From the sequence record NC_025447.1: a stretch of 64,000 nucleotides of DNA; one strand, 5' to 3'. Below, piece after piece: positions 1 through 64,000 of the stretch; the first letter of the stretch is position 1, and every line of letters begins with the position of its first letter. Source of the DNA: Escherichia phage 121Q. Below the pieces are notes generated by a model, which was not told the origin of the DNA, ran no database searches, and saw only the letters and a list, made by a program, of their open reading frames with translations. The translations under genes were made by a program, and so were the position numbers.

Positions 1-815
1 GTCATAAACAATGGAGAACTATTAGGCAAAGTACTTACAGGAACTGCACGGAATGTAGTCGTACCTGAACTAAGAAAGTTTGGAGTTTGACCACATACGA
101 AATATGATGTACCATTATAGTAATTGAATGCATTACCACCAATGGCTGCATCGATTACACCAGAACTACGCAATCCCCAAGTGTTAATTTGTGTTTGGTT
201 CCCCGTACCATGCTGTCCACTACTATTCCATCCAGAACTATATAGCTTATTATCTAATGTAAGATACATACTATCATTCGCATTGGTCATTACTTTACGA
301 ACGTTCGTAGCACATTGAGTTAATGTGTAAATTGATGAGGAACCAATACCCAAAGAACCACGATATCCATTATCTCCTGCACCATAGAGTACTGAATTAG
401 TGCTAAGTACAAATATTAAACCATTTGTACATACAATATTAGCAATTTCACTTACTGGTATAGCATTGGTAAACCAATTAGTCCTTTCAACTAATACAGT
501 ACTGTAAGAAGTAGTTGTAGAAGATGAGAACCAGTACGTTTGACCTGATGTCCATATCGTATTATCATTTTTAATAATAACAAGTGTACGATCACCCACG
601 AAAAAATTAGAAACATCTGCACTTACTAATATCCATGAAGATACCGTGTTGGTATTACCATTTCCAGATTCACCACCTTGATTTCTACCTATGTAATATA
701 AATCATGTGAATCAGTCAATAAGAATTGACCTTGTGTAGAAGCACCAACTTTAATTATATTTTTAGGACCAGGTACAATATTTCCGTACTTAACCATTCT
801 TGCAAAAGGTAACAT
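1..815 (-). CDS. RCC1-like repeat (beta-propeller) protein, paralog A; 3' end lies beyond window edge
   Basis: Reverse ORF with no stop inside window; start codon rc at 813-815; N-terminus MLPFARMVKYGN shared with the two paralogs; repeated [YW]xxGxNxxGQxGxG blades; SD GGAGGG (rc of 821-826). Confidence 0.65.
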   Translation of the reverse strand, partial: MLPFARMVKYGNIVPGPKNIIKVGASTQGQFLLTDSHDLYYIGRNQGGESGNGNTNTVSSWILVSADVSNFFVGDRTLVIIKNDNTIWTSGQTYWFSSSTTTSYSTVLVERTNWFTNAIPVSEIANIVCTNGLIFVLSTNSVLYGAGDNGYRGSLGIGSSSIYTLTQCATNVRKVMTNANDSMYLTLDNKLYSSGWNSSGQHGTGNQTQINTWGLRSSGVIDAAIGGNAFNYYNGTSYFVCGQTPNFLSSGTTTFRAVPVSTLPNSSPLFM

Positions 816-889
816 AATTCCCTCCTTTATTCATTATACTATATTTAATACAAAAAAGAAAAGCCAGTATCAAGTACTGGCATATTACA
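816..889. repeat. 74-bp intergenic repeat, copy 1 (identical to 2033-2106)
   Basis: Same sequence aattccctcctttattcattatactatatttaatacaaaaaagaaaagccagtatcaagtactggcatat at both loci; carries SD, -10-like TATAAT (minus strand) and terminator hairpin. Confidence 0.85.
852..881 (-). terminator. Rho-independent terminator (minus strand) after gene 890-2032
   Basis: Hairpin GCCAGTA-TCAAG-TACTGGC followed on the minus strand by a U-rich run (plus-strand caaaaaagaaaa). Confidence 0.6.
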
Positions 890-2032
890 TTATTTCCACG
901 GTAGAAGGGAATCGGGGACTCTGGTTGGAACTCTCACGGCTGGAACATTTCCAAGTTCAGCCAAACCACTCATATACAAATTGTTATTTTCATCAATTAT
1001 CATTGAATAGAAATTATCAATTACGAAGCCTGAAATTCGTCTTCCTTCTAATGCATCAAGAACCATTTCGGTGAAAGTTAATATATTTTCGGATGTTTGA
1101 TTAACACCACATGCACCATAGGTATTTCGACCACAAGTATATAACTTATTATTATTTTTAACAACACATCCATTCCCTTCGTTGTTGGATAAACCACCCA
1201 CCAACTCTATTTCACCTTGGAATGATAAATTGGGAATTAATGTACTCATTGGTACTGCTGATACTCTACCTACACCAGCTTGACCATATGCATTTGGTGA
1301 AGCAACCTTCACTGAACCATCATTAAGAAATATATATGAAGTACGGTATGTATTTACAGCTTGTATAGCATTGGTGATCGTATTGTCTTTTGTAAAACTT
1401 AATATATTTGATGTTGTTGTACTACCAGGAGCAACAGTATTTCCTGCATACCAATAGGAACCATCATCAAGAACTAACCCAGTACTGAGCAAAGAACAGC
1501 CATAACTTTTAACATTTTCTATAGTGCTGTATCTGAACGATGTGACATTAGCTGTTGACGCGTTACCAAATACACCACCCTCGCCAGCACCACAGTAGAA
1601 CCATTTTCCATTTTTCAAAAATACACGCAAATTCTGTCCAACAGCAATACCATCAATATCATCAGCACTGACACCAAAATCAGTGAAGTACTGGGTTACA
1701 TCAATCCAAACCCCATTTGTATTTGTTCCGATTTGTGGCATTACTATACTAGCACCTGTGAACCAAATAGTTCCATCATTCTTAATGGCAATGGAACCAA
1801 GAACACCACCCCAGTAACGTTCAATATTATTATTCACACGGGTCCATACGGTGGATGATTGTAATGAACCATTACCACCTTGTCCAAATGAAGATGAACC
1901 ATACCAGTACAAGTCACCATTAACATGCAAATAAAAACGAGTATTATAATTTGCTTGTAATCTATTTTTAAATAGAGGTTTTGGTTCTGGTGCTTCATTT
2001 CCGTACTTAACCATTCTTGCAAAAGGTAACAT
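890..2032 (-). CDS. RCC1-like repeat (beta-propeller) protein, paralog B; possible virion fibre or host-interaction protein
   Basis: 380-aa ORF; N-terminus MLPFARMVKYGN; Gly/Asn/Ser/Thr-rich blades such as YxxGxNxxGQxG; SD upstream. Confidence 0.75.
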   Translation of the reverse strand: MLPFARMVKYGNEAPEPKPLFKNRLQANYNTRFYLHVNGDLYWYGSSSFGQGGNGSLQSSTVWTRVNNNIERYWGGVLGSIAIKNDGTIWFTGASIVMPQIGTNTNGVWIDVTQYFTDFGVSADDIDGIAVGQNLRVFLKNGKWFYCGAGEGGVFGNASTANVTSFRYSTIENVKSYGCSLLSTGLVLDDGSYWYAGNTVAPGSTTTSNILSFTKDNTITNAIQAVNTYRTSYIFLNDGSVKVASPNAYGQAGVGRVSAVPMSTLIPNLSFQGEIELVGGLSNNEGNGCVVKNNNKLYTCGRNTYGACGVNQTSENILTFTEMVLDALEGRRISGFVIDNFYSMIIDENNNLYMSGLAELGNVPAVRVPTRVPDSLLPWK

Positions 2033-2106
2033 AATTCCCTCCTTTATTCATTATACTATATTTAATACAAAAAAGAAAAGCCAGTATCAAGTACTGGCAT
2101 ATCAAA
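2033..2106. repeat. 74-bp intergenic repeat, copy 2
   Basis: Identical to 816-889. Confidence 0.85.
2064..2098 (-). terminator. Rho-independent terminator (minus strand) after gene 2107-3255
   Basis: Same hairpin plus U-run as 852-881. Confidence 0.6.
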
Positions 2107-3255
2107 TCACTGCAAAAATGACATATCGACTTCGGTATAATTAAGAACGTTCTGTCCAGCAATACCTCCCATTACTACAATTGAAGCCCCACAATAATAT
2201 AACTTCGAAGTGTCAGTAAGTATAAGTGAACCAGATGGGGTGCGTACCAAATTACACGAAGTATTAAACGAAGTATATGAAGGGGTATAAGAGTACTGAT
2301 TAATATTATTACCAACACCTAATTGACCAGACGAGTTGCTTCCAGATGCATAAAGTACTTCATCACCTTTAACTATATGTGACGCCATGTTACCAACACA
2401 AGTATATAAACTATAAACTCCTGAACTCAATAATGTTGGAGTTTTGTATTGTATATCTGTAGATGAAGAAGTACCACCTGTGCCAAATTCGTTCCCGTAT
2501 TGTGCACCGAACTGTTTACCACAAGCGTACAAATTATTATCCGATTTAATAAAAAATGTACTCTGATAACTGACATTACAATCTATAACATCCGAAGAAA
2601 TCATCGTCACCCCAGTAATAGAAGTTTGATTGCCTGTACCTAACTGATAGTAATAGTTAAAACCACAACCCCATAAAGTATTATCTTCTTTTAGGTATAT
2701 GTTACCAACTGCCTTTTTAACCGAAGTTATAGTATCTACCCTTTTGAATGTGTTAAAAGAATTAATGTTTGTACCATCACCAAATGATGATAGGTTAGAG
2801 TTATTGTTAGCTCCACAACAATACAATGTACCATCGTTTGTTATCAAATTTACCTTCATATCATTAAAACTACTCATGTATTTTATATCAGAAACATTAA
2901 TACCACCTGATGTTATCCATGTAGTACAGTCCGTCCACAAAGTTTTTCTATCAGTTACACCAGTGAATGCCTTCGTGTTGCCAGTGATAAAAACTTTTCC
3001 CGTACCTTTCTCTTCGTACAATTGACAATCACTACTGTTATCTTCCAATAGAACTCGTTTAACATTCTCCGCACAAAGAATAAATTTACTCGATGCTACA
3101 CCTGTTCCAGTACCCCAATTCGTCGCAGAAGATGCATACAACTTATCAGTATAAGTATCATGAAGATACATGGAATCACTGGAATATATTTTAAAACGTC
3201 CATCATCACCAGGGGCAATATTCCCGTACTTAACCATTCTTGCAAAAGGTAACAT
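2107..3255 (-). CDS. RCC1-like repeat (beta-propeller) protein, paralog C
   Basis: ORF track gives 2107-3291; start trimmed to the Met of MLPFARMVKYGN (rc ATG 3253-3255), which has the same SD context as the paralogs; blades such as YASGSNSSGQLGVGN and WGCGFNYYYQLGTGN. Confidence 0.7.
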   Translation of the reverse strand: MLPFARMVKYGNIAPGDDGRFKIYSSDSMYLHDTYTDKLYASSATNWGTGTGVASSKFILCAENVKRVLLEDNSSDCQLYEEKGTGKVFITGNTKAFTGVTDRKTLWTDCTTWITSGGINVSDIKYMSSFNDMKVNLITNDGTLYCCGANNNSNLSSFGDGTNINSFNTFKRVDTITSVKKAVGNIYLKEDNTLWGCGFNYYYQLGTGNQTSITGVTMISSDVIDCNVSYQSTFFIKSDNNLYACGKQFGAQYGNEFGTGGTSSSTDIQYKTPTLLSSGVYSLYTCVGNMASHIVKGDEVLYASGSNSSGQLGVGNNINQYSYTPSYTSFNTSCNLVRTPSGSLILTDTSKLYYCGASIVVMGGIAGQNVLNYTEVDMSFLQ

Positions 3256-3303
3256 AATTCCCTCCTTATTCATTATATCATATTTACCCAATAAAGAAAA
3301 CCC

Positions 3304-3332
3304 TTGACATCCTTTCAGTACTGTTGTACTAT
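3304..3332 (+). promoter_or_regulatory. sigma70-like promoter for small-gene array 1
   Basis: TTGACA, 17-nt spacer containing CAGTACTG, TACTAT; divergent from the RCC1 genes. Confidence 0.55.
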
Positions 3333-3357
3333 AGAAGGAATATAAGGAGAACTACAC

Positions 3358-3585
3358 ATGACAAATACTCTTAAGTACTACCTCAATACTCTAAATGAAC
3401 TAGAGTACGGGGAGTTTCTCTCGGATAGTTCGTGGCTAATTGAGCTAAAAAATTATAATAGTCCAGGATGCACCCTTATGATGAACAATGCAATTGATAC
3501 CCTCATTGTGAGTATTTTACACAGCAACATCTGCGGGGATAGCAATAAACAATTATCAAAAATCTTAGTACTGCTATCTATATGA
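3358..3585 (+). CDS. family-1 small protein (~60-75 aa tandem paralog)
   Basis: SD AAGGAG; first gene of array. Confidence 0.6.
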   Translation: MTNTLKYYLNTLNELEYGEFLSDSSWLIELKNYNSPGCTLMMNNAIDTLIVSILHSNICGDSNKQLSKILVLLSI

Positions 3586-3785
3586 ATATCGAACAGTACT
3601 ACATCGATGCACTACCAACAAAAGGTCTACGAGAAAGCCTACTGTATACACAAAATACTATTATACACTACAAACGTTGTCCTAAACTCCTGAACTCGTA
3701 CAGGAATAATATCATAAGAAATGCTTTACAAGGGGCAGAAAGTATGCAATACTATTATATCCTTGCCCTTTTAATCGAGTACTAA
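3582..3785 (+). CDS. family-1 small protein
   Basis: ATGA stop/start overlap; C-terminus ...LALLIEY. Confidence 0.6.
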   Translation: MNIEQYYIDALPTKGLRESLLYTQNTIIHYKRCPKLLNSYRNNIIRNALQGAESMQYYYILALLIEY

Positions 3786-3786
3786 T

Positions 3787-3996
3787 ATGAATACTGAACA
3801 TAAAGAATTCTACACCAAATACCTTAGCAACGAAGAACAATTGTTTCTAAGGAGTGTATCACCTTTAAGTATAGATACACCACACGCCAGAGATTGCTTT
3901 AATAATTGTATACGTAGTACTCTAGAAGCAATCGAATGTAATAACAAAAATATTATGTACTCTGGTTTAATAGGACTAATATATTTCTATGAATAA
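3787..3996 (+). CDS. family-1 small protein
   Basis: N-terminus MNTEHKEFY; abuts previous stop. Confidence 0.6.
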   Translation: MNTEHKEFYTKYLSNEEQLFLRSVSPLSIDTPHARDCFNNCIRSTLEAIECNNKNIMYSGLIGLIYFYE

Positions 3997-4183
3997 TCAT
4001 AAAGATTTCTATTGTAGTAAACTACCCAAACAAGAACAGCTATCATTCTCTTTAGCACCACCTATGAGAAAGGATAATCTGTATTATAATTACGATTTCA
4101 GGATGGTGACACGTTATGCAATAGAACATACGTTCCCTGCAACTAAGTACCGCTCTATCCTGAACCTCATCTTTAAGTTCTAA
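3989..4183 (+). CDS. family-1 small protein
   Basis: N-terminus MNNHKDFY; overlaps previous gene end. Confidence 0.6.
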   Translation: MNNHKDFYCSKLPKQEQLSFSLAPPMRKDNLYYNYDFRMVTRYAIEHTFPATKYRSILNLIFKF

Positions 4184-4235
4184 AAGGTACACCAGGGACC
4201 GAGTACTTTAATATAGTAAGGCTAATTACATTATA

Positions 4236-4421
4236 ATGAATCATATAAGCTACTACTACCAACAACTATCCGACAGAGACAAGTACAGTCACAACTCCCA
4301 TGTGTGGTACTACAAACGCGGCAGTATAAGAGACAAACAACATTACTTCTGTATTTCTATTAAAGAAGCACTAACAACTAAGTACACGTACCGAGCAGTA
4401 CTTAAACTTATTGAAATGTAA
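4236..4421 (+). CDS. family-1 small protein
   Basis: Array member; C-terminus KLIEM. Confidence 0.55.
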   Translation: MNHISYYYQQLSDRDKYSHNSHVWYYKRGSIRDKQHYFCISIKEALTTKYTYRAVLKLIEM

Positions 4422-4429
4422 GGAAGAAA

Positions 4430-4612
4430 ATGAATATAGAATTCTATTTAACTAAACTACAACACGCCGAAAGATTCAACTTCAATAAGTTCAATATTTT
4501 CTACAATTGCGGGAACAAAAAAGATAAACACACCTTCCTATATGTCGTCACAAGAGATGCACAAAACGAAAAGTACACATACAGAGAAGTAATGAAACTA
4601 ATCGCTATTTAA
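4430..4612 (+). CDS. family-1 small protein
   Basis: Array member; C-terminus MKLIAI. Confidence 0.55.
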   Translation: MNIEFYLTKLQHAERFNFNKFNIFYNCGNKKDKHTFLYVVTRDAQNEKYTYREVMKLIAI

Positions 4613-4620
4613 GGAATACT

Positions 4621-4800
4621 ATGCAACAATTCTATATAGAACGTATAACCATAAAAGACCGTTTCATGTACGACACCTTCGTTGATTACTACAACCTAGG
4701 AACAAAAAGTACTAAAAATATTAATCTCAATAGCTGCATTTATGCTGTACTAACACAAGATAATCCCTACAGGGAAATCCTCGCACTGGCATCTATATAA
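4621..4800 (+). CDS. family-1 small protein (59 aa, below ORF-track cutoff)
   Basis: ATG 4621 after SD AAGGAA; translated by hand MQQFYIERITIKD...ILALASI; fills a gap in the array. Confidence 0.5.
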   Translation: MQQFYIERITIKDRFMYDTFVDYYNLGTKSTKNINLNSCIYAVLTQDNPYREILALASI

Positions 4801-4810
4801 AGGAAACCAA

Positions 4811-5482
4811 ATGAAACTTAATGCACACAGCAAACAATACCTTAAGCACTTTAAGTACCTCAATAGTATTCAGGCAGAATCCGTTACATCTGCATATACG
4901 TATCACCCGAATGTACTAAAGAAACGAAATAAAAAGGAAAAATCCAGTACAAATGGAGTTAACGTATCAAAGAACCTTGAATTGTACATGAAGAAAAATA
5001 ATATAGCTGTTCATTATATGAATATCTATAATACTGATTTAAAAGTATTGAGTACTAATACGAGCACGAAGGTACTAAAGAACGCATCCTTCATCATCAA
5101 TATGCAGTTGGATAATACCCCGTGCACTTTAATGCTATACTTCGGGAATACATACTTCTTCGGGAATTGTAACACCTCCCACGATGTCAATACAGCACAA
5201 TTCCAAATGGGTGGCATATACTCTACTGATGCAGAAAAAGTACACGAGAATATGCACTTCTGGCAAGCACAACGTACAGAAGAAACTAAATCAATTGTAG
5301 ATTTCCTCAAAGAACTAGAACACAAAGAACTACAGGAAGAAGAACTATTCATGTACAGTACTGTAATCGATAATCCAGTACTCTATAAAAACGCGTACAA
5401 TCTGACAAAACATGTACAGGAAATTATCAGTACTAATAAGAAAATGCATCACCTCATTACGTATATTACAAACTATGTATAA
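4811..5482 (+). CDS. hypothetical protein (223 aa) embedded in array 1
   Basis: Long ORF; SD AAGGAAACC; no family motif recognised. Confidence 0.55.
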   Translation: MKLNAHSKQYLKHFKYLNSIQAESVTSAYTYHPNVLKKRNKKEKSSTNGVNVSKNLELYMKKNNIAVHYMNIYNTDLKVLSTNTSTKVLKNASFIINMQLDNTPCTLMLYFGNTYFFGNCNTSHDVNTAQFQMGGIYSTDAEKVHENMHFWQAQRTEETKSIVDFLKELEHKELQEEELFMYSTVIDNPVLYKNAYNLTKHVQEIISTNKKMHHLITYITNYV

Positions 5483-5657
5483 AGAATACTATATCTCTAA
5501 ACTACCCGTGCAGCAAAAATACTTTGCTGCATACAAAGTTCTTCTCATAACTCGTGCCGCTCGATCTAACTACATGAATAGCGTAAAACGTGCTATAGAA
5601 AATGATGACGCAATGAACCAGTACTATAACATTTTACTACTAATATATAAGTACTAA
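5475..5657 (+). CDS. family-1 small protein
   Basis: Start trimmed from 5412 to MYKEYYISKLP, overlapping the stop of the previous gene. Confidence 0.55.
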   Translation: MYKEYYISKLPVQQKYFAAYKVLLITRAARSNYMNSVKRAIENDDAMNQYYNILLLIYKY

Positions 5658-5667
5658 AGAGAACAAC

Positions 5668-5850
5668 ATGCACAAAGAATACTACAGGGATAAAATACCT
5701 ATGCATCTCCAGCACCATATACCAACAGAACCAATAGGAATAAAAGATCACGCAAAGATAATGTTCCAACAATGTACTAAGTACACGCTCATATACGATG
5801 ATAATCCATATATGCTGTACTACGTAGTAATGCTAACATTCAGGTACTAA
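5668..5850 (+). CDS. family-1 small protein
   Basis: MHKEYY...MLTFRY. Confidence 0.6.
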   Translation: MHKEYYRDKIPMHLQHHIPTEPIGIKDHAKIMFQQCTKYTLIYDDNPYMLYYVVMLTFRY

Positions 5851-5851
5851 T

Positions 5852-6043
5852 ATGAATAACCACAAAGAATACTACATAGAGAAACTCCCAATGTATCTCC
5901 AACACCTTGTACCAACAGAACCATTGGGTATAGAAAAAAACTACGAAAAAGACTACTTCATTCAGTGCACTAAATCCTCGATATATATTGAAGACTATAA
6001 TCGAGTACTGTATCACATCCTTTTACTAATATATAAGTACTAA
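5852..6043 (+). CDS. family-1 small protein
   Basis: MNNHKEYY...LLLIYKY. Confidence 0.6.
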   Translation: MNNHKEYYIEKLPMYLQHLVPTEPLGIEKNYEKDYFIQCTKSSIYIEDYNRVLYHILLLIYKY

Positions 6044-6044
6044 T

Positions 6045-6227
6045 ATGCACAAAGAATACTACACACAATTTCTCCCCAGCATTTTTGAACACTACGCCAG
6101 ATATAAAGTCCCTCTGGATAACGATTTGGCAGTACTGGGATTCAATAACTGCATAGAACGAAGTATAGAAAATAGTAGTAGTTATGACCAGCTATATAAC
6201 ACTATCCTACTTATATTCAGGTACTAA
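6045..6227 (+). CDS. family-1 small protein
   Basis: MHKEYY...ILLIFRY. Confidence 0.6.
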   Translation: MHKEYYTQFLPSIFEHYARYKVPLDNDLAVLGFNNCIERSIENSSSYDQLYNTILLIFRY

Positions 6228-6228
6228 C

Positions 6229-6417
6229 ATGCATAAAGAATACTACACAAAATATTTCCCAATGTACCTCAGAACTAATCTATTAGATAAACCTCGCGGT
6301 ATCAATGCACAAAATGATAAAGTGTATTTTACTATGTGCACTAAAGCATGTATACTAGATTTTGACAGCTACCATCGAGTACTGTATCATACCCTGTACC
6401 TAGCTTTCGTATTCTAA
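6229..6417 (+). CDS. family-1 small protein
   Basis: Start trimmed from 6184 to MHKEYYTKYFP, immediately after previous stop. Confidence 0.6.
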   Translation: MHKEYYTKYFPMYLRTNLLDKPRGINAQNDKVYFTMCTKACILDFDSYHRVLYHTLYLAFVF

Positions 6418-6426
6418 GAGAACAAT

Positions 6427-6612
6427 ATGCATAAAGAATTCTACTTAAGCCATCTGGATCTAAACTCCCAAATGCTTATACCACTAATCCCAATAGATAT
6501 CAAGGATAAGAAAAATACCGAACAATTCATTTACCATACACAGTGTGCGATCACCCCAAATTACATTCCATATGAATTGTACTACATTCTCGCCCTAATA
6601 TATAGGTACTAA
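6427..6612 (+). CDS. family-1 small protein
   Basis: MHKEFY...LALIYRY. Confidence 0.6.
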   Translation: MHKEFYLSHLDLNSQMLIPLIPIDIKDKKNTEQFIYHTQCAITPNYIPYELYYILALIYRY

Positions 6613-6613
6613 T

Positions 6614-6799
6614 ATGCATAGAGAATACTACACACAATTTGTTAAAGGGAACTACAAACATGCCGTACCCAGAACCCCTTTAAATTCTCATGACCCAAGT
6701 ACTATATTCTTGTTTAATGACGCAATACGTACAGTACTCAATACTAAAGATGAAGATGTGCAGTACGTATTCTTACTATTACTTATATACAGACACTAA
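6614..6799 (+). CDS. family-1 small protein
   Basis: MHREYY...LLLIYRH. Confidence 0.6.
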   Translation: MHREYYTQFVKGNYKHAVPRTPLNSHDPSTIFLFNDAIRTVLNTKDEDVQYVFLLLLIYRH

Positions 6800-6804
6800 C
6801 TAAT

Positions 6805-6987
6805 ATGAATAAAGAACATAAAGAATTCTATATAAGAAAACTAACATTCGTCCCCGTAAGAATATATAAAGAATGCGACCCAAGATTATACCTATGGCAC
6901 TTCAATGAGTGCATAAAAGATTCTATATACCCTAAGAACTATAAAGAACAATTGTGCTCAGTACTAACACTAGTACTATCATATTAA
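6805..6987 (+). CDS. family-1 small protein
   Basis: MNKEHKEFY...TLVLSY. Confidence 0.6.
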   Translation: MNKEHKEFYIRKLTFVPVRIYKECDPRLYLWHFNECIKDSIYPKNYKEQLCSVLTLVLSY

Positions 6988-7002
6988 TTAATAGAGAATA
7001 CT

Positions 7003-7194
7003 ATGTATAAAAACTTCTATATAAGTAAACTAAAAGAAAATGAACAAGTATGGATTAGATCTATAATTCCACTGGCATTTAATAGATATGCATTTAACAG
7101 ATGTACCGAGATTGCTATAGACCCTTATAATATTAAAGAGAATGTACAGTATAATCAGTACTACTATATCTTAATGCTTATATATAGGAAGTAA
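7003..7194 (+). CDS. family-1 small protein (last of array)
   Basis: MYKNFYISKL...LMLIYRK. Confidence 0.6.
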   Translation: MYKNFYISKLKENEQVWIRSIIPLAFNRYAFNRCTEIAIDPYNIKENVQYNQYYYILMLIYRK

Positions 7195-7289
7195 TTAAAC
7201 ACAAGTAGACAGGGGAAGCTCCTAGTGAACAACCTTTATGTACAGGCGAATTGTTAAAATTCAGCCTGGACAAATGCGATCACTAGGAT

Positions 7290-7400
7290 TCTCCCCAGGC
7301 TAAACCCCGTAATCATAGGTAGTCATAAGTAATCATATATAAACATTTAAGTAATCATTTATAATCACTGTAGTGATCAGTAGTGATCAGTAGTGAGTAC
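7290..7400. repeat. Cluster of short direct repeats (GTAATCA x4; AGTAGTGA x3)
   Basis: cgtaatcatagg...agtaatcatatat...agtaatcattta...gtagtgatcagtagtgatcagtagtgagtact. Confidence 0.6.
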
Positions 7401-7821
7401 TAGAGTACAGGAATGTTCACGTTTAATCAAGAACGTAGCAGTACTGATATGCCACTAAGTAGGCAGAGGAAGTCTGCCGTACTTTGTAGTTTCCAAGCTC
7501 CTTTTCCATTTTGCAAATTACATCAAATGTAATCAAAAGTAATCACGCAATGATTAGTACTGAATTATTACTTTCACCTTAATTTCAATTACCCCTTTAC
7601 CCTTCGGGGTAAAATTCAATTACCCCTTGAGGCTCCAGCAAAAAGTTGGTTAGTACTCCATCCTAAATCTCGATCCTAAAAATTTTGGAGTACCTATGAA
7701 ATAAAAGTTGGATCTTCGAAAGTTGAAATTTACGTTGGGACATATAGGATTTGTGGGATATAATGAGTTTTGTAGCGATACAGATTATACGATTTCAGTA
7801 CTGAATAATGAAAGAAAGCTA

Positions 7822-7849
7822 TTGACATTATGATTCAGTACTGTATAAT
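7822..7849 (+). promoter_or_regulatory. sigma70-like promoter with no obvious downstream ORF (possible non-coding transcript)
   Basis: TTGACA, 16-nt spacer containing CAGTACTG, TATAAT; no SD plus ORF of useful length follows. Confidence 0.4.
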
Positions 7850-8033
7850 GTTCTACATAGAGAGATGAGTTGCTGCGAACAATTCATTTACTCTACCTCC
7901 TGTCGTGAGACAGTACAGAAAAGATAGTTCCTCCTGTGGTGGTACATCTTTTTGAACCTCATATGAAAATCGTAATAACAGTACTGATATTAACAGAATG
8001 GTGTCAGTACTGATTTTAATCTAAAGCATTATG

Positions 8034-8053
8034 CCACCAGCTTGTGCTGGTGG
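8034..8053. repeat. Perfect hairpin carrying Chi in both orientations
   Basis: CCACCAGC-TTGT-GCTGGTGG. Confidence 0.6.
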
Positions 8054-8209
8054 ATTCCCTCTAACAGTATTCAGTACTACATGATAGTCTTCATCCTCCT
8101 ACAGTAACAGTGAGGGCTATTGTGGCAGTACTGAATACTCCCTTTCAAAAGATAGATCTATGGTATAGTACTGACGGATTTTGGGCGTAGTAACCCTAGG
8201 TTGAATTTA

Positions 8210-8355
8210 GACGTAGAGATGTCTAGACCTCCAGATGGCTGGAAGTAAAGATGGCTATCCCTCTAGGCGGCTGGATGGCTAGATTTCTAGATGGCTGTAC
8301 TGCTAGACGTTTGGACGGCTAAACGGCTAGATGGTTACACGTCTGGATGTATAGA
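8210..8355. repeat. Iteron-like array of short degenerate repeats (approx. CTRGAYGGCT), followed by an A/T-rich tract
   Basis: agatggct x4, gacggct x2, ggctag x3, tctaga/gtctagac palindromes within ~140 bp; then aaatcaaaatttttattttatttttt. Confidence 0.55.
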
Positions 8356-8520
8356 CGGCTAAATCAAAATTTTTATTTTATTTTTTCCAATAGTTCCCCT
8401 ACCGCGTGGGGATGGTTTCCCCGCAGTATCTGGAGTTAGATTTTTCTGAATCTGGAATCATTATCCCCGTTTTCGCCTGGTATGTCAACCGTCTGGATGA
8501 ATAATTTTAAAAAATAATCT

Positions 8521-8580
8521 AGTACTGAATTTTGGGCGTAACTATGCACCCGGTGGGCTAGAGTCTTTCTCGACTTGATA
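8521..8580. repeat. ~60-bp direct repeat, copy 1 (partner 8739-8800)
   Basis: agtactgaattttgggcgtaactatgcacccggtgggctagagtctttctcg versus tactgaattttgggcgtaattccgcaccccctggggtatccgctttctcg; both contain a degenerate inverted CCCAC-GGGTGC box. Confidence 0.5.
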
Positions 8581-8738
8581 AAAATATTATAGCAGTACTG
8601 AATTATAAAAGCAATAGCCTGGATGTAAAAAGTTTTAATTAATTTGCTTGTCATCCTGGGGCGTACTATGGTACTATGATTCAGTACTGAGAAAGTGCTA
8701 TGACCTGCTAAGGTGCGGGAGTGTATCCTTTTTAAATT

Positions 8739-8800
8739 TACTGAATTTTGGGCGTAATTCCGCACCCCCTGGGGTATCCGCTTTCTCGCGTCTATGTAGT
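8739..8800. repeat. ~60-bp direct repeat, copy 2
   Basis: See 8521-8580. Confidence 0.5.
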
Positions 8801-8893
8801 AATTATACGCTTTTTTAGTACTGAGTCAATAGCTAAAAACAAAATAATTGAAAATAATTTAACGCGTTTAAACGGCCCGTAAAGCCCTGGTTA

Positions 8894-8901
8894 GCTGGTG
8901 G
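8894..8901 (+). other. Chi octamer GCTGGTGG
   Basis: Exact match, intergenic. Confidence 0.6.
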
Positions 8902-9076
8902 CGGTGCAAATGTATAGCTTAGGTGTATTAATGCGTTAGAATGCGATTGAGGACGTTTTACGGGGTATAGTACTGATTCAGTACTGAATAGTAGTACTGA
9001 AAGATTGTTCTCCCTGGATTGTTCCAGTACTCCTATATAGAAAGAAAACTATTTTAAAAGTATTTGTAGAAAGTAC

Positions 9077-9104
9077 TTGCAAAGTATTGGGAAAGGTGTA
9101 GAAT
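9077..9104 (+). promoter_or_regulatory. early-type sigma70 promoter with leader hairpin
   Basis: aAAGTACTTGCAA, 16-nt spacer, TAGAAT; hairpin ACGGGGG..CTCCCGT at ~9118-9137. Confidence 0.55.
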
Positions 9105-9160
9105 GTTTTACATCGAGACGGGGGAAACGCTCCCGTTGCACTTTAAAAGAGATTAAAACG

Positions 9161-9523
9161 ATGGCGACTCAAATCAATACTATCATGCTTAACCTGGTTT
9201 CTTTCCGTGAAGAGATGAAAGATCTTCCCGCTGAGACTGTACGGATTCACATTGCAGCTTATCGGGAATTGATTGCAATGCTGCCGCTTAAGCGTGAACA
9301 GTATGCCGCTACTGCTATGCTCGATGCAATGATCCATAAGATGATCCAGACTGATTTAACGATGGCTTATCAGTACATGGGCGAAATGTTTGCAGTGTAT
9401 AGCAAGCCAGTACCAGGAATGGAAAGTACAGAAGTATTGCACGGCTTAAACTTAAAACAAGATGCATGGGATAATATGCCTCGTTTCCTGGTATGGGCTG
9501 ACAGTGGCAAGATTTACGAATAA
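9161..9523 (+). CDS. hypothetical protein (120 aa)
   Basis: Start trimmed from 9077 to ATG 9161 (MATQINTIM), downstream of promoter and hairpin. Confidence 0.6.
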   Translation: MATQINTIMLNLVSFREEMKDLPAETVRIHIAAYRELIAMLPLKREQYAATAMLDAMIHKMIQTDLTMAYQYMGEMFAVYSKPVPGMESTEVLHGLNLKQDAWDNMPRFLVWADSGKIYE

Positions 9524-9537
9524 GTTTAATAAAGTAC

Positions 9538-9565
9538 TTGCAAACTAAGTTTAAAAGCGTATAAT
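9538..9565 (+). promoter_or_regulatory. early-type promoter with leader hairpin
   Basis: TTGCAA, 16-nt spacer, TATAAT; hairpin GTGGGGAA..TTCCCCAC 9578-9596. Confidence 0.6.
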
Positions 9566-9617
9566 GTTTTATATCAGGTGGGGAATAGTTCCCCACTATA
9601 ATAAAGAGGATTTAAAA

Positions 9618-9857
9618 ATGGCTAAATCAAAAATGTTCTTAGGACACAAAAACAAAACTCATTGGAATGTTTCCTTATGGATTAATAATGACGAATCATT
9701 ATACCGGTTGGCCCAGGACTTTATTGCCGCTAACACTAATCGTAATGATGCGGCCCGTCATATGATGCTATTTTTAGAACAGACTGGACAAGATAAAACT
9801 CCAGACGGCTTTAAGTATAGCACTACTGCGATCCGTGCGGCGATGGTTGGAATGTAA
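9618..9857 (+). CDS. hypothetical protein (79 aa)
   Basis: ATG 9618 after SD AAAGAGGA; MAKSKMF... Confidence 0.65.
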   Translation: MAKSKMFLGHKNKTHWNVSLWINNDESLYRLAQDFIAANTNRNDAARHMMLFLEQTGQDKTPDGFKYSTTAIRAAMVGM

Positions 9858-9875
9858 GAGAATAGATTAAAAGTA

Positions 9876-9903
9876 CTATTGCACGGTGATAGTACTTTAT
9901 AAT
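9876..9903 (+). promoter_or_regulatory. promoter-like element (deletion variant of the 21921 promoter)
   Basis: aaagtactattgcacggtgatagtactttataat; -35 degenerate. Confidence 0.35.
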
Positions 9904-9940
9904 AAAGTTCTTTTTGTACAACAACGATAGGGGTAACAGC

Positions 9941-10207
9941 ATGACTATTACATATTTTGCAACGCGTGAACTTGCTCGGATTGCCGCACGCCAGGACGGG
10001 GCGACGTTTAAAGATATGGGCGTACAATCTGAACGTGGTAAACGTTGGGCCGTAGTAAAGCAAAGTACAGCCCGATCAATTCAGTACTGGCGAGCGGCTT
10101 TAAAGCGTCCTGATAGTGTATCGCGTCGCGTGGTAGAAATAAAGCACGACCGCAAGGGCAATCGCGTTACCGTGTACCGTACTAAAAAGATTGCAGTACT
10201 TGAATAA
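9941..10207 (+). CDS. hypothetical protein; paralog of 21998-22393
   Basis: MTITYFATRELARIAAR...HDRKGNRVTVY shared with 21998 protein (MITKFFATREQARIVAR...HDRKGNRVTVY); start trimmed to ATG 9941. Confidence 0.65.
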   Translation: MTITYFATRELARIAARQDGATFKDMGVQSERGKRWAVVKQSTARSIQYWRAALKRPDSVSRRVVEIKHDRKGNRVTVYRTKKIAVLE

Positions 10208-10214
10208 AAAGTAC

Positions 10215-10242
10215 TTGCAAACTATGTTTAATGGCGTATAAT
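10215..10242 (+). promoter_or_regulatory. early-type promoter with leader hairpin
   Basis: TTGCAA, 16-nt spacer, TATAAT; hairpin GCGGGAA-CAC-TTCCCGC 10257-10273. Confidence 0.6.
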
Positions 10243-10294
10243 GTTTTACATCGAGAGCGGGAACACTTCCCGCCTATAACCTGGAGTAATAAAA

Positions 10295-10525
10295 ATGACT
10301 AATATGTATATGACTGAAGTTAAAACCGTAAAAGATACTACCACGAATAAAACTACTTACTTACAGCGGATCTGCGGTGTATGGCAACGTATCAGCAAAT
10401 CAAAGTACTTTAAATTAACATCATATGCCAATCGTTCGGATTCATTCAGTACTGAAATAAAAGGTAATAAAGTACACCAATACGGCACTTATTATTATTA
10501 TAGCCTGGACGCGATTGCAGTATAA
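10295..10525 (+). CDS. hypothetical protein (76 aa)
   Basis: SD CTGGAGT; ATG 10295. Confidence 0.65.
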   Translation: MTNMYMTEVKTVKDTTTNKTTYLQRICGVWQRISKSKYFKLTSYANRSDSFSTEIKGNKVHQYGTYYYYSLDAIAV

Positions 10526-10555
10526 GTAGTTTACAAATCTTTACAATTGCCAGTA

Positions 10556-10584
10556 TTGACTTATTTTGTCAGTACTGGCATAAT
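10556..10584 (+). promoter_or_regulatory. promoter (rightward) of convergent pair flanking box element
   Basis: TTGACT, 17-nt spacer containing CAGTACTGG, CATAAT. Confidence 0.5.
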
Positions 10585-10607
10585 GTATCTATTGAAACGA
10601 ACAATTT

Positions 10608-10683
10608 GGCCCACGGGGTGCGGGAGTGTATCTATAGAAAAAGTAGTTTATTACAGTTACAATTGTGCACCCGGTGGGTTAGC
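10608..10683. repeat. Inverted pair of the 'CCCACNGGGTGC' box (candidate small structured RNA)
   Basis: ggcccacggggtgcgggagtgtatctatag ... tgtgcacccggtgggttagc: ~12-bp imperfect arms around a ~45-nt loop. Confidence 0.45.
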
Positions 10684-10699
10684 TGTTGTCATGGGGTAT

Positions 10700-10728
10700 A
10701 TTATGCCAGTACTTGATAATGCTGTCAA
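10700..10728 (-). promoter_or_regulatory. promoter (leftward) of convergent pair
   Basis: Minus strand reads TTGACA, 17-nt spacer, CATAAT (plus strand attatg...tgtcaa). Confidence 0.5.
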
Positions 10729-10775
10729 TACTTTTTTTTTACTATTCAGTACTGAAAACTATTTTTAAAAAGTAC

Positions 10776-10803
10776 TTGCAAACTATGTTTAAAGGCGTAT
10801 AAT
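10776..10803 (+). promoter_or_regulatory. early-type promoter (first of tandem pair)
   Basis: TTGCAA, 16-nt spacer, TATAAT; followed by conserved ~85-nt leader also present at 20777-20862. Confidence 0.55.
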
Positions 10804-10893
10804 GTTTTACATCAGGACGGGGAATGAAATAAGTAACTCCCTGTTAAGTAGTCCAGGAGTAAGACATACGAAAACCTCCCCTGATAAAATAGT

Positions 10894-10921
10894 TTGACAA
10901 AGATTTATAAAAGCGTATAAT
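10894..10921 (+). promoter_or_regulatory. early-type promoter (second of tandem pair)
   Basis: TTGACA, 16-nt spacer, TATAAT. Confidence 0.55.
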
Positions 10922-10953
10922 ACTTACATCAACTACTGAATGAGGGTTACAAA

Positions 10954-11565
10954 ATGAAAACTATCACTACTACTACTTTCGTTATGGCTTTTTCTGAACT
11001 GAACGCAGAACAACAAACGGCGGCTATCGAACTGGTTCGGGATCGGGAACGTGCAAGTGAGGATAATTTCTTTGCTGAGTCAGTACTGGAATACTATAAA
11101 GAAACAGTACTACCAGAATACGGCATAGATGAAGCTGAATTGCAATACAGTGGTTTTTGGTCGCAAGGTGACGGTGCATCAATCAGTACTGACCACGTTG
11201 ACGCTGAGAAGTTTTTACGCAAGGTTAAGGCGTTAACGAAATATCGTTCCATCCGTCACCTGTTGAACGAAGATGATTTGGAAATGAGTGTAGAACGTTC
11301 CCAATCGCGTTATGCACACGAAAACACGGTAGGCGGTTGCGTTGATACTCGCTACACTGATTTAACTGTAAAACAGGCGGCGTTAGCTGAGGAACTGGAA
11401 AATTTACTGACTGACACGATCCGAGAATTATCTTGTAAGCTGTACCGTGATTTAGAAAATGCTTATGAAGACCAGTTTACTACTGAAAACATTGTAGGAC
11501 TGATTGAGGGTAACGAATATCAATTTAATGTTATCGATGGTGTAGTAGAATCTATCGCATATTAA
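10954..11565 (+). CDS. hypothetical acidic protein (203 aa)
   Basis: SD GAGGGT; long ORF with even codon structure; acidic composition. Confidence 0.7.
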   Translation: MKTITTTTFVMAFSELNAEQQTAAIELVRDRERASEDNFFAESVLEYYKETVLPEYGIDEAELQYSGFWSQGDGASISTDHVDAEKFLRKVKALTKYRSIRHLLNEDDLEMSVERSQSRYAHENTVGGCVDTRYTDLTVKQAALAEELENLLTDTIRELSCKLYRDLENAYEDQFTTENIVGLIEGNEYQFNVIDGVVESIAY

Positions 11566-11623
11566 TTCAGTACTGAATCACTGGCGGGGAATGGTTCCCG
11601 CCTATATCCCAGGAGTAAGAGAA

Positions 11624-11860
11624 ATGATCGAACAAATCAAAACTACAACGCCAAACGTAACGGGTACAGTATCACACTTCATTGGTGACGATTCGCGGGG
11701 CGTTCCTTATTGTGCAGTACATGTAAACAAAAATGGCGACTACTGGCTAACGGTTTACGGTTCTTATTCTTTCGGGCGTAGTGCACACCAAAAGATCCTG
11801 GATAAAGTACAACCAACGGGTAAAAATATCACCGCTGAGATGTTTTATAAAAAGCACTAA
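11624..11860 (+). CDS. hypothetical protein (78 aa)
   Basis: Start trimmed to ATG 11624 after SD CCAGGAGTAAGAG; preceded by hairpin GGCGGGGAATGGTTCCCGCC. Confidence 0.6.
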   Translation: MIEQIKTTTPNVTGTVSHFIGDDSRGVPYCAVHVNKNGDYWLTVYGSYSFGRSAHQKILDKVQPTGKNITAEMFYKKH

Positions 11861-11867
11861 AAAGTAC

Positions 11868-11895
11868 TTGCAAAGTAATTAGATTAACGTATAAT
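11868..11895 (+). promoter_or_regulatory. early-type promoter with leader hairpin
   Basis: TTGCAA, 16-nt spacer, TATAAT; hairpin 11910-11926. Confidence 0.6.
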
Positions 11896-11945
11896 ACTTT
11901 ATATCGAGAGCGGGAATAGTTCCCGCCTTTACTGAGGATTATCTA

Positions 11946-12230
11946 ATGGGTAAAGTAATTAACTATACAGTACTAAGCAAGTCATTATCTATTAGCCAGT
12001 GCACCGATGGTTTTTGGCTGTACGATGAAACGCGTGGCATGAATTTAGCTATGCAGGAGAAAACTACTGATGCGGCATATCTTAAAGCACTGGAATACTA
12101 CCAGAAGCGTTTAAAGGAAGTAGAAAACGATTATAATAACCTGAAAGCGAAAGTAGATCATTTCGTCGGTCAATTCATTGACGATGACGAGGACGGGCAC
12201 TACTGCGACCGTTGCGGATCTTACAATTGA
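11946..12230 (+). CDS. hypothetical protein (94 aa)
   Basis: SD CTGAGGAT; ATG 11946. Confidence 0.65.
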   Translation: MGKVINYTVLSKSLSISQCTDGFWLYDETRGMNLAMQEKTTDAAYLKALEYYQKRLKEVENDYNNLKAKVDHFVGQFIDDDEDGHYCDRCGSYN

Positions 12231-12247
12231 GTACTGAGGATTATCTA

Positions 12248-12451
12248 ATGAGTGATTTAATTAAACGTATCAAAGAGCTTGAAGAAAAAGAATTGCAGTT
12301 GATCGGGTTACGGAATAAAGTATTCCATGATTTAGGTGGCTTCATTAATGCCTGGGATAGTGGCGATCCTGATGCGTTACCTGCTAACCGCCAGGCGATG
12401 ATCAATGATGTGCGTGGTGTCTTTGATTATGTTTTAAAGCAATTAAATTAA
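12248..12451 (+). CDS. hypothetical protein (67 aa)
   Basis: Start trimmed to ATG 12248; duplicated SD context actgaggattatctaatg as at 11946. Confidence 0.6.
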   Translation: MSDLIKRIKELEEKELQLIGLRNKVFHDLGGFINAWDSGDPDALPANRQAMINDVRGVFDYVLKQLN

Positions 12452-12459
12452 AAAAGTAC

Positions 12460-12487
12460 TTGCAATTAGTTTTCAGTACTGTATAAT
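12460..12487 (+). promoter_or_regulatory. early-type promoter with leader hairpin
   Basis: TTGCAA, 16-nt spacer (ttagttttcagtactg), TATAAT; hairpin ~12500-12518. Confidence 0.6.
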
Positions 12488-12537
12488 AGTTTACATCAAG
12501 GGGGAAATGGTTCTCCCCACTAATAAGGAGTTTTACA

Positions 12538-12759
12538 ATGGCTAATATCACTACTCTTTCCCAGCTTGAAGCACTGGTTAAATCTATGCGGGAACATGCC
12601 GACAATATCGGCGTAGAAGATCCGGCTGTATGTTTTTGCGACGAAATAAATGATGATACGCTCGTCATTGCAGAAGTACAAGACGTTTCTAACTATTCAT
12701 CGCGTTACACTGGCGGCGTAGCAAAGAAAGGTGATTTTTGTTTATATCTTACTAAGTAA
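12538..12759 (+). CDS. hypothetical protein (73 aa)
   Basis: SD TAAGGAG; MANITTL... Confidence 0.65.
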   Translation: MANITTLSQLEALVKSMREHADNIGVEDPAVCFCDEINDDTLVIAEVQDVSNYSSRYTGGVAKKGDFCLYLTK

Positions 12760-12766
12760 TAACCAG

Positions 12767-12792
12767 GGGGATCAAACGATCCCCTTTATTTT
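12767..12792 (+). terminator. Rho-independent terminator
   Basis: GGGGATC-AAAC-GATCCCC followed by TTTATTTT. Confidence 0.6.
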
Positions 12793-12818
12793 GCAGTACT
12801 GAATCATTTAATAGACGG

Positions 12819-12850
12819 ATCTATGCACCCTGTGGGTTAGTGACTATCTC
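12819..12850 (-). repeat. 'CCCACAGGGTGCA' box element, minus orientation, downstream of minus-strand promoter
   Basis: Plus strand atctatgcaccctgtgggttagtgactatctc is the reverse complement of the box seen at 16977. Confidence 0.5.
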
Positions 12851-12864
12851 GTCTTTATGTAGGT

Positions 12865-12893
12865 ATTATGCCAGTACTGGATGCAGTTGTCAA
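12865..12893 (-). promoter_or_regulatory. minus-strand promoter driving the box element
   Basis: Minus strand TTGACA, 17-nt spacer, CATAAT; transcript would end at the 12767-12792 hairpin. Confidence 0.5.
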
Positions 12894-12927
12894 GACTTTT
12901 TTTTCAAATACTTTTATATTAAAGTAC

Positions 12928-12955
12928 TTGATAATAGTTTTTAAACGCGTATAAT
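12928..12955 (+). promoter_or_regulatory. early-type promoter
   Basis: TTGATA, 16-nt spacer, TATAAT. Confidence 0.5.
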
Positions 12956-13005
12956 GTTTTACATCTAATCGGGAATACTCCCTAGTACTAACAAAGGATA
13001 TACAA

Positions 13006-13305
13006 ATGAAAACTGCAATCATCGCCCTGGCTTTATCTGTTTCCTCTTTCGCTGTTAACGCTTCCGTTGATGTACAGAAAGAAAAATTCATTCAGTGCAC
13101 TGTTGCAATGACTAACGAGGAAACGGCTGAGATCGTTACCAAATCCCTGGAACTGGCCCCTGCAATGTTTGCTAATGGCCCGTACCATGAAGAAGATGAT
13201 CAGGGTAGCACGACCATCTATTACGATGCAAAAAGTAAACGCGGTTCTGTCACTGTAATGGATACAGAGAAAGTTACATTCACTGGCGTAATTAATTGTT
13301 TATAA
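13006..13305 (+). CDS. small secreted/periplasmic protein (99 aa)
   Basis: N-terminus MKTAIIALALSVSSFAVNA-S resembles a Sec signal peptide; SD AAAGGA. Confidence 0.6.
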   Translation: MKTAIIALALSVSSFAVNASVDVQKEKFIQCTVAMTNEETAEIVTKSLELAPAMFANGPYHEEDDQGSTTIYYDAKSKRGSVTVMDTEKVTFTGVINCL

Positions 13306-13323
13306 TATAGTACTGAATCACTA

Positions 13324-13352
13324 GCCCACTATAAGGAGTGGGCTTTTTTTAT
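13324..13352 (+). terminator. Rho-independent terminator
   Basis: AGCCCACT..AGTGGGCT followed by TTTTTTT. Confidence 0.7.
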
Positions 13353-13401
13353 TGTAGGATTGTAGTACTGGTATACTTTGAAAATAGTTTTAAAAAAGTA
13401 G

Positions 13402-13429
13402 TTGACATTACCAGGGAAAAGCGTAGAAT
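13402..13429 (+). promoter_or_regulatory. early-type promoter
   Basis: TTGACA, 16-nt spacer, TAGAAT. Confidence 0.55.
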
Positions 13430-13543
13430 GTATTACATCAAGACGGGGAACATTAAGTAGACCGCCAGTAAGTCGAATGAAAAACTGGACACGTCAAACA
13501 AACTTTGATAAACTAACTTAAACTTTAATTGAGGATTTATAAA

Positions 13544-14026
13544 ATGGCTAATGTAAAATCATTTCTGAAAGCACTGATTTCTAACGATACTGTCATTGCT
13601 GCTGAATTGCTGGCTGACCTGGATAATGATACCATGAAAGCAGTACGCAACAATTTTAACATTGCTTACAGTGAAGCGAAAGAACTACAAGCCAAAAAGG
13701 TAGCAGAACTGGAAGAACAGAAAAAAGCCCGTGAAGCAGAACTGCAAGCAACAATAGAAAGTATTCAGGCGGCGGTGTCTGGTTTAGATCTGGAAGTGGT
13801 TATTGAAATGGCACATAAAGCCCTGGCGGTTAAGTACGGTGAAGATAAGCCGGAATCTAAGCCTAAAAAATGGATTCAAGAACGTGTTACGGTTGTCCTT
13901 GATAACGGGGAAGAACATTTGATTCCTGTACGCGGTAACTGCATTGCGGTAGTACTGGATGCTATCAAAGAAAGCGGTATGACTCGCGAGGAATGGATCG
14001 AATCTCACCGCAAAATTGAAGCATAA
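13544..14026 (+). CDS. hypothetical protein (160 aa), coiled-coil-rich
   Basis: Start trimmed to ATG 13544 (MANVKSF) after SD GAGGAT. Confidence 0.65.
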   Translation: MANVKSFLKALISNDTVIAAELLADLDNDTMKAVRNNFNIAYSEAKELQAKKVAELEEQKKAREAELQATIESIQAAVSGLDLEVVIEMAHKALAVKYGEDKPESKPKKWIQERVTVVLDNGEEHLIPVRGNCIAVVLDAIKESGMTREEWIESHRKIEA

Positions 14027-14047
14027 CATTTAAAGTACTGAATCACT

Positions 14048-14074
14048 AGCCCACTTATACAGTGGGCTTTTTTG
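14048..14074 (+). terminator. Rho-independent terminator
   Basis: AGCCCACT-TATAC-AGTGGGCT followed by TTTTTTG. Confidence 0.7.
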
Positions 14075-14154
14075 TGTCTATAGTATTCCATGCCGTCAGC
14101 ACCTCATAGAATCGATTCTAACGCATTAAACTGATTATCTGATGCATCGCCCTA

Positions 14155-14162
14155 GCTGGTGG
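14155..14162 (+). other. Chi octamer GCTGGTGG
   Basis: Exact match, intergenic, next to repeated cgttagaatgcgattgag element. Confidence 0.6.
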
Positions 14163-14227
14163 AGTTAAGGCCGTTAGAATGCGATTGAGAGCGTTTAAAG
14201 TATTTTGCAAAAAGTAATAAAAAGTAC

Positions 14228-14255
14228 TTGCACGATTCAGAGATTAGCGTATAAT
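14228..14255 (+). promoter_or_regulatory. early-type promoter
   Basis: TTGCAC, 16-nt spacer, TATAAT. Confidence 0.55.
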
Positions 14256-14300
14256 GTTTTACATCAAGGCGAAACACCTTAACTAACTGAGGATATAAAG

Positions 14301-14453
14301 ATGAATACTTATGAACTGGATTGTTTCACGTTACAAGTAATGTCAGTATGCAGCAAGAAAGATTGGTCATCAAAGGAATTTAAAGCAGTTATTGCGTGTG
14401 CAAAACACGGCAAGACTATCAATGAAACGGCATCAATCATTGATAAACTTTAA
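14301..14453 (+). CDS. hypothetical small protein (50 aa; below ORF-track cutoff)
   Basis: SD CTGAGGAT then ATG 14301; MNTYELDCFTLQVMSV... Confidence 0.5.
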   Translation: MNTYELDCFTLQVMSVCSKKDWSSKEFKAVIACAKHGKTINETASIIDKL

Positions 14454-14461
14454 AAAATAGT

Positions 14462-14489
14462 TTGACAATAGTTTTAAGTACTGTATAAT
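14462..14489 (+). promoter_or_regulatory. early-type promoter
   Basis: TTGACA, 16-nt spacer (atagttttaagtactg), TATAAT. Confidence 0.6.
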
Positions 14490-14522
14490 ATTTTACATCA
14501 ACTACTGAGAAGGATTTAAAAA

Positions 14523-14750
14523 ATGGCTATCATCATCACTTACGTATCTGGCACTACTGGCACTTCTAGCACTGTTGCAGTACTGACCAACAAGAAAGGT
14601 GCGGAACTTCATTCTGCAATGAATACCTGGGCGGTGAATGAGTTCGGTCAGTGGGCTAGTGTAGAATACATTGAAACCTATCAAGTGCCGTCTATTAGCT
14701 TAACTGATTTAGGTGTAGATCGTATCCTTTGCCTGGATGAATTAAACTAA
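14523..14750 (+). CDS. hypothetical protein (75 aa)
   Basis: SD GAGAAGGA; MAIIITYVSG... Confidence 0.65.
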   Translation: MAIIITYVSGTTGTSSTVAVLTNKKGAELHSAMNTWAVNEFGQWASVEYIETYQVPSISLTDLGVDRILCLDELN

Positions 14751-14766
14751 AAAGTACTTGCAAAGT

Positions 14767-14794
14767 AAATCGGATAAAGTATAATACATTACAT
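14767..14794 (+). promoter_or_regulatory. early-type promoter with leader hairpin
   Basis: TTGCAA, 16-nt spacer, TATAAT; hairpin GGGGAGAA-ATGA-TTCTCCCC 14807-14826. Confidence 0.6.
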
Positions 14795-14835
14795 CAAGGG
14801 GAGAAATGATTCTCCCCACTAAGAGGAAACTAAAA

Positions 14836-14979
14836 ATGAAAACTTGTCAATGTGGTAAAAAATCTATCACTGGTTTGAAACGGGGCGTTGCTCTTTGTCA
14901 GTATCACTATAACGCTCAAGTATGGGGTAAAGAGTGGGCAGACCAGGTGGAAGCTGTAAAGAAAGCAAAAAGTAAGTAA
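14836..14979 (+). CDS. small Cys-containing protein (47 aa; possible zinc ribbon)
   Basis: SD AAGAGGAAA then ATG 14836; MKTCQCGKKSITGLKRGVALCQYHY; the ORF-track minus-strand ORF 14830-15039 is judged antisense noise. Confidence 0.5.
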   Translation: MKTCQCGKKSITGLKRGVALCQYHYNAQVWGKEWADQVEAVKKAKSK

Positions 14980-14998
14980 AATTATTATCACAGTACTA

Positions 14999-15027
14999 TT
15001 GACATAGTTTGATAGTACTGGCATAAT
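14999..15027 (+). promoter_or_regulatory. early-type promoter (variant 2)
   Basis: TTGACA, 17-nt spacer (tagtttgatagtactgg), CATAAT. Confidence 0.55.
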
Positions 15028-15060
15028 AGATTTTATCAAGACAACTAAGAGGAAACAATA

Positions 15061-15273
15061 ATGGCTATCATTACTAAAATCAAAGTTAACAAATCACTGG
15101 TTAAACTTGAACAAGTGAAAGCAGGTTATAAAGTATCGTGGTGCGGTATGTATCGGATGTTCACCGATATAGACAATGCAATCAAGTACTACACTGACAC
15201 CGTTGCCTCATTCGTTCGTTCTGATGTAGTACTGGCAGTACATGCACATAAAGCAGCGAAAGAAAGTAAGTAA
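15061..15273 (+). CDS. hypothetical protein (70 aa)
   Basis: SD TAAGAGGAAA; MAIITKIKVN. Confidence 0.65.
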   Translation: MAIITKIKVNKSLVKLEQVKAGYKVSWCGMYRMFTDIDNAIKYYTDTVASFVRSDVVLAVHAHKAAKESK

Positions 15274-15292
15274 AAATATTATCACAGTACTA

Positions 15293-15321
15293 TTGATATA
15301 GTTTGATAGTACTGGCATAAT
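15293..15321 (+). promoter_or_regulatory. early-type promoter (variant 2)
   Basis: TTGATA, 17-nt spacer, CATAAT. Confidence 0.5.
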
Positions 15322-15364
15322 AGATTTTATCAAGACAACACATATTAATTTAAGGAATACTAAA

Positions 15365-15688
15365 ATGGCTAAAACTATCATCAACACCGTTTCCCTGGCT
15401 GCAATCCGTGCAATCAATGTTGACGGTAAACGTTGGACTGATTCATATGGCAATACTTATCATTCTTGTCATGTAAGCGTCGAACTGGATAACGGTTTGA
15501 ATGATCTGGCGGTTGAATCATTTACTTATGGCTATGAAGATGCATATCAACAAACGGCGTTATCTCTCTTAAAGGAATCAGTAGACGGGCTTAATACTGA
15601 TGAAACCTCCCTTACTCGTTTGTGCAATGATCTTAATATCCCGTTGCATTGTACTGTACAGAATGTTAAACGCAAAAAAGATCTTTAA
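15365..15688 (+). CDS. hypothetical protein; paralog of 21575-21898
   Basis: Shared core RWTDSYGNTYHSCHVS...FTYGY...VKRKKD with the 21575 protein. Confidence 0.7.
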   Translation: MAKTIINTVSLAAIRAINVDGKRWTDSYGNTYHSCHVSVELDNGLNDLAVESFTYGYEDAYQQTALSLLKESVDGLNTDETSLTRLCNDLNIPLHCTVQNVKRKKDL

Positions 15689-15768
15689 TTAGCTTTACTT
15701 TATGCAGATACTTTTATATAGTGTCTGCATAGGGGAAAGAAATTAAATTAACTTAAGAGGATCGTATA

Positions 15769-16038
15769 ATGAAAAATATCAGTACTTTAATCGATGCAGG
15801 TACACATGTTCGTCGGTCAATGGTTGCAACCAGTACTACAAAACAAGTAGCAAGCGGTTATCTTGTATTTGTACACGAAGGAAAGCTATTGGAACGTTCA
15901 ATCAATTTTGATGTTAAAAACAATTGCCGTTTTATTATTTTTAAGCGTGAACAATATAAAATTGATTTGCCAGCAAAGCCCATAAGCGGGGCGTACAACG
16001 TGCAATCATTGTTTGAGCGTCAACCATACACCTATTAA
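15769..16038 (+). CDS. hypothetical protein (89 aa)
   Basis: SD AAGAGGAT; ATG 15769. Confidence 0.6.
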   Translation: MKNISTLIDAGTHVRRSMVATSTTKQVASGYLVFVHEGKLLERSINFDVKNNCRFIIFKREQYKIDLPAKPISGAYNVQSLFERQPYTY

Positions 16039-16089
16039 TCAAAACATCGTTAGCGGTCGATTTAGGCCGCTTATATTGGGGATTATACC

Positions 16090-16260
16090 ATGAACGTTAA
16101 TCAAGTACTGAATGAAGTTGAAAGCATCATTAAACCAATGAAACGTATTGATGCTGTTCCTACACCGGAAGAATGCCGCCTTTATGAGCGTTACAGTGTG
16201 GAACAAGCCCAGGAAATGGCCCGTATCCGTCCGGTTGCCAGTACTGATAAGGCGGCGTAA
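16090..16260 (+). CDS. hypothetical small protein (56 aa)
   Basis: ATG 16090 after GGGGATTA; stop abuts next start. Confidence 0.45.
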   Translation: MNVNQVLNEVESIIKPMKRIDAVPTPEECRLYERYSVEQAQEMARIRPVASTDKAA

Positions 16261-16261
16261 T

Positions 16262-16471
16262 ATGCTTACTGTACAGGATAAGATCGACATCTTAAAGGTT
16301 AATATGTATGTGATTGATGCAGATCCTGAAAAAGTATTTGCATACGATGATTCTAATCGTAGTCCTTTTTATTGTAGTCATGTAGTTGGATACGTGCCGT
16401 TAGGGTATGTTATCGAAAGAGTGGTTGATGAAGCATACAAACATTTTTTAGAAAATAATACTTGCAATTAG
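16262..16471 (+). CDS. hypothetical protein (69 aa)
   Basis: Start trimmed from 16148 to ATG 16262 (MLTVQDKIDIL), directly after the stop of the upstream ORF. Confidence 0.5.
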   Translation: MLTVQDKIDILKVNMYVIDADPEKVFAYDDSNRSPFYCSHVVGYVPLGYVIERVVDEAYKHFLENNTCN

Positions 16472-16489
16472 TTTTCAGTACTGTATAAT
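16462..16489 (+). promoter_or_regulatory. early-type promoter with leader hairpin
   Basis: TTGCAA, 16-nt spacer, TATAAT; hairpin GGGGGGAATGGTTCTCCCC 16502-16520. Confidence 0.6.
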
Positions 16490-16538
16490 TGTTTACATAG
16501 AGGGGGGAATGGTTCTCCCCGATACTAGGAGAATCAAA

Positions 16539-16691
16539 ATGAAACAATACAACGCTCGGTTTGATGTTACTATCGGCAACGGCAAAGGTCAATTTTCTTT
16601 CAGTACTCGTAGGAGTTATACAGAAAACTTCCTGCGTAATTGTGCACTGACCGCCGCACAAATTAAACATTACTTTCAGGCTAAAAAATGA
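16539..16691 (+). CDS. hypothetical small protein (50 aa)
   Basis: Start trimmed to ATG 16539 after SD TAGGAGAA. Confidence 0.6.
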   Translation: MKQYNARFDVTIGNGKGQFSFSTRRSYTENFLRNCALTAAQIKHYFQAKK

Positions 16692-16777
16692 AATCATTGG
16701 CTTATTACAGTTCGGCCCTGGTCGGTGCATTGATCGCGGCATTGTTAGTAACTTATCTATTCTTTATGGTGATTTAA
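16688..16777 (+). CDS. 29-aa hydrophobic peptide (single predicted TM helix)
   Basis: ATGA overlap with upstream stop; MKSLAYYSSALVGALIAALLVTYLFFMVI. Confidence 0.4.
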   Translation: MKSLAYYSSALVGALIAALLVTYLFFMVI

Positions 16778-16915
16778 ATGAATCCTAACGGTTTAATTTA
16801 CAGTACTCCTAAAACGAAAGCAGATAAAGCGAAAGCACGTAAAGCGAAAGTAAAGCAGTACATCAAGCAAGGCATGACACGCAAAGCGGCATTGCTTAAA
16901 GCTAAAAATAAATGA
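16778..16915 (+). CDS. 45-aa lysine-rich basic peptide
   Basis: TAAATG junction with upstream peptide; MNPNGLIYSTPKTKADKAKARKAKVKQYIKQG... Confidence 0.4.
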   Translation: MNPNGLIYSTPKTKADKAKARKAKVKQYIKQGMTRKAALLKAKNK

Positions 16916-16924
16916 AAAAAGTGG

Positions 16925-16953
16925 TTGACTTCGGTCAGCCATTTTGCTATTAT
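16925..16953 (+). promoter_or_regulatory. promoter with embedded inverted repeat, driving the box element
   Basis: TTGACT, 17-nt spacer (tcggtcagccattttgc), TATTAT. Confidence 0.5.
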
Positions 16954-16976
16954 ATATTCATTGAGAGATAGCTCAC

Positions 16977-17007
16977 TAGCCCACAGGGTGCAGGAGTGTA
17001 TCTATTG
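16977..17007 (+). repeat. 'CCCACAGGGTGCA...GTATCTAT' box element
   Basis: tagcccacagggtgcaggagtgtatctattg; family also at 10608, 12819(-), 18658, 20666, 23969, 25888. Confidence 0.55.
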
Positions 17008-17057
17008 TATAATGATTGAGTACTGAAAACTATTTTAAAGTATTTGATAAAAAGTAC

Positions 17058-17085
17058 TTGCAAACTATCTCAATGAGCGTATAAT
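17058..17085 (+). promoter_or_regulatory. early-type promoter with leader hairpin
   Basis: TTGCAA, 16-nt spacer, TATAAT; hairpin GGAAACGGTTTCC ~17102-17114. Confidence 0.6.
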
Positions 17086-17138
17086 GTTTTATATCGCAAG
17101 GGGAAACGGTTTCCTCTCCAAATAAAAGGAATACCAAA

Positions 17139-17477
17139 ATGATCTCTATCGCTCAATCTAACTTTGAAAACGAAATCATCGCTCAGGCACTGCGTTTAAA
17201 TGATGGTCGGGCCGAAATCAATTACGGTTTCAATAGTGGTGGATGTGAAAAATATCAGTACTTTGTAACGGCTGATGGCTGTGTCCTGGGTATCAATACA
17301 GTTATTGTAAACATTCAGAAAATTAATTTCAATGATCCAGACGATAGCCAGTTTTACATCACGGGCGTAGACGTGAACTATGAGGATGACTCACTAACTG
17401 ATGATCACACTGGCGAGAAGTTAGAAAGTGCATACGGTGAAGATGATTATCAGTCAGTACCAGAAGATTTTGAATAA
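17139..17477 (+). CDS. hypothetical acidic protein (112 aa)
   Basis: SD AAAAGGAAT; ATG 17139. Confidence 0.65.
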   Translation: MISIAQSNFENEIIAQALRLNDGRAEINYGFNSGGCEKYQYFVTADGCVLGINTVIVNIQKINFNDPDDSQFYITGVDVNYEDDSLTDDHTGEKLESAYGEDDYQSVPEDFE

Positions 17478-17491
17478 TATTAAAAAATAGT

Positions 17492-17519
17492 TTGACAATA
17501 GTTTTTAGTACTGTATAAT
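17492..17519 (+). promoter_or_regulatory. early-type promoter with leader hairpin
   Basis: TTGACA, 16-nt spacer, TATAAT; hairpin GGGGAGAATAGTTCTCCCC 17532-17550. Confidence 0.65.
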
Positions 17520-17572
17520 TAATTACATCAAGGGGAGAATAGTTCTCCCCACTAACAGAGAGAGAAAACAAA

Positions 17573-17785
17573 ATGGCTAATATCCGCACTGTACTGAAAA
17601 ATGCAAAACAAGTTTTATTTTCTGATCATGAAAATTTCAACAAGGATATCACTGGCGTTCGGAATATCAAAGATGTAAAAAATGTTATGGGTATCTATTG
17701 CAATATGAAACGTGTTGGCACGTTCGGCGATAAAGTACTATACCAGGCAGGGGATTACAATTTTACACTGACTATCATTAACTAA
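17573..17785 (+). CDS. hypothetical protein (70 aa)
   Basis: SD AGAGAGAGAAAA; MANIRTVLKN. Confidence 0.65.
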   Translation: MANIRTVLKNAKQVLFSDHENFNKDITGVRNIKDVKNVMGIYCNMKRVGTFGDKVLYQAGDYNFTLTIIN

Positions 17786-17804
17786 AAATATTATCACAGT
17801 ACTA

Positions 17805-17833
17805 TTGACAACGTTTGATAGTACTGGCATAAT
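17805..17833 (+). promoter_or_regulatory. early-type promoter (variant 2)
   Basis: TTGACA, 17-nt spacer, CATAAT. Confidence 0.55.
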
Positions 17834-17876
17834 AACTTTTATCAAGACAACGCATATTAATTTAAGGAATACTAAA

Positions 17877-18056
17877 ATGGCTATTATCGCAAAAACTGAA
17901 ATCATCGGCCTGGATTCTATCATCATGACGTTTGAAGATCAAAAAGGGATGTATGTAGTTTCCTATGGTGATTATGTTCGGGAGTATGAAACAGTAGACG
18001 AAGCCTTTGAAAGTTACATTCGCCAGGTTAATAAAGCATACGACGATTACCGCTAA
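17877..18056 (+). CDS. hypothetical protein (59 aa)
   Basis: Start trimmed from 17805 (which lies in the promoter) to ATG 17877 after SD TAAGGAAT; MAIIAKTEII. Confidence 0.6.
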   Translation: MAIIAKTEIIGLDSIIMTFEDQKGMYVVSYGDYVREYETVDEAFESYIRQVNKAYDDYR

Positions 18057-18083
18057 AATATATTACCAGTACTATTAAATCTA

Positions 18084-18111
18084 TTGACAATGTTTGATAG
18101 TACTGTATAAT
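18084..18111 (+). promoter_or_regulatory. early-type promoter
   Basis: TTGACA, 16-nt spacer, TATAAT. Confidence 0.55.
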
Positions 18112-18155
18112 AAGTTTTATAAACAGTAGTTAACTTAACCTAAGAGAGAAAAATC

Positions 18156-18299
18156 ATGACAGCATTAGATTCATTCATCGACGCAGTACTGGCAAAAACT
18201 GGCGAGGATCTGACCGCAGAACAATACGCGATGATCGAACAATGTCAGCAAGACGGTAAATCGGTGAAAGATACTGTTAAGATTATCCGCAAGATGTAA
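18156..18299 (+). CDS. hypothetical small protein (47 aa)
   Basis: SD TAAGAGAGAAAAA then ATG 18156; MTALDSFIDAVLAKTGEDL...; followed by terminator. Confidence 0.5.
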   Translation: MTALDSFIDAVLAKTGEDLTAEQYAMIEQCQQDGKSVKDTVKIIRKM

Positions 18300-18305
18300 G
18301 ATTAT

Positions 18306-18337
18306 AGCCCACTGGTTAACGCTGGTGGGCTTTAATC
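18306..18337 (+). terminator. terminator-like hairpin containing a Chi octamer
   Basis: AGCCCAC..GTGGGCT stem, then TTTAATC (weak U-tract). Confidence 0.45.
18321..18328 (+). other. Chi octamer GCTGGTGG
   Basis: Exact match inside hairpin loop/arm. Confidence 0.6.
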
Positions 18338-18404
18338 ATTTACCCTATACAATGCCAGTACTAAACCGTTTAACTCGTTAGAATGCGTTACAGGACGTTT
18401 AACA

Positions 18405-18602
18405 ATGATTAGCATGAAATCAGTACAAAAACAAATAGAAACATTATCAAAAATTAAACGTAAACAGTACTCATTAGAATATACAATCAATGGTAACTAT
18501 CATCTAATGAAAGAAAATAATTTTATAGTCATTGATGAATCATTGCAGATCATTAGTATAGTACTGAAAGCATTAATCAATGACAGAAAAAAGTTAAAAT
18601 AA
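18405..18602 (+). CDS. hypothetical protein (65 aa), uncertain
   Basis: ORF without convincing SD; preceded by repeated cgttagaatgcg element. Confidence 0.3.
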   Translation: MISMKSVQKQIETLSKIKRKQYSLEYTINGNYHLMKENNFIVIDESLQIISIVLKALINDRKKLK

Positions 18603-18606
18603 TCTA

Positions 18607-18635
18607 TTGACAATATTATCCAGTACTGGCATAAT
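18607..18635 (+). promoter_or_regulatory. early-type promoter (variant 2) in front of a ~290-nt leader
   Basis: TTGACA, 17-nt spacer, CATAAT; leader holds box element and GATC cluster. Confidence 0.5.
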
Positions 18636-18657
18636 ACTTACATCAAGACGAGAACGT

Positions 18658-18691
18658 CACTAACCCATAGGGTGCACAAATGTAACTATAT
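18658..18691 (+). repeat. 'CCCATAGGGTGCA' box element
   Basis: cactaacccatagggtgcacaaatgtaactatat. Confidence 0.5.
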
Positions 18692-18697
18692 AATATC

Positions 18698-18768
18698 GAT
18701 CAATAAATGATCAAAAAAGTACTGGATCAATTTAGCATAAGGCGTATAATTCTGATCAAATCTTGATC
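18698..18768. repeat. Cluster of five GATCAA repeats (Dam-type GATC sites)
   Basis: cgatcaat, tgatcaaa, ggatcaat, tgatcaaa, tgatcaaa within ~70 bp. Confidence 0.5.
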
Positions 18769-18931
18769 AAAGGCAATAAACGTAGTTGAAATTATATAGA
18801 AAGTACAAAGGCGTTACCATTCGTGGTAATGCTGGGGAATATGTAGTATCATACGGTTTGAATAAAATCAGTACTAGTAGTATTATTGTAGCATTACAGT
18901 ACTATAGTATTTTTATAATGAGGTTAAAATA

Positions 18932-19189
18932 ATGGCTGTTGGATTCGCGAAGGACGGGGCCGAGCAAGACGAGATTAACGCAGTGATTCAGGCCGCTGTA
19001 AACCACGCTAGAACGCAAATTAACGCACAAATAGAATCACTGATACATTGCCTCGACTGCGGCGATAAAATCCCTGAGAATCGCCGCCTGGCCGTTAAGG
19101 GGTGTAAGTACTGCATCACTTGCCAGGCTGATCATGATAGCATATTCAAACGCAATCCCCGTAATTGTTGGCATAGATCTATGAGATAA
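18932..19189 (+). CDS. TraR/DksA-family C4 zinc-finger protein (candidate RNA-polymerase-binding modulator)
   Basis: CLDCGDKIPENRRLAVKGCKYCITCQ matches the C-x2-C-x17-C-x2-C spacing and the CxxCGxxIPExRR...C..CQ pattern of TraR/DksA zinc fingers; SD TGAGGT. Confidence 0.55.
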   Translation: MAVGFAKDGAEQDEINAVIQAAVNHARTQINAQIESLIHCLDCGDKIPENRRLAVKGCKYCITCQADHDSIFKRNPRNCWHRSMR

Positions 19190-19195
19190 AAAGTA

Positions 19196-19223
19196 TTGAC
19201 AGTACTGTTAGTTAGTGTATAAT
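19196..19223 (+). promoter_or_regulatory. early-type promoter
   Basis: TTGACA, 16-nt spacer, TATAAT. Confidence 0.55.
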
Positions 19224-19252
19224 ATTTTATATCTTAACTGAGGATTGAAATC

Positions 19253-19609
19253 ATGGGTATACAACATATCACGCGTACTACAGACAATGGTGAGATCACT
19301 GGCTATCAAGTACAAGGCAAAGTAGCACAATTGCAGTACTGGTTTGTTAAACGTGGCATTGTTGCACCGGATCTTGATTATGATCGTGTAGCGTTTATTG
19401 ATTCTCTTTATGTTGATCCCGATAATCGCGGTAACGGTGAAGGTACTGAGTTAATGAATGCCTTTATTGATGCCGCCGATGATTCAGATTGTATCATCTT
19501 AGAATGCGATACTGGAGAAGATAACGAGTTTAATCTTAAAGAATGGTATGAAGGTTTTGGATTTGAAGTACTGATTAACTGCGAATATCCTATAATGATT
19601 TTATCCTAG
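19253..19609 (+). CDS. possible GNAT-family N-acetyltransferase (118 aa)
   Basis: LYVDPDNRGNGEGTELMNAF resembles GNAT motif A (R-G-x-G-x-G); SD CTGAGGAT. Confidence 0.4.
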   Translation: MGIQHITRTTDNGEITGYQVQGKVAQLQYWFVKRGIVAPDLDYDRVAFIDSLYVDPDNRGNGEGTELMNAFIDAADDSDCIILECDTGEDNEFNLKEWYEGFGFEVLINCEYPIMILS

Positions 19610-19611
19610 TA

Positions 19612-19639
19612 CTTGCAATTAGTTTTAAGTACTGTATAA
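19612..19639 (+). promoter_or_regulatory. early-type promoter with leader hairpin
   Basis: TTGCAA, 16-nt spacer, TATAAT; hairpin 19652-19670. Confidence 0.65.
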
Positions 19640-19688
19640 TAGTTTACATGAAGGGGAGAATAGTTCTCCCCACTACAAGGAAAGACAA

Positions 19689-19877
19689 ATGCAAAACTTA
19701 TCAAGTATTTTAGTACAAGATGATTTCGGTAATCCTGGAAGTGCTATCATCGTTCGGGGCAATAAGGCAACGTTTGTTATTGCTGGTGGACCTGTACAGC
19801 GTAGCATTAAAAACAATGCAGTTACAATCAATAATGTTCGCTATCGCTTAGATAAAGAATTGATTCATAAACTTTAA
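19689..19877 (+). CDS. hypothetical protein (62 aa)
   Basis: SD AAGGAAAGA; ATG 19689. Confidence 0.6.
   Translation: MQNLSSILVQDDFGNPGSAIIVRGNKATFVIAGGPVQRSIKNNAVTINNVRYRLDKELIHKL
19782..19789 (+). other. Chi octamer GCTGGTGG (inside CDS)
   Basis: Exact match, codes IAGG. Confidence 0.55.
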
Positions 19878-19885
19878 AAAAGTAT

Positions 19886-19913
19886 TTGACAAAGCATTGT
19901 AGTACTGTATAAT
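19886..19913 (+). promoter_or_regulatory. early-type promoter with leader hairpin
   Basis: TTGACA, 16-nt spacer, TATAAT; hairpin 19926-19945. Confidence 0.65.
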
Positions 19914-19962
19914 AGTTTACATGAAGGGGAGAAATGATTCTCCCCACTAAGAGGAAAGAAAC

Positions 19963-20175
19963 ATGCAAGGTCAACTAATCGTTCGTAAATGGTCTGATAC
20001 TAACGAAAAACCGTGGGATGTTCAATATATCGGACCGGACGGTGTTTCACGTTATCAACCTGGCGTAACGCATAGTACTGAGCAATATGCCGCCGCTCAC
20101 CGCGAACGCCTGTTAGAATCTATGAAACAGGGATTCTGTGAAAAATTCATTCAAGATCATTGGCTGAAAGATTAA
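19963..20175 (+). CDS. hypothetical protein (70 aa)
   Basis: SD AAGAGGAAAGAA; ATG 19963. Confidence 0.65.
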   Translation: MQGQLIVRKWSDTNEKPWDVQYIGPDGVSRYQPGVTHSTEQYAAAHRERLLESMKQGFCEKFIQDHWLKD

Positions 20176-20194
20176 TATATAAGGAGTACAGCTT

Positions 20195-20287
20195 ATGCAA
20201 ATGAATCCGATGATTGTTGTGTTAGCTGTACTTATGATCATTCATGCCATCGTAGAAGTACTAACACAATCAGGAGTAATACAATGA
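20195..20287 (+). CDS. 30-aa hydrophobic peptide
   Basis: SD AAGGAG then ATG 20195; MQMNPMIVVLAVLMIIHAIVEVL...; ATGA overlap with next ORF. Confidence 0.4.
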   Translation: MQMNPMIVVLAVLMIIHAIVEVLTQSGVIQ

Positions 20288-20454
20288 TCCAAGTAGAATT
20301 ATCAGTACTGAAAGATCTGTTTTATCGGTTAGGCACTACTGGCGAATACCCTAAAGGGGATACTGCTAAACTATACATTGCATTGGATGTATGGCAACGT
20401 AATGAACTGGCTAACGCCTGGCGTAAAGGTAAATCAGAGGGGATTGCAGCATGA
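20284..20454 (+). CDS. hypothetical small protein (56 aa)
   Basis: Coupled start; MIQVELSVLKDLFYRLG... Confidence 0.4.
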   Translation: MIQVELSVLKDLFYRLGTTGEYPKGDTAKLYIALDVWQRNELANAWRKGKSEGIAA

Positions 20455-20600
20455 AAGAATTTTTATTCGAAGTAGTGTTCCAGGGCGTAGGAAGTAACCA
20501 ACTGATTCGATCAAGTGGTTACAATGTTAACCAGGCATGGAATAACATTAAACAAATGTACCCGAACGCTATCACATATCGCAACCCAAAACAAGTTTAA
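20451..20600 (+). CDS. hypothetical small protein (49 aa)
   Basis: ATGA coupling; MKEFLFEVVFQGVGSNQLIRS... Confidence 0.4.
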   Translation: MKEFLFEVVFQGVGSNQLIRSSGYNVNQAWNNIKQMYPNAITYRNPKQV

Positions 20601-20618
20601 AAAGAATAAAAAAAGGGA

Positions 20619-20647
20619 TTGACTCCGGTCAGTCCCTTTGCTATTAT
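20619..20647 (+). promoter_or_regulatory. promoter with embedded inverted repeat, driving box element
   Basis: TTGACT, 17-nt spacer (ccggtcagtccctttgc), TATTAT. Confidence 0.5.
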
Positions 20648-20665
20648 ATACGCATAGACAAAAAC

Positions 20666-20696
20666 TAGCCCACAGGGTGCATAAATGTATCTATTA
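20666..20696 (+). repeat. 'CCCACAGGGTGCA' box element
   Basis: tagcccacagggtgcataaatgtatctattat. Confidence 0.55.
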
Positions 20697-20699
20697 TAT

Positions 20700-20707
20700 G
20701 CTGGTGG
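20700..20707 (+). other. Chi octamer GCTGGTGG
   Basis: Exact match, intergenic, directly 3' of box element. Confidence 0.6.
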
Positions 20708-20747
20708 CTAGTACTATCAAGTACTGAAAACTATTTTTAAAAAGTAC

Positions 20748-20775
20748 TTGCATTGTACTTAGAATCAAGTATAAT
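20748..20775 (+). promoter_or_regulatory. early-type promoter (first of tandem pair)
   Basis: TTGCAT, 16-nt spacer, TATAAT; followed by conserved ~85-nt leader. Confidence 0.55.
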
Positions 20776-20862
20776 GTTTTACATCAGGACGGGGAACGAA
20801 ACAAGTAACCCCGTTAAGTAGTCCAGGAGTAAGACATACGAAAACCTCCCCTGATAAAATAG

Positions 20863-20890
20863 TTTGACAATAGAAATTAAACAAGTATAA
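20863..20890 (+). promoter_or_regulatory. early-type promoter (second of tandem pair)
   Basis: TTGACA, 16-nt spacer, TATAAT. Confidence 0.55.
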
Positions 20891-20921
20891 TACTTACATC
20901 AACCACAAAGAGGAATACAAA

Positions 20922-21122
20922 ATGAAACATTTTACTTTCGGTGTAGTAGGCTTTACAGTATCCAGCGGCGTTTATAAATCAGAACGCGGTGCTAAAAATG
21001 CAGCAAGTCGGGCGTATGGTTCACAGCGTGACTTACAGGTCGGTTATATTAGTAACATTAATAACATGTTTATTCCTGTTTCACAGCGTAAAGCGGGTAA
21101 CATGAAATGGGAAACAATTTGA
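20922..21122 (+). CDS. hypothetical protein (66 aa)
   Basis: SD AAGAGGAAT; ATG 20922. Confidence 0.65.
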   Translation: MKHFTFGVVGFTVSSGVYKSERGAKNAASRAYGSQRDLQVGYISNINNMFIPVSQRKAGNMKWETI

Positions 21123-21131
21123 TAAAATAGT

Positions 21132-21159
21132 TTGACAATAGTTTTTAGTACTGTATAAT
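21132..21159 (+). promoter_or_regulatory. early-type promoter with leader hairpin
   Basis: TTGACA, 16-nt spacer, TATAAT; hairpin GTGGGGAATAGTTCCCCAC 21173-21190. Confidence 0.65.
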
Positions 21160-21211
21160 ATTTTACATCAAGTGGGGAATAGTTCCCCACCTAACAAAGA
21201 GAGAAATTAAA

Positions 21212-21487
21212 ATGCGGATTCTACTGACAGCTAACGAAATCGAGCAAGTACTGACTACTAACCTGGAAGACTGGAAACGTGATGCAGATATCCAGGCGGT
21301 GCAATGGCTCAATGATAAGTTAACGCCGGATGATTTAAGTAAGATTGTAGATCCACAATTCTATGAAGATATTCACGACACGGCTTTAAGCGTCGAGGAT
21401 GTACTTGATAAGCACTACATTGATATTGATTTGCAGGTTTACGGTCGTAAAAACTTTATCACTATTCACGACATTTATAATAATTAA
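21212..21487 (+). CDS. hypothetical protein (91 aa)
   Basis: SD AAAGAGAGAAA; ATG 21212. Confidence 0.65.
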   Translation: MRILLTANEIEQVLTTNLEDWKRDADIQAVQWLNDKLTPDDLSKIVDPQFYEDIHDTALSVEDVLDKHYIDIDLQVYGRKNFITIHDIYNN

Positions 21488-21489
21488 GT

Positions 21490-21517
21490 ATTGACAAAGT
21501 ATCTTAGTACTGTATAA
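21490..21517 (+). promoter_or_regulatory. early-type promoter with leader hairpin
   Basis: TTGACA, 16-nt spacer, TATAAT; hairpin AGGGGAATGGTTCCCCT 21534-21550. Confidence 0.65.
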
Positions 21518-21574
21518 TAGTTTACATCAAGGCAGGGGAATGGTTCCCCTCCTAACTAAAAGAGAGAAATTAAA

Positions 21575-21898
21575 ATGACTATGATCCTTACCCAGAAAGT
21601 AGAAATGAAAATTGTAACTTCCTTTGACATTAAAGTCAATCGGTGGACTGATAGCCACGGCAATACTTACCACTCATGCTACGTGTCTGCATTGATTGGT
21701 GACCGCTGGGAAGACCTGGGACATGAAACCTTTACTTACGGTTACGGTACACAAGGCGAATACACGGGCTTGGAGATCATTAAAGAAACTGTAATAGGTT
21801 TCAACCCGAAAGAGAAAGTACTACACAGAATTGAGGATGAGATCAACAAAGAAATTACAGTTCGTTACTACGATGTAAAACGTAAGAAAGATATGTAA
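21575..21898 (+). CDS. hypothetical protein; paralog of 15365-15688
   Basis: Shared core NRWTDSHGNTYHSCYVS...FTYGY...VKRKKD. Confidence 0.7.
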   Translation: MTMILTQKVEMKIVTSFDIKVNRWTDSHGNTYHSCYVSALIGDRWEDLGHETFTYGYGTQGEYTGLEIIKETVIGFNPKEKVLHRIEDEINKEITVRYYDVKRKKDM

Positions 21899-21920
21899 TA
21901 GAATCCATTTAAAGTACTAT

Positions 21921-21949
21921 TTGACATTGCCCAGATAGTACTTTATAAT
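21921..21949 (+). promoter_or_regulatory. early-type promoter
   Basis: TTGACA, 17-nt spacer, TATAAT. Confidence 0.55.
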
Positions 21950-21997
21950 AGACTCTAACTTGTAGTACTAATTAACTTAACTAATAGGATGTACACC

Positions 21998-22393
21998 ATG
22001 ATTACTAAATTCTTCGCTACCCGTGAACAAGCTCGCATCGTTGCCCGTGAAGAAGGTGAAACATTTAAAGACATGGGCAAAGATGCACCGAAAGGACAAC
22101 GCTGGGCGGTACAGTTCAAAGAGATCTCTGATATTGTGAATTCACCTGAGCCTGTACTTACAGCAGCAGAACTAAAGCAAGCTCAAGAACTGGCTGAAGT
22201 ACTGAACGCTCAAGATGACTTTTTGAAAGGTTCTGATATTGAAGTTACAGTTAACGCAAATGCATGGACTCACGCGGATCACCTGGCAAACCTTAAGCGT
22301 CCAAGTGAACTGATTCGTAACCAGAAAGAGATCCGTCATGACCGTAAAGGAAACCGTGTAACAGTATACAGTAAACGCCGCCAGGTTATCTAA
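21998..22393 (+). CDS. hypothetical protein; paralog of 9941-10207
   Basis: Start set to second ATG (21998), which has SD AGGA 9 nt upstream; N- and C-terminal similarity to the 9941 protein. Confidence 0.65.
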   Translation: MITKFFATREQARIVAREEGETFKDMGKDAPKGQRWAVQFKEISDIVNSPEPVLTAAELKQAQELAEVLNAQDDFLKGSDIEVTVNANAWTHADHLANLKRPSELIRNQKEIRHDRKGNRVTVYSKRRQVI

Positions 22394-22416
22394 TAACTTT
22401 GCAGTACTAACAACAC

Positions 22417-22442
22417 GGCGGGAATATTTCCCGCCTTTTTTA
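22417..22442 (+). terminator. Rho-independent terminator
   Basis: GGCGGGAA-TAT-TTCCCGCC followed by TTTTTTAT. Confidence 0.7.
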
Positions 22443-22455
22443 TAGGATAAACAAA

Positions 22456-22710
22456 ATGATTAAGGTTCAACTATCAAACGATAATGTATTACGGGTACAC
22501 TATAAAGCTCCACAGAGAATCATCACAAAGGCCGTACAGCTTGCTAATGAGTTTATTAATGGTAGTCTATTGCCTAGGAAGTTAAGCAACGGGAAACTAC
22601 GTGTAATCGACGTAGACACTAACAATAGAATAGTGATCGAGAGTACTGGAAAAATTAATCTATATGAACACCAACAATACAATAAAAAAATAAAACTAAT
22701 ATCACGTTGA
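22456..22710 (+). CDS. hypothetical protein (84 aa)
   Basis: SD TAGGAT; ATG 22456. Confidence 0.6.
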   Translation: MIKVQLSNDNVLRVHYKAPQRIITKAVQLANEFINGSLLPRKLSNGKLRVIDVDTNNRIVIESTGKINLYEHQQYNKKIKLISR

Positions 22711-22735
22711 CAGTACTCAAATGTTTTAGTATTAT
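22707..22735 (+). promoter_or_regulatory. promoter (duplicated module, copy 1)
   Basis: TTGACA, 17-nt spacer (gtactcaaatgttttag), TATTAT; near-identical module at 22983. Confidence 0.55.
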
Positions 22736-22763
22736 GTATCTATACCAACACAGGAGAAACAAA

Positions 22764-22982
22764 ATGAAATTATCTAAAATCGAAAAGAAAACTATTGATG
22801 AAGCAGTGAAGCACGGTTATACCTTTCGTAATGATTCACACTTCACCAGTTTTCAACAGGGAAACCGTACCATCAAAAAACTCATTGATAAAGGTTTACT
22901 CACTAAGGTTGATAACGGGAACGGTGTAGAATATCAACCGACAGAAGACGCATTATCACTAAAGAAATATTCTATTATCTAA
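22764..22982 (+). CDS. hypothetical protein (72 aa)
   Basis: Start trimmed from 22707 (in the promoter) to ATG 22764 after SD CAGGAGAAACAAA. Confidence 0.6.
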   Translation: MKLSKIEKKTIDEAVKHGYTFRNDSHFTSFQQGNRTIKKLIDKGLLTKVDNGNGVEYQPTEDALSLKKYSII

Positions 22983-23011
22983 TTGACAGTACTCAAATGT
23001 TTTAGTACTAT
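22983..23011 (+). promoter_or_regulatory. promoter (duplicated module, copy 2)
   Basis: TTGACA, 17-nt spacer, TACTAT. Confidence 0.55.
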
Positions 23012-23039
23012 GTACGCATACCAACACGGGGAAAACAAA

Positions 23040-23282
23040 ATGATTACTTTAGAAAAACGTATCAAAGAGACTACAACGCTGGTGGAACTGTTAACCGTTC
23101 TTAAATGCCGGGTAACTCCATTCAGTACACCGGACTTTATCAACATGGTGGACGTTAACGGTCGCTATCGTATTGCGGTCGAACAAGGTACGGCAAAAGT
23201 ATTCAGTACTAAAAATACGCGTGAAGTATTCCACGCAGTTCAAGTAAAAAAAGTAGTTGCCATTGATAGTAAAGTACTGTAA
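23040..23282 (+). CDS. hypothetical protein (80 aa)
   Basis: Start trimmed to ATG 23040 after SD CGGGGAAAACAAA; shares promoter/leader but not protein sequence with 22764. Confidence 0.6.
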   Translation: MITLEKRIKETTTLVELLTVLKCRVTPFSTPDFINMVDVNGRYRIAVEQGTAKVFSTKNTREVFHAVQVKKVVAIDSKVL

Positions 23283-23313
23283 TATAGTTTCATTAACTCA
23301 AGGAGTCAACACA

Positions 23314-23898
23314 ATGCGTAACTATACTAAATTCATCCGTTCACTTCATGCAATGGAAACCAACAAAGAGATCCTTTCAGCTTGTCGGTTAGCTGGACTG
23401 GAGATCGTCGGTGCGGGTTCTTCCCGTATTGTATTCGCTTTAAATGATCGGTTAGTGATTAAGGTCGCGAATTGTGATGCGGGTGTAGAACAAAATGAAA
23501 CTGAATGTAAGGTATGGAATTTTTTAGATTATGACCGTCCGCACCTTAAACAGTTCTTTGCCAAGGTGCATATGCATTTATGCGATCCTGATAATCTGCT
23601 TATTGTTATGGATCGTTTGAGTACTGCAAGCAAAGGCAGTGTAAAGCACGTAACCGCATGTAATGAGTTAAAGTACAATATTAAACGTAACACTATTGAA
23701 CGCCATCACCATTTCGCTGATGCTCTCAATCACGTTGATGATACATTATCCACACTAACGATAAGAGATATCAGAAAACAGAATATCGGCCAGGATCGCA
23801 ACGGCTTGATTAAAGTACTTGATTACGGTTTAACCCGCAATATCTGGAATCAGTACTATAAAAAACGTGATGTTAACGCGATAACTATAACACGATAA
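23314..23898 (+). CDS. putative protein-kinase-like protein (194 aa)
   Basis: Motif order resembles a kinase core: Gly-rich loop GAGSSRIVF, lysine in LVIKVAN, catalytic-loop-like RDIRKQNIG, DFG-like DYG; start trimmed to ATG 23314 after SD CAAGGAGT. Confidence 0.4.
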   Translation: MRNYTKFIRSLHAMETNKEILSACRLAGLEIVGAGSSRIVFALNDRLVIKVANCDAGVEQNETECKVWNFLDYDRPHLKQFFAKVHMHLCDPDNLLIVMDRLSTASKGSVKHVTACNELKYNIKRNTIERHHHFADALNHVDDTLSTLTIRDIRKQNIGQDRNGLIKVLDYGLTRNIWNQYYKKRDVNAITITR

Positions 23899-23916
23899 AA
23901 AAGATTAAAAAAGGGA

Positions 23917-23945
23917 TTGACTCCAGTCAGTCCCTTTGCTATTAT
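23917..23945 (+). promoter_or_regulatory. promoter with embedded inverted repeat, driving box element
   Basis: TTGACT, 17-nt spacer, TATTAT. Confidence 0.5.
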
Positions 23946-23968
23946 ATATTCATTGAGAGATAACTCAC

Positions 23969-24000
23969 TGACCCATAGGGTGCGGAAGTGTATCTATTAT
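23969..24000 (+). repeat. 'CCCATAGGGTGCG' box element
   Basis: tgacccatagggtgcggaagtgtatctattat. Confidence 0.55.
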
Positions 24001-24039
24001 ATAAGTATTCAGTACTGAAAACTATTTTATAAAAAGTAC

Positions 24040-24067
24040 TTGCAAACTATCTCAATGAGCGTATAAT
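24040..24067 (+). promoter_or_regulatory. early-type promoter with leader hairpin
   Basis: TTGCAA, 16-nt spacer, TATAAT; hairpin ~24078-24098; the 23917-24067 cassette is near-identical to 16925-17085. Confidence 0.6.
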
Positions 24068-24122
24068 GTTTTATATCGAGAGGGGGAAATGGTTCTCCCT
24101 GGTACTAAAAGGAATCAAGACG

Positions 24123-24344
24123 ATGGCTACTATGACCTGCGTTCACGCTTCAAATCTTCTGAATGATGCAGCATTTAAAGCAGGTGAAGAATATCAATGC
24201 TATCGGGATGAAAATAAAAAAGTTTTCGTCGTTGATGCTAACGGTTTCCATATTGAATTGCAATCCGGTTTCACTGGCATTGATGGTAAATCTGTATGGG
24301 GCGTCCAGGACGATAACGGCACATATCATTTTAAACGTAATTAA
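24123..24344 (+). CDS. hypothetical protein (73 aa)
   Basis: Start trimmed to ATG 24123 after SD AAAAGGAAT. Confidence 0.6.
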   Translation: MATMTCVHASNLLNDAAFKAGEEYQCYRDENKKVFVVDANGFHIELQSGFTGIDGKSVWGVQDDNGTYHFKRN

Positions 24345-24345
24345 G

Positions 24346-24373
24346 TATTGACAAAGTATATCAGTACTGTATA
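24346..24373 (+). promoter_or_regulatory. early-type promoter with leader hairpin
   Basis: TTGACA, 16-nt spacer, TATAAT; hairpin 24387-24405. Confidence 0.65.
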
Positions 24374-24428
24374 ATAGTTTACATCAAGGGGAGAATAGTT
24401 CTCCCCACCAATAAAAGGAAACAAAATT

Positions 24429-24701
24429 ATGTCCAGCTACTCCGCTACTATGATTATTAAAGATATGAACGGTAATCCTACTTCTGCTGGTGGATCATTT
24501 GGTAACATTAATTTAGATGGGCGGTTATCAATTGAATCAGCCATCAATGCAGCGAAAGAAGTTTTTAAGAATGAATGTACTGTAAGCAAGCTGGATTATA
24601 TGGGCTTCGCTATCGAGAAAACTAATCGTTTTGTGGACTACAAAAAACCACTGATGATTGATACTAACCTGAAAGCAAACGAAGTGGAATACTTATTATG
24701 A
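24429..24701 (+). CDS. hypothetical protein (90 aa)
   Basis: SD AAAAGGAAA; ATG 24429. Confidence 0.65.
   Translation: MSSYSATMIIKDMNGNPTSAGGSFGNINLDGRLSIESAINAAKEVFKNECTVSKLDYMGFAIEKTNRFVDYKKPLMIDTNLKANEVEYLL
24485..24492 (+). other. Chi octamer GCTGGTGG (inside CDS)
   Basis: Exact match, codes SAGG. Confidence 0.55.
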
Positions 24702-24889
24702 CAGTAGAAGAAGTTAAAAAAGTACTGGCAGTACTACGCTATCATAATCATTGTAAGGTGAAGAATGATCCTGATTATCTTGATTCATCGCTGGAAGAGG
24801 ATACACTACAAGCAATAAGCCATATGCAAAAAATGCTTAAGCGTATGACCGAAAAGAACAGGCCGGACTATATCGGAAATAAAATTTAA
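24698..24889 (+). CDS. hypothetical protein (63 aa)
   Basis: ATGA coupling to upstream gene. Confidence 0.55.
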   Translation: MTVEEVKKVLAVLRYHNHCKVKNDPDYLDSSLEEDTLQAISHMQKMLKRMTEKNRPDYIGNKI

Positions 24890-24895
24890 AAAGTA

Positions 24896-24923
24896 CTTGC
24901 ATTGTAAGTAAAACAAAGTATAA
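24896..24923 (+). promoter_or_regulatory. early-type promoter with leader hairpin
   Basis: TTGCAT, 16-nt spacer, TATAAT; hairpin GGGGGAGATATCCTCCCCC 24934-24952. Confidence 0.6.
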
Positions 24924-24972
24924 TGTTTTACATAGGGGGAGATATCCTCCCCCACTAATAAGGAGTACTAAA

Positions 24973-25197
24973 ATGGCTAACTTTGATGAACTGATGCGGG
25001 AAGTAGCTACCCTGGCAGAAGAGAAGAAATCATTTGATTCTATCTATAACACCGCTTACAGTGATTCAGTACTGGCATGTACTCAGGATCAAAAAGATGA
25101 ACTGATCGCCACCTATCATGAAGCATGGAAGTATTACCGCCAATGGGAGAAAGAAGAAAGCGAGTCTACCATCAACGGCATCAATAATCTAATCTAA
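24973..25197 (+). CDS. hypothetical protein (74 aa)
   Basis: SD TAAGGAGT; MANFDELMREV. Confidence 0.65.
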   Translation: MANFDELMREVATLAEEKKSFDSIYNTAYSDSVLACTQDQKDELIATYHEAWKYYRQWEKEESESTINGINNLI

Positions 25198-25215
25198 AGT
25201 TTTATTTCAGTACTA

Positions 25216-25244
25216 TTGACAATGCGTGATAGTACTGATGTGAT
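25216..25244 (+). promoter_or_regulatory. promoter-like element (weak -10)
   Basis: TTGACA, ~17-nt spacer, TGTGAT. Confidence 0.35.
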
Positions 25245-25271
25245 AACTTTACTAACTAAAGGGGAAACATA

Positions 25272-25529
25272 ATGGAACAGTTCACACAATATCGGGTAAA
25301 TCCTCAAGCTATGGCCTACGTAGAAGACCATAAAACGTTACCAGTACTAACACCAATTAAAGGCCATATCTATCGTGCTATGCAGTGGAATAACGCCTAT
25401 AATGGCTATAAAGCGGTATCCGCTGCAATGTACTTAGGGGATGGCGAATGGTTTGATCCAAATAATCCTGGTGCACTCGATAGTACTGAAAAAATGACAT
25501 GGGCCGACTATATCGAAGATATCTCATAA
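25272..25529 (+). CDS. hypothetical protein (85 aa)
   Basis: SD AAAGGGGAAA; ATG 25272. Confidence 0.6.
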   Translation: MEQFTQYRVNPQAMAYVEDHKTLPVLTPIKGHIYRAMQWNNAYNGYKAVSAAMYLGDGEWFDPNNPGALDSTEKMTWADYIEDIS

Positions 25530-25536
25530 AAACTAT

Positions 25537-25564
25537 TTGACAGTACTACAAGATAATGTATAAT
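25537..25564 (+). promoter_or_regulatory. early-type promoter with leader hairpin
   Basis: TTGACA, 16-nt spacer, TATAAT; hairpin GCGGGGGAATAGTTCTCCCGC 25577-25597. Confidence 0.6.
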
Positions 25565-25617
25565 GTTTTACATAGAGCGGGGGAATAGTTCTCCCGCACC
25601 TTTAGGAGTAAAACATT

Positions 25618-25818
25618 ATGTCAATCGCTAACGAATTGGTTGCAGTACTGAATGAAGCAAAAGCCAACTGCATCGATGTACAGATCAAAGAGCTTGGCAA
25701 TGGCTTGATCGGCTGTACTTGTACAGTGCAAACGGCTACCGATTATCGGGAAGTGGAATCACTCGAATCACTGGTACGGTATATTAAAATCCTGGTAGAA
25801 GATTGGAGAATCATCTAA
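25618..25818 (+). CDS. hypothetical protein (66 aa)
   Basis: SD TTAGGAGT; ATG 25618. Confidence 0.65.
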   Translation: MSIANELVAVLNEAKANCIDVQIKELGNGLIGCTCTVQTATDYREVESLESLVRYIKILVEDWRII

Positions 25819-25840
25819 CAAAAAAGAATAAAAAAAGGGA

Positions 25841-25869
25841 TTGACTCCGGTCAGTCCCTTTGCTATTAT
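25841..25869 (+). promoter_or_regulatory. promoter with embedded inverted repeat, driving box element
   Basis: TTGACT, 17-nt spacer, TATTAT. Confidence 0.5.
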
Positions 25870-25887
25870 ATACGCATAGACAAAAAC

Positions 25888-25918
25888 TAGCCCACTGGGT
25901 GCAGAGAAGTATCTGTAA
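25888..25918 (+). repeat. 'CCCACTGGGTGCA' box element
   Basis: tagcccactgggtgcagagaagtatctgtaag. Confidence 0.5.
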
Positions 25919-25946
25919 GATAGTTAATAACGGTGAGTAACTATCT

Positions 25947-25954
25947 GCTGGTGG
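25947..25954 (+). other. Chi octamer GCTGGTGG
   Basis: Exact match, intergenic. Confidence 0.6.
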
Positions 25955-25991
25955 ATGTAATTCCAGTACTCAAAACTATTTCAAAAAAGTA

Positions 25992-26020
25992 TTGACAAAG
26001 TATAGCAGTACTGAGATAAT
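25992..26020 (+). promoter_or_regulatory. promoter-like element
   Basis: TTGACA, 16-nt spacer (aagtatagcagtactg), AGATAA/GATAAT. Confidence 0.45.
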
Positions 26021-26074
26021 GTATCTCGTAGGGCGGCAATAGTGCAGCCCACCTCCAAAAGAGCGAGATATAAA

Positions 26075-26290
26075 ATGGCGTTAACCAAACAAGAAATTAT
26101 CGACCGTATCAAAGAGTCAACTGGCTGGTATGTTGGGGACCGTTTAATTGTTAAAGTTCTCGATTATTCAAATAATCCTCTTGCACCGGAACCAGTGGCA
26201 TACAAATTATCCTGGATATCTGCGTTTAGCGGTAAGCGTGAAAGATGTGTGTACTATCCGAACACCGTCGGGCTACAGTTCTGTAAATAA
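26075..26290 (+). CDS. hypothetical protein (71 aa)
   Basis: Start trimmed to ATG 26075 after SD AAAAGAGCGAGA. Confidence 0.6.
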   Translation: MALTKQEIIDRIKESTGWYVGDRLIVKVLDYSNNPLAPEPVAYKLSWISAFSGKRERCVYYPNTVGLQFCK

Positions 26291-26308
26291 ATTTTAATAG
26301 AAAAAGTA

Positions 26309-26337
26309 TTGACAAAGTATATCAGTACTGCAATAAT
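26309..26337 (+). promoter_or_regulatory. promoter-like element
   Basis: TTGACA, 16-nt spacer, CAATAA; same architecture as 25992. Confidence 0.45.
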
Positions 26338-26390
26338 GTATCTCGTAGGGCGGCAATGGTGCGACGGCCCACAAAGTTAGGAGATTCAAA

Positions 26391-26717
26391 ATGAGTACTT
26401 CAATCGCTATCGTTAAAGCTTTCATCCGTACCAATTTCGACCGCATTACTGTTGATGGTAATGATCGGGAAGTAGAATACTCTTTCATTGTTGCACAAAC
26501 CGCAAACGGTGCACGCTATATCTTAAATGACAGTGAAGCTAACCACTACTTCTATAATAAAGGATTACACTACATCCCTAGCGAAGTAGTCTACACTAAG
26601 ATGAATAAGCTGGTAGACAAGATTAACGCTAAAGGTACTATCGATTTACAGTACTGGAGCGAAACCGAACCAGAATACGGATCACATCGTTACCTGAATC
26701 CAGGAATTAAAATGTAA
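26391..26717 (+). CDS. hypothetical protein (108 aa)
   Basis: SD TTAGGAGAT; ATG 26391. Confidence 0.65.
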   Translation: MSTSIAIVKAFIRTNFDRITVDGNDREVEYSFIVAQTANGARYILNDSEANHYFYNKGLHYIPSEVVYTKMNKLVDKINAKGTIDLQYWSETEPEYGSHRYLNPGIKM

Positions 26718-26724
26718 AAAGTAC

Positions 26725-26752
26725 TTGCATTGTACTTAGAATCAAGTATAAT
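26725..26752 (+). promoter_or_regulatory. early-type promoter with leader hairpin
   Basis: TTGCAT, 16-nt spacer, TATAAT; hairpin 26766-26786. Confidence 0.6.
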
Positions 26753-26806
26753 GTTTTACATAGAGAGGGGGAAATGGTTCTCCCTCCTAAATTAAGGAGT
26801 TTTATC

Positions 26807-27208
26807 ATGACCTTCTCAATCACTTCCTTCGCTGACGTTTTAGTACTGGCTCGGACTTTTGGTAAAGATGCACTGGAGTACGCTGTAAGTAATGGCACTC
26901 TCCAACCGGAACAATGCCGCATCATTGGAAACTGTAAACGTTGGGCGGTATCCAATACTATTGCACTAGAAAACTTCAACGATGGTAACAATGAGTATTC
27001 AGTTGATGCAGTATTCGAAGCCGTTGATCTTGGCGGTATCTATAACACTAACCTAAATGATGTGCGTATCGTTCGCACGGGGTTCGGTGCTTATGATGTA
27101 TCTATCCGTGAAGCTATGAACACCGGATACATTAGTAAGGACTTACTTGCTCACATCATGCAGCTATGGACGGAACGTAACGAAGCACGCACTATCTTAG
27201 GACTATAA
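26807..27208 (+). CDS. hypothetical protein (133 aa)
   Basis: Start trimmed to ATG 26807 after SD TTAAGGAGT. Confidence 0.65.
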   Translation: MTFSITSFADVLVLARTFGKDALEYAVSNGTLQPEQCRIIGNCKRWAVSNTIALENFNDGNNEYSVDAVFEAVDLGGIYNTNLNDVRIVRTGFGAYDVSIREAMNTGYISKDLLAHIMQLWTERNEARTILGL

Positions 27209-27276
27209 GCATTACACATCACCAAACATCATAGGCCGCTCTCTAGCGGCCTTAACTATATCAGGAGTACATACAT

Positions 27277-27486
27277 ATGTTCTATACAGTATACAGCGTT
27301 CTAGGTACTATTGCTGGCGTACATGATAACGTCGCTGATGCTATGCGTACAGTACTAACACAAGTCCCCCTCAAGCCTAAGACTGTTAAGCAGATGACAG
27401 CTAGACTTACCAGGGCTGGCGATGGCGTGGAAGTATGGCAGGACTACGGGGATACACAGATAATCGTTAGCGTAACGAAGGATTAA
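27277..27486 (+). CDS. hypothetical protein (69 aa)
   Basis: SD CAGGAGTA; preceded by hairpin GGCCGCTCTCTAGCGGCC. Confidence 0.6.
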   Translation: MFYTVYSVLGTIAGVHDNVADAMRTVLTQVPLKPKTVKQMTARLTRAGDGVEVWQDYGDTQIIVSVTKD

Positions 27487-27514
27487 TGCGTAAAGGGATC
27501 TAGTACTGATTCAG

Positions 27515-27580
27515 AAAAAAGTCAAGGCGTTTTTAAAATTATGCGTTAAAAAAATGCATAGGTAATCCCTTGACTTTTTT
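27515..27580. repeat. Long inverted repeat at the boundary between early region and array 2 (possible bidirectional terminator)
   Basis: aaaaaagtcaagg ...~40 nt... ccttgactttttt. Confidence 0.5.
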
Positions 27581-27677
27581 GAAATAAAAGGGATTGGACT
27601 ATGGCAAAATGCGTGGGGGGCTAAAGTGCGGGTAACCTTAGCGACTTCGATAAAGGGGTATTACGAATAAAATGTTA

Positions 27678-27707
27678 TTGACTTTTTATACAATTCATAT
27701 ATTATAT
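27678..27707 (+). promoter_or_regulatory. promoter-like element upstream of array 2
   Basis: TTGACT, 17-nt spacer, ATTATA. Confidence 0.4.
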
Positions 27708-27735
27708 GATTGATATTATTTTCAAGGGAGTCCCT

Positions 27736-27933
27736 ATGCGTATTTTAACTCAAGCAGAACACCACGAAAGACTTATCAATAACATGGCTATGATAATGTA
27801 TAAGTCACATGAACGTGGTATTGCCTATAAGCGTGAATTAATTATGGCACTATTCATTGGAACTAACTTTCAGGAAAGGTATGTCAAGGATTGGATTTGG
27901 TATTTAATTGAAGATGTAACGAGTAAACTATGA
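27736..27933 (+). CDS. family-2 small protein (~70 aa)
   Basis: Start trimmed to ATG 27736 after SD AGGGAG; core FIGTNFQERYV. Confidence 0.6.
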   Translation: MRILTQAEHHERLINNMAMIMYKSHERGIAYKRELIMALFIGTNFQERYVKDWIWYLIEDVTSKL

Positions 27934-28130
27934 AAATGCGTAAATTAACCGAAAAAGAATATCAAGCACTGTTACGTAAAAACTTCACAAAGATTTATAA
28001 TACAGACTCACACGTAGAACGAATGGAGTTATACCTTTTGATTACATTGGGAACTAACTATCAGGATGCATGGGTAACGAAATATGTGGATACATTGAAA
28101 AATGAAATTTTGTCCACGAGGAAACAATGA
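27930..28130 (+). CDS. family-2 small protein
   Basis: ATGA coupling; core LGTNYQDAWV. Confidence 0.65.
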   Translation: MKMRKLTEKEYQALLRKNFTKIYNTDSHVERMELYLLITLGTNYQDAWVTKYVDTLKNEILSTRKQ

Positions 28131-28336
28131 AAACTATAACACGAACCCAATCATTCGGACTTATCTTGTAATACATGGACTTAATGGTGGATATCAGCAA
28201 AGACCTGCCTAAAACTGCAATTGAAGTTGCAAGAGCAGAGATCCGCATGTTGGCTGTACTGAACACAAACCATCAGGAAGAGTATGTTGACGATTGGATT
28301 CGATTTTTAATAGAAGATATTAAGAGTAAACTATGA
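28127..28336 (+). pseudogene. family-2 member interrupted by in-frame TAA
   Basis: Family-like frame starts at ATG 28127 (MKTITRTQSFGLIL), hits TAA at 28169-28171, then continues in the same frame to a family C-terminus (...MLAVLNTNHQEEYVDDWIRFLIEDIKSKL). Confidence 0.45.
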
Positions 28337-28545
28337 TTATATTAACACCTGAAGAATATAAGAAACGTTTTAAATCTGTCCAGGCTGAAATATTACTTAT
28401 ATACCTTTCAAATGCAGATCTTAACTTATCAAGGGTAATGGAGAAGGATTTACTTATGGGTGCATTTTTGGATACAGACTTTCAGGAGTATTATGTAGGG
28501 GAATACTTTATTGCACTTCAGAACCACATTAAGAGTAAACTATGA
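28333..28545 (+). CDS. family-2 small protein
   Basis: ATGA coupling; core FLDTDFQEYYV. Confidence 0.65.
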   Translation: MIILTPEEYKKRFKSVQAEILLIYLSNADLNLSRVMEKDLLMGAFLDTDFQEYYVGEYFIALQNHIKSKL

Positions 28546-28757
28546 TTATTCTAGAAAAATCATATCAATATACTGAACGCATCGCTGCCAGACAACTTGA
28601 AATCCTCATAATATACGAAGATACTTCTGATTTAAACTTAGCTGAGGTATTGGAAAATGAAATACTTTTGGGTGCATTCTTGGGAACAGACTATCAGGAG
28701 TATTATGAGGAAAAGTATTTGTCATCTCTTGAGAAATACATCAGGAGCAAATTATGA
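28542..28757 (+). CDS. family-2 small protein
   Basis: Coupled; core FLGTDYQEYY. Confidence 0.65.
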   Translation: MIILEKSYQYTERIAARQLEILIIYEDTSDLNLAEVLENEILLGAFLGTDYQEYYEEKYLSSLEKYIRSKL

Positions 28758-28990
28758 AAGTCATTACTGACTTTGAATATAAGGCTCGCTCAGTGAGTGC
28801 AGCGAAGAAAGAGAACACCATCTACCTCACGATGCAAGACATAGAATGGGATAAAATTGAAGAGATGGTTGCTGAAGTATGGCTTGACGCGTTCATGGAT
28901 ACACAGTATCAAAATACGTTCATAGGTAAGTATCTAAATGTTATTATGAAGCACATAGAAAGGAAATCAGCAAATGCGTCACTTAAATGA
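28754..28990 (+). CDS. family-2 small protein
   Basis: Coupled; core FMDTQYQNTF. Confidence 0.6.
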   Translation: MKVITDFEYKARSVSAAKKENTIYLTMQDIEWDKIEEMVAEVWLDAFMDTQYQNTFIGKYLNVIMKHIERKSANASLK

Positions 28991-29231
28991 TGATGAATAT
29001 TCAAAAAGAGTCAAAAAACTTACTCCGAATGCAAGACTAATCTACGATGACGGTGAACTTTCATGGAACGAGATGAAAGTGAAAGTTCATGAGCTATGGT
29101 TGCTGTACTTTATTGGGACTCAATATCAAGAGAAATATTGCACAGACTTCATAGAACAACTAATGGAACTTATACAGGAAAAAGTAAATGAAAGCATCAT
29201 CGCAAAATATAAAAACTTTATCAAGCACTGA
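28974..29231 (+). CDS. family-2 small protein
   Basis: Core FIGTQYQEKY. Confidence 0.6.
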   Translation: MRHLNDDEYSKRVKKLTPNARLIYDDGELSWNEMKVKVHELWLLYFIGTQYQEKYCTDFIEQLMELIQEKVNESIIAKYKNFIKH

Positions 29232-29460
29232 GTATCAAACTGCCCTCTTCTCCCTTCTAAACACTCTCCGCACGAACAATAAACTTTATAATTCCCGTGA
29301 AGCTGATATCGTCAACGGTGATGTGTTTCTTATGAAATTTATAGGAACGAACTATCAAGAAATGTTTGTTCTACGATACATCTCTGCACTGAGAAATCAA
29401 GTTCAAGAAAAAACCCGCCAAGCCCAAAGAGAATGGAAGAGACAATGCAACAAAGACTAA
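29188..29460 (+). CDS. family-2 small protein (start uncertain)
   Basis: Core FIGTNYQEMFV; the 44-nt overlap with the upstream gene suggests a later start. Confidence 0.5.
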   Translation: MKASSQNIKTLSSTEYQTALFSLLNTLRTNNKLYNSREADIVNGDVFLMKFIGTNYQEMFVLRYISALRNQVQEKTRQAQREWKRQCNKD

Positions 29461-29696
29461 ATCACAAAATGTATTTTAAACTATTACAGAATCTGGGACA
29501 AAAACACTATGATACAGTATCTGAAATATTACCCTATGATATCATGCGTTTAATTCATAGTGAGGCAGAGATGCTTGTACTGATGACAGGCACTGATAAA
29601 ACAGCAATTACCAAATCTATAGATATGTTCATCGATGCACACTGCCAACACATTAGAACCGAGATATGGAGACGTGAGAATGAAAATCCTGACTGA
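29433..29696 (+). CDS. family-2 small protein (divergent)
   Basis: Core MTGTDKTAITK; array position. Confidence 0.5.
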   Translation: MEETMQQRLNHKMYFKLLQNLGQKHYDTVSEILPYDIMRLIHSEAEMLVLMTGTDKTAITKSIDMFIDAHCQHIRTEIWRRENENPD

Positions 29697-29895
29697 GCAT
29701 GAGTATTACAATAGGTTAAGAACTATACAAGGAAAAGTCTCGTGGACTTTTTTAGATAATTCTATTGCAGAAGCGGACCGATGTGTTATAATAGCTGAAA
29801 TGAAGCTATTACTCTTCATTGGGACAAACTATCAAAGTATCTACATAGACGCATGGTTAAGCAGCTTACGTCTGAAGTCGGTGAGTTTAAAATGA
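29680..29895 (+). CDS. family-2 small protein
   Basis: Start trimmed to ATG 29680 (MKILTEHEY); core FIGTNYQSIY. Confidence 0.6.
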   Translation: MKILTEHEYYNRLRTIQGKVSWTFLDNSIAEADRCVIIAEMKLLLFIGTNYQSIYIDAWLSSLRLKSVSLK

Positions 29896-30110
29896 GAAAA
29901 TTAATAGGTTTCGAATATGTTAAGCTTCTACAAACCTGTGGAATCAGAAGGAGAATGATTCAAAAGGATAAAAGAATTGCCGAAGAACGAAAGTATATAA
30001 TGATAACTGAACTTTATGTCTTAACACTCTTAGGCACAAACTATCAACACACTTATGTAGACCTATGGATCGATGCACTACAGAAAGAGGTTAAAAGTAA
30101 ATGCAAATGA
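29892..30110 (+). CDS. family-2 small protein
   Basis: Start trimmed to ATG 29892 (MRKLIGFEY); core LLGTNYQHTYV. Confidence 0.6.
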   Translation: MRKLIGFEYVKLLQTCGIRRRMIQKDKRIAEERKYIMITELYVLTLLGTNYQHTYVDLWIDALQKEVKSKCK

Positions 30111-30331
30111 TTATTTTAACTTACATTGAATATCAAAAACGTTTAAATGCATCCAGAGACATAAGGATTCAAATATTCAATAACAAAAGATTGAAGCCTG
30201 ATATCAGGAAAATCAAAATCATAGAAGCAGAGTTGTGCAACTTTCTAGGGACGAACTATCAGGCAGGTAAGGTAGAAAACTATCTTATAGAACTCATGAA
30301 TAGTATTGAAAATAAATGTAAGGGTAATTAA
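30101..30331 (+). CDS. family-2 small protein
   Basis: Core FLGTNYQAGKV. Confidence 0.6.
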   Translation: MQMIILTYIEYQKRLNASRDIRIQIFNNKRLKPDIRKIKIIEAELCNFLGTNYQAGKVENYLIELMNSIENKCKGN

Positions 30332-30332
30332 C

Positions 30333-30599
30333 ATGAAAATGATCAATTTAAGTAAAGATGAATATAACGAGCGACGTGCAAAAATCTCAACTAAACGCAC
30401 CGAAATCTATTACAGCGAAGAAATCAAACACGACAAGAAGATGATTATGATACGTGAGTTGATAATGGGTGCTATGCTAGGAACTAACTATCAAGAACAA
30501 GAGGTACAACTCGTATTAAATGAATTACTAATGGAAATCAGAGGTAAGCTGTACTTTCATCAAATGACCCGCCCACTAAGGTGTACTAGGAATGATTAA
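30333..30599 (+). CDS. family-2 small protein
   Basis: Start trimmed to ATG 30333; core MLGTNYQEQEV. Confidence 0.6.
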   Translation: MKMINLSKDEYNERRAKISTKRTEIYYSEEIKHDKKMIMIRELIMGAMLGTNYQEQEVQLVLNELLMEIRGKLYFHQMTRPLRCTRND

Positions 30600-30807
30600 C
30601 ATCACATTACAAGAAAGGTTCATACGCATCAACTATGCAATTTCCAAATTAGATGCTACAATAGGATTTCAAAGTCTACCATTCAAAACAAGAATGATAT
30701 TAGAGTGTGAAGCCAAGTTAGGTGTACTGTTAGGGACGCAACACCAACAACGATATGTGGAAATCTGGATTGACCTTTTAACCCAAAATATATATGAGAG
30801 AATGTAA
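30592..30807 (+). CDS. family-2 small protein
   Basis: Core LLGTQHQQRYV. Confidence 0.6.
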   Translation: MINITLQERFIRINYAISKLDATIGFQSLPFKTRMILECEAKLGVLLGTQHQQRYVEIWIDLLTQNIYERM

Positions 30808-31044
30808 ATGCAAAATGAAATGATATACTTAACACCTGCTGAGTTAACAGAAAGACTAGTTAAATCCAGAAGATATACAAATCAACTTCCTCACAACCCA
30901 AACCAGACCCCAGCCGAAAGGAGTGCAGAAGTTTTATTCCAATCACTACCATACCTTCTTGGAACTAATAGACAAGAGTATCATATCGAACGTATAATTA
31001 AATATCTTAAAATTACTATTAAGGAAAAAGTAAATGCAAAATGA
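30808..31044 (+). CDS. family-2 small protein (recent duplicate of 31034-31279)
   Basis: MQNEMIYLT...LPYLLGTNRQEYHIERIIKYLKITIKEK, near-identical to next gene. Confidence 0.65.
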   Translation: MQNEMIYLTPAELTERLVKSRRYTNQLPHNPNQTPAERSAEVLFQSLPYLLGTNRQEYHIERIIKYLKITIKEKVNAK

Positions 31045-31279
31045 AATGATATACTTAACATATAATGAATACGTCGAGAGATTAGTTAGTGCCAAGAGAT
31101 ATGCCAATCAACTTCCTAATGATCCAAACCAAACCCCAGAGGAAAAGAATGCGGAAGCTCTATTCCAAGCACTACCATACCTTCTTGGAACTGATAGGCA
31201 GGAGTATCACGTTGAACGTATAATTAAATCTCTTAAAATCACTATTAAGGAAAAGATACATGAAACACTTGACAGATGA
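31034..31279 (+). CDS. family-2 small protein (recent duplicate of 30808-31044)
   Basis: MQNEMIYLT...LPYLLGTDRQEYHVERIIKSLKITIKEK. Confidence 0.65.
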   Translation: MQNEMIYLTYNEYVERLVSAKRYANQLPNDPNQTPEEKNAEALFQALPYLLGTDRQEYHVERIIKSLKITIKEKIHETLDR

Positions 31280-31490
31280 TGAACATGGGCTTATAGTAAT
31301 GGATGTAATCAACATCGAATACAAAAAGTTGATACGCTACCGTTGTTATGAAGATAAGCAACTAGTTCTAGCAGAACAGAAGTTGTTTCGACTCTTAAAC
31401 ACAAACTACCAAGCACAATACGAAGAATCGTATATGTACCTTTTGGCGAGGAAAGCAAAAAGAGATTATGAAAATTTTAAGCAAAGGTGA
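31260..31490 (+). CDS. family-2 small protein
   Basis: Core LLNTNYQAQY. Confidence 0.6.
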   Translation: MKHLTDDEHGLIVMDVINIEYKKLIRYRCYEDKQLVLAEQKLFRLLNTNYQAQYEESYMYLLARKAKRDYENFKQR

Positions 31491-31689
31491 TTCAGTAATA
31501 TTACTTATAGAGAGTTCAAGTAAATTCTTAAACATAACACTGTCTGATATAGATGAAGATGATAAAGAAGTACTGAGAGCAGATTTAAGAGTACTGTTAC
31601 ATCTCGGAACAAACCTACAAGAAGAATATGTAGAGTGCTACATCAATGAACTTAAAGAATCAGTACTGAGAAGATGCAAATGCAAATGA
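31468..31689 (+). CDS. family-2 small protein
   Basis: Core HLGTNLQEEYV. Confidence 0.6.
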   Translation: MKILSKGDSVILLIESSSKFLNITLSDIDEDDKEVLRADLRVLLHLGTNLQEEYVECYINELKESVLRRCKCK

Positions 31690-31907
31690 AAATGATTACC
31701 GACGAAGAATACCTAACAATTATAAATGGATTGTTTTTGAAGTTGTTTGTTATTAACACATCAGATATACCAGATATGGATAAAATTATTAAGAGAAATG
31801 AAATCTATGTTCTAGCTACCCTGGGAACTAACTATCAAGAATACGATATTAATGATTATATTAATACACTTAAACGAGCGATTGAACTAAAATGCCAAAA
31901 CCACTAG
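31674..31907 (+). CDS. family-2 small protein
   Basis: Core TLGTNYQEYDI. Confidence 0.6.
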   Translation: MQMQMKMITDEEYLTIINGLFLKLFVINTSDIPDMDKIIKRNEIYVLATLGTNYQEYDINDYINTLKRAIELKCQNH

Positions 31908-32107
31908 GAACAGCAGAATACATTGAACTCATGGGATTACACTTCTCATCCTTTCAGAAACTTATGCGAGAATCAAAGAATGATTTAGAATATACCATCA
32001 GAGGTTCAGATTTAAGAATGCTTCTCACCCTAGACACAGATTCCCAAGAGCGTTTTGTCAATGAGCACATTAGAGCACTTTTAATGGAAATTCAAAGTAA
32101 ACTATGA
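31892..32107 (+). CDS. family-2 small protein
   Basis: Core TLDTDSQERFV. Confidence 0.6.
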   Translation: MPKPLGTAEYIELMGLHFSSFQKLMRESKNDLEYTIRGSDLRMLLTLDTDSQERFVNEHIRALLMEIQSKL

Positions 32108-32319
32108 AGGTAATATCAAACCAAGAGTACTTGGCACTATTCAGGAAGAATAATCACAAATATATGGCACTTGATTCAAGAACTGATATAAGTGAACTTG
32201 AAAAAAATCTTTTGCGTTCAGAGATGATAGTACTGACACTCTTAGGAACACAGCATCAAGAAAGAACTGTTAATTCACACATAGAAATACTTAAGAAGCT
32301 TATACAGGAAAAGTTATGA
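32104..32319 (+). CDS. family-2 small protein
   Basis: Core LLGTQHQERTV. Confidence 0.6.
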   Translation: MKVISNQEYLALFRKNNHKYMALDSRTDISELEKNLLRSEMIVLTLLGTQHQERTVNSHIEILKKLIQEKL

Positions 32320-32537
32320 GAATCATAACACAACAAGATATTCTTAAGTTCACAAGGGTTCATGCATCTGAATTTGATGCTATATTATCAAAAAGTTACA
32401 ACAACCCTTATACAGAAGATGTACACTACAATGAATTATGGGTGTATATACTTTTAGGTACAGATCATCAAGAGCAAGCCGTACAGAGGTATTTGAGTGC
32501 TTTAAGTACTGCTACTGCTAATGGAGTATGTGTTTAA
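32316..32537 (+). CDS. family-2 small protein
   Basis: Core LLGTDHQEQAV. Confidence 0.6.
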   Translation: MRIITQQDILKFTRVHASEFDAILSKSYNNPYTEDVHYNELWVYILLGTDHQEQAVQRYLSALSTATANGVCV

Positions 32538-32538
32538 T

Positions 32539-32781
32539 ATGAAAGTACTATCTGAATTAGAAATGCATAATAGATTATACAAGTACTACCATTTACTTAA
32601 ACCTATACAGAGGATTAAGTGTCCCTTTGAAGTGAAACAGGTTTTAATTTATGAGCATAAGTTCTTTGTATCATTAGGTACGAACCATCAAGAGTACTTT
32701 TTGAAGTTGTACTTGATTACATTAATAGATTTAATTCACTATAAAACCAAACAAGCTAATAAAGAGAAATATGAAAACTAA
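32539..32781 (+). CDS. family-2 small protein
   Basis: Start trimmed to ATG 32539; core SLGTNHQEYFL. Confidence 0.6.
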   Translation: MKVLSELEMHNRLYKYYHLLKPIQRIKCPFEVKQVLIYEHKFFVSLGTNHQEYFLKLYLITLIDLIHYKTKQANKEKYEN

Positions 32782-33112
32782 AATTCAACTCAGGGTATAC
32801 ATATCGTATGAAAATATATACGTTAAAAGTAGTCTATGTAAAGATGTAATGGACTACAAAGGTAAACCATTCACAGTTACTTACAGTTTAACAGGAGGTT
32901 TATATATCTCTTTTGCTAATTACGAAAATAATATGTACGAACACATTGACATTGAAGATTTAAGTACTTTATCACCAGAGGAATACTTTCAGGAATCATT
33001 AGTATGGGATTTAGAGTTTCCTATGCCATTAGTACATAAGATGATAGTACTAATGAAAGAATCTAAACAGGAGCCTAATGGTGATTATGAAGAACACATT
33101 ATTGAGTATTAA
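32771..33112 (+). CDS. family-3 protein (EExYFQxS core)
   Basis: Core LSPEEYFQESLVWD. Confidence 0.6.
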   Translation: MKTKIQLRVYISYENIYVKSSLCKDVMDYKGKPFTVTYSLTGGLYISFANYENNMYEHIDIEDLSTLSPEEYFQESLVWDLEFPMPLVHKMIVLMKESKQEPNGDYEEHIIEY

Positions 33113-33144
33113 GAGTTCTGATAGTACTGATAGTACAAATGTTC

Positions 33145-33173
33145 TTGACAGTACTTTTCATTACTGATATAGT
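33145..33173 (+). promoter_or_regulatory. sigma70-like promoter inside array 3
   Basis: TTGACA, 17-nt spacer, TATAGT. Confidence 0.5.
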
Positions 33174-33202
33174 GCACCAACGTTAATCATAGGGTACAGA
33201 TT

Positions 33203-33448
33203 ATGTTAAAATTTTTAAATTTCCTTATCGTCTTGTGTATTGTTCTTGGAATTGCACCGTTTGTATTAGCGTATCTGGATTCAGATGAAATGCAGAAGAT
33301 GAATTGCACAAAGACAGGACAGAGTAGAGAAGAGACGGTTATGATGCCTGTAACGGTTATTGTGAATAACATACCAATTACGAACATGATTCCTACCCTA
33401 ACGACAACGTACCAGTACTCTTGTACAGATGGAGAGAGGTGGAGATGA
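33203..33448 (+). CDS. small membrane protein (81 aa)
   Basis: SD AGGGTACAGATT; hydrophobic N-terminus MLKFLNFLIVLCIVLGIAPFVLAYL. Confidence 0.5.
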   Translation: MLKFLNFLIVLCIVLGIAPFVLAYLDSDEMQKMNCTKTGQSREETVMMPVTVIVNNIPITNMIPTLTTTYQYSCTDGERWR

Positions 33449-33765
33449 AATTTAATATAGCAAAAACATCGAATGTATGTATATTTGGTTATGCAGATGA
33501 GTTAGGTGATATTGACATTCTTTTGTACAAAAAGGATGGTGTTATGCATTTCAAGTACCAGGATGAAGAGGCAGACAATTATCCTTTACCTAATTTAGTA
33601 CAAATGCAGGAAGAGGAATTATTCCAGTACAGCTTAGTATATGACATTGATATTTGCACGATGCCAGTACTAATTAATATTCAAAAAGTGATGCTCGATG
33701 TGTTTGATAGGCTAATACAAGGCACACAAGGAAGAACCATATATGTCAATGTACAAGACAATTAA
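33445..33765 (+). CDS. family-3 protein
   Basis: Start trimmed to ATG 33445 after SD GGAGAGGTGGAG; core QEEELFQYSLVYD. Confidence 0.6.
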   Translation: MKFNIAKTSNVCIFGYADELGDIDILLYKKDGVMHFKYQDEEADNYPLPNLVQMQEEELFQYSLVYDIDICTMPVLINIQKVMLDVFDRLIQGTQGRTIYVNVQDN

Positions 33766-33958
33766 TCAAGAATGGAAGACCCAAAAGTACAGGGAATTCA
33801 GTACTAGTTTAACAAAAGATGCATTGAATTTAAAAAGAACAGAGTTTGATATGTTTATTTTTCTTGGAACACGTTCACAGGAACAATACATTCATTATTA
33901 TATAAGTTCATTGCGAACGGAGATCGTATGCAAAACACAGGGTATTATAAAAAAGTAA
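33743..33958 (+). CDS. family-2-like small protein (outlier copy inside array 3)
   Basis: Core FLGTRSQEQYI. Confidence 0.55.
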   Translation: MSMYKTINQEWKTQKYREFSTSLTKDALNLKRTEFDMFIFLGTRSQEQYIHYYISSLRTEIVCKTQGIIKK

Positions 33959-34194
33959 ACCAATATTTGTACGCTACAAAGTACAGGGATTTTTGTTTAA
34001 AGGGTGGTGATGAAGATTTTTCTTTGCGATTATCAGAATTTAATCTGTTATTTTATCTTGGTACATCGGAACAAGAAGAAATGGCACAGAAATTTATCAA
34101 GCACCTTGAACAAAAAATTCATATGCAAATTTTGATGCTTAAGGTACATAATGAGATAAACAAATATGAACCCAACAATAGTACAGGATCTTAA
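33928..34194 (+). CDS. family-2-like small protein
   Basis: Core YLGTSEQEEMA. Confidence 0.55.
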   Translation: MQNTGYYKKVNQYLYATKYRDFCLKGGDEDFSLRLSEFNLLFYLGTSEQEEMAQKFIKHLEQKIHMQILMLKVHNEINKYEPNNSTGS

Positions 34195-34552
34195 ACAAGT
34201 AATATTCCTTTTGAATACAAGAAGTGAATTGTATACAGAGTTAGAAGAGATTAATGCATTTTATCAGAATTTTGTAATTCAAGAGTTCAGTGATTTAATT
34301 ACAGATGCATTATTTGAATTCTCGGAGAAATACAAAGGAACAGAGTTCAGTGTTAAGAATGTTATTCGTCCAATTACAAGGAAAATTATATTATCACATT
34401 TTACATTTGACAATAAAGATTTATTCAGTCATAATCCAAGTACAGCTTTATATTTTATTCCTGATTCAGACAAAAATCATCCTATTCATTACGGATGGAT
34501 TTTGTCGTACATAGTACAAGGAAAGGAGTATCCTATTAAATGGAACGATTAG
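34166..34552 (+). CDS. hypothetical protein (128 aa)
   Basis: ORF in array; family motif not evident. Confidence 0.5.
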   Translation: MNPTIVQDLKQVIFLLNTRSELYTELEEINAFYQNFVIQEFSDLITDALFEFSEKYKGTEFSVKNVIRPITRKIILSHFTFDNKDLFSHNPSTALYFIPDSDKNHPIHYGWILSYIVQGKEYPIKWND

Positions 34553-34700
34553 GGCGATTAGATTATTACACAATTAATACAAATTATTTGTTGCGTAATA
34601 TAAAATCCGATTACAAAATATGGATAAAGAACAGAGATAGTATGTGTTATGAATTTTATTTAGATTATGCCATCAAACGCTTTTTAAGAGAAGAACATTA

Positions 34701-34892
34701 ATGCACACCACGCACACAGAGCACAAAAATACAAAAACGATAAATGTTTTAAATGATTCTTTATTGGTGAGTATAAATTTATATTATAAAATTCATTTAA
34801 ATGGTGGTATTGAAAATTTTAGTTATTATTTGAGTACAATATCGCAAGAGCATTTAATATACCAAGATCATTTATTGCACCCGAATCCATAA
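34701..34892 (+). CDS. hypothetical protein (63 aa), uncertain
   Basis: ORF in a 350-bp gap; no clear SD. Confidence 0.3.
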   Translation: MHTTHTEHKNTKTINVLNDSLLVSINLYYKIHLNGGIENFSYYLSTISQEHLIYQDHLLHPNP

Positions 34893-34900
34893 GGCAAATT

Positions 34901-35446
34901 ATGAATGATATAGAATTATTAGCACACAAGATTAGTACAATAATGCTTATCCTCAATAACAACCATCCTATATCGAAGATAGATGGAATCCTGAGTCAGA
35001 GGACAGGTGGTAGTTTATATTTGACATTAACAGAGGTTATCGCAAGGAATTACATTGATATTGAAATCGAGAACAGTGATGCATCAGGAAAGGTTGATGT
35101 AGGTGCATTAATCAGTTCAAATCCAGTATCAGCATCCCCATTGACCAAAGGTGTTAGTACAGGATTCGAAGGGTATTTGTGGTACAATACCAATGATGAT
35201 TATTTTATATATCAGCATTCCAATACAAATTATGATGAAGACAAATTTCAGTTCATAGACCCTTATGATGAAGCTGAAGTATTTCAAAAATCATTAATCA
35301 CAAAACCGCATGAGATGATGTATCTAATGTTATTCAGTACAATGCATTTGAATCCATTAATTAAAGGTTTAAAATTTTATATTCAATTGAATTTAGTCCA
35401 TGTAGTTTATGATTTATTAATGCAAGGATATAGTTATGAAGTATAA
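34901..35446 (+). CDS. family-3 protein
   Basis: Core EAEVFQKSLI. Confidence 0.6.
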   Translation: MNDIELLAHKISTIMLILNNNHPISKIDGILSQRTGGSLYLTLTEVIARNYIDIEIENSDASGKVDVGALISSNPVSASPLTKGVSTGFEGYLWYNTNDDYFIYQHSNTNYDEDKFQFIDPYDEAEVFQKSLITKPHEMMYLMLFSTMHLNPLIKGLKFYIQLNLVHVVYDLLMQGYSYEV

Positions 35447-35753
35447 AATGCTTAATACAGTATCAGGGGTATATGTAGAATTAGAATCCGATTATTCAGA
35501 TGGATGGAATTTTATTAAACGACACGATAGAAATACATGGTACATGGCACATTTGGATAATGACGTAATAATAGATAATTTTGTCGATTTTAATACATTA
35601 TCAGAAGAAGAATTTTTCCAAATGCAATTTGTGCTTGATACAAATGGATTTGATTTGCTATTATTAAGGAATATTCAGAAAGCGGTTAATGAATTCATAA
35701 TCCAAAATAATTCAGGTAAAATGGGGATGTTCCATGATCTGGAAGTACAATGA
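35436..35753 (+). CDS. family-3 protein
   Basis: Core SEEEFFQMQFVLD. Confidence 0.6.
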   Translation: MKYKMLNTVSGVYVELESDYSDGWNFIKRHDRNTWYMAHLDNDVIIDNFVDFNTLSEEEFFQMQFVLDTNGFDLLLLRNIQKAVNEFIIQNNSGKMGMFHDLEVQ

Positions 35754-36291
35754 AATTCAGTACACCTACGCTAATGCAATCCTTATGGGACAAAAGTTAG
35801 CTTGTATTGTTGCAGCCTTATATAATGCCCAGAAATATCACAAGCGTCATTTCCACAAATGTATTGGTATTATTCCATCGAAGTACAATACATATATTGC
35901 GTGCACGAGTCATTTTGATAAACGATTCAATACACCTGATACCCCAAATGCCAGTAGTGTTATTGGTCTTTTGGATTTCGCACCTGGTGCTGTTATTGGA
36001 AAGAATGATTTAGAGTACACATGGTATAATAAAAATGCCCCGTTAGTAATGGTAAAATATGATACAGAAACGAATAAAACAATAGAGTACAATACATATA
36101 AATCAGAGGAAGAATTTTTCCAAGGTTCATTGCTTGTGCCAGTGCGTTTGTTGTTTTATAATGTCCTTATTAGTACAGTACACAATAGTCCATTACACAA
36201 GAATCACAAAATTAATTTCAATTTTTGTGCTTATGCGATTGATGGTGTGTATGAGTGTTTAATGGAGGTATTGAGTTATGAAGCTGAATAA
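35734..36291 (+). CDS. family-3 protein
   Basis: Core SEEEFFQGSLLV. Confidence 0.6.
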   Translation: MIWKYNEIQYTYANAILMGQKLACIVAALYNAQKYHKRHFHKCIGIIPSKYNTYIACTSHFDKRFNTPDTPNASSVIGLLDFAPGAVIGKNDLEYTWYNKNAPLVMVKYDTETNKTIEYNTYKSEEEFFQGSLLVPVRLLFYNVLISTVHNSPLHKNHKINFNFCAYAIDGVYECLMEVLSYEAE

Positions 36292-36619
36292 TACATTTGA
36301 TATTAATAAGTTAAGAGAATGGTTTTATAGTATTGAAATTGAAGCCATCCCGTATCATAGATATGAACAATATAATTTAACCAGTATTGATATCAGTGAG
36401 TTGTACGCGTATTATCAAAGTGCATTAGAGATGCATAAGTTATTTTTGAGTACAGATTTTGTTCTAAATTACAATTTTGAGGAATTTAATAATTATAATT
36501 TAGTACAGAAATATGTAGTAGCAAAGTATATGTACCTTCAAGGAATTACAAGTAATTTGGAATTCAATACAGTCCTTGCTTTAGTTGAGGTAATTTTATG
36601 CAGTACATGTATGATTTAG
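36278..36619 (+). CDS. family-3-like protein (degenerate core)
   Basis: ELYAYYQSALEM. Confidence 0.5.
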   Translation: MKLNNTFDINKLREWFYSIEIEAIPYHRYEQYNLTSIDISELYAYYQSALEMHKLFLSTDFVLNYNFEEFNNYNLVQKYVVAKYMYLQGITSNLEFNTVLALVEVILCSTCMI

Positions 36620-37104
36620 AGTTCAGCTTAGATGCTGCATTTAAATATGTTCACAAGATAGAAACAATATACAGTACATTATGTGCAATACAATCAGTAT
36701 CATCTGAGTTTGATGTTGGTGAAAAATATCAGGTATGGAATAATACATTTCTAAACAAAGAACGTTGCTCTACGGGGTTTAATATTTTAACATTTAATCC
36801 CAGCAATTGTTACCCAGAGAAGCATGAACGTTATCCGAATGACGACATGTGGTTTGATTACACAAAAGATGGTGATATGTCATCCCTTGTAGTTCCTGAT
36901 GATTTTAATGCCGAAGATTTAACGGAAGAGTGGTGGTTTCAACAGAATTTAGTACACGATGATATTGATTTATTTTTTTATGTAGTATTTAAAATGCTTT
37001 ACCACAACAATATATTAAAAGATAGTGTGTTTTTTTCATGTCTATATATTGATGATTTGTACAATGAAATCCAAATCAACATTCCCAGCACGCCTGTATC
37101 GTAA
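36598..37104 (+). CDS. family-3 protein
   Basis: Core TEEWWFQQNLVHDD. Confidence 0.6.
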   Translation: MQYMYDLEFSLDAAFKYVHKIETIYSTLCAIQSVSSEFDVGEKYQVWNNTFLNKERCSTGFNILTFNPSNCYPEKHERYPNDDMWFDYTKDGDMSSLVVPDDFNAEDLTEEWWFQQNLVHDDIDLFFYVVFKMLYHNNILKDSVFFSCLYIDDLYNEIQINIPSTPVS

Positions 37105-37129
37105 GATATGGGCTTTTTTCGTTTTGGTA

Positions 37130-37158
37130 TTGACAAAGAAGTGCAAAGCTGTTATCAT
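37130..37158 (+). promoter_or_regulatory. internal sigma70-like promoter in array 3
   Basis: TTGACA, 17-nt spacer, TATCAT; followed by SD AAGGAGAACAT. Confidence 0.5.
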
Positions 37159-37186
37159 GTGTAATCATTTTAAAGGAGAACATATA

Positions 37187-37687
37187 GTGAGTTTCATAAT
37201 CCCAAGTACATACGAAGATGCATCAAGTGCAGTTCATAAGATTCATTATATTTTTAATTTAATTATTAGATCTGCAAAAATTAAAATGTATGCACCTCTT
37301 GTGACAAATAATCGAAATGAAGAAATTTTTATTAGCACAGACAAAATTATTTTTCCATATTTCAATGAAGATAGATTGTGGTTCATACATTTAGCTGCAT
37401 TACAAAAATATAAGATGTCAATTCGTAATAATTTGGTTATACCGTTATATCATCCCGATATTGGAGAGGATGAGTATTTTCAGTACAGCACAGTACACCA
37501 CCATGAAGATATCTTTGCTGCTATGCTTATTGCTAAATTGAACACCGTTGATTTGGAGCAGTACAAATACAATAATAAATCATGTAAGATCATAATCCCT
37601 GCATTCATAGCTCTTTATGATTATGTGGTGCATAACAAAAAAGATGATACATATGCTTTCAATGAAGAGTATTTGAATTTTTTTTAA
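37187..37687 (+). CDS. family-3 protein (probable GTG start)
   Basis: ORF track gives 37025; start moved to GTG 37187 after SD AAGGAG (the next gene uses the same SD with ATG); core GEDEYFQYSTVHH. Confidence 0.5.
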   Translation: MSFIIPSTYEDASSAVHKIHYIFNLIIRSAKIKMYAPLVTNNRNEEIFISTDKIIFPYFNEDRLWFIHLAALQKYKMSIRNNLVIPLYHPDIGEDEYFQYSTVHHHEDIFAAMLIAKLNTVDLEQYKYNNKSCKIIIPAFIALYDYVVHNKKDDTYAFNEEYLNFF

Positions 37688-37696
37688 GGAGAACAT

Positions 37697-38224
37697 ATGA
37701 GCAGTGACGTGCAGAAATCAATGACATTCAATGAAATTGGTGCATTTAAAGATAAGATCATTGATTGTCTTGAATACATGATTTGTAGTAATATCGAAAG
37801 TATCGAGATATTTAACAAGACAAATCGCTCTTACCATATGATGTACATTGCAAACAATAATGGTATCATTCCATTTATTTCGGATAGTACAATATGGTAC
37901 GCATGTGATACGAAAAAAACCACAATAGGTTTACATTTATTTGAGACACATTATGATCTAATTATTCCTGAACATTGTATGCAAGAAGAAGAATATTTTC
38001 AAATGCAATGTATACATTCACCATTAGTGTTGTTTAGTTTATATATTATACCTTATATCACCAAATGTGTTCATGAGAATAAAGCTCCGTGGAATCATGA
38101 ATTTGTATCGTTGAAGTTATTGTATAATGTATTAGTAGAATATTATGATTACAGGCACAATGGTACAATCAGTGATGTATGGGATTTTGAATCGCTAAGG
38201 GTGAAAACATACACAGGTGAATGA
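37697..38224 (+). CDS. family-3 protein
   Basis: SD AAGGAGAACAT; core QEEEYFQMQCIH. Confidence 0.65.
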   Translation: MSSDVQKSMTFNEIGAFKDKIIDCLEYMICSNIESIEIFNKTNRSYHMMYIANNNGIIPFISDSTIWYACDTKKTTIGLHLFETHYDLIIPEHCMQEEEYFQMQCIHSPLVLFSLYIIPYITKCVHENKAPWNHEFVSLKLLYNVLVEYYDYRHNGTISDVWDFESLRVKTYTGE

Positions 38225-38840
38225 TATGACCAGAATTAAAATGTATGATTTGATGCAGTACAGTAAAATTGCCATTCCAGTGCTTAATAAAGTGCTGGAT
38301 GCATTCATTGCCAAATACCCTGAGAATTCAGTGTTATGTATTCCATTTAGTGTTCCAGATAAAGATGATATATTCCAAGTGAATGTCAGTACACGTGGTA
38401 TTACATTGCAGCAGAAATACATGGATACGGAATATTATGGAATAAAGTTGGATTCAGTACAGGGTTCAAAATCAGCCTATGATTTTTTTGTTCCTAATAA
38501 TATAGAGTCATGGGAAACAAACATTTCAAAGAAAGATGAAAATGATGTTCCTATTAGTGGTGTGTTCAACAATAAAGTTTTTTATTATTACGAAACCGAC
38601 AAATTCCCTGAAGAGTTATATTACAATTCAGAAATGAGTGAGGATATAGATGCATTCATGTTTCAATTATCTTTAGTACATGATATCATTGATGTTCAAG
38701 AGTTAAGAGCAGAAATCAATTTAGCTAAAGAGTTATCGGACATGCTGCCACCGTTTAGTATGCTTTTTTGTGAAGGAGGTTATTTTTCAAAAGAAGTGTT
38801 TGAACATTTCGTAGATGTTGTAAAAGGGTTGGATATATAG
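38217..38840 (+). CDS. family-3 protein
   Basis: Core DIDAFMFQLSLVHD. Confidence 0.6.
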   Translation: MNDMTRIKMYDLMQYSKIAIPVLNKVLDAFIAKYPENSVLCIPFSVPDKDDIFQVNVSTRGITLQQKYMDTEYYGIKLDSVQGSKSAYDFFVPNNIESWETNISKKDENDVPISGVFNNKVFYYYETDKFPEELYYNSEMSEDIDAFMFQLSLVHDIIDVQELRAEINLAKELSDMLPPFSMLFCEGGYFSKEVFEHFVDVVKGLDI

Positions 38841-38841
38841 T

Positions 38842-39036
38842 ATGCTTATAATTGATATTAAACAAAAATACCGTAAGTTTGATTGGTTCACCGATAGTTT
38901 CCAGCTTGAATTATTACATATGAATATCAGTGAAACATTATGTGCAGAAACACAAGATGAATTTGATGATAGAGTGATGAACATAGTAATGCTTTCTTGC
39001 TTTAAACATTTTGGTTATTTTTTCGGACAGAATTGA
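38842..39036 (+). CDS. hypothetical small protein (64 aa)
   Basis: Array position; weak core. Confidence 0.45.
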   Translation: MLIIDIKQKYRKFDWFTDSFQLELLHMNISETLCAETQDEFDDRVMNIVMLSCFKHFGYFFGQN

Positions 39037-39045
39037 GGTAAAAAA

Positions 39046-39561
39046 ATGCATCAACACAAGCATCATTCATATGATTTTGCAATTAACATTATGAAGTTCA
39101 TTCGAGCGTTGGAGGATGGGAAGCTTAGTCATAAGTACAGGAAAGAGGGTAACAATTGGTTCAGAAATGATTCCGAGTTCAGTTGTCATAAAATCGTGTA
39201 TAGTAATCAGTACAGTGCCAATTACCTACAAGATGTAGTGATGTGTTTTGAATACGTGTTGCAGTTCAGGGGTTCAATCCAAGATGAGTTGATGGAGAAC
39301 ATGTACATCCGATACCTTCCAATGCTCAAAGATGAAAATGTATTATTAAATTCAATATACCAACGAGTTCGTGAAATTGAGTGCAGGGATATATTAGATA
39401 CAGAAGAATCGTATTTCCAGCATTCCCTGATTTATTCACCTGATTTATTACAGGTACATAATTTGTTTAATACATTACGTCAGAACATCAGTACAGACAT
39501 ATTTTTGTCATTATCGGATTATGATACATTTGTCAAAGATTTAGAGGAAATAGGTTTATGA
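39046..39561 (+). CDS. family-3 protein
   Basis: Core TEESYFQHSLIY. Confidence 0.6.
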   Translation: MHQHKHHSYDFAINIMKFIRALEDGKLSHKYRKEGNNWFRNDSEFSCHKIVYSNQYSANYLQDVVMCFEYVLQFRGSIQDELMENMYIRYLPMLKDENVLLNSIYQRVREIECRDILDTEESYFQHSLIYSPDLLQVHNLFNTLRQNISTDIFLSLSDYDTFVKDLEEIGL

Positions 39562-39899
39562 GTCGATTTTCGGTTTGTGTGGTAAACATAAAAAGTGATG
39601 GTAGTTTAATTGAATTAGATGTATATGATGATGATAATGCATATGGTATTAAAGTACAGGACAATGATGTGCAGTTCAGTTCAAGAACAAATTTTGAAAA
39701 TCCAGTCCAAGTTCCTAATTTCATAGAAGATGAAGCAGCACGTTTCCAATACGAAACGGCATATGACAATGTACATATGCATATTATTATGCAACAAAGT
39801 TTAGTTCAATTAGTTCCTTTGTTCAGACAAAATATATATGTACATGAATTGTCGATCAATGACGTTCGCAGTTCCGTATTGTTCGATACAAATATGTAA
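39558..39899 (+). CDS. family-3 protein
   Basis: Core DEAARFQYETAYD. Confidence 0.55.
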   Translation: MSRFSVCVVNIKSDGSLIELDVYDDDNAYGIKVQDNDVQFSSRTNFENPVQVPNFIEDEAARFQYETAYDNVHMHIIMQQSLVQLVPLFRQNIYVHELSINDVRSSVLFDTNM

Positions 39900-39909
39900 G
39901 GAAAGTACA

Positions 39910-40461
39910 ATGAGTTCAATGAGTTTATTAGATACATTAGAAAAAGACAGAAGTGCAATTAAGCGTTTAAAAGAGCAAGTACAAAAGATTGTATACAACG
40001 TTGATAAGTTTGAAGTCCCAGGAAGATTTGGTGATATTTCCCATACGGAGATCAAATCCCTTAAGTCAGATTTGTTGATTAAAAATAAAAATGGGTTGAT
40101 TTTAGTTTTGAGTTCAGATATGATGGGGGCAACACATAGTTATAATGCAGTATCGGTGCGTTCCGAGTGTGAAGGTATATATCTATCACAGGGTTTCAAT
40201 AGCGAGACACAGGTTTGTTTTTGTGATGCAGTACATGATCCTATGAAGTTCACGAGAAGTGAAGCCCAAGCGTTATTAGAGCTATCAGACGAGAGTTTGT
40301 TTCAGTACAGTACAATGTATGACAATGATAAGCTTCGTTGTATGTACGCTGTAAAGCATTATACACAGGAGTTTTCTGGATTTGCATACCTTTTAGTTAG
40401 AACCAATACCAGATATATTGATATGTTAGAAGATTACATCGATAAAGTTGTTAATGTATGA
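39910..40461 (+). CDS. family-3 protein
   Basis: Start trimmed to ATG 39910 after SD AAGGAAAG; core DESLFQYSTMYD. Confidence 0.6.
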   Translation: MSSMSLLDTLEKDRSAIKRLKEQVQKIVYNVDKFEVPGRFGDISHTEIKSLKSDLLIKNKNGLILVLSSDMMGATHSYNAVSVRSECEGIYLSQGFNSETQVCFCDAVHDPMKFTRSEAQALLELSDESLFQYSTMYDNDKLRCMYAVKHYTQEFSGFAYLLVRTNTRYIDMLEDYIDKVVNV

Positions 40462-40482
40462 TTTTGTGATGGGATGATGCTA

Positions 40483-40653
40483 ATGAAAGAGTTATTTGAA
40501 GATCAGTTCAATACATATGTGGATAATATTCTTTATTCCAGTCGTGCCAGTCAACGAGGAAATCGTGCTTACAATATTGATTACCTATTGGTGGTGCTGA
40601 GTTCACAGTACACCAATGCGGTACAAAGGGTTTATTATGAAAAGTGCAAGTAA
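40483..40653 (+). CDS. hypothetical small protein (56 aa; below ORF-track cutoff)
   Basis: Hand-translated MKELFEDQFNTYVDNILYSS...; fills gap. Confidence 0.4.
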   Translation: MKELFEDQFNTYVDNILYSSRASQRGNRAYNIDYLLVVLSSQYTNAVQRVYYEKCK

Positions 40654-40846
40654 TAGTGATATTGCAAAGGAGAAGTTTAAGTGCAGTTTAGATTACGGTT
40701 TAAATGATTTTCTTACATGCACAATGTACAGGAATGATGATTATGAGCAATCCGTAATTTCGTTGCACAGATATTTCGAAATAATTTACGCAAGATATCT
40801 TAGAAGGTTAGAGGGAATAGGGGATTGGAATTATGATTACGTTTGA
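40637..40846 (+). CDS. hypothetical protein (69 aa)
   Basis: Start trimmed to ATG 40637. Confidence 0.45.
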   Translation: MKSASNSDIAKEKFKCSLDYGLNDFLTCTMYRNDDYEQSVISLHRYFEIIYARYLRRLEGIGDWNYDYV

Positions 40847-41069
40847 AGAACCAGAAACAATGAGTCCATATACGATGAAAGGTTTTGAATTCATGATGGA
40901 TTCGATTTTGAAGAATTCGTGTTTAGTACACAATCCTGAGCGTGCAACAGTGAGGGAATATCAGGACAATGCATTACAGCGTGTAATGAATATGTACAGG
41001 AATACGAGTCGCAAGCTTTGTGCGTTGAAAAGGATTGAAGAAATCAAGGTTTCTAGGCTGAATAAATAG
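40833..41069 (+). CDS. hypothetical protein (78 aa)
   Basis: Coupled ORF. Confidence 0.5.
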   Translation: MITFEEPETMSPYTMKGFEFMMDSILKNSCLVHNPERATVREYQDNALQRVMNMYRNTSRKLCALKRIEEIKVSRLNK

Positions 41070-41268
41070 AGACGTTTCATTTTGACAGGCCGCAGGGGGG
41101 GTCAAAAAAATTTCCGCTGAAAAACATGCTAAGGTATATGTTTAATATAAAGTTTTATATTGTGTTTTTCAGAGTACAGTTCATGTTTCCTGAAACAAAA
41201 AAAATACCCCGCCACCGAACGTGCTCTTTATATTGGAGTTTACCTTATTAATTATAGTAGAGATTAAG

Positions 41269-41646
41269 ATGGAAATAAAATATAATGAATTTTGTGCAAG
41301 GACATGGATGTACACTGGTGAGTTAGTTACGCACTCTAACTTATACAAGGGTGATTTAAACTACGCCAGGGACAAGATTTTAAAGTACTGGAATGCTGAC
41401 TTTTATTTGATGGATTTTAGTACTGGGTTTAGGGGTAAAGCAACCGAGATGTTGGACTATACAGTACTTGATGATGCTGCACTGTTTCAGGAGGCATTAG
41501 TATTTGATAAGAAGTACATCTGTACATTAGAAGAGATGATTGAATTACAGCGTAGAATTAAATGTATTCACAGGGAATGTATAGATATCTGGTGCAGTAC
41601 TGGTGAAGATAATTTTTGTAATCATTTCAATCTAGGGGAAGTGTGA
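41269..41646 (+). CDS. family-3 protein
   Basis: Start trimmed to ATG 41269; core DDAALFQEALVFDKKYICT. Confidence 0.6.
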   Translation: MEIKYNEFCARTWMYTGELVTHSNLYKGDLNYARDKILKYWNADFYLMDFSTGFRGKATEMLDYTVLDDAALFQEALVFDKKYICTLEEMIELQRRIKCIHRECIDIWCSTGEDNFCNHFNLGEV

Positions 41647-41870
41647 TGGAATTTGATTTTTTAATATCAGTACATACGGTCAAGGGTGCACCTCAGTACC
41701 TTTGTAATTTAAACAAAGGTGATTTGATTATGGATACAGATACAGAGGTTGTATACAGTTCTAATGTTCTGTGCAAGGAATTTCAGAATTCGAAAATGCT
41801 TGAGTTATTGTGCATTGCTGATTGTAATATTCTGTACAAATTCAGTACTAATCTGAAGGAGATTTTATGA
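41643..41870 (+). CDS. hypothetical protein (75 aa); N-terminus paralogous to 42235
   Basis: MEFDFLISVHTVKG...CNLNKGDL as in the 42235 protein. Confidence 0.55.
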   Translation: MMEFDFLISVHTVKGAPQYLCNLNKGDLIMDTDTEVVYSSNVLCKEFQNSKMLELLCIADCNILYKFSTNLKEIL

Positions 41871-42235
41871 AAAAAGAAATTAGAATCCAATTCGGTATGA
41901 GGAAAAAAGAGGTCATCTGTACACTGAATCATGCGGACGTGGAAATGGGTGGTGCATTACAAAAATTCTCACATTTTGTTCTTGTACTATATGAAAATGG
42001 GTCTTTTAAAATCTTCACATATGATGATTCAAAAAATTACCGTAATGATTTTGTAAATCTTACAGTACTGTCAGAAGAGGAATTCTTTCAGGAAAGTACT
42101 GTCTGGAATTTACAAGGAGCACCAATTGAATACGTCCGTGCTACACAGGTAGAGATGATCAAAACAATGCAGAACTATCCAGAAGATTATATGACTAAGT
42201 TTCATGAATCTTTTAATGTAGAGGTTGAGTACTGA
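41867..42235 (+). CDS. family-3 protein
   Basis: Core SEEEFFQESTVWN. Confidence 0.6.
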   Translation: MKKEIRIQFGMRKKEVICTLNHADVEMGGALQKFSHFVLVLYENGSFKIFTYDDSKNYRNDFVNLTVLSEEEFFQESTVWNLQGAPIEYVRATQVEMIKTMQNYPEDYMTKFHESFNVEVEY

Positions 42236-42591
42236 TGGAATTTGATTTTTTAATATCAGTACATTCTTTTAAGCACAGTTTTCAGTACTTTTGTAATTTA
42301 AACAAAGGTGATTTAATGCACAGTGCGAATGAGTATATTCATTTTACTGATGGTAAATTCTCATTTATTGATTACAGTTCATTAGATTTTCCATACACTG
42401 ATATGCCGGACTATACATTGATGGATGCTGGTGAACTATTTCAAGCTGCATTAGTATTTGACAAGAAGTACATCTGTACATTTGAAGAAGTAATTACTAT
42501 ACAAAATGAAATGAAGGTGTATGCATCGTTGAATAAACCTAATGAATGTATTAATCAAGAATACAAATTCAATATAGGAATTCCAAAATGA
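42235..42591 (+). CDS. family-3 protein
   Basis: Core DAGELFQAALVFDKKYICTFEE. Confidence 0.6.
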   Translation: MEFDFLISVHSFKHSFQYFCNLNKGDLMHSANEYIHFTDGKFSFIDYSSLDFPYTDMPDYTLMDAGELFQAALVFDKKYICTFEEVITIQNEMKVYASLNKPNECINQEYKFNIGIPK

Positions 42592-42947
42592 CATATGATT
42601 ATTCTATGTACTATTATAAGTTACCTAAAGGATGGGACTTGTGCTGTAATCTTATTAAGGGAGACTCGGAACATGAGTTGAGTTTATATATGCACTACAA
42701 AGATTCTTGTTTTAAATTTATTCATGTATTACATGATGGCTATGACTATGAATCTGAGAGTCTTATAGATTATACAGTACTGGACGATGGTGAACTATTT
42801 CAGGAAGCATTAGTGTTTGATAAGAATAAGTACTCCTGTACATTTGAAGAAATGGTTTCTTTGCAAAATGAAATGAAGAGATTTGAAAAAGAAAACGTAT
42901 TTAATCCATCCCCATCAAGAACGAATAATTATTATTTCAATATATGA
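42588..42947 (+). CDS. family-3 protein
   Basis: Core DDGELFQEALVFDKNKYSCTFEE. Confidence 0.6.
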   Translation: MTYDYSMYYYKLPKGWDLCCNLIKGDSEHELSLYMHYKDSCFKFIHVLHDGYDYESESLIDYTVLDDGELFQEALVFDKNKYSCTFEEMVSLQNEMKRFEKENVFNPSPSRTNNYYFNI

Positions 42948-42956
42948 GATTATAAA

Positions 42957-43451
42957 ATGACATTACAGAGTTCATTGGAAAAAGCAAAGAAGATTCATGA
43001 GTACATGAATATGGTAAAAGAAGGTTCAGTTTACGGTGTTTTCAAAGACACAAGTACTCAATATTATGTGCCAGATAACCTCCTTTATAATGACTGCTCA
43101 GATACAGAAACGTGCGTACTGGATACAGAAACGTGTGTACTGGATACCGACCCTAATGATTATGAATGTTTCATTGATATGCATAATGAGTACATGGTCT
43201 ATATTAATGATGCAGATATTACCATATACAGTACTGACTGCGATTCCGATGACATTATAATTCCGAGTGAAGTACTAGAAGGTCAGTGGGATAGTGAAGA
43301 GTATTACTTCCAACAAAGTACTGTTTACGATGATGAAGTACTTGATGTTATTATAATTATGTGGTACTTTAAAAGTATTGGTTCTGGGAACTTCTATTTC
43401 GATTACAAATACGTAAAGAAAACTGTAGATAACGGTATTAACAGGTGTTGA
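42957..43451 (+). CDS. family-3 protein (subfamily SEEYYFQQSTVYDDEVLD)
   Basis: Core plus internal 21-bp tandem duplication (DTETCVL x2). Confidence 0.65.
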   Translation: MTLQSSLEKAKKIHEYMNMVKEGSVYGVFKDTSTQYYVPDNLLYNDCSDTETCVLDTETCVLDTDPNDYECFIDMHNEYMVYINDADITIYSTDCDSDDIIIPSEVLEGQWDSEEYYFQQSTVYDDEVLDVIIIMWYFKSIGSGNFYFDYKYVKKTVDNGINRC

Positions 43452-43452
43452 A

Positions 43453-43923
43453 ATGAGTTTAGAAAGAGCATTAGAGATTGCGAAGTTAATTGATTTATGC
43501 AGCAAAGAAATTGTATCAAATTGTCTCAATGGATATCTATTCAAGGAAGGTAAATCATATTGTCGAATGATATACGATGACAGTAGTGAATATATCCATA
43601 TGTATGAAGAAAACTTAGATTCTTCTGAAACAACACTCAATGGGTGTGATGTTAATTTGGAAGATAATTACATGTACTTCTGTCGTGATGCTGATATTTT
43701 AATACAAGATTCTGACATTCTAACTGGTGGTGAAGAGAAACATCTTCCGTATTCAGTACTGGATAATAACTGGGGTAGTGAAGATTACTATTTCCAGCAG
43801 AGTACTATATATAATGAAGATATACTTGACAAACTTGTTATTTCTTGGTACTTTCATAACACGGATTATAGTAGCTTCTACATAGACTTGGATCTACTAA
43901 GAGTACTTAAAGAGGATATATGA
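43453..43923 (+). CDS. family-3 protein (same subfamily)
   Basis: Core SEDYYFQQSTIYNEDILD. Confidence 0.65.
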   Translation: MSLERALEIAKLIDLCSKEIVSNCLNGYLFKEGKSYCRMIYDDSSEYIHMYEENLDSSETTLNGCDVNLEDNYMYFCRDADILIQDSDILTGGEEKHLPYSVLDNNWGSEDYYFQQSTIYNEDILDKLVISWYFHNTDYSSFYIDLDLLRVLKEDI

Positions 43924-44360
43924 GTTTAGAAAAAGCACTAGAACTAGCCAACAAAATACATCAGTACCATGATAAAATAAAAAGTGGGTTCTATGCTGAT
44001 AAAGTACATGCATATGGGAATGAATATTACCTCACTGGAGTAAAGAGATACTCTAATGATATTTTACTTATGGGTCATGATAAAGACAATAATATACAGT
44101 ACTCTTCATGTAGTCAATATACTAGTTTTATGGTATATATTCCTGGTACTAAGATTACTTTTGACACATCAAATACACCTGTTGACTTCGAGGTACTTGA
44201 TGGCCCGTGGGGTACTGAAGAGTATTACTTCCAACAGAGTCTCATTTTTAACCAAGAAATGCTTGATTCCTTGGTTGTGTTGTGGTACTTTAAGGAATTG
44301 AATTTTGAACCATTCTTTCTTGACTGGGGATCATGTGAGTATTTAATTTCAGGGGAATAA
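43920..44360 (+). CDS. family-3 protein (same subfamily)
   Basis: Core TEEYYFQQSLIFNQEMLD. Confidence 0.65.
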   Translation: MSLEKALELANKIHQYHDKIKSGFYADKVHAYGNEYYLTGVKRYSNDILLMGHDKDNNIQYSSCSQYTSFMVYIPGTKITFDTSNTPVDFEVLDGPWGTEEYYFQQSLIFNQEMLDSLVVLWYFKELNFEPFFLDWGSCEYLISGE

Positions 44361-44362
44361 TA

Positions 44363-44851
44363 ATGTCATTACAAAGTGCGTTGAAAGAAGCAAAGAAGAT
44401 TCATGAGTACATGATTATGGTACAGGAAGGTTCAGTACCAGGTGTATACAAAACATCAGATACGGAATTCTTCGTTAAGGATAGAGATGATTATGACGAT
44501 TCAGAGGTATGTGCAGAAACATTAGTACTGCACACTGATACTGGTGACAGTGATAACTGTGAATATCATATGTACAATCAGTACATTAGTTATTGCCGTA
44601 ATGAAGATATTACCATCTACAACACAGATAGTGATGCTGATGACACTATCATTCCTTATTCAGTTCTGGAAGGTCAGTGGGATAGTGAAGAATATTACTT
44701 CCAGAATAGTACTATCTACAATGAAGAAGAACTGGATGTTATTGTGATTATGTGGTATTTCAAAAGTATTGACTCCAGTAGTTTCTATTTTGATTATGAA
44801 TATGTAGAGAATACAGTAGGAGAAGGTAATGTCATTACAAAGTGCTCTTGA
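44363..44851 (+). CDS. family-3 protein (same subfamily)
   Basis: Core SEEYYFQNSTIYNEEELD. Confidence 0.65.
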   Translation: MSLQSALKEAKKIHEYMIMVQEGSVPGVYKTSDTEFFVKDRDDYDDSEVCAETLVLHTDTGDSDNCEYHMYNQYISYCRNEDITIYNTDSDADDTIIPYSVLEGQWDSEEYYFQNSTIYNEEELDVIVIMWYFKSIDSSSFYFDYEYVENTVGEGNVITKCS

Positions 44852-45281
44852 AAAAGCAAAAGAACTACATGGATACTTTGAAGATATAAAGGCCGGAAAG
44901 TTCAAAGAAGTGTACAAAGCCGAGAACGGTAACTACTACAAAGATGAAATGTATAATAACTCCGTTGGTGTAAGGGTTATTCTTGGGTTGAATTCCAATA
45001 GCCCAGTGTCGTATTCGGAATACAATAGAGATGCAGAATTCATTAGTTATGTTGAAAATGGTAGCATTCGTTTTATTAATAGACAAAAACCATTAACATT
45101 GAATTGTGAAGTACTGAATGGTCCGTGGAATAGTGAAGAGTATTACTTCCAAAACAGTACTGTATATGATGATGAAGTACTTGAAGCATTAGTTATTATG
45201 TGGTACTTCAAGAGTGTTAGCTGTCCTCGATTTTATTTGGATTTCGAAGATCTTCGTAAAGTACCAGAAGGTATAGAATGA
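44829..45281 (+). CDS. family-3 protein (same subfamily)
   Basis: Core SEEYYFQNSTVYDDEVLE. Confidence 0.65.
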   Translation: MSLQSALEKAKELHGYFEDIKAGKFKEVYKAENGNYYKDEMYNNSVGVRVILGLNSNSPVSYSEYNRDAEFISYVENGSIRFINRQKPLTLNCEVLNGPWNSEEYYFQNSTVYDDEVLEALVIMWYFKSVSCPRFYLDFEDLRKVPEGIE

Positions 45282-45592
45282 AAAACTTATTCAGTGTTCA
45301 GTACGTTCCTGGTGAAATTGGTTTATTGTATCTATTTGACCATGATAATTCATTATTACTAGTAGTGAAGAAATGCCAAGCTAGTTCGTTTGTTGAATAC
45401 ATTCACGATAGTGAATACATTCCTGATTTCCTAGAGTGTGATTATCACGATGAACATGAATCATTTATTTTTCAGGAATCACTCGTATGGGATAAATCGA
45501 TCAACTTCTTTACGTTAATTGAATTACAAAAGCAGGTGAAGTATTATTGGGATTACTTAATTACACAGGATTACATTGAGATTGAAACATAA
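45278..45592 (+). CDS. family-3 protein
   Basis: Core HESFIFQESLVWD. Confidence 0.6.
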   Translation: MKNLFSVQYVPGEIGLLYLFDHDNSLLLVVKKCQASSFVEYIHDSEYIPDFLECDYHDEHESFIFQESLVWDKSINFFTLIELQKQVKYYWDYLITQDYIEIET

Positions 45593-45900
45593 TGACAAAA
45601 AATGAATTTGATTCACTTTGTACGGTTTATAATTCATTGACAGAAATACCTGACTTTATTAATTACATTTCAGCTTTAAATCAAATTATGAATAGTTTTG
45701 AACAATCGTTTGAAGAGAAATATGCAGGTAGAAAAGTTCTATGTCATATGTCAATGTACTTGGGAGATGGTGAGCCTTACACTACCAGTACTACATGTGA
45801 AATAAAAAAATATAATATATTATTGGGCACAATAGAATTCACAGTATCCAATGGTGGTAGTTATATGTACTTTAGAGATGGAGTGGTTGAATTATTATGA
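45592..45900 (+). CDS. hypothetical protein (102 aa)
   Basis: Coupled ORF; no family core. Confidence 0.5.
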   Translation: MTKNEFDSLCTVYNSLTEIPDFINYISALNQIMNSFEQSFEEKYAGRKVLCHMSMYLGDGEPYTTSTTCEIKKYNILLGTIEFTVSNGGSYMYFRDGVVELL

Positions 45901-46346
45901 GTTACGAAAGTGCAATCAAGAAAGCAAATGATATTCTAAAAGTTGTTCAGTTCTTCAAAGAAAATCCTGAATACTTAGCTGATGAAAACCATGATCACGA
46001 TGAGAGATTGAGACGAAAAATTGTCGCTTTATTTGACACTAATGCGGATAATTATAGTCTAATTGAGTTAGCATACGATTATATTTCATTGAACCGAAAC
46101 GGACATTTAGTTAATATAGAAAGACATGCGAGTGAAGAATCTTTTAAAATTTCAGACATTTTATCCCTGAGTACTGAAGAAGGGTACTTCCAGGGTAGTA
46201 CTGTTTATGAACAAGGAACACTTGACAATCTATGCACATTCAGTGTAATATATCAGAAATCAGTACTGGATGTATTTTATCTTGACACTGCTGAACTGGA
46301 TACACTAATCAATTTTGTTACTACTGAAGAGGCCACATTTGAGTGA
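45897..46346 (+). CDS. family-3 protein
   Basis: Core TEEGYFQGSTVYE. Confidence 0.6.
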   Translation: MSYESAIKKANDILKVVQFFKENPEYLADENHDHDERLRRKIVALFDTNADNYSLIELAYDYISLNRNGHLVNIERHASEESFKISDILSLSTEEGYFQGSTVYEQGTLDNLCTFSVIYQKSVLDVFYLDTAELDTLINFVTTEEATFE

Positions 46347-46879
46347 TGAAAGTTAACATCAATGACTTTGATGCATTACAAGATTTATCAAAAAAGATTC
46401 GCATAATCGTACCAGTACTCAAAAAATGCAGTACTGGTTTAATTGATCCTAGTACTGTTGTTAATGAGAAGTACAATTTTCATCGTGTATTACAGGGTAC
46501 AGGTGCATTTCAGAAGTGTGATGTACGTGAGAAACACGTAATTGATACATCATTGTTTTCTATTGGTGCACCTGTGTCGAATAATTCTATTTTCCTGGAT
46601 AACGCAGGAAATATTCAACAATTAACATTTAAGAAAAGGAAAAAGAACAATAACATTGGTGTGTACGCGATGAAGTGGGGTCAACCTGATTTGAAGCGTG
46701 AAATTCACATCCCTAAGTACAATTACAATGCATTTGACGAACAGTGTTTTCAACTATCGTGTACTGACCCTGACTATGCAATCATTCAGTTCTATATGGA
46801 ATTGCAGATAGCATTTAACAGTAATTTATATATTAACTTGTTGGCAATGAACATCGATGAAGTATTCAAAAACATTTAA
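46343..46879 (+). CDS. family-3 protein
   Basis: Core DEQCFQLSCTD. Confidence 0.55.
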   Translation: MMKVNINDFDALQDLSKKIRIIVPVLKKCSTGLIDPSTVVNEKYNFHRVLQGTGAFQKCDVREKHVIDTSLFSIGAPVSNNSIFLDNAGNIQQLTFKKRKKNNNIGVYAMKWGQPDLKREIHIPKYNYNAFDEQCFQLSCTDPDYAIIQFYMELQIAFNSNLYINLLAMNIDEVFKNI

Positions 46880-47075
46880 TCGAATTGAATACATGAGAAC
46901 TGTGAGTGCAGTGTGGGACATATGGTTCACTACTAAACCAAAAATGGATTACCATGACTTTAAGCTCTTGTTCTTCGTTGGCTCTAACAAACAGGATGTT
47001 GCAATGAAGGGTTATATTCAGCACTTACAGGAACTAATACAGAAGAGGGTTAATGAAAATAATAGACCAAGATGA
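46857..47075 (+). CDS. family-2-like small protein (outlier copy)
   Basis: Core FVGSNKQDVAMKGYIQHLQ. Confidence 0.55.
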   Translation: MKYSKTFNRIEYMRTVSAVWDIWFTTKPKMDYHDFKLLFFVGSNKQDVAMKGYIQHLQELIQKRVNENNRPR

Positions 47076-47244
47076 TATTGCTAAACTATTCAATATATAT
47101 TCTACTAGAATGATGCAAACAGACTCATATAGTACTGAATTCAAAGAGTTGAAAGTACTGATGTACTTGGGAACCCAATATCAGGAACAAGTTATTTTGG
47201 AATATATTAATTCGTTGAAGAAGGATATCCGTTATGTACGATGA
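47053..47244 (+). CDS. family-2-like small protein
   Basis: Core YLGTQYQEQVI. Confidence 0.55.
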   Translation: MKIIDQDDIAKLFNIYSTRMMQTDSYSTEFKELKVLMYLGTQYQEQVILEYINSLKKDIRYVR

Positions 47245-47794
47245 TTTAGATCTTGCGTTTGAACGTATGGTAATTTTAATGCAATGTGCAGAAATGCATG
47301 AAACAATCCGTCGCACCAAAGGGATTGAATATACAAGTAAACTATTCTCATACGAAAGTCGTCGAGGGATGGATCATTTTTACTGCACTGATTGTTCAAA
47401 GTTTTCAGTACTGAAATATTATCATCCTACTGTTTCCAATAATAGTTTAATATCCACATATGACGGTGATCTGTTTAGTGTAATGTATGACACATTACAT
47501 CCATCAATTTCAATCTATAAAGATTGCGATAGTAGTTTATCGTATATAATTGAAGATTACTTATCTCCTAATACTGAAGAGAATATTTTTCAGAACAGTG
47601 TGTTGCATGATGAATTAAGTATAAAATGCATCTATATGTTCAATAAGTTAAAAGAGTACGCCGATAATAATTACTTCATTGATGATTTAGCGGTATTGTC
47701 TGTTTCCGTTTTTAATACAAATGATATTGATATGAAATACTATAATGAGATTTGTAAAGTACATCATATGTATAAGGAACTATTATGTCAATAA
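47234..47794 (+). CDS. family-3 protein
   Basis: Core TEENIFQNSVLHD. Confidence 0.6.
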   Translation: MYDDLDLAFERMVILMQCAEMHETIRRTKGIEYTSKLFSYESRRGMDHFYCTDCSKFSVLKYYHPTVSNNSLISTYDGDLFSVMYDTLHPSISIYKDCDSSLSYIIEDYLSPNTEENIFQNSVLHDELSIKCIYMFNKLKEYADNNYFIDDLAVLSVSVFNTNDIDMKYYNEICKVHHMYKELLCQ

Positions 47795-48387
47795 ATGCAA
47801 ATAAATGTTGTAGTGCAGATGTGCATTTGTTTTTTAAGAAATTAGCAAATGATATTATATATATGCAGGAAATGATTTATCACAAACGAGCGGATTTAGA
47901 AAAAGCATTAGTACAGTTCTCATTTATGCTTGATGGTGATATATTTCTAGAGAGTGATGCATTGCAAATAGTATTAGACAAAAATGCTAAAAGATTTTTA
48001 TTTCATATAGATAATAAATTATGTTCCTCCGTATGTCGTACTTTTTATAATCGTGATTCGGACTTATATCAATTCCTTTATTCTAAAGGTGCAGTAGAAG
48101 CATCATATGGTGATGGTTATGCCCTAGGAAAGAGTATTCCATTTATGAAATCATTTAAAATAGAACACATCAGTACTGATGAAGATGCAATGTTCACAAA
48201 TGATATAACTATGGGACGTGAAGATGCAATGCGATATATTACAAATTCTATGCATACATTCTTTCAACGAACAGAATTTGATAATGTATATATATCAAAT
48301 GTAAATATTTTCAATGACCTGTGTCAGTACTTGAGAAGTGTTTGTAATTTCGATGAAAGCTATTGTAAGCTATATACTGAGGTATAA
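47785..48387 (+). CDS. hypothetical protein (200 aa)
   Basis: Coupled ORF; core degenerate. Confidence 0.5.
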   Translation: MSINANKCCSADVHLFFKKLANDIIYMQEMIYHKRADLEKALVQFSFMLDGDIFLESDALQIVLDKNAKRFLFHIDNKLCSSVCRTFYNRDSDLYQFLYSKGAVEASYGDGYALGKSIPFMKSFKIEHISTDEDAMFTNDITMGREDAMRYITNSMHTFFQRTEFDNVYISNVNIFNDLCQYLRSVCNFDESYCKLYTEV

Positions 48388-48392
48388 AACAA

Positions 48393-48755
48393 ATGAACAC
48401 ATTAAGTATTACATACTATACAACTAAAAAATTAGTTACTTGTTTAATATCTTTGAAGACAAACCATGATGATATGTTTGATATGGCTGCATATGAATTA
48501 GAATTATCAGAAGATGGCTTCAAGAGCTATGAAGTATATAGCTATGTCCGTGAAGATGTAATTGACACTACACTAATGCAAGAGGATGAGTTATTCCAAG
48601 AAAGTTTAGTATGGGATAATAAGTACGATTGTAACTTTGATTTCTTATGTTTAATCCAGAAAGAAATGAAAAGAATCTTTGATAATTATCCAATCAAACG
48701 TTTCAGTACTGCACCTGAGCAATATAAAAGGATTATATTCACCTATGAAGATTGA
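48393..48755 (+). CDS. family-3 protein
   Basis: Core QEDELFQESLVWDNKYDC. Confidence 0.6.
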   Translation: MNTLSITYYTTKKLVTCLISLKTNHDDMFDMAAYELELSEDGFKSYEVYSYVREDVIDTTLMQEDELFQESLVWDNKYDCNFDFLCLIQKEMKRIFDNYPIKRFSTAPEQYKRIIFTYED

Positions 48756-49122
48756 ATTTGAAGTTATTACATATAGTATAGGTGATGGTATCCGTTGCTA
48801 TGTACAAGCAAGGCATATGGTTCCTGATGATAAACTGTCACCCAAAAGCTTCTGTATCACACAAGATCTCTTAGATATCAACGGAGAGTACAAGTACATA
48901 TATTATCTTACTAAGGGTTATTGTAGTACACGTGGTTTTAATATTGTAGCTGTTTCTAGAGATGAAATTGATGATTTAACTGAGTACGGGGAAGAAGAGA
49001 TGTTCCAGTACAGTACTGTTTTTAATGAACTGGATGTGTTTCTGTTACGAAAAATACAACACATTATGCAAGAATGTTTGCATCATAAGAGAGGTATGGT
49101 ATGCGACGTGAATCTGAATTAG
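48745..49122 (+). CDS. family-3 protein
   Basis: Start trimmed to ATG 48745; core GEEEMFQYSTVFN. Confidence 0.6.
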   Translation: MKIEFEVITYSIGDGIRCYVQARHMVPDDKLSPKSFCITQDLLDINGEYKYIYYLTKGYCSTRGFNIVAVSRDEIDDLTEYGEEEMFQYSTVFNELDVFLLRKIQHIMQECLHHKRGMVCDVNLN

Positions 49123-49442
49123 TTAAAGTAATGTACGCTACTCATATTAAACTACTACTTGTTAAATTTGATTATAATAAAAAACATAATGATTTCTATA
49201 CTTTAATTCGTGATGAAAATACATTCTCCTTGCGATGCAACAATATACCCTTGAAGATAAATGATTTTACTTCACTTGACGAGGGGGAATTATTTCAAGA
49301 ATCATTAGTTTTTAATAGTAATATAAAAATTGATATAGAAGTTATTAAAAAATACCAGATTCTATTGAACAAAATTATGAATTGTTATCCATGTGAAATA
49401 GGTGGTCATATGCAGTTCAAATCAAAAATGTATGAATTATGA
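49101..49442 (+). CDS. family-3 protein
   Basis: Core DEGELFQESLVFN. Confidence 0.6.
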   Translation: MRRESELVKVMYATHIKLLLVKFDYNKKHNDFYTLIRDENTFSLRCNNIPLKINDFTSLDEGELFQESLVFNSNIKIDIEVIKKYQILLNKIMNCYPCEIGGHMQFKSKMYEL

Positions 49443-49449
49443 GGTTTAT

Positions 49450-49986
49450 ATGTTAGATAAAAAAATGAACTCTGGAACCCAATATAATCATCTTAAGTTG
49501 GATACATTCGAATCAGCTATCAGTACAGCACAAGATATAATTGATATTATCAAGTTCATTAAAGAAGATAAGTTCAAATGTTTGAAAATACTAAATCGTT
49601 CAATGTACCGTGATAAAAATATTCATGTATCAGTACGTAGACCGAAAGATCAAGAAAGTGGGAGAGATTTCTATAACAACAGTGAGCAGTTCGAATGTGA
49701 ATATGATCCAGAATTTAGAGGTGGTTTCATGTGTTACTGTATGAAGGATACCTCACACATTGAGATACGTTCATCGAAAGGTGGCATACGTACATTAGAG
49801 TTTATTGATATAGTTTTAAATCAGGAATACTACTTTCAACTATCATTATTGTTTCCTGCATACGATTTAGGAGTTCTATTCATGTATAAGTACTTTCATG
49901 AGCACTGGAATGAAGACTTCTATCTGGACTTAGAAGATTACCAATTAGTTTGGAAAGAAATGGTAGAACTTCGCAACCCATCTTGA
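49450..49986 (+). CDS. family-3 protein
   Basis: Start trimmed to ATG 49450; core NQEYYFQLSLLF. Confidence 0.6.
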   Translation: MLDKKMNSGTQYNHLKLDTFESAISTAQDIIDIIKFIKEDKFKCLKILNRSMYRDKNIHVSVRRPKDQESGRDFYNNSEQFECEYDPEFRGGFMCYCMKDTSHIEIRSSKGGIRTLEFIDIVLNQEYYFQLSLLFPAYDLGVLFMYKYFHEHWNEDFYLDLEDYQLVWKEMVELRNPS

Positions 49987-50012
49987 CACCCTCCGATTCT
50001 TTGTGATATAAT
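49983..50012 (+). promoter_or_regulatory. internal promoter with extended -10
   Basis: TTGACA, 18-nt spacer, TGaTATAAT. Confidence 0.5.
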
Positions 50013-50045
50013 CTCTTTATATTAATTGTAAAGGGTTATATCACA

Positions 50046-50522
50046 ATGTCCAAAGACCTATCATTTAGCAATGCACAAAAAATAGCAAAAGACATTATCA
50101 GGGTTTATAAATTCCTTACAAATGTTACTGAAGATTTTTCCGTGGGCAAACATACAGTCAAAAAACGAAATGGATACCTTTCCTTTATGGATGGGTTACT
50201 CTATAGTTCAGATGAATCAACTTGTAGTATTAGAGTGCTTGATGAAGTACCAAGTGGTGATTTTATTTCATACCATTTCCCAAGTTCAGATAATTTCAAA
50301 TACTACAATCATCATCTTATAAATGAAGGATTTGATACGGCTGAAATTAACACTGAAGAAGAGTTCTTCCAGTACAGTACTGTGTATCCAGAGAGGATTG
50401 TTTTCAGTTCAGTGATTTACACTGCCCTTAAAAATGAACTAAATTCAGATAGTGATCATTTCTACTTGGACCTGAACAATCTCGATTGTATTATTGAGTA
50501 CCTGGAGAAAAATGGTTTATGA
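50046..50522 (+). CDS. family-3 protein
   Basis: Core TEEEFFQYSTVYP. Confidence 0.65.
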   Translation: MSKDLSFSNAQKIAKDIIRVYKFLTNVTEDFSVGKHTVKKRNGYLSFMDGLLYSSDESTCSIRVLDEVPSGDFISYHFPSSDNFKYYNHHLINEGFDTAEINTEEEFFQYSTVYPERIVFSSVIYTALKNELNSDSDHFYLDLNNLDCIIEYLEKNGL

Positions 50523-51013
50523 TTACTACAGAATATGATTACGATGGTGTTTTAGAATTTGCAGACAATATCTATCGCATTGCAAAGGAGTTCAGAAGTC
50601 CTGACCCATTTGGTGGTATGTTCGAATACGATGAGTTTAGTTCATCCAAAGGAAGACTTGCGTTTACTAATGAAAGAGGTAATCAAATCTATGCCGAGTA
50701 CTTTGATGACAATGACTTTCATTACAAAGCCGGATACATTTCATATTGCCCTGGGTCTGATTTGAAGATTAATATTGACAATTATAGAGAAGCAGTATTT
50801 GTTAAGTATGATGATTTAGTGTTCATGTCAGAGGAAATGTACTTTCAGGGTTCTTGTATTCATGATGTAAAAGTACTTAATGCTATGTTATTTTATGGTG
50901 CACTACTTCATCATTACAAATACAAACAACGATTCTTTTTAGATTTAGTAGTATACTATAAATGCGTGGATTATTTGAATGCAAAATACGACAACAATTC
51001 AGTACATGACTGA
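50519..51013 (+). CDS. family-3 protein
   Basis: Core SEEMYFQGSCIHD. Confidence 0.6.
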   Translation: MITTEYDYDGVLEFADNIYRIAKEFRSPDPFGGMFEYDEFSSSKGRLAFTNERGNQIYAEYFDDNDFHYKAGYISYCPGSDLKINIDNYREAVFVKYDDLVFMSEEMYFQGSCIHDVKVLNAMLFYGALLHHYKYKQRFFLDLVVYYKCVDYLNAKYDNNSVHD

Positions 51014-51341
51014 TGGTACTGAATACTTTGTTTCAAGATATGTAATCAGACACAATCATTATGTAACCTATATTCCAGAATACAATCAATTTTATATCCA
51101 GATTTATCAAGACAATGGAAAGATAAATGATATATATTCAGAAATAAAAATCCCTGATTATAGTACTTTATCAGAAGAGGAATTGTTTCAGCAGAGCACT
51201 ATCAGTACTGAAGATGTGTACAAAATAATGGAATACCAGAAGGTACTTAAATATTTTCATGAAGTACAGGATATACAAATAGATATTCTTACTGCGTGGA
51301 GTTATATCACACACGAGGTAAATTATGTTCGAAATGATTAA
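51006..51341 (+). CDS. family-3 protein
   Basis: Start trimmed from 50979; core SEEELFQQSTIS. Confidence 0.55.
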   Translation: MTDGTEYFVSRYVIRHNHYVTYIPEYNQFYIQIYQDNGKINDIYSEIKIPDYSTLSEEELFQQSTISTEDVYKIMEYQKVLKYFHEVQDIQIDILTAWSYITHEVNYVRND

Positions 51342-51738
51342 AATTATGCAACGATGTGTTGTTGACCAACACGGGATATATGGATATCGTTTAAGTGCTC
51401 CTATTGACAAAAATAAAACAACCTATGTAAGCTATAATGCTGTACAAGGATTTGATATATTCATTAGTACTAATTATCAAATCAATCAAGCTAAAGATGT
51501 GTCTATAATGACCCCTGATGAGTTATTTCAGTACAGCTTAGTCTTTCCTTCATGTATCGATTTACAACGTCTAGGAGCGATACAGAAGGTTTTACGCGAA
51601 CATAAAGTACAACCCAATAAAGTCACACACATTCCAGAAACAATCTTCAAAACCATAGAAGTAGAAACTCCTGATTATATGTTAAGTGATGATGAGTACT
51701 ACGAGAAACACTTCCCTGGTAAAGTTTGGAGAGATTGA
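51325..51738 (+). CDS. family-3 protein
   Basis: Core TPDELFQYSLVF. Confidence 0.6.
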   Translation: MFEMIKIMQRCVVDQHGIYGYRLSAPIDKNKTTYVSYNAVQGFDIFISTNYQINQAKDVSIMTPDELFQYSLVFPSCIDLQRLGAIQKVLREHKVQPNKVTHIPETIFKTIEVETPDYMLSDDEYYEKHFPGKVWRD

Positions 51739-52229
51739 TGAACCGAAAGTACAGAGAAACTATGAAGTTCGCTAGGGAGTGTTTAGAAGTGTTTGAGTTC
51801 ATCAATGCTCATAAAGATTTACTCCATAGATACATTGCAATCAGTGAGACAGATGACCATAGGTACATATGTTCTCGAATTCAAGATAAGATATATAAGA
51901 TTGTGTTCTCGGAAACATACACAGATACATCTAATTCACTATATGATTTTGCACGTACTGATTACGTTTCATACAAATCTTGGTCTGATAGTATTAAAAT
52001 TGTGCACAAGCAAAATACATTTTATTCTTTTCTTACGGACATTTCCGAAGAAAGTTACTTTCAAAACAGTTTAATTTATACAGAAAAAGAACTCAAAATG
52101 TTATATATTATGTCGTACTTTAAAAAGTACTGCAAATTTAATACATTATCTTTTGAGATTTCTGCAATGAAAGTATTCATTAAAAATGTAAAAGAACTAA
52201 AGAGGGCTTTTAATGTACATAGAAAATGA
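51726..52229 (+). CDS. family-3 protein
   Basis: Core SEESYFQNSLIY. Confidence 0.6.
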   Translation: MERLMNRKYRETMKFARECLEVFEFINAHKDLLHRYIAISETDDHRYICSRIQDKIYKIVFSETYTDTSNSLYDFARTDYVSYKSWSDSIKIVHKQNTFYSFLTDISEESYFQNSLIYTEKELKMLYIMSYFKKYCKFNTLSFEISAMKVFIKNVKELKRAFNVHRK

Positions 52230-52755
52230 GAATGTAAAATGCATTACTGAAATTTGTATAAAATTAATGAAAATTTTCATTAACCCAAAATACAAAAAAC
52301 GTTCATTACATCATAATATTGATGAGCATTGTACCATTAATATACTAGGTAGTATTCTTGATGTAAAATATGATGGTAGAATGTTATTTGGCATAAGAGA
52401 AGAGAAAATAGATGATGCATTCTTTTCCTGTAAAGATAAATTTGAACCTTCTGATTATAAAGTAATTATTCGTGATGATAGCATCTACATTAGTAGTGAT
52501 TATTCAAATTACTTCGATAAAATATACAATGAAAACGTTGACTACCATTATGAAATGATAGATTTACCAGTAACAGACATTGATATGGAGAGAATCAAAT
52601 TTTCATTATCAGATAATGAGTACTTAGGTATACAAACATATTATTCACTACAAGGAAAGATTCCACCTGCTATGTATATAAGGATTGAGATTGGTAATGT
52701 ATTCAATGATAAGGTTATATCTATTGCTGATAAAATATTGAGGGTTGAATTATGA
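52213..52755 (+). CDS. hypothetical protein (180 aa)
   Basis: Coupled ORF; core degenerate. Confidence 0.5.
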   Translation: MYIENENVKCITEICIKLMKIFINPKYKKRSLHHNIDEHCTINILGSILDVKYDGRMLFGIREEKIDDAFFSCKDKFEPSDYKVIIRDDSIYISSDYSNYFDKIYNENVDYHYEMIDLPVTDIDMERIKFSLSDNEYLGIQTYYSLQGKIPPAMYIRIEIGNVFNDKVISIADKILRVEL

Positions 52756-53315
52756 ATATCAATGATTACCAATTTCATAGGCTTGAATTTCGTCATTGTG
52801 TTGCATTTGCAAAAACATTGATGTGCATCATTGACACTCTTTCATCCAAACAATTTCGTAAGGATAATGATTTATTTCTGAAAAAAGGTCGTGTAACATC
52901 AACCGATATCGGTATTGAACTATTTGTTGATATCAGTGTTGATACCGGAGACAGTACAAGGGTTGGTTGTATAGGTCATATTGGTACACATTGCTTCACA
53001 TGGAATCCAAATACAAGTCAAGTACGAGTTGATTATAGAAATTCACGTTGGGTTGATCTTAGTACTGAATCAGATTTAGAATCAGCTATGTTCCAGCTAA
53101 GTTTAATTCACAATCCTAATGAACTTCTTTACATTATTACTTTCAGTTATCTGTTACAAAACTACGATAATCCATCAGGATTTTTCATAGAATCAGATAT
53201 AGATGAAATTATGGAAGAGATTCCCAGTTTAAAGAATATTCTCGAAGAAAAAGATTTCTATGAAGACTTCAGAGATTTATACGACATGCACTTGGAGTTA
53301 TTTAAGAATGGATAA
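52752..53315 (+). CDS. family-3 protein
   Basis: Core LESAMFQLSLIHN. Confidence 0.6.
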   Translation: MNINDYQFHRLEFRHCVAFAKTLMCIIDTLSSKQFRKDNDLFLKKGRVTSTDIGIELFVDISVDTGDSTRVGCIGHIGTHCFTWNPNTSQVRVDYRNSRWVDLSTESDLESAMFQLSLIHNPNELLYIITFSYLLQNYDNPSGFFIESDIDEIMEEIPSLKNILEEKDFYEDFRDLYDMHLELFKNG

Positions 53316-53826
53316 AGATGATATTCTAATTAGACTAATTAATAGTTTAATAAAGTTCTCAAATAATGATGTCGATACATACAAAGTGGGGGATATTGAA
53401 TTTAAATCATTTGGTATGTACGGTGAGGATAAAACATATTATGCGTCAATGAAATTTCAAGATTTTCACGAGATGTTAATATCGTTATCATATGAAGATG
53501 TTGATCCAAGATGGAGTTCCAGTATTTCACTATCGAGAATGGTAATTCGTAGTAAGCATCGTTATATTTCGTCAAAGAATACTCCTAACTTGATTAATAT
53601 TGTGTTGAATGAAAATACAAATCCCCTATCTAAACATGATATCGTACCGTTAACCGATGAAGTTCTTTTTCAATTGAGTACCATTTGTGATGAAGATGTG
53701 ATATCATGTATGAAAATTTATGAGAAGGTTGGGAGTGATATTCCCATGAACTATTACCTAACTATAGATGGAACGTACCTTCGAGATGAGGTTCTAGCGT
53801 ACATTGACAGTGTTTTACCAAAATAA
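53308..53826 (+). CDS. family-3 protein
   Basis: Start trimmed to ATG 53308; core TDEVLFQLSTICD. Confidence 0.55.
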   Translation: MDKDDILIRLINSLIKFSNNDVDTYKVGDIEFKSFGMYGEDKTYYASMKFQDFHEMLISLSYEDVDPRWSSSISLSRMVIRSKHRYISSKNTPNLINIVLNENTNPLSKHDIVPLTDEVLFQLSTICDEDVISCMKIYEKVGSDIPMNYYLTIDGTYLRDEVLAYIDSVLPK

Positions 53827-53847
53827 AGACCCGTATGGGTCTTTTTG
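53827..53847 (+). terminator. Rho-independent terminator
   Basis: AGACCC-GTAT-GGGTCT followed by TTTTTG. Confidence 0.65.
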
Positions 53848-53858
53848 TGTTTATGGCT

Positions 53859-53886
53859 TTACAAGAGCATTCAGGTGTGTTATACT
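53859..53886 (+). promoter_or_regulatory. promoter-like element
   Basis: TTACAA, 16-nt spacer, TATACT. Confidence 0.4.
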
Positions 53887-53913
53887 TGATTTTAACTAGA
53901 GTTGGAGGAATCT

Positions 53914-54480
53914 ATGAGTACTGAATTAATTAAAGAAGTCACATTACTTCTGAAGCATTGTTTTAAGTTCATTCCTGATACTGGCTCACGCCAGTACATT
54001 AAAGTTAATGAGAAATATAACATCAATATCCTTGTATCTGAAACTGCGAGCAGTTATGCTAACATTGAGTTGGATTCTGAAGAAAAATATACAGTATTAC
54101 AAATCATAGCAGATGTACAACGTAAACAAGATTATCGTTCTTCATTTTACAACGATTATCTGTGCGTTTGCTCAAACTTCAGTGAGAATAAAATTGTGTA
54201 TAAGAATTTATACACACATGAAGTGATTGATACATATAATTATAAAATTTCATCTGATGAATACAATGTTCTAATGTTCAACGCAAACCTTTTGTATGAT
54301 GCCAGTACTGTACGCTGTTTAGAGTTAGCATATAAAATTCCAAAGATCATGGAAAGAAAAGATTTGATTCACTTTAAAACAATTTTAAAATACAGTACAA
54401 AAGAATTAGAGGATTTAGTACAGGCTCTTAAGAATTTCATTAATGAACATGTACCTGTTAAATTCGAGGATGCACAATGA
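53914..54480 (+). CDS. hypothetical protein (188 aa), family-3-like
   Basis: Start trimmed to ATG 53914 after SD GGAGGAAT. Confidence 0.55.
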   Translation: MSTELIKEVTLLLKHCFKFIPDTGSRQYIKVNEKYNINILVSETASSYANIELDSEEKYTVLQIIADVQRKQDYRSSFYNDYLCVCSNFSENKIVYKNLYTHEVIDTYNYKISSDEYNVLMFNANLLYDASTVRCLELAYKIPKIMERKDLIHFKTILKYSTKELEDLVQALKNFINEHVPVKFEDAQ

Positions 54481-55061
54481 ACCATATCAGAACTAAAATT
54501 TTGAGACTCATGCATGACATTGCAGAACTTTCAGAGATTCATGACATTACGGAAATTGTTGAATTTGATAATTATCGACTGAAAATTGAAAACAAATCCA
54601 AACATCGTTTTGGTTCAGTTCAGTTGGATGTATATAAAACTTATGAATTTTCTAAAAAAATTAAAAGTTCATGGGATACGATTACTATGTACATTCGCAC
54701 ATCCAGAAATCGTGAACGTATTGGTTCTATTTCTTCTAATATGGTATTTGCGAATGCATTACATGAAAAAATGAATAAAATTGTAGAATCTGATTTCAGT
54801 GAAGATGATGGTTTTATTGGGTTGGATGTTCCACCAGAATTAGACCAAAGTGAAGATATTCGAGATGCATTCATTTTCCAGAAATCATTGTTGGACAATT
54901 ACAAAGAATTCGAGTACTTAATGCTTTGTTACGATACTGCAAAAATTCTTGATTGTGGTGAACTAGTTATGTACAATGATTTTATCAATTGCAAGACTGA
55001 TGTTCTGAATACACTACTTCAAAATATAGAATCTGTTAAGGAAAAATATGAACGCTTATAG
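54477..55061 (+). CDS. family-3 protein
   Basis: Core RDAFIFQKSLLDN. Confidence 0.6.
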   Translation: MNHIRTKILRLMHDIAELSEIHDITEIVEFDNYRLKIENKSKHRFGSVQLDVYKTYEFSKKIKSSWDTITMYIRTSRNRERIGSISSNMVFANALHEKMNKIVESDFSEDDGFIGLDVPPELDQSEDIRDAFIFQKSLLDNYKEFEYLMLCYDTAKILDCGELVMYNDFINCKTDVLNTLLQNIESVKEKYERL

Positions 55062-55629
55062 TTATATGACAGAACGCCATCAGTTATTATATGATATCAG
55101 TAAAAAAATGCTATCAATTGTTGGTAGTGCGAAAGAAATTGAAAAACAATATCTCATCCGTGATGTAGCAATTTCATCTAAATGTTGGTCAAATGAATAT
55201 TACGACCACGGTATTCTTACTATTTCTGGGGCTAGAAATATTTGTATTGTAAAAAATAAAAGTAAAAGTAATGAAGAGTGTGAGATTAGAACCGATATAC
55301 AAATTAAGGATGATGGAAGTTTTTCACACCACCCATTCCATATTAGTACTATTGGTGTTTTATATAATATTAAAGTACTATTCGGTGATGAAGAGTATGT
55401 GTTAAAAGCTATCAATCCAGATTCAAGTACAGTTGAAGAAGAACTGTTCCAGATGAGCACTGTTATACCTGAAGAGGTTCTTAGTACTGTTGTTTTTTGT
55501 AGTTTAATTTATCATACATACAAAAAGAACCAATTCGATTTCCACATTTTAGGAACGTACATCTTCAATACTTTGAATGTTGATCGTTTAAAAGCATTAA
55601 ATGCAGCAATGGATAAGGTGCTACAATGA
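55048..55629 (+). CDS. family-3 protein
   Basis: Core VEEELFQMSTVIP. Confidence 0.6.
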   Translation: MNAYSYMTERHQLLYDISKKMLSIVGSAKEIEKQYLIRDVAISSKCWSNEYYDHGILTISGARNICIVKNKSKSNEECEIRTDIQIKDDGSFSHHPFHISTIGVLYNIKVLFGDEEYVLKAINPDSSTVEEELFQMSTVIPEEVLSTVVFCSLIYHTYKKNQFDFHILGTYIFNTLNVDRLKALNAAMDKVLQ

Positions 55630-56054
55630 CAAGAGATGATTGTTTGTACATATGGGATATAATTGAAACTACACTTTCAAATCCAGAAAATTATAAAACA
55701 AAAAAAAGACAACGACACAAAATATGGATAGATTTGTTCGTTGAGGGCATACACGCAGTGACTATTTGGGATTCACCGAGGGCATCAGCATCTACTCTAT
55801 TGGACAATGAATGCATTGATTGCATTAATTCCACTTTTCATCTCTACGGTACTACATTTTTCGGTACATTTCTGGATATTGAAAGTAAAGATGATATTGA
55901 TTCACTTGCGTTACAATACCAAGTACTGTATAATACTAAATTAATTTACGATTTAGTACTAGCTTCTTATGTGTATAAATTAATGATGAAATATAATCAT
56001 ATTTCTGTTTCAGTTTATACTAAGGATATTCTTTCATTAAGAGACAAAACATGA
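55626..56054 (+). CDS. hypothetical protein (142 aa)
   Basis: Coupled ORF; core degenerate. Confidence 0.5.
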   Translation: MTRDDCLYIWDIIETTLSNPENYKTKKRQRHKIWIDLFVEGIHAVTIWDSPRASASTLLDNECIDCINSTFHLYGTTFFGTFLDIESKDDIDSLALQYQVLYNTKLIYDLVLASYVYKLMMKYNHISVSVYTKDILSLRDKT

Positions 56055-56560
56055 GTTTATTAAATGCACGCGAATTAGTTGAGATGTATGAGATTTTGTC
56101 TTCATATAAAAATTCTCATGGAGATGTGATTCTCGACAAAAAGTTCCATGTCAGTGTTGAACATATATCAAATATAGATATGATTTCTTTGGTGGAAAGT
56201 AATAAGTCAGGTCTTGAACGCGATATCATGCGTTTGATTTATATTCCCAAACCATCATATACTAATGATAGTTCAATTAGTAATGAGACATTCATGTATA
56301 GTCCTGGTACGGATTCTACTATAGTATCGCTGTCCAATAAATCAATGGGTACTTTCCAATTCATCTATACCAGTACTGATAACATTGAAGAAATTGAATT
56401 TCAAAACAATACATTAAGTCCATGTAGTAGTGTTATAACCTTTATGTCATATCTATGGTCAACTAAAACAAGTGCTGTTGTATATAGTTCAAATTATACA
56501 CAAGATAGTATTGTTGAATCATATAAAGTTCTAAAGGAATACTATGAAAATAACAAATGA
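56051..56560 (+). CDS. family-3 protein
   Basis: Core IEEIEFQNNTLS. Confidence 0.55.
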   Translation: MSLLNARELVEMYEILSSYKNSHGDVILDKKFHVSVEHISNIDMISLVESNKSGLERDIMRLIYIPKPSYTNDSSISNETFMYSPGTDSTIVSLSNKSMGTFQFIYTSTDNIEEIEFQNNTLSPCSSVITFMSYLWSTKTSAVVYSSNYTQDSIVESYKVLKEYYENNK

Positions 56561-57125
56561 TTTTATTAAAAGTGTAGTACACCCTATGCTTAGTATTATG
56601 AAAAAAATACAGAATCTACCGGAAGATAACGATTACAAGTTTAATCGTTTTGATTCAGATGTGTTTTGTATTGAAATTGAAATTAATAACAATCGCAATT
56701 TACATTTAAAATTCAAAGAATCGTCAAGTCCGTACTACAACTTTGATATGAATTTTAAAATAGATACTGACATTGAAGAAAACGTAATATCAAATCATAC
56801 TAGCAAAAATGGTTTTATGCATAGAACTACTATGTACAATAATAAAAATAGTATTATATCTAAATGGAATCATCAATTCACTAAAATTTGTGAAATTGAA
56901 TATAGTGATTTTGGTGAAGAGAATTACTTTCAGTTAAGTACAATTCATGAACTTCCACCGTATGATTATGTTAAAACATGGTTTGATATTCATAATATAA
57001 TTGATGATGCAATCAAACTTCCTTTTGGTGTGTCAATATCATATACTGCTCCTAAAACATTTGTTTTTACTGAAGATATGATTATGAAAAAGATATGGGC
57101 AATTATCCCACTTATGATGGATTAA
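56544..57125 (+). CDS. family-3 protein
   Basis: Core GEENYFQLSTIHE. Confidence 0.6.
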   Translation: MKITNDFIKSVVHPMLSIMKKIQNLPEDNDYKFNRFDSDVFCIEIEINNNRNLHLKFKESSSPYYNFDMNFKIDTDIEENVISNHTSKNGFMHRTTMYNNKNSIISKWNHQFTKICEIEYSDFGEENYFQLSTIHELPPYDYVKTWFDIHNIIDDAIKLPFGVSISYTAPKTFVFTEDMIMKKIWAIIPLMMD

Positions 57126-57130
57126 ATTCG

Positions 57131-57157
57131 TACCAGGGGTTGACTCTGGTATTTTTG
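57131..57157 (+). terminator. terminator-like hairpin
   Basis: TACCAG..CTGGTA followed by TTTTTG. Confidence 0.45.
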
Positions 57158-57186
57158 TATGATACATTGTCCTAAAGGAGAATTTT

Positions 57187-57738
57187 ATGAACTACAATCA
57201 TGATCTTTTTACATTATGTGCATCCAAATGTGTTGATGGATGGACAGATAAAATCAATACCATAATTCATCGATATCTGGTCTTTAGTTCTCGTGCACGA
57301 AGTGAGGGGGCTATGGATTTCAAATATACACTATCTATTGATGGTGTAACTATCCATGCAGACGAAGAACGTCTGAGCATTAATTTGTATGATTCATGTG
57401 TATTTGCTATTCACCAAAAGATGGGGAAAGGATGGGGTTGTAATAACATTAACTCAAAAGCTATCTTTTGGGTTGGTCACCACCAGACAGTACTTGATCC
57501 TTCAATCAAATCTAATCTTTTATCCGATAATATGGTTTATGATTTATTGTACTCCGAAGAACAACATTTTCAGTTAAGTACATTACATGATCTGGCACAG
57601 TACGAGGATTGTTACAAAACATTAGAACTATGCCATTCCCTTGAACTTAAAGATAAATTGATACAAGTTTACCCTTCATTCTTTCATGAAGAAGTACAAA
57701 GTACACTAGATCATATTTTATATGGATACGATAAATGA
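57187..57738 (+). CDS. family-3 protein
   Basis: SD AAAGGAGAAT; core SEEQHFQLSTLHD. Confidence 0.65.
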   Translation: MNYNHDLFTLCASKCVDGWTDKINTIIHRYLVFSSRARSEGAMDFKYTLSIDGVTIHADEERLSINLYDSCVFAIHQKMGKGWGCNNINSKAIFWVGHHQTVLDPSIKSNLLSDNMVYDLLYSEEQHFQLSTLHDLAQYEDCYKTLELCHSLELKDKLIQVYPSFFHEEVQSTLDHILYGYDK

Positions 57739-58337
57739 GAAAAAGTTATCAAGAAGCTATTGACTTAATTCGTGAAGTTATCAAGGTGGCTCCTGCTGCT
57801 ATTGAGTTCAAGAAGTCCATATACAAGAAGTATGGTTCAATGTCGAGTATGTGCTTTCAAAAGAAACGTAGAGCATTCACTACCCAGTACTGGAATGATT
57901 CTATCATCCTGAGCAATGAGACTCAGCGTATTTTAACACTAGAATCTGAACCTAATGAGTACGGGGAAGGGAACATTTGTGTACCTGATTATGATGAAAT
58001 TAACTTCAACTGCGGTGATTTTGAAACAACATTATTACTTCATGAGGGTTATCCAGAAGGTGATGTATTAGCTGAGTACAATCCAAAAACTAAAATTCTC
58101 AAAAGAGGAATCCAGTTCACTATTAATAACAAAGATGATGTTCAAGCAGCACTGATGCAACTGAGTACAAGTGAACCTATCACTATTAGTGTAGAAGAGT
58201 TATGGGGAATTATTTCAGTACTCAATGAGTGCTACAAAGTAAAATCATTGCGTAAACACAGCATTATATTACATACCAATATGGCAAATATAAAATGTAA
58301 GCACATTCAAGAAATGGTGGTTCCAGATGGACTTTAA
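57735..58337 (+). CDS. family-3 protein
   Basis: Core QAALMQLSTSEP. Confidence 0.55.
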   Translation: MRKSYQEAIDLIREVIKVAPAAIEFKKSIYKKYGSMSSMCFQKKRRAFTTQYWNDSIILSNETQRILTLESEPNEYGEGNICVPDYDEINFNCGDFETTLLLHEGYPEGDVLAEYNPKTKILKRGIQFTINNKDDVQAALMQLSTSEPITISVEELWGIISVLNECYKVKSLRKHSIILHTNMANIKCKHIQEMVVPDGL

Positions 58338-58911
58338 AGAAATTGAAAGTAAATTAAAGTACTTCAAAGATATCAAACTTCTTTGGAAAAAGTATAAAGT
58401 TGATTACAATTTCAGTGATGATGAGACAATAAAATACATTGAGATTAATATCAAAATCAAGTTCAAGAATAATAATTATGGTGAAGTAACCTTAAATCAT
58501 ACTGGTATATCACTCAAGGACTATGATGGTACAACACTCGCATATTTTGACTTCACACCAGAACCAGGTGAAACACTACTTAGTGAGATAAATTCCTATG
58601 ACATGGAAGTGTTCGGCGGGAATCCGTTACTGTTCCGACTTTCTGAAGAGTGGAGTGAAGAGTACTACACTTACAAAGATGGTGTAGTACTTGACATTCA
58701 TGGAGAAGTTGTGAATGACTTGGAAGAACGTTTGTTCCAAGAATTGTGTGTTTCAAATACTTCATATGCATACAATCATATCCTTGACATGTTTGATTTA
58801 TATAGTAAAATAGATGCTGAAATGAAGGCACATGGTATTCATTACCTTACAATTAACGACTATGCTCAACTCGAAACCGCTGTGAAAGCATTGACTAAAG
58901 TACTGAAATAG
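58327..58911 (+). CDS. family-3 protein
   Basis: Core LEERLFQELCVSN. Confidence 0.55.
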   Translation: MDFKEIESKLKYFKDIKLLWKKYKVDYNFSDDETIKYIEINIKIKFKNNNYGEVTLNHTGISLKDYDGTTLAYFDFTPEPGETLLSEINSYDMEVFGGNPLLFRLSEEWSEEYYTYKDGVVLDIHGEVVNDLEERLFQELCVSNTSYAYNHILDMFDLYSKIDAEMKAHGIHYLTINDYAQLETAVKALTKVLK

Positions 58912-58920
58912 GAATGAAAT

Positions 58921-59334
58921 ATGAAACTGTATCATGCGAGTACTGTAAAAATTGATAACTTTTATATCCCGTATGGTGGTCTTCATATGGGAGGTAAACA
59001 CAGTGCTTTGGAAGCTGCATTACGCAAGCTGAGAAGCCCACTGAACGTAGTAGACGCATGTACAGTATACTTGCATACCTTAGAAGTTGATGTTGATAAC
59101 GTGCTTCTGTGTGAAGATTTAGGCAGTGATGATGAGTGGCGTTCACTTATTGAGAATTGCACTGCTCAAGGTTATGATGCTGTTCAGTACAAAAATGATT
59201 ACGAGCCAGACAATGTTCCTAGCTTTATGATTTGGGATGCATCTAAAGTTCGCATCATTGAAGTTGATGCTATGCATATGGATGAAGCTGAAATGATTAT
59301 CGAAGATTTTCTTGATGAATATGAAGGTGTATAA
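58921..59334 (+). CDS. hypothetical protein (137 aa), not family 3
   Basis: SD AATAGGAATGAAAT; ATG 58921. Confidence 0.6.
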   Translation: MKLYHASTVKIDNFYIPYGGLHMGGKHSALEAALRKLRSPLNVVDACTVYLHTLEVDVDNVLLCEDLGSDDEWRSLIENCTAQGYDAVQYKNDYEPDNVPSFMIWDASKVRIIEVDAMHMDEAEMIIEDFLDEYEGV

Positions 59335-59870
59335 TGTCTGACCCGATGGTAGCACTGGCACGTACAAAATTACTATTAAAGATTGGTGAGATTTTTACGG
59401 TTCTTCTGTCCAATAATATTGATATCACTGAGCTAGATATTAAGCAACCGTGGGAAGTGACTATGTTCTCGGCGTTCCACCGATTGTCATATAAAGGTGA
59501 AAGTGTTCTTGATTTTAACCCTAAAGCAAAATTCATAGATTATGCTGCGTTGTACAGAGAGTTGCACCGAAATATTTATTCCGGTTGTATAACCAATAAC
59601 TTCAAAGAAATTAAAGTTCAAACTGCATCACATGAGTTCAATGATTTACTTTATCCAGAATTTAATCTAACGGAAGAATTACTCTTTCAGTACTCGTTAA
59701 TTCTCACAAATCTCGAAACGCTAGAGTACTACAAAGAGTTAGTAGATATTTTTATGAATACACGACTTTCAAAAGATATTGTGATATTCTGGTATACAGA
59801 GCATGTTACGGAGGAATTGCTTACTGAATTTCTTCTAAATATGACAGCTATAAAGGAGAAGTTATGTTAG
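59334..59870 (+). CDS. family-3 protein
   Basis: Core TEELLFQYSLIL. Confidence 0.6.
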   Translation: MSDPMVALARTKLLLKIGEIFTVLLSNNIDITELDIKQPWEVTMFSAFHRLSYKGESVLDFNPKAKFIDYAALYRELHRNIYSGCITNNFKEIKVQTASHEFNDLLYPEFNLTEELLFQYSLILTNLETLEYYKELVDIFMNTRLSKDIVIFWYTEHVTEELLTEFLLNMTAIKEKLC

Positions 59871-60337
59871 ATATTTTAGGAAACATCGATACTGCAAATT
59901 ATTTTATCCAGGACGCACTGTTCAATACAGTTCAACAAGGATTAGAAGTTCGTCATAACGTTTACCAAGGTGATGGTTATTTCGTTGATATTGTTGAGGC
60001 ACGAAAGAATACGTTTAATGTTAACATTACAACACTGGGTAGACAGAACATTGCACGAATTTTAGTAAGTAAAGATGAAATTGTATTGAGATACAGTGCT
60101 AAGTTTATGTTGACTTATAAGAAAAAAACTGATATGTTCAGTACTAATTTATTTGATGAACCATTTGACCTTGAAGATATTGAAGCTACTTTCTTTACTC
60201 AAAGTACTATGGTAAAATACACTGATGTTCAATTTTCTGCTGATGTAATGTCAGAAACATTACAAATGATCAAGGTATTATTTTATGCATTTGAGCAATT
60301 TAGAGAAGAAAGAAACAAGGTTAACAACCACAGATGA
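59864..60337 (+). CDS. family-3 protein
   Basis: Core EATFFTQSTMV. Confidence 0.55.
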   Translation: MLDILGNIDTANYFIQDALFNTVQQGLEVRHNVYQGDGYFVDIVEARKNTFNVNITTLGRQNIARILVSKDEIVLRYSAKFMLTYKKKTDMFSTNLFDEPFDLEDIEATFFTQSTMVKYTDVQFSADVMSETLQMIKVLFYAFEQFREERNKVNNHR

Positions 60338-60698
60338 ACTAATAGAGGCGATCACTAAGGAGTCAAAATACCACAAAGGGATTCGTCTATATTTTATAGA
60401 TATTGGTTCAATGGAAGGCATATACATTTATGGTTCACAATCTTTATCTTATGATGTAATGCCAAAAAAACATGTAAAAATCTTTTTAGGTTCAAATAAA
60501 AAAACTTTCTTGACAATTAATGATAAAAACGTTATTATGAATTCGTTGGGTCATGATAAGGTGGAAATTGATCTAAACACGCTTGAGGATATTGATTTTT
60601 TTCAATACGAGTGTTTAGGTGTTGACTTACATGGCATTAGTAGCGATAAGATAAAATCATTAATCAAATATTTCGAAGGTGTTCATAAATGTATCTAA
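60285..60698 (+). CDS. family-3 protein (start uncertain)
   Basis: Core EDIDFFQYECLGVD; the 53-nt overlap with the upstream gene suggests a later start. Confidence 0.5.
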   Translation: MHLSNLEKKETRLTTTDELIEAITKESKYHKGIRLYFIDIGSMEGIYIYGSQSLSYDVMPKKHVKIFLGSNKKTFLTINDKNVIMNSLGHDKVEIDLNTLEDIDFFQYECLGVDLHGISSDKIKSLIKYFEGVHKCI

Positions 60699-61186
60699 CT
60701 AAATCAATGAAAAATTCATTTGATAAAATCAAGAGTTGTCTTGATGGGGAAAATATTACAAGTGTTACACAAACTGCTGACCAAATTCAAAGCAGTTCAA
60801 ATGATTGTACTGTTATTTTAGGTTTACATAGTCTACGTTTATCAATAGTAAATAATATTGACAACACTGCTATTGTAATCACACCATGCCATATTCAAAA
60901 TGAGAATGGTGTATATCTTCATCACATGGGAACAGTATTTCATATTTTCAATACAAACGAAAACATTGTTAAGGAATACAAATCTCTTAATATTGATTCA
61001 GGTGAATTATTTCAAATGAGTACTTTGTACTCATGTAATTTTACAGATACTTCATGTATTTTGCCATTTTTCTTGGAAATTATTAAGAAAATGGAAAATT
61101 TAAAACGTGAATACAATAAAGAAATGGTTCCTGAAGCTATATTAAATATTACTAATGCTATAGAGAAGTATAATGCAGTGACTTAA
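60689..61186 (+). CDS. family-3 protein
   Basis: Core DSGELFQMSTLYS. Confidence 0.6.
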   Translation: MYLTKSMKNSFDKIKSCLDGENITSVTQTADQIQSSSNDCTVILGLHSLRLSIVNNIDNTAIVITPCHIQNENGVYLHHMGTVFHIFNTNENIVKEYKSLNIDSGELFQMSTLYSCNFTDTSCILPFFLEIIKKMENLKREYNKEMVPEAILNITNAIEKYNAVT

Positions 61187-61228
61187 TAAAAACGCACATG
61201 GAGTGCATTAGAAGATCAAGGATAGATC

Positions 61229-61702
61229 ATGGAGATTAAAACTGTTGAAAATGGGAAAATTGATGACATTTTAGAGTTGGACGCATTCAAAGTTCATGAT
61301 ATAATGTTTAATGTGAAGGACATTATTCAATGTCTATTTTTGTGTAGCAAGACAATGCATGATTTTTTTCACAACCCAAATACTAACGTTTTTATACTAA
61401 CAATCAGTACTGAAAACTCGTTTATCATGGGTATGCCTATGAGTACAAATGAACAATATATTGATTGTGTTATTCGTAATAACGATAGTATTACGCCACA
61501 ATCTGAAGTACGTAAAAAGAAAAACACCTACACAATCAAAGATGATAAAATTATGATGTGCTGTAGTAAAGGGTTTATATTAGATAATTTTATCGTCAAA
61601 GACAGTTATCATGACTTTAAAGTGTCTGAAAATCAATCCAATGTAGTTCTTTATGCGAGTGACATAGAAAGTCTAACAGTTAAAGACCCCAGTTTGGAGT
61701 AA
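61229..61702 (+). CDS. hypothetical protein (157 aa)
   Basis: ORF after short gap; no family core. Confidence 0.55.
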   Translation: MEIKTVENGKIDDILELDAFKVHDIMFNVKDIIQCLFLCSKTMHDFFHNPNTNVFILTISTENSFIMGMPMSTNEQYIDCVIRNNDSITPQSEVRKKKNTYTIKDDKIMMCCSKGFILDNFIVKDSYHDFKVSENQSNVVLYASDIESLTVKDPSLE

Positions 61703-61705
61703 GTA

Positions 61706-61837
61706 TGGCTAAGAAAGTAAACAATTTCGTACAGAAACACATGAATGAGTTTAACAAGCCTCAGACACATGTGGATCGTAAAAAAGAAATGAAAAATGGT
61801 AAAGTAAAACACAAGTCGAGATTTATTCTCGACTAAT
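61706..61837 (+). CDS. small basic protein (43 aa; below ORF-track cutoff)
   Basis: SD GGAGTAAGT then ATG 61706; MAKKVNNFVQKHMNEFNKPQTHVDRKKEMKNGKVKHK... Confidence 0.45.
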
Positions 61838-61859
61838 TTTTTGTCTAAATTTATGAGGA

Positions 61860-62714
61860 TTGTATATGTTAGACATTTCAGATTTTCTTAATTTTAAAAA
61901 ATATTCAGTACTTGAACATATCAACGAATTTCTGAATTCTACTACACCATTTGGTATCAGTACATCAGATGCATACGATGGATATACAATCTTCCCATAC
62001 AATGACTTTCAAATTTCCGTCAAAAAAGGTTTTACAAAAGAAGTTGCAATTCGTGATGTAGTAATGTATAGCGATTCTTCTATTTCTTACTGTCATGACG
62101 TGAACAAGTTTGAATCTCTTTCAACACCTAATTGTTCATACTACAAATCCCATGACACGATGATGTATAAAGAACAACATATTAATGGTGTTTCGTTCTA
62201 TAAAACTAGCAGTGATAAATCATATACATCTAGAGATGATTTTGGAAAATACACATGTACTATGCACACGGATAATGAAAAAACAAATTACACTCATTCA
62301 TTCGAGTCCAAATTCCAAGAGAGTGAAGTTTCAAATATCACTATACAAGAACAGGTTTCAGAAGGCATTGTATATCGTAGTACTGCATTCTTTCGCATGA
62401 AAGATATTGCCACAGGCAGACCAATGATGTACAATATTGACATATACATGAAAGGTGATATATCCGAAGTAGTGATTAGTACTGGTTATCGTGAAAAATA
62501 TACAGTTACAATGGAATCACCAGATGCATCATTAGTTCACCTCTTTAACAATTTATATACATTCCAATTCGAACTTAGTTTCGATCCAAATGAATATCAA
62601 ATATTTGATATATTAAAAAGTAATATTATTAATAAGTTAGAATATTACTACAAGTTAGGTGGTAAGATGTGCATAGTTAATACTATGTTACATAACATAA
62701 AAGAAACATTATAA
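61860..62714 (+). CDS. hypothetical protein (284 aa)
   Basis: SD TGAGGATT; long ORF. Confidence 0.65.
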   Translation: MYMLDISDFLNFKKYSVLEHINEFLNSTTPFGISTSDAYDGYTIFPYNDFQISVKKGFTKEVAIRDVVMYSDSSISYCHDVNKFESLSTPNCSYYKSHDTMMYKEQHINGVSFYKTSSDKSYTSRDDFGKYTCTMHTDNEKTNYTHSFESKFQESEVSNITIQEQVSEGIVYRSTAFFRMKDIATGRPMMYNIDIYMKGDISEVVISTGYREKYTVTMESPDASLVHLFNNLYTFQFELSFDPNEYQIFDILKSNIINKLEYYYKLGGKMCIVNTMLHNIKETL

Positions 62715-62730
62715 ATCTGGAGGATTTGGT

Positions 62731-63027
62731 ATGGATACTAAATTCAAAATTATTTTTAAAACTAAGCCGTATATTCCACATACAGCAGAACGTTTTATAC
62801 CACATGGTGCTGAGGAAATTATTCACCAAGATGGTACTAAGTTATACCTTGTTCCTTGTTCTTATGAACGTGCAGTAGAAATGTTACTAATGAATGCTAG
62901 ACTATGCAAAAACAAGTACATTAGTTACCTATACAATGAACATATTTTAGATTTCAATGATGAAAATATGTTCATTCTAGCAATTGAGGATTTTGATAAC
63001 TGGTACAATATTATTAAAATCCAATGA
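62731..63027 (+). CDS. hypothetical protein (98 aa)
   Basis: SD TGGAGGATT; ATG 62731. Confidence 0.6.
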   Translation: MDTKFKIIFKTKPYIPHTAERFIPHGAEEIIHQDGTKLYLVPCSYERAVEMLLMNARLCKNKYISYLYNEHILDFNDENMFILAIEDFDNWYNIIKIQ

Positions 63028-63034
63028 AAATAAT

Positions 63035-63063
63035 GTGAACATATTAGATTCTTGTGATATAAT
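63035..63063 (+). promoter_or_regulatory. promoter with extended -10, overlapping a hairpin
   Basis: TGaTATAAT at 63055-63063; inverted repeat TGTGAACAT..ATGTTCACA plus T8 could also act as terminator for the upstream gene. Confidence 0.45.
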
Positions 63064-63096
63064 GTTCACATCTTTTTTTTGATAACGGAGATATAG

Positions 63097-63483
63097 ATGA
63101 ATACAAGTTCAGTCCTAAAAGCAATTGGTGGTGTTTTACTCATTGAAGTAAAAGGTGAGCCAAAGCTATGCTGTTTAGAAGATATGAAGAATACAAAACA
63201 CTTCAGTACTGGTCAGATTTTCAATGCCATTCGTATTCTAAATGACAAATCCATTGCTGATTATGGAAAAGTTTGGCCTGTATATCAAAATGCTGATGGT
63301 GATATCAGTACTGATTGGAAAACAATTGAGGCGGTACGACAAAGTTGTGAGAGTGATTGGGACTTCATTGTTGAAGTTTGTGATCAACTACAAGAAGATG
63401 TTCCAGAAATTGTTGAACGAAAAGAAGTTCTAGCACGACTTGAAAAATTCCGTCACGGAACACTACAGTATGACACAATCTAA
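63097..63483 (+). CDS. hypothetical protein (128 aa)
   Basis: SD AACGGAGATATAG; ATG 63097. Confidence 0.65.
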   Translation: MNTSSVLKAIGGVLLIEVKGEPKLCCLEDMKNTKHFSTGQIFNAIRILNDKSIADYGKVWPVYQNADGDISTDWKTIEAVRQSCESDWDFIVEVCDQLQEDVPEIVERKEVLARLEKFRHGTLQYDTI

Positions 63484-63532
63484 TCTGCTTATTAAAAATA
63501 TCTAATTAACATTATATAAAAGGAATTTAAAA

Positions 63533-63838
63533 ATGGAAGACAATGGAATGAAATTTGATATGTTTGAAGGTGTACCAGAGTTCGATTTCAACAAACTTGA
63601 AGAAGGTGAGGAATCAGAACTAGTTAGTGTTACGCTTAAAGCAGATTCTAAAAAGAAATATTCATCATCAGTACGTTCACGTTCACAAGAAGAATACGAA
63701 ACATTTATTGAAAGTATTCATTATGAAACATTCCATCACGCAGATGGAACTCCATATGAAGTACGTGTAACAGTACTGAAGCCTGAAGTAAATCCAATGG
63801 AAAATCTACGTCCTGTTTACTGCTGGGCAAGTCACTAA
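63533..63838 (+). CDS. hypothetical acidic protein (101 aa)
   Basis: SD AAAGGAAT; ATG 63533. Confidence 0.65.
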   Translation: MEDNGMKFDMFEGVPEFDFNKLEEGEESELVSVTLKADSKKKYSSSVRSRSQEEYETFIESIHYETFHHADGTPYEVRVTVLKPEVNPMENLRPVYCWASH

Positions 63839-63846
63839 TAAACCAA

Positions 63847-63878
63847 AGGACGGGATTTGTTATCTCGTCCTTTTTTTG
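63847..63878 (+). terminator. Rho-independent terminator
   Basis: AGGACGGGA..TCGTCCT followed by TTTTTTTG. Confidence 0.6.
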
Positions 63879-63889
63879 TCTGGAGATGT

Positions 63890-64000
63890 ATGAAACTTTA
63901 TCTAATCGTTGACTACAATAAGGATTATGCTGGTAACTTCACCGAAGATTCGGATGGATATTGCACATCGACTAATGTCAATGTACGTAGCAGTAGTGCT
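63890..64000 (+). CDS. hypothetical protein, 5' fragment (runs off window end)
   Basis: SD GGAG then ATG 63890; open frame to position 64000 (MKLYLIVDYNKDYAGNFTEDSDGYC...). Confidence 0.5.
   Translation, partial: MKLYLIVDYNKDYAGNFTEDSDGYCTSTNVNVRSSSA

Follow-up and report, generated by a model that had tools for sequence, protein, structure and literature searches.

Why does the palindrome AGTACT recur so often in the DNA of a jumbo phage, and what might read it? The window examined here, a stretch of 64,000 nucleotides, is from an Asteriusvirus (Rak2-like) jumbo coliphage; kinship with T4 is seen in homologues of gp23, gp20, gp17, gp43 and gp61. The original prediction, made from the letters of the window, described an excess of AGTACT between 7,200 and 27,000 and offered several roles for it, among them an operator, a nicking site, a methylation target and a recombination joint.

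Abundance and conservation of AGTACT

AGTACT is the top-ranked hexamer by count in the window, with 265 copies against 18.67 expected (sd 3.74, maximum 29) in 100 dinucleotide-preserving shuffles. The excess is thus real and larger than first noted. The interval 7,200-27,000 holds 135 copies, and its non-coding beginning (7,200-9,080), for which about 19 copies against fewer than one had been claimed, contains 20 where composition predicts 0.62. However, the excess is not limited to this interval, since it covers the window apart from two islands (Table 1) as well as the entire genome of relatives. Paralogy was rejected as its source because the flanking contexts of the 265 sites form 227 independent clusters (at least 70% identity over 40 nt). 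Nothing was found in favour of a recombination joint that shuffles gene halves, the sites being in every reading frame and in 227 contexts unrelated to one another.

Table 1. Features of the window that bear on AGTACT and ACT usage
Feature	Position	Strand	Remarks
AGTACT-rich DNA	1..27507	.	171 of the 265 window sites; 3-8 per kb vs ~0.3 per kb expected; RCC1-like genes, small-gene array, terminal non-coding stretch, terminal-repeat early genes
Non-coding stretch with terminal-repeat boundary	7200..9080	.	Densest AGTACT: 20 copies, 10.6 per kb
Terminal-repeat early region	9080..27507	+	~42 small genes, mostly with their own σ70-type promoter
Two-site example promoter	12455..12495	+	AAAAAagtacTTGCAATTAGTTTTCagtactGTATAAT; AGTACT centre-to-centre 20 bp
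Early gene, ParE/RelE-superfamily (YafQ-like) toxin-fold protein	22456..22710	+	84 aa; Pfam PF24732, 3e-10
Island 1	27508..31568	+	~17 small overlapping genes; sense strand without AGTACT and AGTAC
Strong promoter-like site	31269-31297	+	Just upstream of the inter-island segment
Inter-island AGTACT-rich segment	31569..33805	+	16 sites
σ70-like promoter heading the ACT-poor unit	33145..33173	+	TTGACAGTACTTTTCATTACTGATATAGT; AGTACT overlaps the -35
Island 2, ACT-free block	33806..41313	+	~20 genes; sense-strand ACT 0 over 7,511 bp
Paralogous arrays of 100-200-aa genes	41384..64000	+	AGTACT-rich, 79 sites; sense-strand AGTACA also enriched

The one-mismatch variants of AGTACT reach merely 1.1-2.3 times their expected numbers. 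The flanks are low in information, in intergenic DNA as elsewhere, with a weak preference for C at -1 (43% of sites) and G at +1 (51%), and their pattern is itself palindromic: C(-1)/G(+1) and T(-3,-4)/A(+3,+4). The extended palindrome TTCAGTACTGAA singled out earlier does recur, starting at 7794, 8977, 10445, 10745, 11566, 24008 and 47404 (the positions first given were correct within a few bases), but with so weak a flank preference the true unit is the exact hexamer and not the 12-mer. Outside the islands AGTAC is strand-symmetric, with 1092 sense and 1094 antisense copies. The sites are spaced more evenly than random (gap CV 0.77-0.89, with the largest gaps under the Poisson expectation), site pairs show a spacing peak at 20-24 bp, and about 90% of the copies (~800 of about 900 in a genome) are intragenic.

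What keeps AGTACT dense is selection at the DNA level rather than at the protein level. The coding sequences contain 163 copies, about 3-fold more than the 50.7 ± 6.2 left by within-gene shuffling of synonymous codons, and shuffling of codon order leaves 20.2 ± 4.2. All three reading frames are occupied (58/38/67), and AGT-ACT encodes Ser-Thr in 58 cases. Peptide conservation is rejected as the cause by this excess over synonymous shuffles in every frame, and the earlier suggestion that a constraint on DNA shapes codons and dipeptides is upheld. In the paralogous arrays at the right of the window, AGTACT numbers 72 against 19.7 ± 4.0 in synonymous shuffles, and AGTACA 37 against 19.4 ± 3.9. 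Between the window and the related phage G17, 88.7% of AGTACT sites are conserved, compared with 76.8% of neighbouring hexamers.

The G17 genome carries 902 copies against 100 expected (9-fold). AGTACT is the sole enriched palindrome among its 64 hexameric palindromes, and 22 others are absent, so that apart from this motif the genome has been purged of palindromes. Its density in G17 peaks in the terminal repeats (~20.7 kb; 20,668 bp), and the late and structural genes are 4-7-fold enriched. Enrichment (observed/expected) extends to RaK2 (119/12), fHe-Yen9-04 (82/11) and GAP32 (253/14), and was not found in RsoM2USA (10/7.4), PA5oct (4/13.4) or XacN1 (0/7.7). The trait is therefore clade-wide in enterobacterial Rak2-like jumbo phages and confined to phages of Enterobacterales, the Pseudomonas, Ralstonia and Xanthomonas relatives being without it. 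A 50-kb sample of E. coli K-12 contains 3 copies, a density 40-100 times below that of the phages. In core genes the positions turn over between genera while the density is kept: G17 and fHe-Yen9-04 share 27% of AGTACT positions, against 17% for any hexamer. Neither the iteration of AGTACT nor the ACT-free operon described below was found in the literature searched. The original prediction did not include the spread of the trait through the clade, the purge of other palindromes or the units free of the motif, among them the ACT-free operon.

Early promoters and motif-free islands

The right physical end of the G17 genome maps to ~7458 in the window, within the non-coding stretch, whose repeat families all centre on CAGTACTGA. 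True Chi is separately present in the terminal repeat, in 9 co-oriented copies. In the early promoters, AGTACT takes two registers, counted from the start of the -35 hexamer: -5/-6 (AAAAGTAC/TTGCAA) and/or +15/+16 (AGTACTG/TATAAT). Both are common to the window and Cronobacter phage GAP32. Nearly every early promoter had been said to carry the motif twice; among 43 σ70-like promoters of the terminal repeat, 32 do carry at least one site, but only 6 have both registers, while 26 have one and 11 none. Fixed registers were seen at σ70-type elements only, and none at late or middle-type motifs. An operator role therefore fits the early promoters, given two fixed registers in the window and in GAP32, but it cannot alone account for the intragenic majority of copies, the turnover of positions or the even spacing.

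The two islands that lack AGTACT match promoter-delimited, co-oriented units. In island 1, six of the eight GTAC are TGTACT, that is, antisense AGTACA, and the homologous region of G17 has 11 antisense AGTACA and no AGTACT. The polarity of this half-site is opposite in island 2, where AGT is normally frequent, AGTACT and TGTACT are absent, and AGTACA, far from being missing, occurs 41 times across all three frames and is 12-fold enriched. The Thr codons of island 2 are ACA (76), ACC (14) and ACG (12), with no ACT. This ban on ACT applies to the sense strand alone, in every frame, and sets in at the predicted transcription start.

The absence of ACT is kept in G17, SP27 and fEgEco12 through about 25% divergence; none of 389 substitutions creates ACT, compared with 18 ± 4 in simulations. 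The promoter TTGACAGTACTTTTCATTACTGATATAGT has the same sequence in G17 and fEgEco12 as in the window, and in UE-S1 it is mutated to TTGACGGAGCT and the ban has decayed. The ACT-free operon brings in another constraint, distinct from the first, on a single strand of a single transcription unit. Most probably it makes the mRNA or the non-template strand immune to a nuclease or binder that is specific for single strands and recognises ACU/ACT. Under such a ban, AGTACA would be the best allowed stand-in for AGTACT.

Candidate readers and competing explanations

Our best explanation, a tentative one, is that AGTACT is a selected duplex "self" tag of enterobacterial Rak2-like jumbo phages, whose two-fold-symmetric reader also gates early promoters. 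The reader may be a dimeric protein or an enzyme, either phage-encoded or specific to enterobacterial hosts. Density-dependent coverage by the intragenic copies would guide it to phage rather than host DNA. Occupancy of the early-promoter sites, which abut the -35 and -10 and in a subset lie about two helical turns apart, would block or modulate host RNA polymerase and produce early shut-off, and islands 1 and 2 would be units that need to escape the reader by lacking the palindrome. Several points count against this self tag. The specificity for AGTACT is sharper than is usual for a transcription factor and looks more like that of an enzyme site; the enrichment of late and structural genes is more than a pure early-shut-off repressor needs; and Pfam detects no HTH or RHH protein among the 82 early-region ORFs. 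In addition, a palindrome reader explains neither the excess of AGTACA in island 2 nor the opposite half-site polarity of the two islands.

That AGTACT is instead the site of a phage enzyme with restriction-enzyme-like specificity, be it a methyltransferase, a nickase or a type II topoisomerase, seems rather unlikely to us. The mark, nick or cut would have a part in replication, late transcription, packaging or topology and so favour many evenly spread sites. The exact-hexamer sharpness with weak flanks, a geometry like that of type II enzyme sites (six base pairs in two-fold symmetry around the 4-bp core GTAC), the even spacing and the peak density in the heavily transcribed terminal repeat all suit such an enzyme, and the phage encodes N6-adenine and Dcm-like methyltransferases, a T4-like topoisomerase II and HNH nucleases. 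Nevertheless, the fixed promoter registers are left unexplained, and since methyltransferase targets are not usually over-represented, a 9-fold enrichment does not follow from a methyltransferase by itself. For RaK2, methylation has been reported only in a CpG context (PMC3622015), and fEgEco12 DNA is cut normally by ten enzymes (PMC13070987), which argues against global modification. Replication might also use the motif in another way, which we regard as improbable: the T4-like gp61 primase of the clade would recognise 5'-ACT-3', with AGTACT templating the whole of a pentaribonucleotide primer, pppGUACU, on both strands. T4 primase uses 5'-GTT/GCT-3' with a cryptic 3' T, and by analogy the hexamer would be a cryptic T plus five templated nucleotides. 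Genes for a gp61-like primase and a gp41-like helicase are present, sites that are genome-wide, dense, evenly spaced and turning over would support lagging-strand synthesis in either direction, and both the one-strand WGTACT variants of the islands and the wholly ACT-free strand of island 2 suit a strand-specific priming signal. However, priming would not call for anything as strict as the complete lack of ACT across 7.5 kb, the ACT-poor unit begins at a promoter and not at a replication landmark, the σ70 registers are again unexplained, and we know of no report of primase-site over-representation for T4 or T7.

At the RNA level, AGUACU could be a site for an endoribonuclease or RNA-binding protein that times mRNA decay, much as T4 RegB acts on GGAG, with the islands as immune transcripts. 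The co-oriented, promoter-delimited islands and the sense-only ban in all frames from the predicted transcription start favour this, as does a ParE/RelE-fold YafQ-like protein encoded in the early region of each enriched genus. This protein (AF2 pLDDT 88.9) is the sole nuclease-toxin-type candidate in the early region, and its connection to the motifs is putative; a homologue in Klebsiella phage Muenster/K64-1 was named "YafQ-like ribonuclease toxin" by the depositors. Its best Foldseek matches (YoeB/YafQ/ParE/HigB) are weak, however, at TM 0.38-0.47, and UE-S1 retains the toxin without the ACT ban. The flanks are palindromic, sense and antisense are unbiased outside the islands, density peaks in the non-coding terminus, promoter sites are fixed upstream of the transcription start, late genes are also enriched, and the half-site of island 1 is on the antisense strand, which together make an RNA signal still less probable than priming. 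Lower again we place the binding of AGTACT by an Enterobacterales-specific protein (SlmA, a nucleoid-associated protein or topoisomerase I) that the phage exploits or titrates. Enrichment only in phages of Enterobacterales speaks for it, but this host restriction is confounded with phylogeny. At the core of the SlmA site GTGAGTACTCAC stands AGTACT (PMC3020112), but SlmA depends strongly on G1 and T2 and requires a purine at position 3. SlmA was rejected, as the phage sites favour C at position 3 and lack GT at 1-2, and full SlmA sites number 0 in the window and 0 in 350 kb of G17. CAGT/ACTG resembles the EcTopoI motif (PMC9352719) in its C at -4 and TA cleavage step on both strands, although EcTopoI strictly requires this C, found at just 45-49% of phage sites, and leaves the phage-invariant G2/C5 unspecified. 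The least credible alternative is that very-short-patch-like repair or biased gene conversion makes AGTACT from near-cognates with no benefit to the phage. There is a precedent in E. coli, where CCWGG is enriched by very-short-patch repair, a Dcm-like methyltransferase is encoded, and positions turn over at constant density. We rejected this drive because no one-off neighbour is depleted (AGTATT 1.08x, AATACT 1.45x, most others at least 1.1), sites are conserved above their flanks, and a drive acting on the whole genome would hardly produce stereotyped promoter registers or, within one and the same replicating genome, motif-free units with sharp bounds.

Comparison with known systems

One known likeness is HIP1 (GCGATCGC), the highly iterated palindrome of cyanobacteria, also a short exact palindrome in many-fold excess genome-wide, in coding and non-coding DNA, that is maintained through codon choice and turns over in position at steady density. 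HIP1 is, however, a trait of host genomes, whereas AGTACT is phage-specific, lies in a genome without 22 other palindromic hexamers, and has fixed early-promoter registers and polar half-site variants in two units. Chi (GCTGGTGG) and DNA uptake sequences share with AGTACT the importance of copy number and spacing over exact position, a self/foreign contrast and weak selection per site, although they are asymmetric and polar where AGTACT is palindromic. The SlmA-binding site of E. coli nucleoid occlusion has the same central AGTACT and is likewise palindromic, with a dimer as its reader, but the outer G1, T2 and R3 are missing from the phage sites, which are thus not SlmA sites.

At the promoters, the palindrome overlaps the -35 and -10 at their edges and is in some cases paired at about two helical turns, as in lambda OR1/OR2 and LexA boxes, and the register conserved between genera is likewise that of paired operators of a dimeric repressor. 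Unlike such operators, AGTACT has a 6-bp core with low flank information, about 90% of its copies lie far from promoters, and its reader is putative. Island 2 resembles the ACA-less mRNAs immune to MazF and the GCU-less mRNAs immune to MqsR in that a single trinucleotide is missing from every frame of the sense strand while its complement has a normal frequency. It differs in being a natural multi-gene unit of ~8 kb conserved through ~25% divergence and in its word, ACT/ACU, for which we know of no characterised nuclease. The hydroxymethylcytosine of T4 is a chemical self-mark, whereas an AGTACT mark would be a sequence word and not a base modification. The likeness would be one of function alone: telling phage DNA from that of the host would meet the same two needs as in T4, host shut-off and selective nuclease action.

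Genomic setting

The window is 87-95% identical to the Asteriusvirus (Rak2-like) jumbo coliphages G17, Sharanji, phAPEC6, PBECO4 and CRJP21, and the complete G17 genome (370,817 bp), which lies in the opposite orientation, was taken for comparison. G17 has direct terminal repeats of 20,668 bp, and in its relative fEgEco12 terminal repeats of about 21 kb have been shown experimentally (PMC13070987). In the window, the terminal repeat occupies about 7.46-27.5 kb and contains about 42 small early genes, most of them with their own σ70-type promoter. Since the last 40 nt of G17, that is, its right physical terminus, match the minus strand at about 7,458, the 1.9-kb non-coding stretch that begins at 7,200 includes the terminal-repeat boundary. 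The repeat appears to have been collapsed in the window assembly.

The coordinates of the features are collected in the table. The terminal repeat contains nine co-oriented Chi sites, where we estimate an expectation of about 0.05, and these are oriented for activity on RecBCD coming in from the outer end of the repeat. An additional Chi on the opposite strand forms a hairpin about 0.6 kb from the other physical terminus, annotated as a terminator in G17. The nearby array of GATGGCT(A/G) octamers may serve for recognition in packaging or replication. Two PHROG families, neither with a known function, are matched by 9 and 8 of the 82 scanned ORFs; no Rfam families and no tRNAs were found within the window.

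Positions of features in the window and in related phages
Feature	Record	Position	Strand	Remarks
Two RCC1-like beta-propeller genes	window	890-3291	-	members of an array with 12 paralogues in G17
Long, dense arrays of small paralogous genes	window	3358-7194, 27706-33958, 41221-64000		
Opposite-strand Chi	window	8034	-	forms hairpin CCACCAGC-TTGT-GCTGGTGG with the Chi at 8046
Chi (GCTGGTGG), nine co-oriented copies	window	8046, 8894, 14155, 18321, 19782, 20700, 23078, 24486, 25947	+	terminal repeat
About ten GATGGCT(A/G) octamers, iteron-like array	window	8218-8337		8/16/24-bp spacing; within the terminal repeat, about 0.8 kb from the physical end
DksA/TraR-type zinc finger, 85-aa ORF	window	18932-19186		probable, by correspondence with G17_00026
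GNAT acetyltransferase	window	19253-19606		early region
84-aa ParE/RelE-superfamily (YafQ-like) toxin-fold gene	window	22456-22710	+	terminal repeat; Pfam PF24732, 3e-10
Island 1	window	27,508-31,568		about 17 small overlapping paralogous genes; no AGTACT; no sense-strand AGTAC
Conserved σ70-like promoter TTGACAGTACTTTTCATTACTGATATAGT	window	33,145-33,173		start of ACT-poor unit
Island 2	window	33,806-41,313	+	
ACT-free block	G17	334815-342464		7,649 bp; sole such stretch in the entire genome
ACT-free block	SP27 (L014)	6444-14076		7,632 bp
ACT-free block	fEgEco12 (L017)	4488-12781		8,293 bp; about 75% nucleotide identity
tRNA-Thr(UGU)	G17 (L002)	27934-28007		
tRNA-Ser, anticodon ACU (A34)	G17 (L002)	29693-29784		unusual

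Enrichment and placement of AGTACT

AGTACT is the commonest hexamer of the window, with 265 copies against 18.67±3.74 in dinucleotide shuffles. The original prediction, which counted about 19 copies in 7,200-9,080, is borne out: that stretch contains 20 where 0.62 are expected, 7,200-27,000 contains 135, and the overall count is far from the frequency that dinucleotide composition predicts. The copies occur in 227 distinct flanking contexts, which rules out gene or promoter duplication, and hence an artefact of paralogy, as the cause. Enrichment is specific to the exact word, which is present at 9 times its expectation, against 1.1-2.3 times for the one-mismatch variants. The flanks show a weak, symmetric bias toward C at -1 (43% of sites), G at +1 (51%), T at -3/-4 and A at +3/+4, with at most 0.47 bit of information per position. 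This bias is no greater in intergenic than in coding DNA, and a longer operator masked by coding constraint is excluded because the intergenic flanks hold no extra information. A drive by very-short-patch-type repair is also rejected, as the neighbouring words are not depleted (AGTATT 1.08 and AATACT 1.45 times expected).

Within genes, AGTACT occurs 163 times, compared with 50.7±6.2 when synonymous codons are shuffled within each gene (a 3.2-fold excess) and 20.2±4.2 when codon order is shuffled (8-fold). The DNA-level constraint on codons that had been proposed from the sequence thus holds. All three reading frames are used (58/38/67), which, together with the excess over synonymous shuffles, excludes a conserved peptide as the cause. 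Between the window and G17, AGTACT is intact at 88.7% of sites, against 76.8% for adjoining control hexamers.

The full G17 record contains 1,034 copies; with one copy of the terminal repeat removed, 902 remain against about 100 expected. Density per kb is 6.3 in the terminal repeats and 1.2-2.4 in the replication and structural genes, and climbs again toward the opposite genome end; late genes are also enriched. Among the 64 palindromic hexamers, AGTACT is the sole one clearly over-represented in G17 (the runner-up reaches 1.56 times), and 22 are missing from 350 kb of it (for example, CCATGG with 0 against 47 expected, TGGCCA with 0 against 43 and GGTACC with 0 against 32). In the window, 26 are missing, with a summed expectation of 107. 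The purged palindromes mostly contain at least four G+C, and no avoidance is seen for the sites of EcoRI, EcoRV and HindIII.

The same hexamer ranks first in RaK2 of Klebsiella (119 observed, 12 expected), fHe-Yen9-04 of Yersinia (82 and 11) and GAP32 of Cronobacter (253 and 14), and is not enriched in RsoM2USA of Ralstonia (10 and 7.4), PA5oct of Pseudomonas (4 and 13.4) or XacN1 of Xanthomonas (0 and 7.7). In 50 kb sampled from E. coli K-12, there are 3 copies, so that AGTACT is 40-100 times denser in the phage DNA than in that sample.

AGTACT is found at 4.6 per kb in intergenic DNA versus 2.4 in genes, with peaks 0-40 nt past stop codons and 40-120 nt ahead of start codons. Its spacing is more even than Poisson (gap CV 0.77-0.89 in four genome segments). 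Between G17 and fHe-Yen9-04, which share 71% nucleotide identity, 18 of 66 positions are common (27%, against 17% for any hexamer), and density is similar in the two despite this turnover. Such behavior points to a density or coverage motif rather than a fixed set of regulatory sites.

At the early promoters, AGTACT nevertheless keeps a fixed register. Among the 43 σ70-like terminal-repeat promoters of the window, it lies at -5 from the -35 hexamer in 15 (AAAAGTAC joined to TTGCAA) and starts at +15 in 18 (AGTACTG joined to TATAAT, which gives the extended -10 TG); by register sites, 6 promoters have both, 26 have one and 11 have none. The registers match in GAP32, where 17 of 47 promoters have it at -5/-6 and 12 at +15/+16. 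Neighbouring sites show a spacing peak at 20-24 bp. This fits the operator of a dimeric repressor at σ70 promoters, a palindrome that overlaps core promoter elements at a fixed register; the late (TATAAATA) and middle-type (TGAAACG) motifs have no fixed AGTACT register. Pfam identified no HTH or RHH proteins among the 82 ORFs of the early region, most of which have no family assignment. A conserved leader (GTTTTACATC...) and, in the 5' untranslated region, a G/C-rich hairpin (for instance, GGGGGAAATGGTTCTCCCC or GGGGAGAATAGTTCTCCCC) come after many of the early promoters, as at 12496-12530 and 19650-19685.

Two islands and an ACT-free operon

Outside two islands, AGTAC shows no strand bias (1092 sense, 1094 antisense). 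In island 1, six of the eight GTAC are TGTACT, that is, antisense AGTACA, and the G17 counterpart contains 11 antisense AGTACA. Island 2 contains neither AGTACT nor TGTACT, and has 41 sense AGTACA against 3.5 expected from composition; measured against synonymous shuffles, the figures are 38 and 12.8±2.9. These copies, about 5 per kb, fall in all three frames and encode unrelated peptides. The half-site polarity is therefore opposite in the two islands, and both diverge from the AGTACT-rich segment between them.

The lack of AGTACT and TGTACT in island 2 follows from a broader rule, because ACT is wholly missing from its sense strand (0 in 7,511 bp). With a mean ACT spacing of 51 bp, this gap is 147 times the mean, and the largest relative gap of the next trinucleotide is 18 times. 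The complementary AGT occurs at its usual frequency of 25 per kb. Threonine codons are ACA 76, ACC 14, ACG 12 and ACT 0; however, a codon effect is excluded, since ACT is missing from every frame and from the intergenic parts.

Homologous ACT-free blocks are present in G17, SP27 and fEgEco12. No further ACT-free genes were found in G17, and none of the 41-50 kb samples of RaK2, GAP32, fHe-Yen9-04, RsoM2USA and PA5oct contains such a block. Within the block, none of the 389 substitutions between the window and G17 yields ACT, whereas random placement yields 18±4 (minimum 8 in 500 simulations). For about 8.1-8.8 kb 3' of the conserved promoter, ACT occurs only within two or three AGTACT, at the offsets +236 and +488 conserved in four phages, and the end of the ACT-poor unit falls after its last stop codon (41,069) and before the next gene. 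The boundaries are thus those of a transcription unit, from promoter to past the last stop codon. In UE-S1, the AGTACT/-35 of this promoter is mutated, and ACT occurs 16 times in the homologous block of about 6.4 kb (about 21 times counted from the promoter). This number is close to that of neutral drift at such divergence, so the constraint appears to be relaxed there; the ban may have decayed in A4 as well. Pfam assigned no family to ten island proteins.

The YafQ-like protein is the sole candidate that we found for a nuclease behind the ban on ACT, and a weak one. Its Klebsiella phage homologues were named 'YafQ-like ribonuclease toxin' by their depositors, and the gene is found in all enterobacterial Rak2-like genera. 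The matches include no Pseudomonas or Ralstonia phage records; two Xanthomonas phage records also match, and XacN1, the sampled Xanthomonas phage, has no AGTACT enrichment. The fold match is weak (TM 0.38-0.47), a PDB sequence search gave no match, and no obvious antitoxin partner was recognised. Loss of the toxin as the cause of the relaxed ban in UE-S1 is excluded, since the gene is kept there, intact and at 94% identity.

The tRNA-Thr(UGU) of the phage reads ACA and its tRNA-Ser(ACU) reads AGU, two codons whose load is raised by AGT-ACT and AGT-ACA. We take this to suggest that the translation apparatus is co-adapted to the motif.

Interpretation and relation to known systems

We conclude that two constraints are at work: selection for AGTACT, and a ban on ACT in one strand of one transcription unit. 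The symmetry of AGTACT, its placement 5' of transcription starts, its peak at the non-coding terminus and its strand neutrality indicate that a reader with two-fold symmetry recognises it in double-stranded DNA. That the copies are dense, evenly spaced and turn over speaks for a function in coverage, and the contrast between the phage and the host sample makes AGTACT a potential self-mark. Our tentative reading, which we regard as possible, is that AGTACT is a sequence tag for a protein specific to the clade, which would also gate the early promoters. Alternatively, AGTACT may be the site of an enzyme, namely a methyltransferase, nickase or topoisomerase; the sharp hexamer specificity is in favor of this, and methyltransferase genes are present in the phage. 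We consider this a serious but less likely rival. A T4-type primase start, with the 3' T of ACT cryptic and pppGUACU templated by the hexamer, would suit the strand-specific variants in the islands; however, it leaves the promoter sites and the zero tolerance of ACT unaccounted for, and we judge it very unlikely.

As to the ban, the total absence of ACT, in all frames and bounded by a promoter, is what one would see if the transcription unit were immune to a single-strand nuclease or binder specific for a trinucleotide, and AGTACA would then be the best allowed substitute for AGTACT. The sequence tag and the ban may belong to one scheme by which T4-related jumbo phages without hmC tell self from host and time their expression by sequence words. 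It would combine a duplex AGTACT tag (about 900 copies, with a symmetric phage reader), an ACU/ACT nuclease with an ACT-less immune early operon (AGTACA as a stand-in), and tRNA-Ser(ACU) and tRNA-Thr(UGU) that have co-evolved with the AGU/ACA load; taken jointly, this is rather improbable.

In the literature that we searched, no paper ties AGTACT to jumbo phages, and the papers in it on RaK2, CBB, PA5oct, Sharanji and fEgEco12 mention neither the motif nor the ACT-free unit. About 900 selected copies, and a trait present in at least four phage genera, point to a sequence-specific factor central to the biology of this jumbo phage group, which includes phages studied as therapeutic agents for use on E. 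coli, Klebsiella and Salmonella. If found, the reader would explain how T4 relatives without hmC recognise their own DNA and switch their early genes off. The ACT-free operon leads us to predict a not yet described nuclease or binder of single strands that is specific for one trinucleotide, and singles out some 20 functionally uncharacterised genes as those that the phage would shield from it. In practice, the density of AGTACT (ScaI/Eco255I) is a simple diagnostic for the clade, and the rules on the motif bear on recoding or engineering these genomes.

Among known systems, the SlmA nucleoid-occlusion site shares the core but requires G1, T2 and a purine at position 3 (GTRAGY-RCTYAC; PMC3020112). 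These are unmet, C being preferred at position 3, and GT[AG]AG[CT][AG]CT[CT]AC has no matches in the window or G17. E. coli topoisomerase I strictly needs C 4 nt 5' of the T/A cleavage step in an asymmetric AT-rich context (TCNTT/A; PMC9352719). Its motif fits only partially and is rejected: only 45-49% of sites have C(-4), and G2 and C5, invariant in AGTACT, are not among the determinants of this enzyme. As an exact 6-bp palindrome without flank requirement, AGTACT resembles a type II restriction-modification target of the ScaI type; however, in genomes exposed to the enzyme such a target is expected to be avoided or neutral, whereas AGTACT is 9-14-fold enriched and 22-26 other palindromic hexamers are absent.

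Known words of mRNA interferases are ACA for MazF and GCU for MqsR. Island 2 fits an interferase-immune transcript, in which a word is wholly missing from the sense strand while its complement is usual. We know of no described counterpart at such a scale: to our knowledge, few cases of word avoidance are as strict as a natural ACT-free operon of about 8 kb that is kept through about 25% divergence.

AGTACT itself behaves like the density motifs, such as Chi, uptake sequences and HIP1. As with HIP1, a short exact palindrome exceeds its compositional expectation many-fold (265 vs 18.7 in the window, 902 vs 100 in G17), the enrichment is kept within genes by codon and dipeptide choice in every frame, and density is kept while positions turn over (18/66 common between G17 and fHe-Yen9-04). 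Palindromes of the HIP1 type are further associated with a cognate DNA methyltransferase, for which the methyltransferases of the phage would be candidates. AGTACT is thus a new, phage-borne form of the highly iterated palindrome, or density motif.

Follow-up and report, generated by a model that had tools for sequence, protein, structure and literature searches.

A non-coding region of Escherichia phage 121Q as the probable junction between the unique genome end and a long terminal repeat with a cis-acting leader

The non-coding region at positions 7195–9076 of a 64,000-nt stretch of Escherichia phage 121Q (NC_025447.1; the stretch is hereafter called the window) most probably is the junction between the unique end of the genome and the left end of a ∼20-kb direct terminal repeat. 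We give a probability of roughly 0.7 to this reading, which includes a multi-purpose cis-acting leader and excludes a classical iteron origin of replication. The leader appears to serve events that take place at the DNA end. The source phage is an Asteriusvirus jumbo coliphage (PBECO4/121Q/G17-like). A preliminary description of this DNA had viewed the region as a candidate replication origin or control region. Nearly all of the elements it listed are present in the sequence (Table 1), and what differs is their meaning. The control-region half of that view was right, as the region is non-coding, is dense in conserved cis-elements and promoters, and lies directly upstream of the early genes.

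Table 1. Features of the region and its immediate surroundings, in window coordinates
Feature	Position	Strand	Remark
Last ∼240 bp of unique genome before the terminal repeat	7200–7438		Fast-evolving short tandem repeats
GTAATCA-type repeats	7309–7367		
GTAGTGATCA tandem, 2.7 copies	7370–7396		
Terminase cut site and left physical genome end	7439–7480		...CAGTACTGATATGCCACTA ^ AGTAGGCAGAGGAAGTCTGCCG (caret, cut)
Non-coding leader, 1.6 kb	7458–9060	+	Start of 20,181-bp direct terminal repeat
TTCG-loop hairpin, 7-bp stem	7596–7613	+	Flanked by 31-nt direct repeat (7581–7642)
Most conserved terminus-proximal block	7639–7730		Inverted repeat GTACTCC/GGAGTAC around two ATCCTAAA repeats
Consensus sigma-70 promoter, TTGACA-16-TATAAT	7822–7849	+	CAGTACTG abuts -10 hexamer
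Candidate structured RNA R1, ∼200 nt	7856–8056	+	Ends in Chi hairpin
Chi/anti-Chi hairpin, CCACCAGC-TTGT-GCTGGTGG	8034–8053		Also terminator-like stem
ATTTTGGGCGTA motif	8178–8189	+	Abuts array; further copies at 8529 and 8745
19 tandem octamers, register AGAYGGCT	8209–8360		Resembles MetJ operator
T-rich tract, then conserved CCAATAGTTCCCCTACCGCG, then hairpin	8361–8425		Stem covaries between genera
Leftward sigma-70 promoter, TTGACA-17-GATAAT	8460–8488	-	Aimed at array and genome end
Partial R2 duplicate (8523–8591)	8523–8629	-	Own leftward promoter (8629–8602)
Promoter TTGTCA-18-TACTAT	8648–8677	+	Matches conserved TTGACA-18-TACTAT of other genera
Candidate structured RNA R2, ∼130 nt	8684–8816	+ (tentative)	Long hairpin, 3' hairpin, T-run
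Convergent promoter opposite R2	8829–8802	-	
Short element GCGTTAGAATGCGAT-N4-GGACGTTTTA	8933–8960	+	Common to T5 repeat region 3
AGTACT palindrome cluster, four copies	8966–9031		Copy number variable; just upstream of first early promoter
First early promoter	9077–9104		First gene ATG at 9161

Seven independently deposited records of relatives begin at the base homologous to position 7458, which puts the left boundary of a terminal repeat of ∼20.2 kb inside the region. Sequence comparison places the terminase cut that makes the left physical end between 7457 and 7458, in a context conserved across genera. For the 121Q isolate, this position was assigned by identity of the 40-nt cut context with that of relatives. 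The direct repeat spans 7458–27638 (20,181 bp), with its right boundary at 27638; in G17, the repeat measures 20,668 bp and its two copies are offset by 350,149 bp. These termini are backed by published PhageTerm results and by restriction digests. The 19-nt flank of the cut is identical in Klebsiella phage Muenster, and CC(A/G)CTA^ followed by RAAGTC at +12 to +17 is kept in GAP32, CBB, BF, and XbC2. Both the left (CCACTA^AG..RAAGTC) and the right (GCTA^AG) contexts are kept in Muenster, CBB, and GAP32, and conservation of the cut context extends across 3–4 genera. A genome terminus can be recognized as a fixed virion DNA end that bounds a duplicated segment and has a conserved context at the cut, and all of these properties were found here.

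The unique sequence outside of the cut (7200–7438) is variable or replaced among Asteriusvirus relatives in the alignment. Four GTAATCA copies had been described between 7290 and 7400; the repeats are present, but as three exact copies and one near-copy, with two further copies at 7529 and 7539. Similarly, a threefold AGTAGTGA repeat is reduced to two exact copies that are part of the GTAGTGATCA tandem, and AGTAGTGA is not conserved in most relatives. Both repeat types were considered as terminase sites and were downgraded because they are poorly conserved. A UUCG hairpin had been placed at about 7592–7606 and exists a few bases away from there. It is deleted in CMSTMSU and absent from EJP2, and is therefore dispensable.

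Inside the repeat, the block at 7639–7730 is a candidate packaging-recognition element. Its columns are 95% invariant across 12 Asteriusvirus sequences, and it can be found with 82–93% identity in XbC2, GAP32, fENko-Kae01, and BF at 54–134 nt from their termini. Packaging could be directed by recognition of this block together with the cut-site context. Concatemer-junction and packaging regions of the T7/T3 type have sequence-specific ends, short degenerate arrays by the repeat boundary, and strong host promoters close to the terminus. The 121Q region is alike in all three respects, whereas its repeat is 20 kb rather than 160 bp and its repeat units are unrelated in sequence.

A leader of ∼1.7 kb with collinear conserved blocks is also present in CBB, BF, XbC2, GAP32, and pEa_SNUABM_12. 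The order of the blocks is kept in RaK2-like jumbo phages, and the blocks are collinear between genera. Between 8409 and 8965, 65–95% of the columns are invariant, even when compared with a relative that is 72% identical overall. As had been stated before, no credible ORF exists in 7195–9076. The longest candidate, of 109 aa, begins with GTG, belongs to no Pfam or PHROG family, and has its frame broken by 1-nt indels in relatives; all ORFs within the region were rejected as coding. A tRNA scan found no tRNA, and Rfam searches gave nothing at the gathering threshold for the whole window and nothing credible at E ≤ 5 for the region. Two other described repeats were recovered. The pair of ∼60-bp direct repeats (8521, 8739) proves to be 69 nt long and 72% identical, at 8523 and 8739, and the estimate of ∼19 AGTACT sites in 7200–9060 is the exact count. 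The AGTACT motif is not specific to the region, since the window holds 265 copies versus 21.5 expected, with densities of 10/kb in the region, 6.7/kb in the terminal repeat, and 4.1/kb in the window.

Chi sites are concentrated in the terminal repeat. Chi is active when RecBCD coming from a nearby DNA end meets the 3' side of 5'-GCTGGTGG-3'. The terminal repeat contains nine plus-strand sites and one minus-strand site versus 0.1 expected, the other 44 kb of the window contain none, and the counts in G17 are the same. The minus-strand site at 8034, which belongs to the Chi/anti-Chi hairpin reported in the preliminary description and confirmed here, lies 576 bp from the left end, and no other Chi in the window faces RecBCD that enters there; the nine plus-strand sites face the right end. 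In all closely related Asteriusvirus isolates examined (8 loci), the hairpin lies 578–590 nt from the terminus, and its loop flips between TTGT and ACAA among isolates. A second genus, represented by Klebsiella phage fENko-Kae01, has the hairpin at position 484; it is not conserved in the divergent EJP2. In the G17 annotation the same structure is a terminator. The hairpin Chi and the nine co-oriented sites deeper in the repeat may make RecBCD that arrives from either end stop acting as a nuclease and load recombinase instead.

The most elaborate element of the leader was previously seen as about eight degenerate repeats of ∼10 bp. The array is real but actually comprises 19 octamers in perfect 8-bp register. 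Self-identity is 0.58–0.62 at lags of 8, 16, and 24, compared with ∼0.17–0.2 at neighboring lags and 0.32 at lag 12, and copy number varies by multiples of 8 bp among relatives. The ATTTTGGGCGTA motif is conserved immediately before the array in CBB, GAP32, BF, and UViG355. Downstream, the hairpin stem in 8361–8425 takes the forms GGGGA/TCCCC, CTGG/CCAG, CTAGT/ACTAG, and CTGGT/ACCAG, depending on the genus. Equivalent arrays of 9 to more than 24 tandem boxes occur in three unrelated phage families: RaK2-like jumbo myoviruses, a T7-like podovirus, and T5-like Vibrio and Aeromonas phages. Wherever the position is known (jumbo myoviruses and the T7-like PGT2), they lie no more than ∼1 kb from the start of the genome or record. 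A pattern scan of IMG/VR for further array-bearing lineages yielded only eight loci, mostly from the same phages. A reading of the array as a CsrA sponge (GGA motifs) was dropped because GGA occurs in only about 4 of the 19 units.

The array resembles the operators of the E. coli met regulon (consensus AGACGTCT), with which it shares strict 8-bp tandem units and a CTAG junction. Under published metbox criteria (PMC3228920), at least two adjacent 8-bp boxes are needed, each with 25% or more of the consensus score and together with at least the full consensus score. When scored with the published MetJ weight matrix, 16 of the 19 octamers pass, in uninterrupted runs of 4, 4, and 7, and the total is 115.5 bits versus a threshold of 12.58 bits. 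The maximum reached 30 bits in shuffled windows and 14.3 bits in the rest of the window. The same code gave 31.2 bits for metJ/metB and 24.9 bits for metF, each of which has four boxes versus 19 in the array, and the mean per-box score of the array (7.2 bits) equals that of these operators (6.2–7.8 bits). E. coli encodes metJ, and 70 of 71 records of array-bearing phages have hosts in MetJ-bearing orders; the exception is XbC2, recorded on Xanthomonas, which should lack MetJ. Three array lineages carry the exact MetJ consensus. No phage-encoded MetJ homolog was found in 50,697 records.

Other properties of the array are unlike those of met operators. Met operators precede methionine genes, whereas the array is part of a phage terminal repeat. 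No promoter of a regulated gene overlaps or abuts it; among conserved promoters, the closest is the minus-strand one at 8488, which starts about 90 nt away. Its units are asymmetric, with mostly G instead of T at position 6. This variant is found in about 10% of natural half-sites, and an asymmetric unit is unexpected for a symmetric dimer. The array is missing from some relatives whose hosts have MetJ, namely the RaK2-like Muenster, fENko-Kae01, and T5.

From these sequence matches, we predict that the methionine repressor MetJ of the host, together with its corepressor S-adenosylmethionine (SAM), could bind the 19 octamers. The bound array might act as a decoy for the repressor and thereby derepress the synthesis of methionine and SAM; it might also, or instead, be a roadblock that responds to SAM. 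A more general proposal is that exact-terminal-repeat phages of three unrelated families use such arrays to capture host MetJ upon DNA-end entry and as genomes multiply, which would either derepress the met genes and SAM synthesis or couple end-proximal transcription to the SAM level. We consider this general proposal possible, with the odds somewhat against it.

The octamers could instead be the target of a protein made by the phage itself, such as an early ribbon-helix-helix protein or the terminase small subunit, in which case the metbox resemblance would be coincidence or mimicry. The proximity of the arrays to known genome or record starts in jumbo phages and PGT2 suggests such an end-related role, and the asymmetry of the units and the MetJ-less recorded host of XbC2 point the same way. 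In addition, the last boxes (AGACGTTT AGACGGCT AAAT) are common to CBB and PGT2, as if the module had moved horizontally. However, no obvious protein is common to the three phage groups, whereas MetJ is common to their hosts. Per-box scores at the level of genuine operators, exact consensus boxes in some lineages, and a tandem 8-bp spacing with CTAG junction that is the known MetJ binding mode also argue against a phage protein, and we regard this alternative as doubtful.

The closest counterpart of the region as a whole is repeat region 3 of T5, an untranslated part of the left terminal repeat that is thought to hold the injection stop signal. Both regions are kilobase-sized, gene-free, and rich in repeats and palindromes; both straddle the boundary of a long terminal repeat, with an overrun into unique DNA of 258 bp in 121Q and 270 bp in T5; and both are more conserved than the neighboring genes. 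Several leader modules recur in untranslated terminal-repeat regions of T5-like phages, so that the 121Q region has the untranslated, repeat-rich boundary character and shared modules expected of such a region. The short element at 8933–8960, of which two more copies occur at 14171 and 18375, is found, among 365 matching records, in the T5-like ones with 84–94% identity, ∼9.2–9.6 kb into the left terminal repeat where the repeat is annotated. Sites for host proteins seem to have been collected in both cases, as DnaA boxes in T5 and as metbox-like units in 121Q. In contrast, repeat region 3 is without the octamer array and the Chi hairpin, and the 121Q region is without the T5-type paired DnaA boxes in inverted repeats, the 15-bp D repeats, and A1/A2 homologs. 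The shared element has the opposite orientation to the boundary in the two phages, and all early genes of 121Q point away from the region.

This likeness raises the question of a T5-like control of DNA entry, in which proteins bound to one copy of the leader, that on the inner side of the repeat that enters first, would make DNA transfer pause or would gate it. Beyond the boundary-straddling architecture and the shared 28-nt element, this idea draws on a motif like T5 direct repeat C in the leaders of sister genera, on the same octamer array at an equivalent place in T5-like Vibrio and Aeromonas phages, and on a Chi orientation that fits the far (right) end as the exposed, first-entering end. 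We nevertheless find it improbable, given that tblastn searches of the window with T5 pre-early proteins (dmp, A1, A2, and others) gave no matches and that the shared element is oppositely oriented. Furthermore, two-step transfer has never been reported for Asteriusvirus-type phages, and the T5 signal itself has no mapped, defined sequence.

The leader probably is also transcribed. Promoter calls were relied upon only when hexamers and spacing are conserved in relatives, because the enrichment in a promoter scan was non-significant (10 found versus 8.3 expected). The promoter at 7822–7849, correctly described earlier as having no gene behind it, matches the consensus at 12 of 12 positions, and both hexamers are kept in all seven aligned relatives, including EJP2. 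For the leftward promoter at 8460–8488, relatives swap the sequence of the 17-nt spacer and keep both hexamers and the spacing. Such host-type promoters would give rise to two small structured RNAs and to leftward transcription toward the end. Candidate R1 has 55 pairs by RNAalifold with 95% of cells paired, and 12 pairs survive two-sided changes, compared with 2.5 ± 1.4 for shuffled alignments and 1–6 when partners were slid. Many G-U pairs favor the plus strand. This covariation rests on two divergent sequences, and one helix is just two palindromic CAGTACTG sites. Candidate R2 has 24 pairs with 88% of cells paired in a cross-genus alignment; 11 pairs survive two-sided changes (1–5 when slid), and its covariation score of 0.39 was reached by 0 of 500 shuffles.

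Structured RNA that fully explains the region would speak against an origin, and the two candidates cover only ∼330 of its 1860 nt. A description of the region as little more than a set of genes for small non-coding RNAs, with the DNA repeats as by-products, accounts for the conserved promoters and covariation but not for the array, the cut site, the 7639–7730 block, and the element shared with T5, all of which are outside both RNAs. This account, which has no Rfam match to support it, seems to us unlikely. It gains some appeal from PA5oct, a phage of the same wider clade whose long terminal repeat is likewise full of early genes and yields two abundant, highly expressed ORF-less transcripts. 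No sequence similarity was detected between these RNAs and the 121Q candidates.

The classical iteron origin proposed in the preliminary description is not supported, because the repeats are strict 8-bp units rather than 17–22-bp direct repeats with ∼11- or 22-bp helical phase, because they match the host MetJ operator matrix, because the region has neither a DnaA box (TTATCCACA) nor an initiator-like flanking gene (the flanking ORFs fall into PHROG families of unknown function, one with a Pfam DUF), and because the A/T-rich tract reported beside the array, although present at 8361–8387, is short and seems poorly conserved, being replaced in the divergent EJP2 and less A/T-rich in other genera. 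An origin of any kind, whether the array serves as iterons by this 27-bp tract or a T4-style R-loop is primed from a promoter without an ORF behind it (7822 or leftward 8488), is unlikely, even though the cumulative GC-skew minimum falls near 7 kb of the window, Asteriusvirus-type phages have a T4-like replisome, and the T5-like phage Pontus has the same array beside perfect DnaA boxes. The change in skew falls at a paralog array of unusual composition and shows no clear strand switch, a copy of the element is present at each genome end, and T5 origins are reported at the genome center, outside the terminal repeat.

Recognition of a genome end plus leader gives all PBECO4/121Q-like genomes an annotation for a conserved gap that so far read as "nothing" or as a "possible origin," and is useful for engineering or re-circularizing these candidate therapeutic phages. 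It also supplies a defined cut-site motif for packaging with long exact terminal repeats, a class about which little is understood. The packing of Chi sites in one direction into the terminal repeat suggests a testable explanation of how these phages survive RecBCD. The ties between the T5 untranslated repeat region and its jumbo-phage equivalents suggest a general "end leader" that gathers host-factor sites. If the MetJ reading is true, then a DNA decoy for a host metabolic regulator is built into the phage genome end, and this would be a new route of host takeover in which DNA, not protein, disarms a repressor.

The 1.86-kb stretch between ~7200 and 9060 is gene-free, in agreement with the preliminary description, which saw no convincing ORF there. 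Its longest ORF (109 aa, GTG start) has an implausible sequence, matches no Pfam or PHROG family, and is broken by 1-nt indels in aligned relatives. The ORFs on either side are real phage genes of unknown function. A sequence search with this region as the query matched 40 phage records at 80%–92% identity, and all 40 belong to the PBECO4/121Q/G17 group (genus Asteriusvirus) of jumbo coliphages and Salmonella phages. Careful annotations (G17, PBECO4, phAPEC6) leave the region blank; automated annotations of relatives fill it with tiny "hypothetical proteins." The consensus promoter, Chi/anti-Chi hairpin, TTCG hairpin, and two direct repeats (69 nt) reported earlier are all found in the region. 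The repeats stressed ahead of the terminus (AGTAGTGA, part of GTAATCA) vary between aligned relatives or are missing from them.

The query is found twice in records whose length exceeds that of the others by ~20 kb. A spacing of 350,149 bp between the two G17 copies gives that phage a 20,668-bp terminal repeat. Reverse-complemented, the final bases of G17 read AGTAGGCAGAGGAAGTCTGCCG, the sequence of the window from 7458 onward, and six further records from different laboratories start at exactly the homologous base, one of them annotated "Direct Terminal Repeats 1..21525." The ends of the relative fEgEco12 were called by PhageTerm and confirmed by restriction digests, and terminal repeats of ~20 kb have likewise been reported for Sharanji and G17. 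Since the genome ends at this base and the repeat continues for 20,181 bp, the region joins the final 258 bp of unique DNA to the opening 1.6 kb of the terminal repeat.

Klebsiella phage Muenster, which belongs to a different genus and whose ends also come from PhageTerm, has the same 19 nt (CAGTACTGATATGCCACTA) ahead of the cut. At the equivalent cut position, GAP32 and CBB carry CC(A/G)CTA, and RAAGTC occurs at +12 to +17 from the cut in five genera. The opposite strand at the right boundary reads GCTA↓AG in the window, Muenster, and CBB. Because CTA↓AG is found at both boundaries, both virion 5′ ends begin AG after CTA, a pattern that points to a single recognition mode that would be used in two orientations at both genome ends.

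Coordinates of features in and around the terminal repeat
Feature	Position (window)	Remark
Tandem paralogous ORFs	5412-7194	+ strand, ~60 aa each
Terminal repeat	7458-27638	right boundary between 27638 and 27639
Leader	7458-9060	non-coding start of terminal repeat
Conserved leader segments	7639-7715; 8409-8965	the second in its entirety
Rightward promoter	7822	
AGTACT (examples)	7837; 8594; 8980	often as the palindrome TCAGTACTGA
Chi hairpin	8034	loop 8042-8045
Chi, + strand	8046-25954	nine sites
Octamer array	8209-8360	register AGAYGGCT
Leftward promoters	8488; 8629; 8829	
Second candidate RNA	8684-8816	
T5-shared element	8933; 14171; 18375	Chi at 8894 for the 8933 copy
Module upstream of first early gene	9010-9110	
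Similar early-promoter modules	10195; 10755; 11858; 17025; 20727; 24018; 26713	60-100 bp
Gap at right repeat boundary	27487-27705	220 bp, intergenic
Second dense ORF array	27706-31044	53-97 aa each

The leader is a conserved mosaic. A gene-free leader of ~1.7 kb precedes the first real gene in CBB, BF, XbC2, pEa_SNUABM_12, and GAP32, all jumbo phages of other genera, and local alignments are collinear with the window. Two segments are 65%–95% invariant among 12 Asteriusvirus sequences, including divergent EJP2, at just 72% overall identity. The 7822 promoter is kept in all aligned relatives and is followed by ~200 nt with a conserved predicted fold. In this candidate RNA, 12 pairs are kept despite changes on both sides (2.5 in shuffled and 1–6 in slid controls); two divergent genomes supply the covariation, and just two palindromic sites make up one of the helices. 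A second candidate RNA lies downstream of a cross-genus promoter (TTGACA/TTGTCA-18-TACTAT); in nine sequences from four genera, 88% of cells are paired and 11 pairs are compensated, and its covariation score was reached by no shuffle. The three leftward promoters are also conserved, and at 8488 the 17-nt spacer is swapped in relatives with both hexamers and their spacing retained. In the related phage PA5oct, the terminal repeat gives rise to two abundant non-coding RNAs. Early-promoter modules similar to that preceding the first early gene recur through the terminal repeat of the window.

The repeats within the leader had been described as ten-base units, but their real period is a strict 8 bp. 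There are 19 consecutive octamers, and array lengths among relatives differ by multiples of 8 bp. The methionine repressor MetJ binds tandem 8-bp units with a CTAG junction. The array was scored with the information weight matrix and thresholds of a comparative MetJ-regulon study (PMC3228920). The single-box threshold, which is passed by only 1% of random octamers, is exceeded by 16 of the 19 units, for a total of 115.5 bits. Across 30 shuffles of the window, the top-scoring equivalent span averages 23 bits (maximum 30), and the rest of the 64-kb window never scores >14.3 bits. With the same code, true Escherichia coli operators yield four boxes and 31.2 bits (metJ/metB) or four boxes and 24.9 bits (metF). 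Box for box, the phage units match true operators, but the phage array is ~4 times longer. The match to the MetJ operator is solid at the level of sequence, and the most economical inference is that MetJ would bind the array in vivo. There are caveats: The units prefer G at position 6, the array does not overlap a promoter, array-bearing XbC2 is recorded on Xanthomonas, and some relatives lack the array.

In G17, CBB, BF, pEa_SNUABM_12, and XbC2, an array is located 640–930 nt from the genome end; arrays are also present in GAP32, fHe-Yen9-04, two metagenomic jumbo phages, and EJP2, whose terminus is unmapped. Arrays are carried as well by the T5-like Vibrio phage Pontus and Aeromonas phage AhSzq-1 (at least 24 boxes, 192 bits), and by the T7-like coliphage PGT2, a podovirus, with nine in-phase metbox-like octamers at nt 38–109 (56 bits). 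The PGT2 array begins 38 nt from the left end, and its last units, AGACGTTT AGACGGCT AAAT, are common to CBB-group arrays. In each of three lineages, the boxes that pass have AGACGTCT as their exact consensus. Hosts belong to Enterobacterales, Vibrio, or Aeromonas, the MetJ-possessing orders, for 70 of 71 records with array-like matches, the exception being XbC2. None of the phage records searched encodes a MetJ homologue, and no description of metboxes in phage genomes was found in the literature searched.

Iterons beside an A/T-rich tract had been taken to mark a replication origin. It is unlikely that the region is an origin: The supposed iterons are phased at 8 bp, the A/T tract is replaced in EJP2 and less A/T-rich in other genera, the region has no DnaA boxes, no recognizable initiator gene lies nearby, and the element is present in duplicate, one at each genome end. 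A transcription-primed origin of the T4 type is an improbable alternative. The GC-skew change near 7 kb falls at an unusual paralogue array and is not a clean switch. These tandem ORFs, the last of which is PHROG 11711, differ from the + strand early genes beyond 9 kb in having negative GC skew together with strongly positive AT skew.

Nine copies of Chi (GCTGGTGG) lie on the + strand, all within the terminal repeat (0.1 expected), and the other 44 kb of the window has none; the opposite orientation occurs once, in the hairpin. G17 has the identical 9 + 1 pattern at partly different positions, which suggests that Chi number and orientation are under selection. Under the established rule for Chi orientation, RecBCD that enters at the right genome end would be faced by these nine sites, and the left end is faced by the hairpin Chi alone, at a distance of 576 bp. 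The hairpin lies 578–590 nt from the end in every closely related Asteriusvirus isolate that was examined (8 loci), is absent from EJP2, and is also present in Klebsiella phage fENko-Kae01. Some isolates have TTGT as its 4-nt loop and others the complementary ACAA, as though the palindrome had been inverted. The hairpin also resembles a terminator, one that would end transcription from the 7822 promoter.

The region holds exactly 19 AGTACT sites, matching the earlier count of about 19, but these are not region-specific, as the motif is 12-fold over-represented window-wide (265 versus 21.5 expected). It often takes the form of the palindrome TCAGTACTGA, and CAGTACTG has 61 copies in the window versus 0.6 expected. 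Many sites occupy a promoter spacer beside the −10 hexamer or overlap the −35 as AGTACTTGCA. AGTACT is 20- to 30-fold enriched in the leaders of CBB, BF, XbC2, Muenster, and fENko-Kae01, whereas T5 and Pontus have zero. A clade-specific phage regulator may recognize AGTACT. The motif is absent from 27.6–31.5 kb and 34–41 kb; the second dense ORF array, directly beyond the right boundary gap, has almost no intergenic space and no AGTACT.

Phage T5 has a 1.2-kb untranslated, repeat-rich region across its inner terminal-repeat edge that is thought to hold the injection stop signal. A 28-nt element at 8933 is near-identical to T5 9270–9297 and is carried by T5-like records among the 365 records matching this element. 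Two more copies (CGTTAGAATGCG..) lie within the terminal repeat, and Chi is just upstream of each copy (8–46 nt before these two). Sister-genus leaders carry a motif resembling T5 direct repeat C. In BF (~1020–1050), fHe-Yen9-04, and fENko-Kae01, GCGAATGAGAATCATT, which resembles that repeat (AAATGAGAATCATT), is inside a hairpin loop like that of the second candidate RNA. In Pontus (430–790), the octamer array adjoins a motif that resembles T5 direct repeat D, two perfect DnaA boxes, and a near-copy of such a box. However, the window has no homologues of T5 A1 or A2, DnaA boxes are lacking from the region, and the shared element is oriented oppositely relative to the boundary. The region therefore occupies the genomic niche of its T5 counterpart and has parts in common with it, without being a collinear homologue. 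It is a genome-end junction with a conserved terminal leader, for which the origin label is wrong, and its "iterons" are best read as a putative, outsized MetJ operator array.
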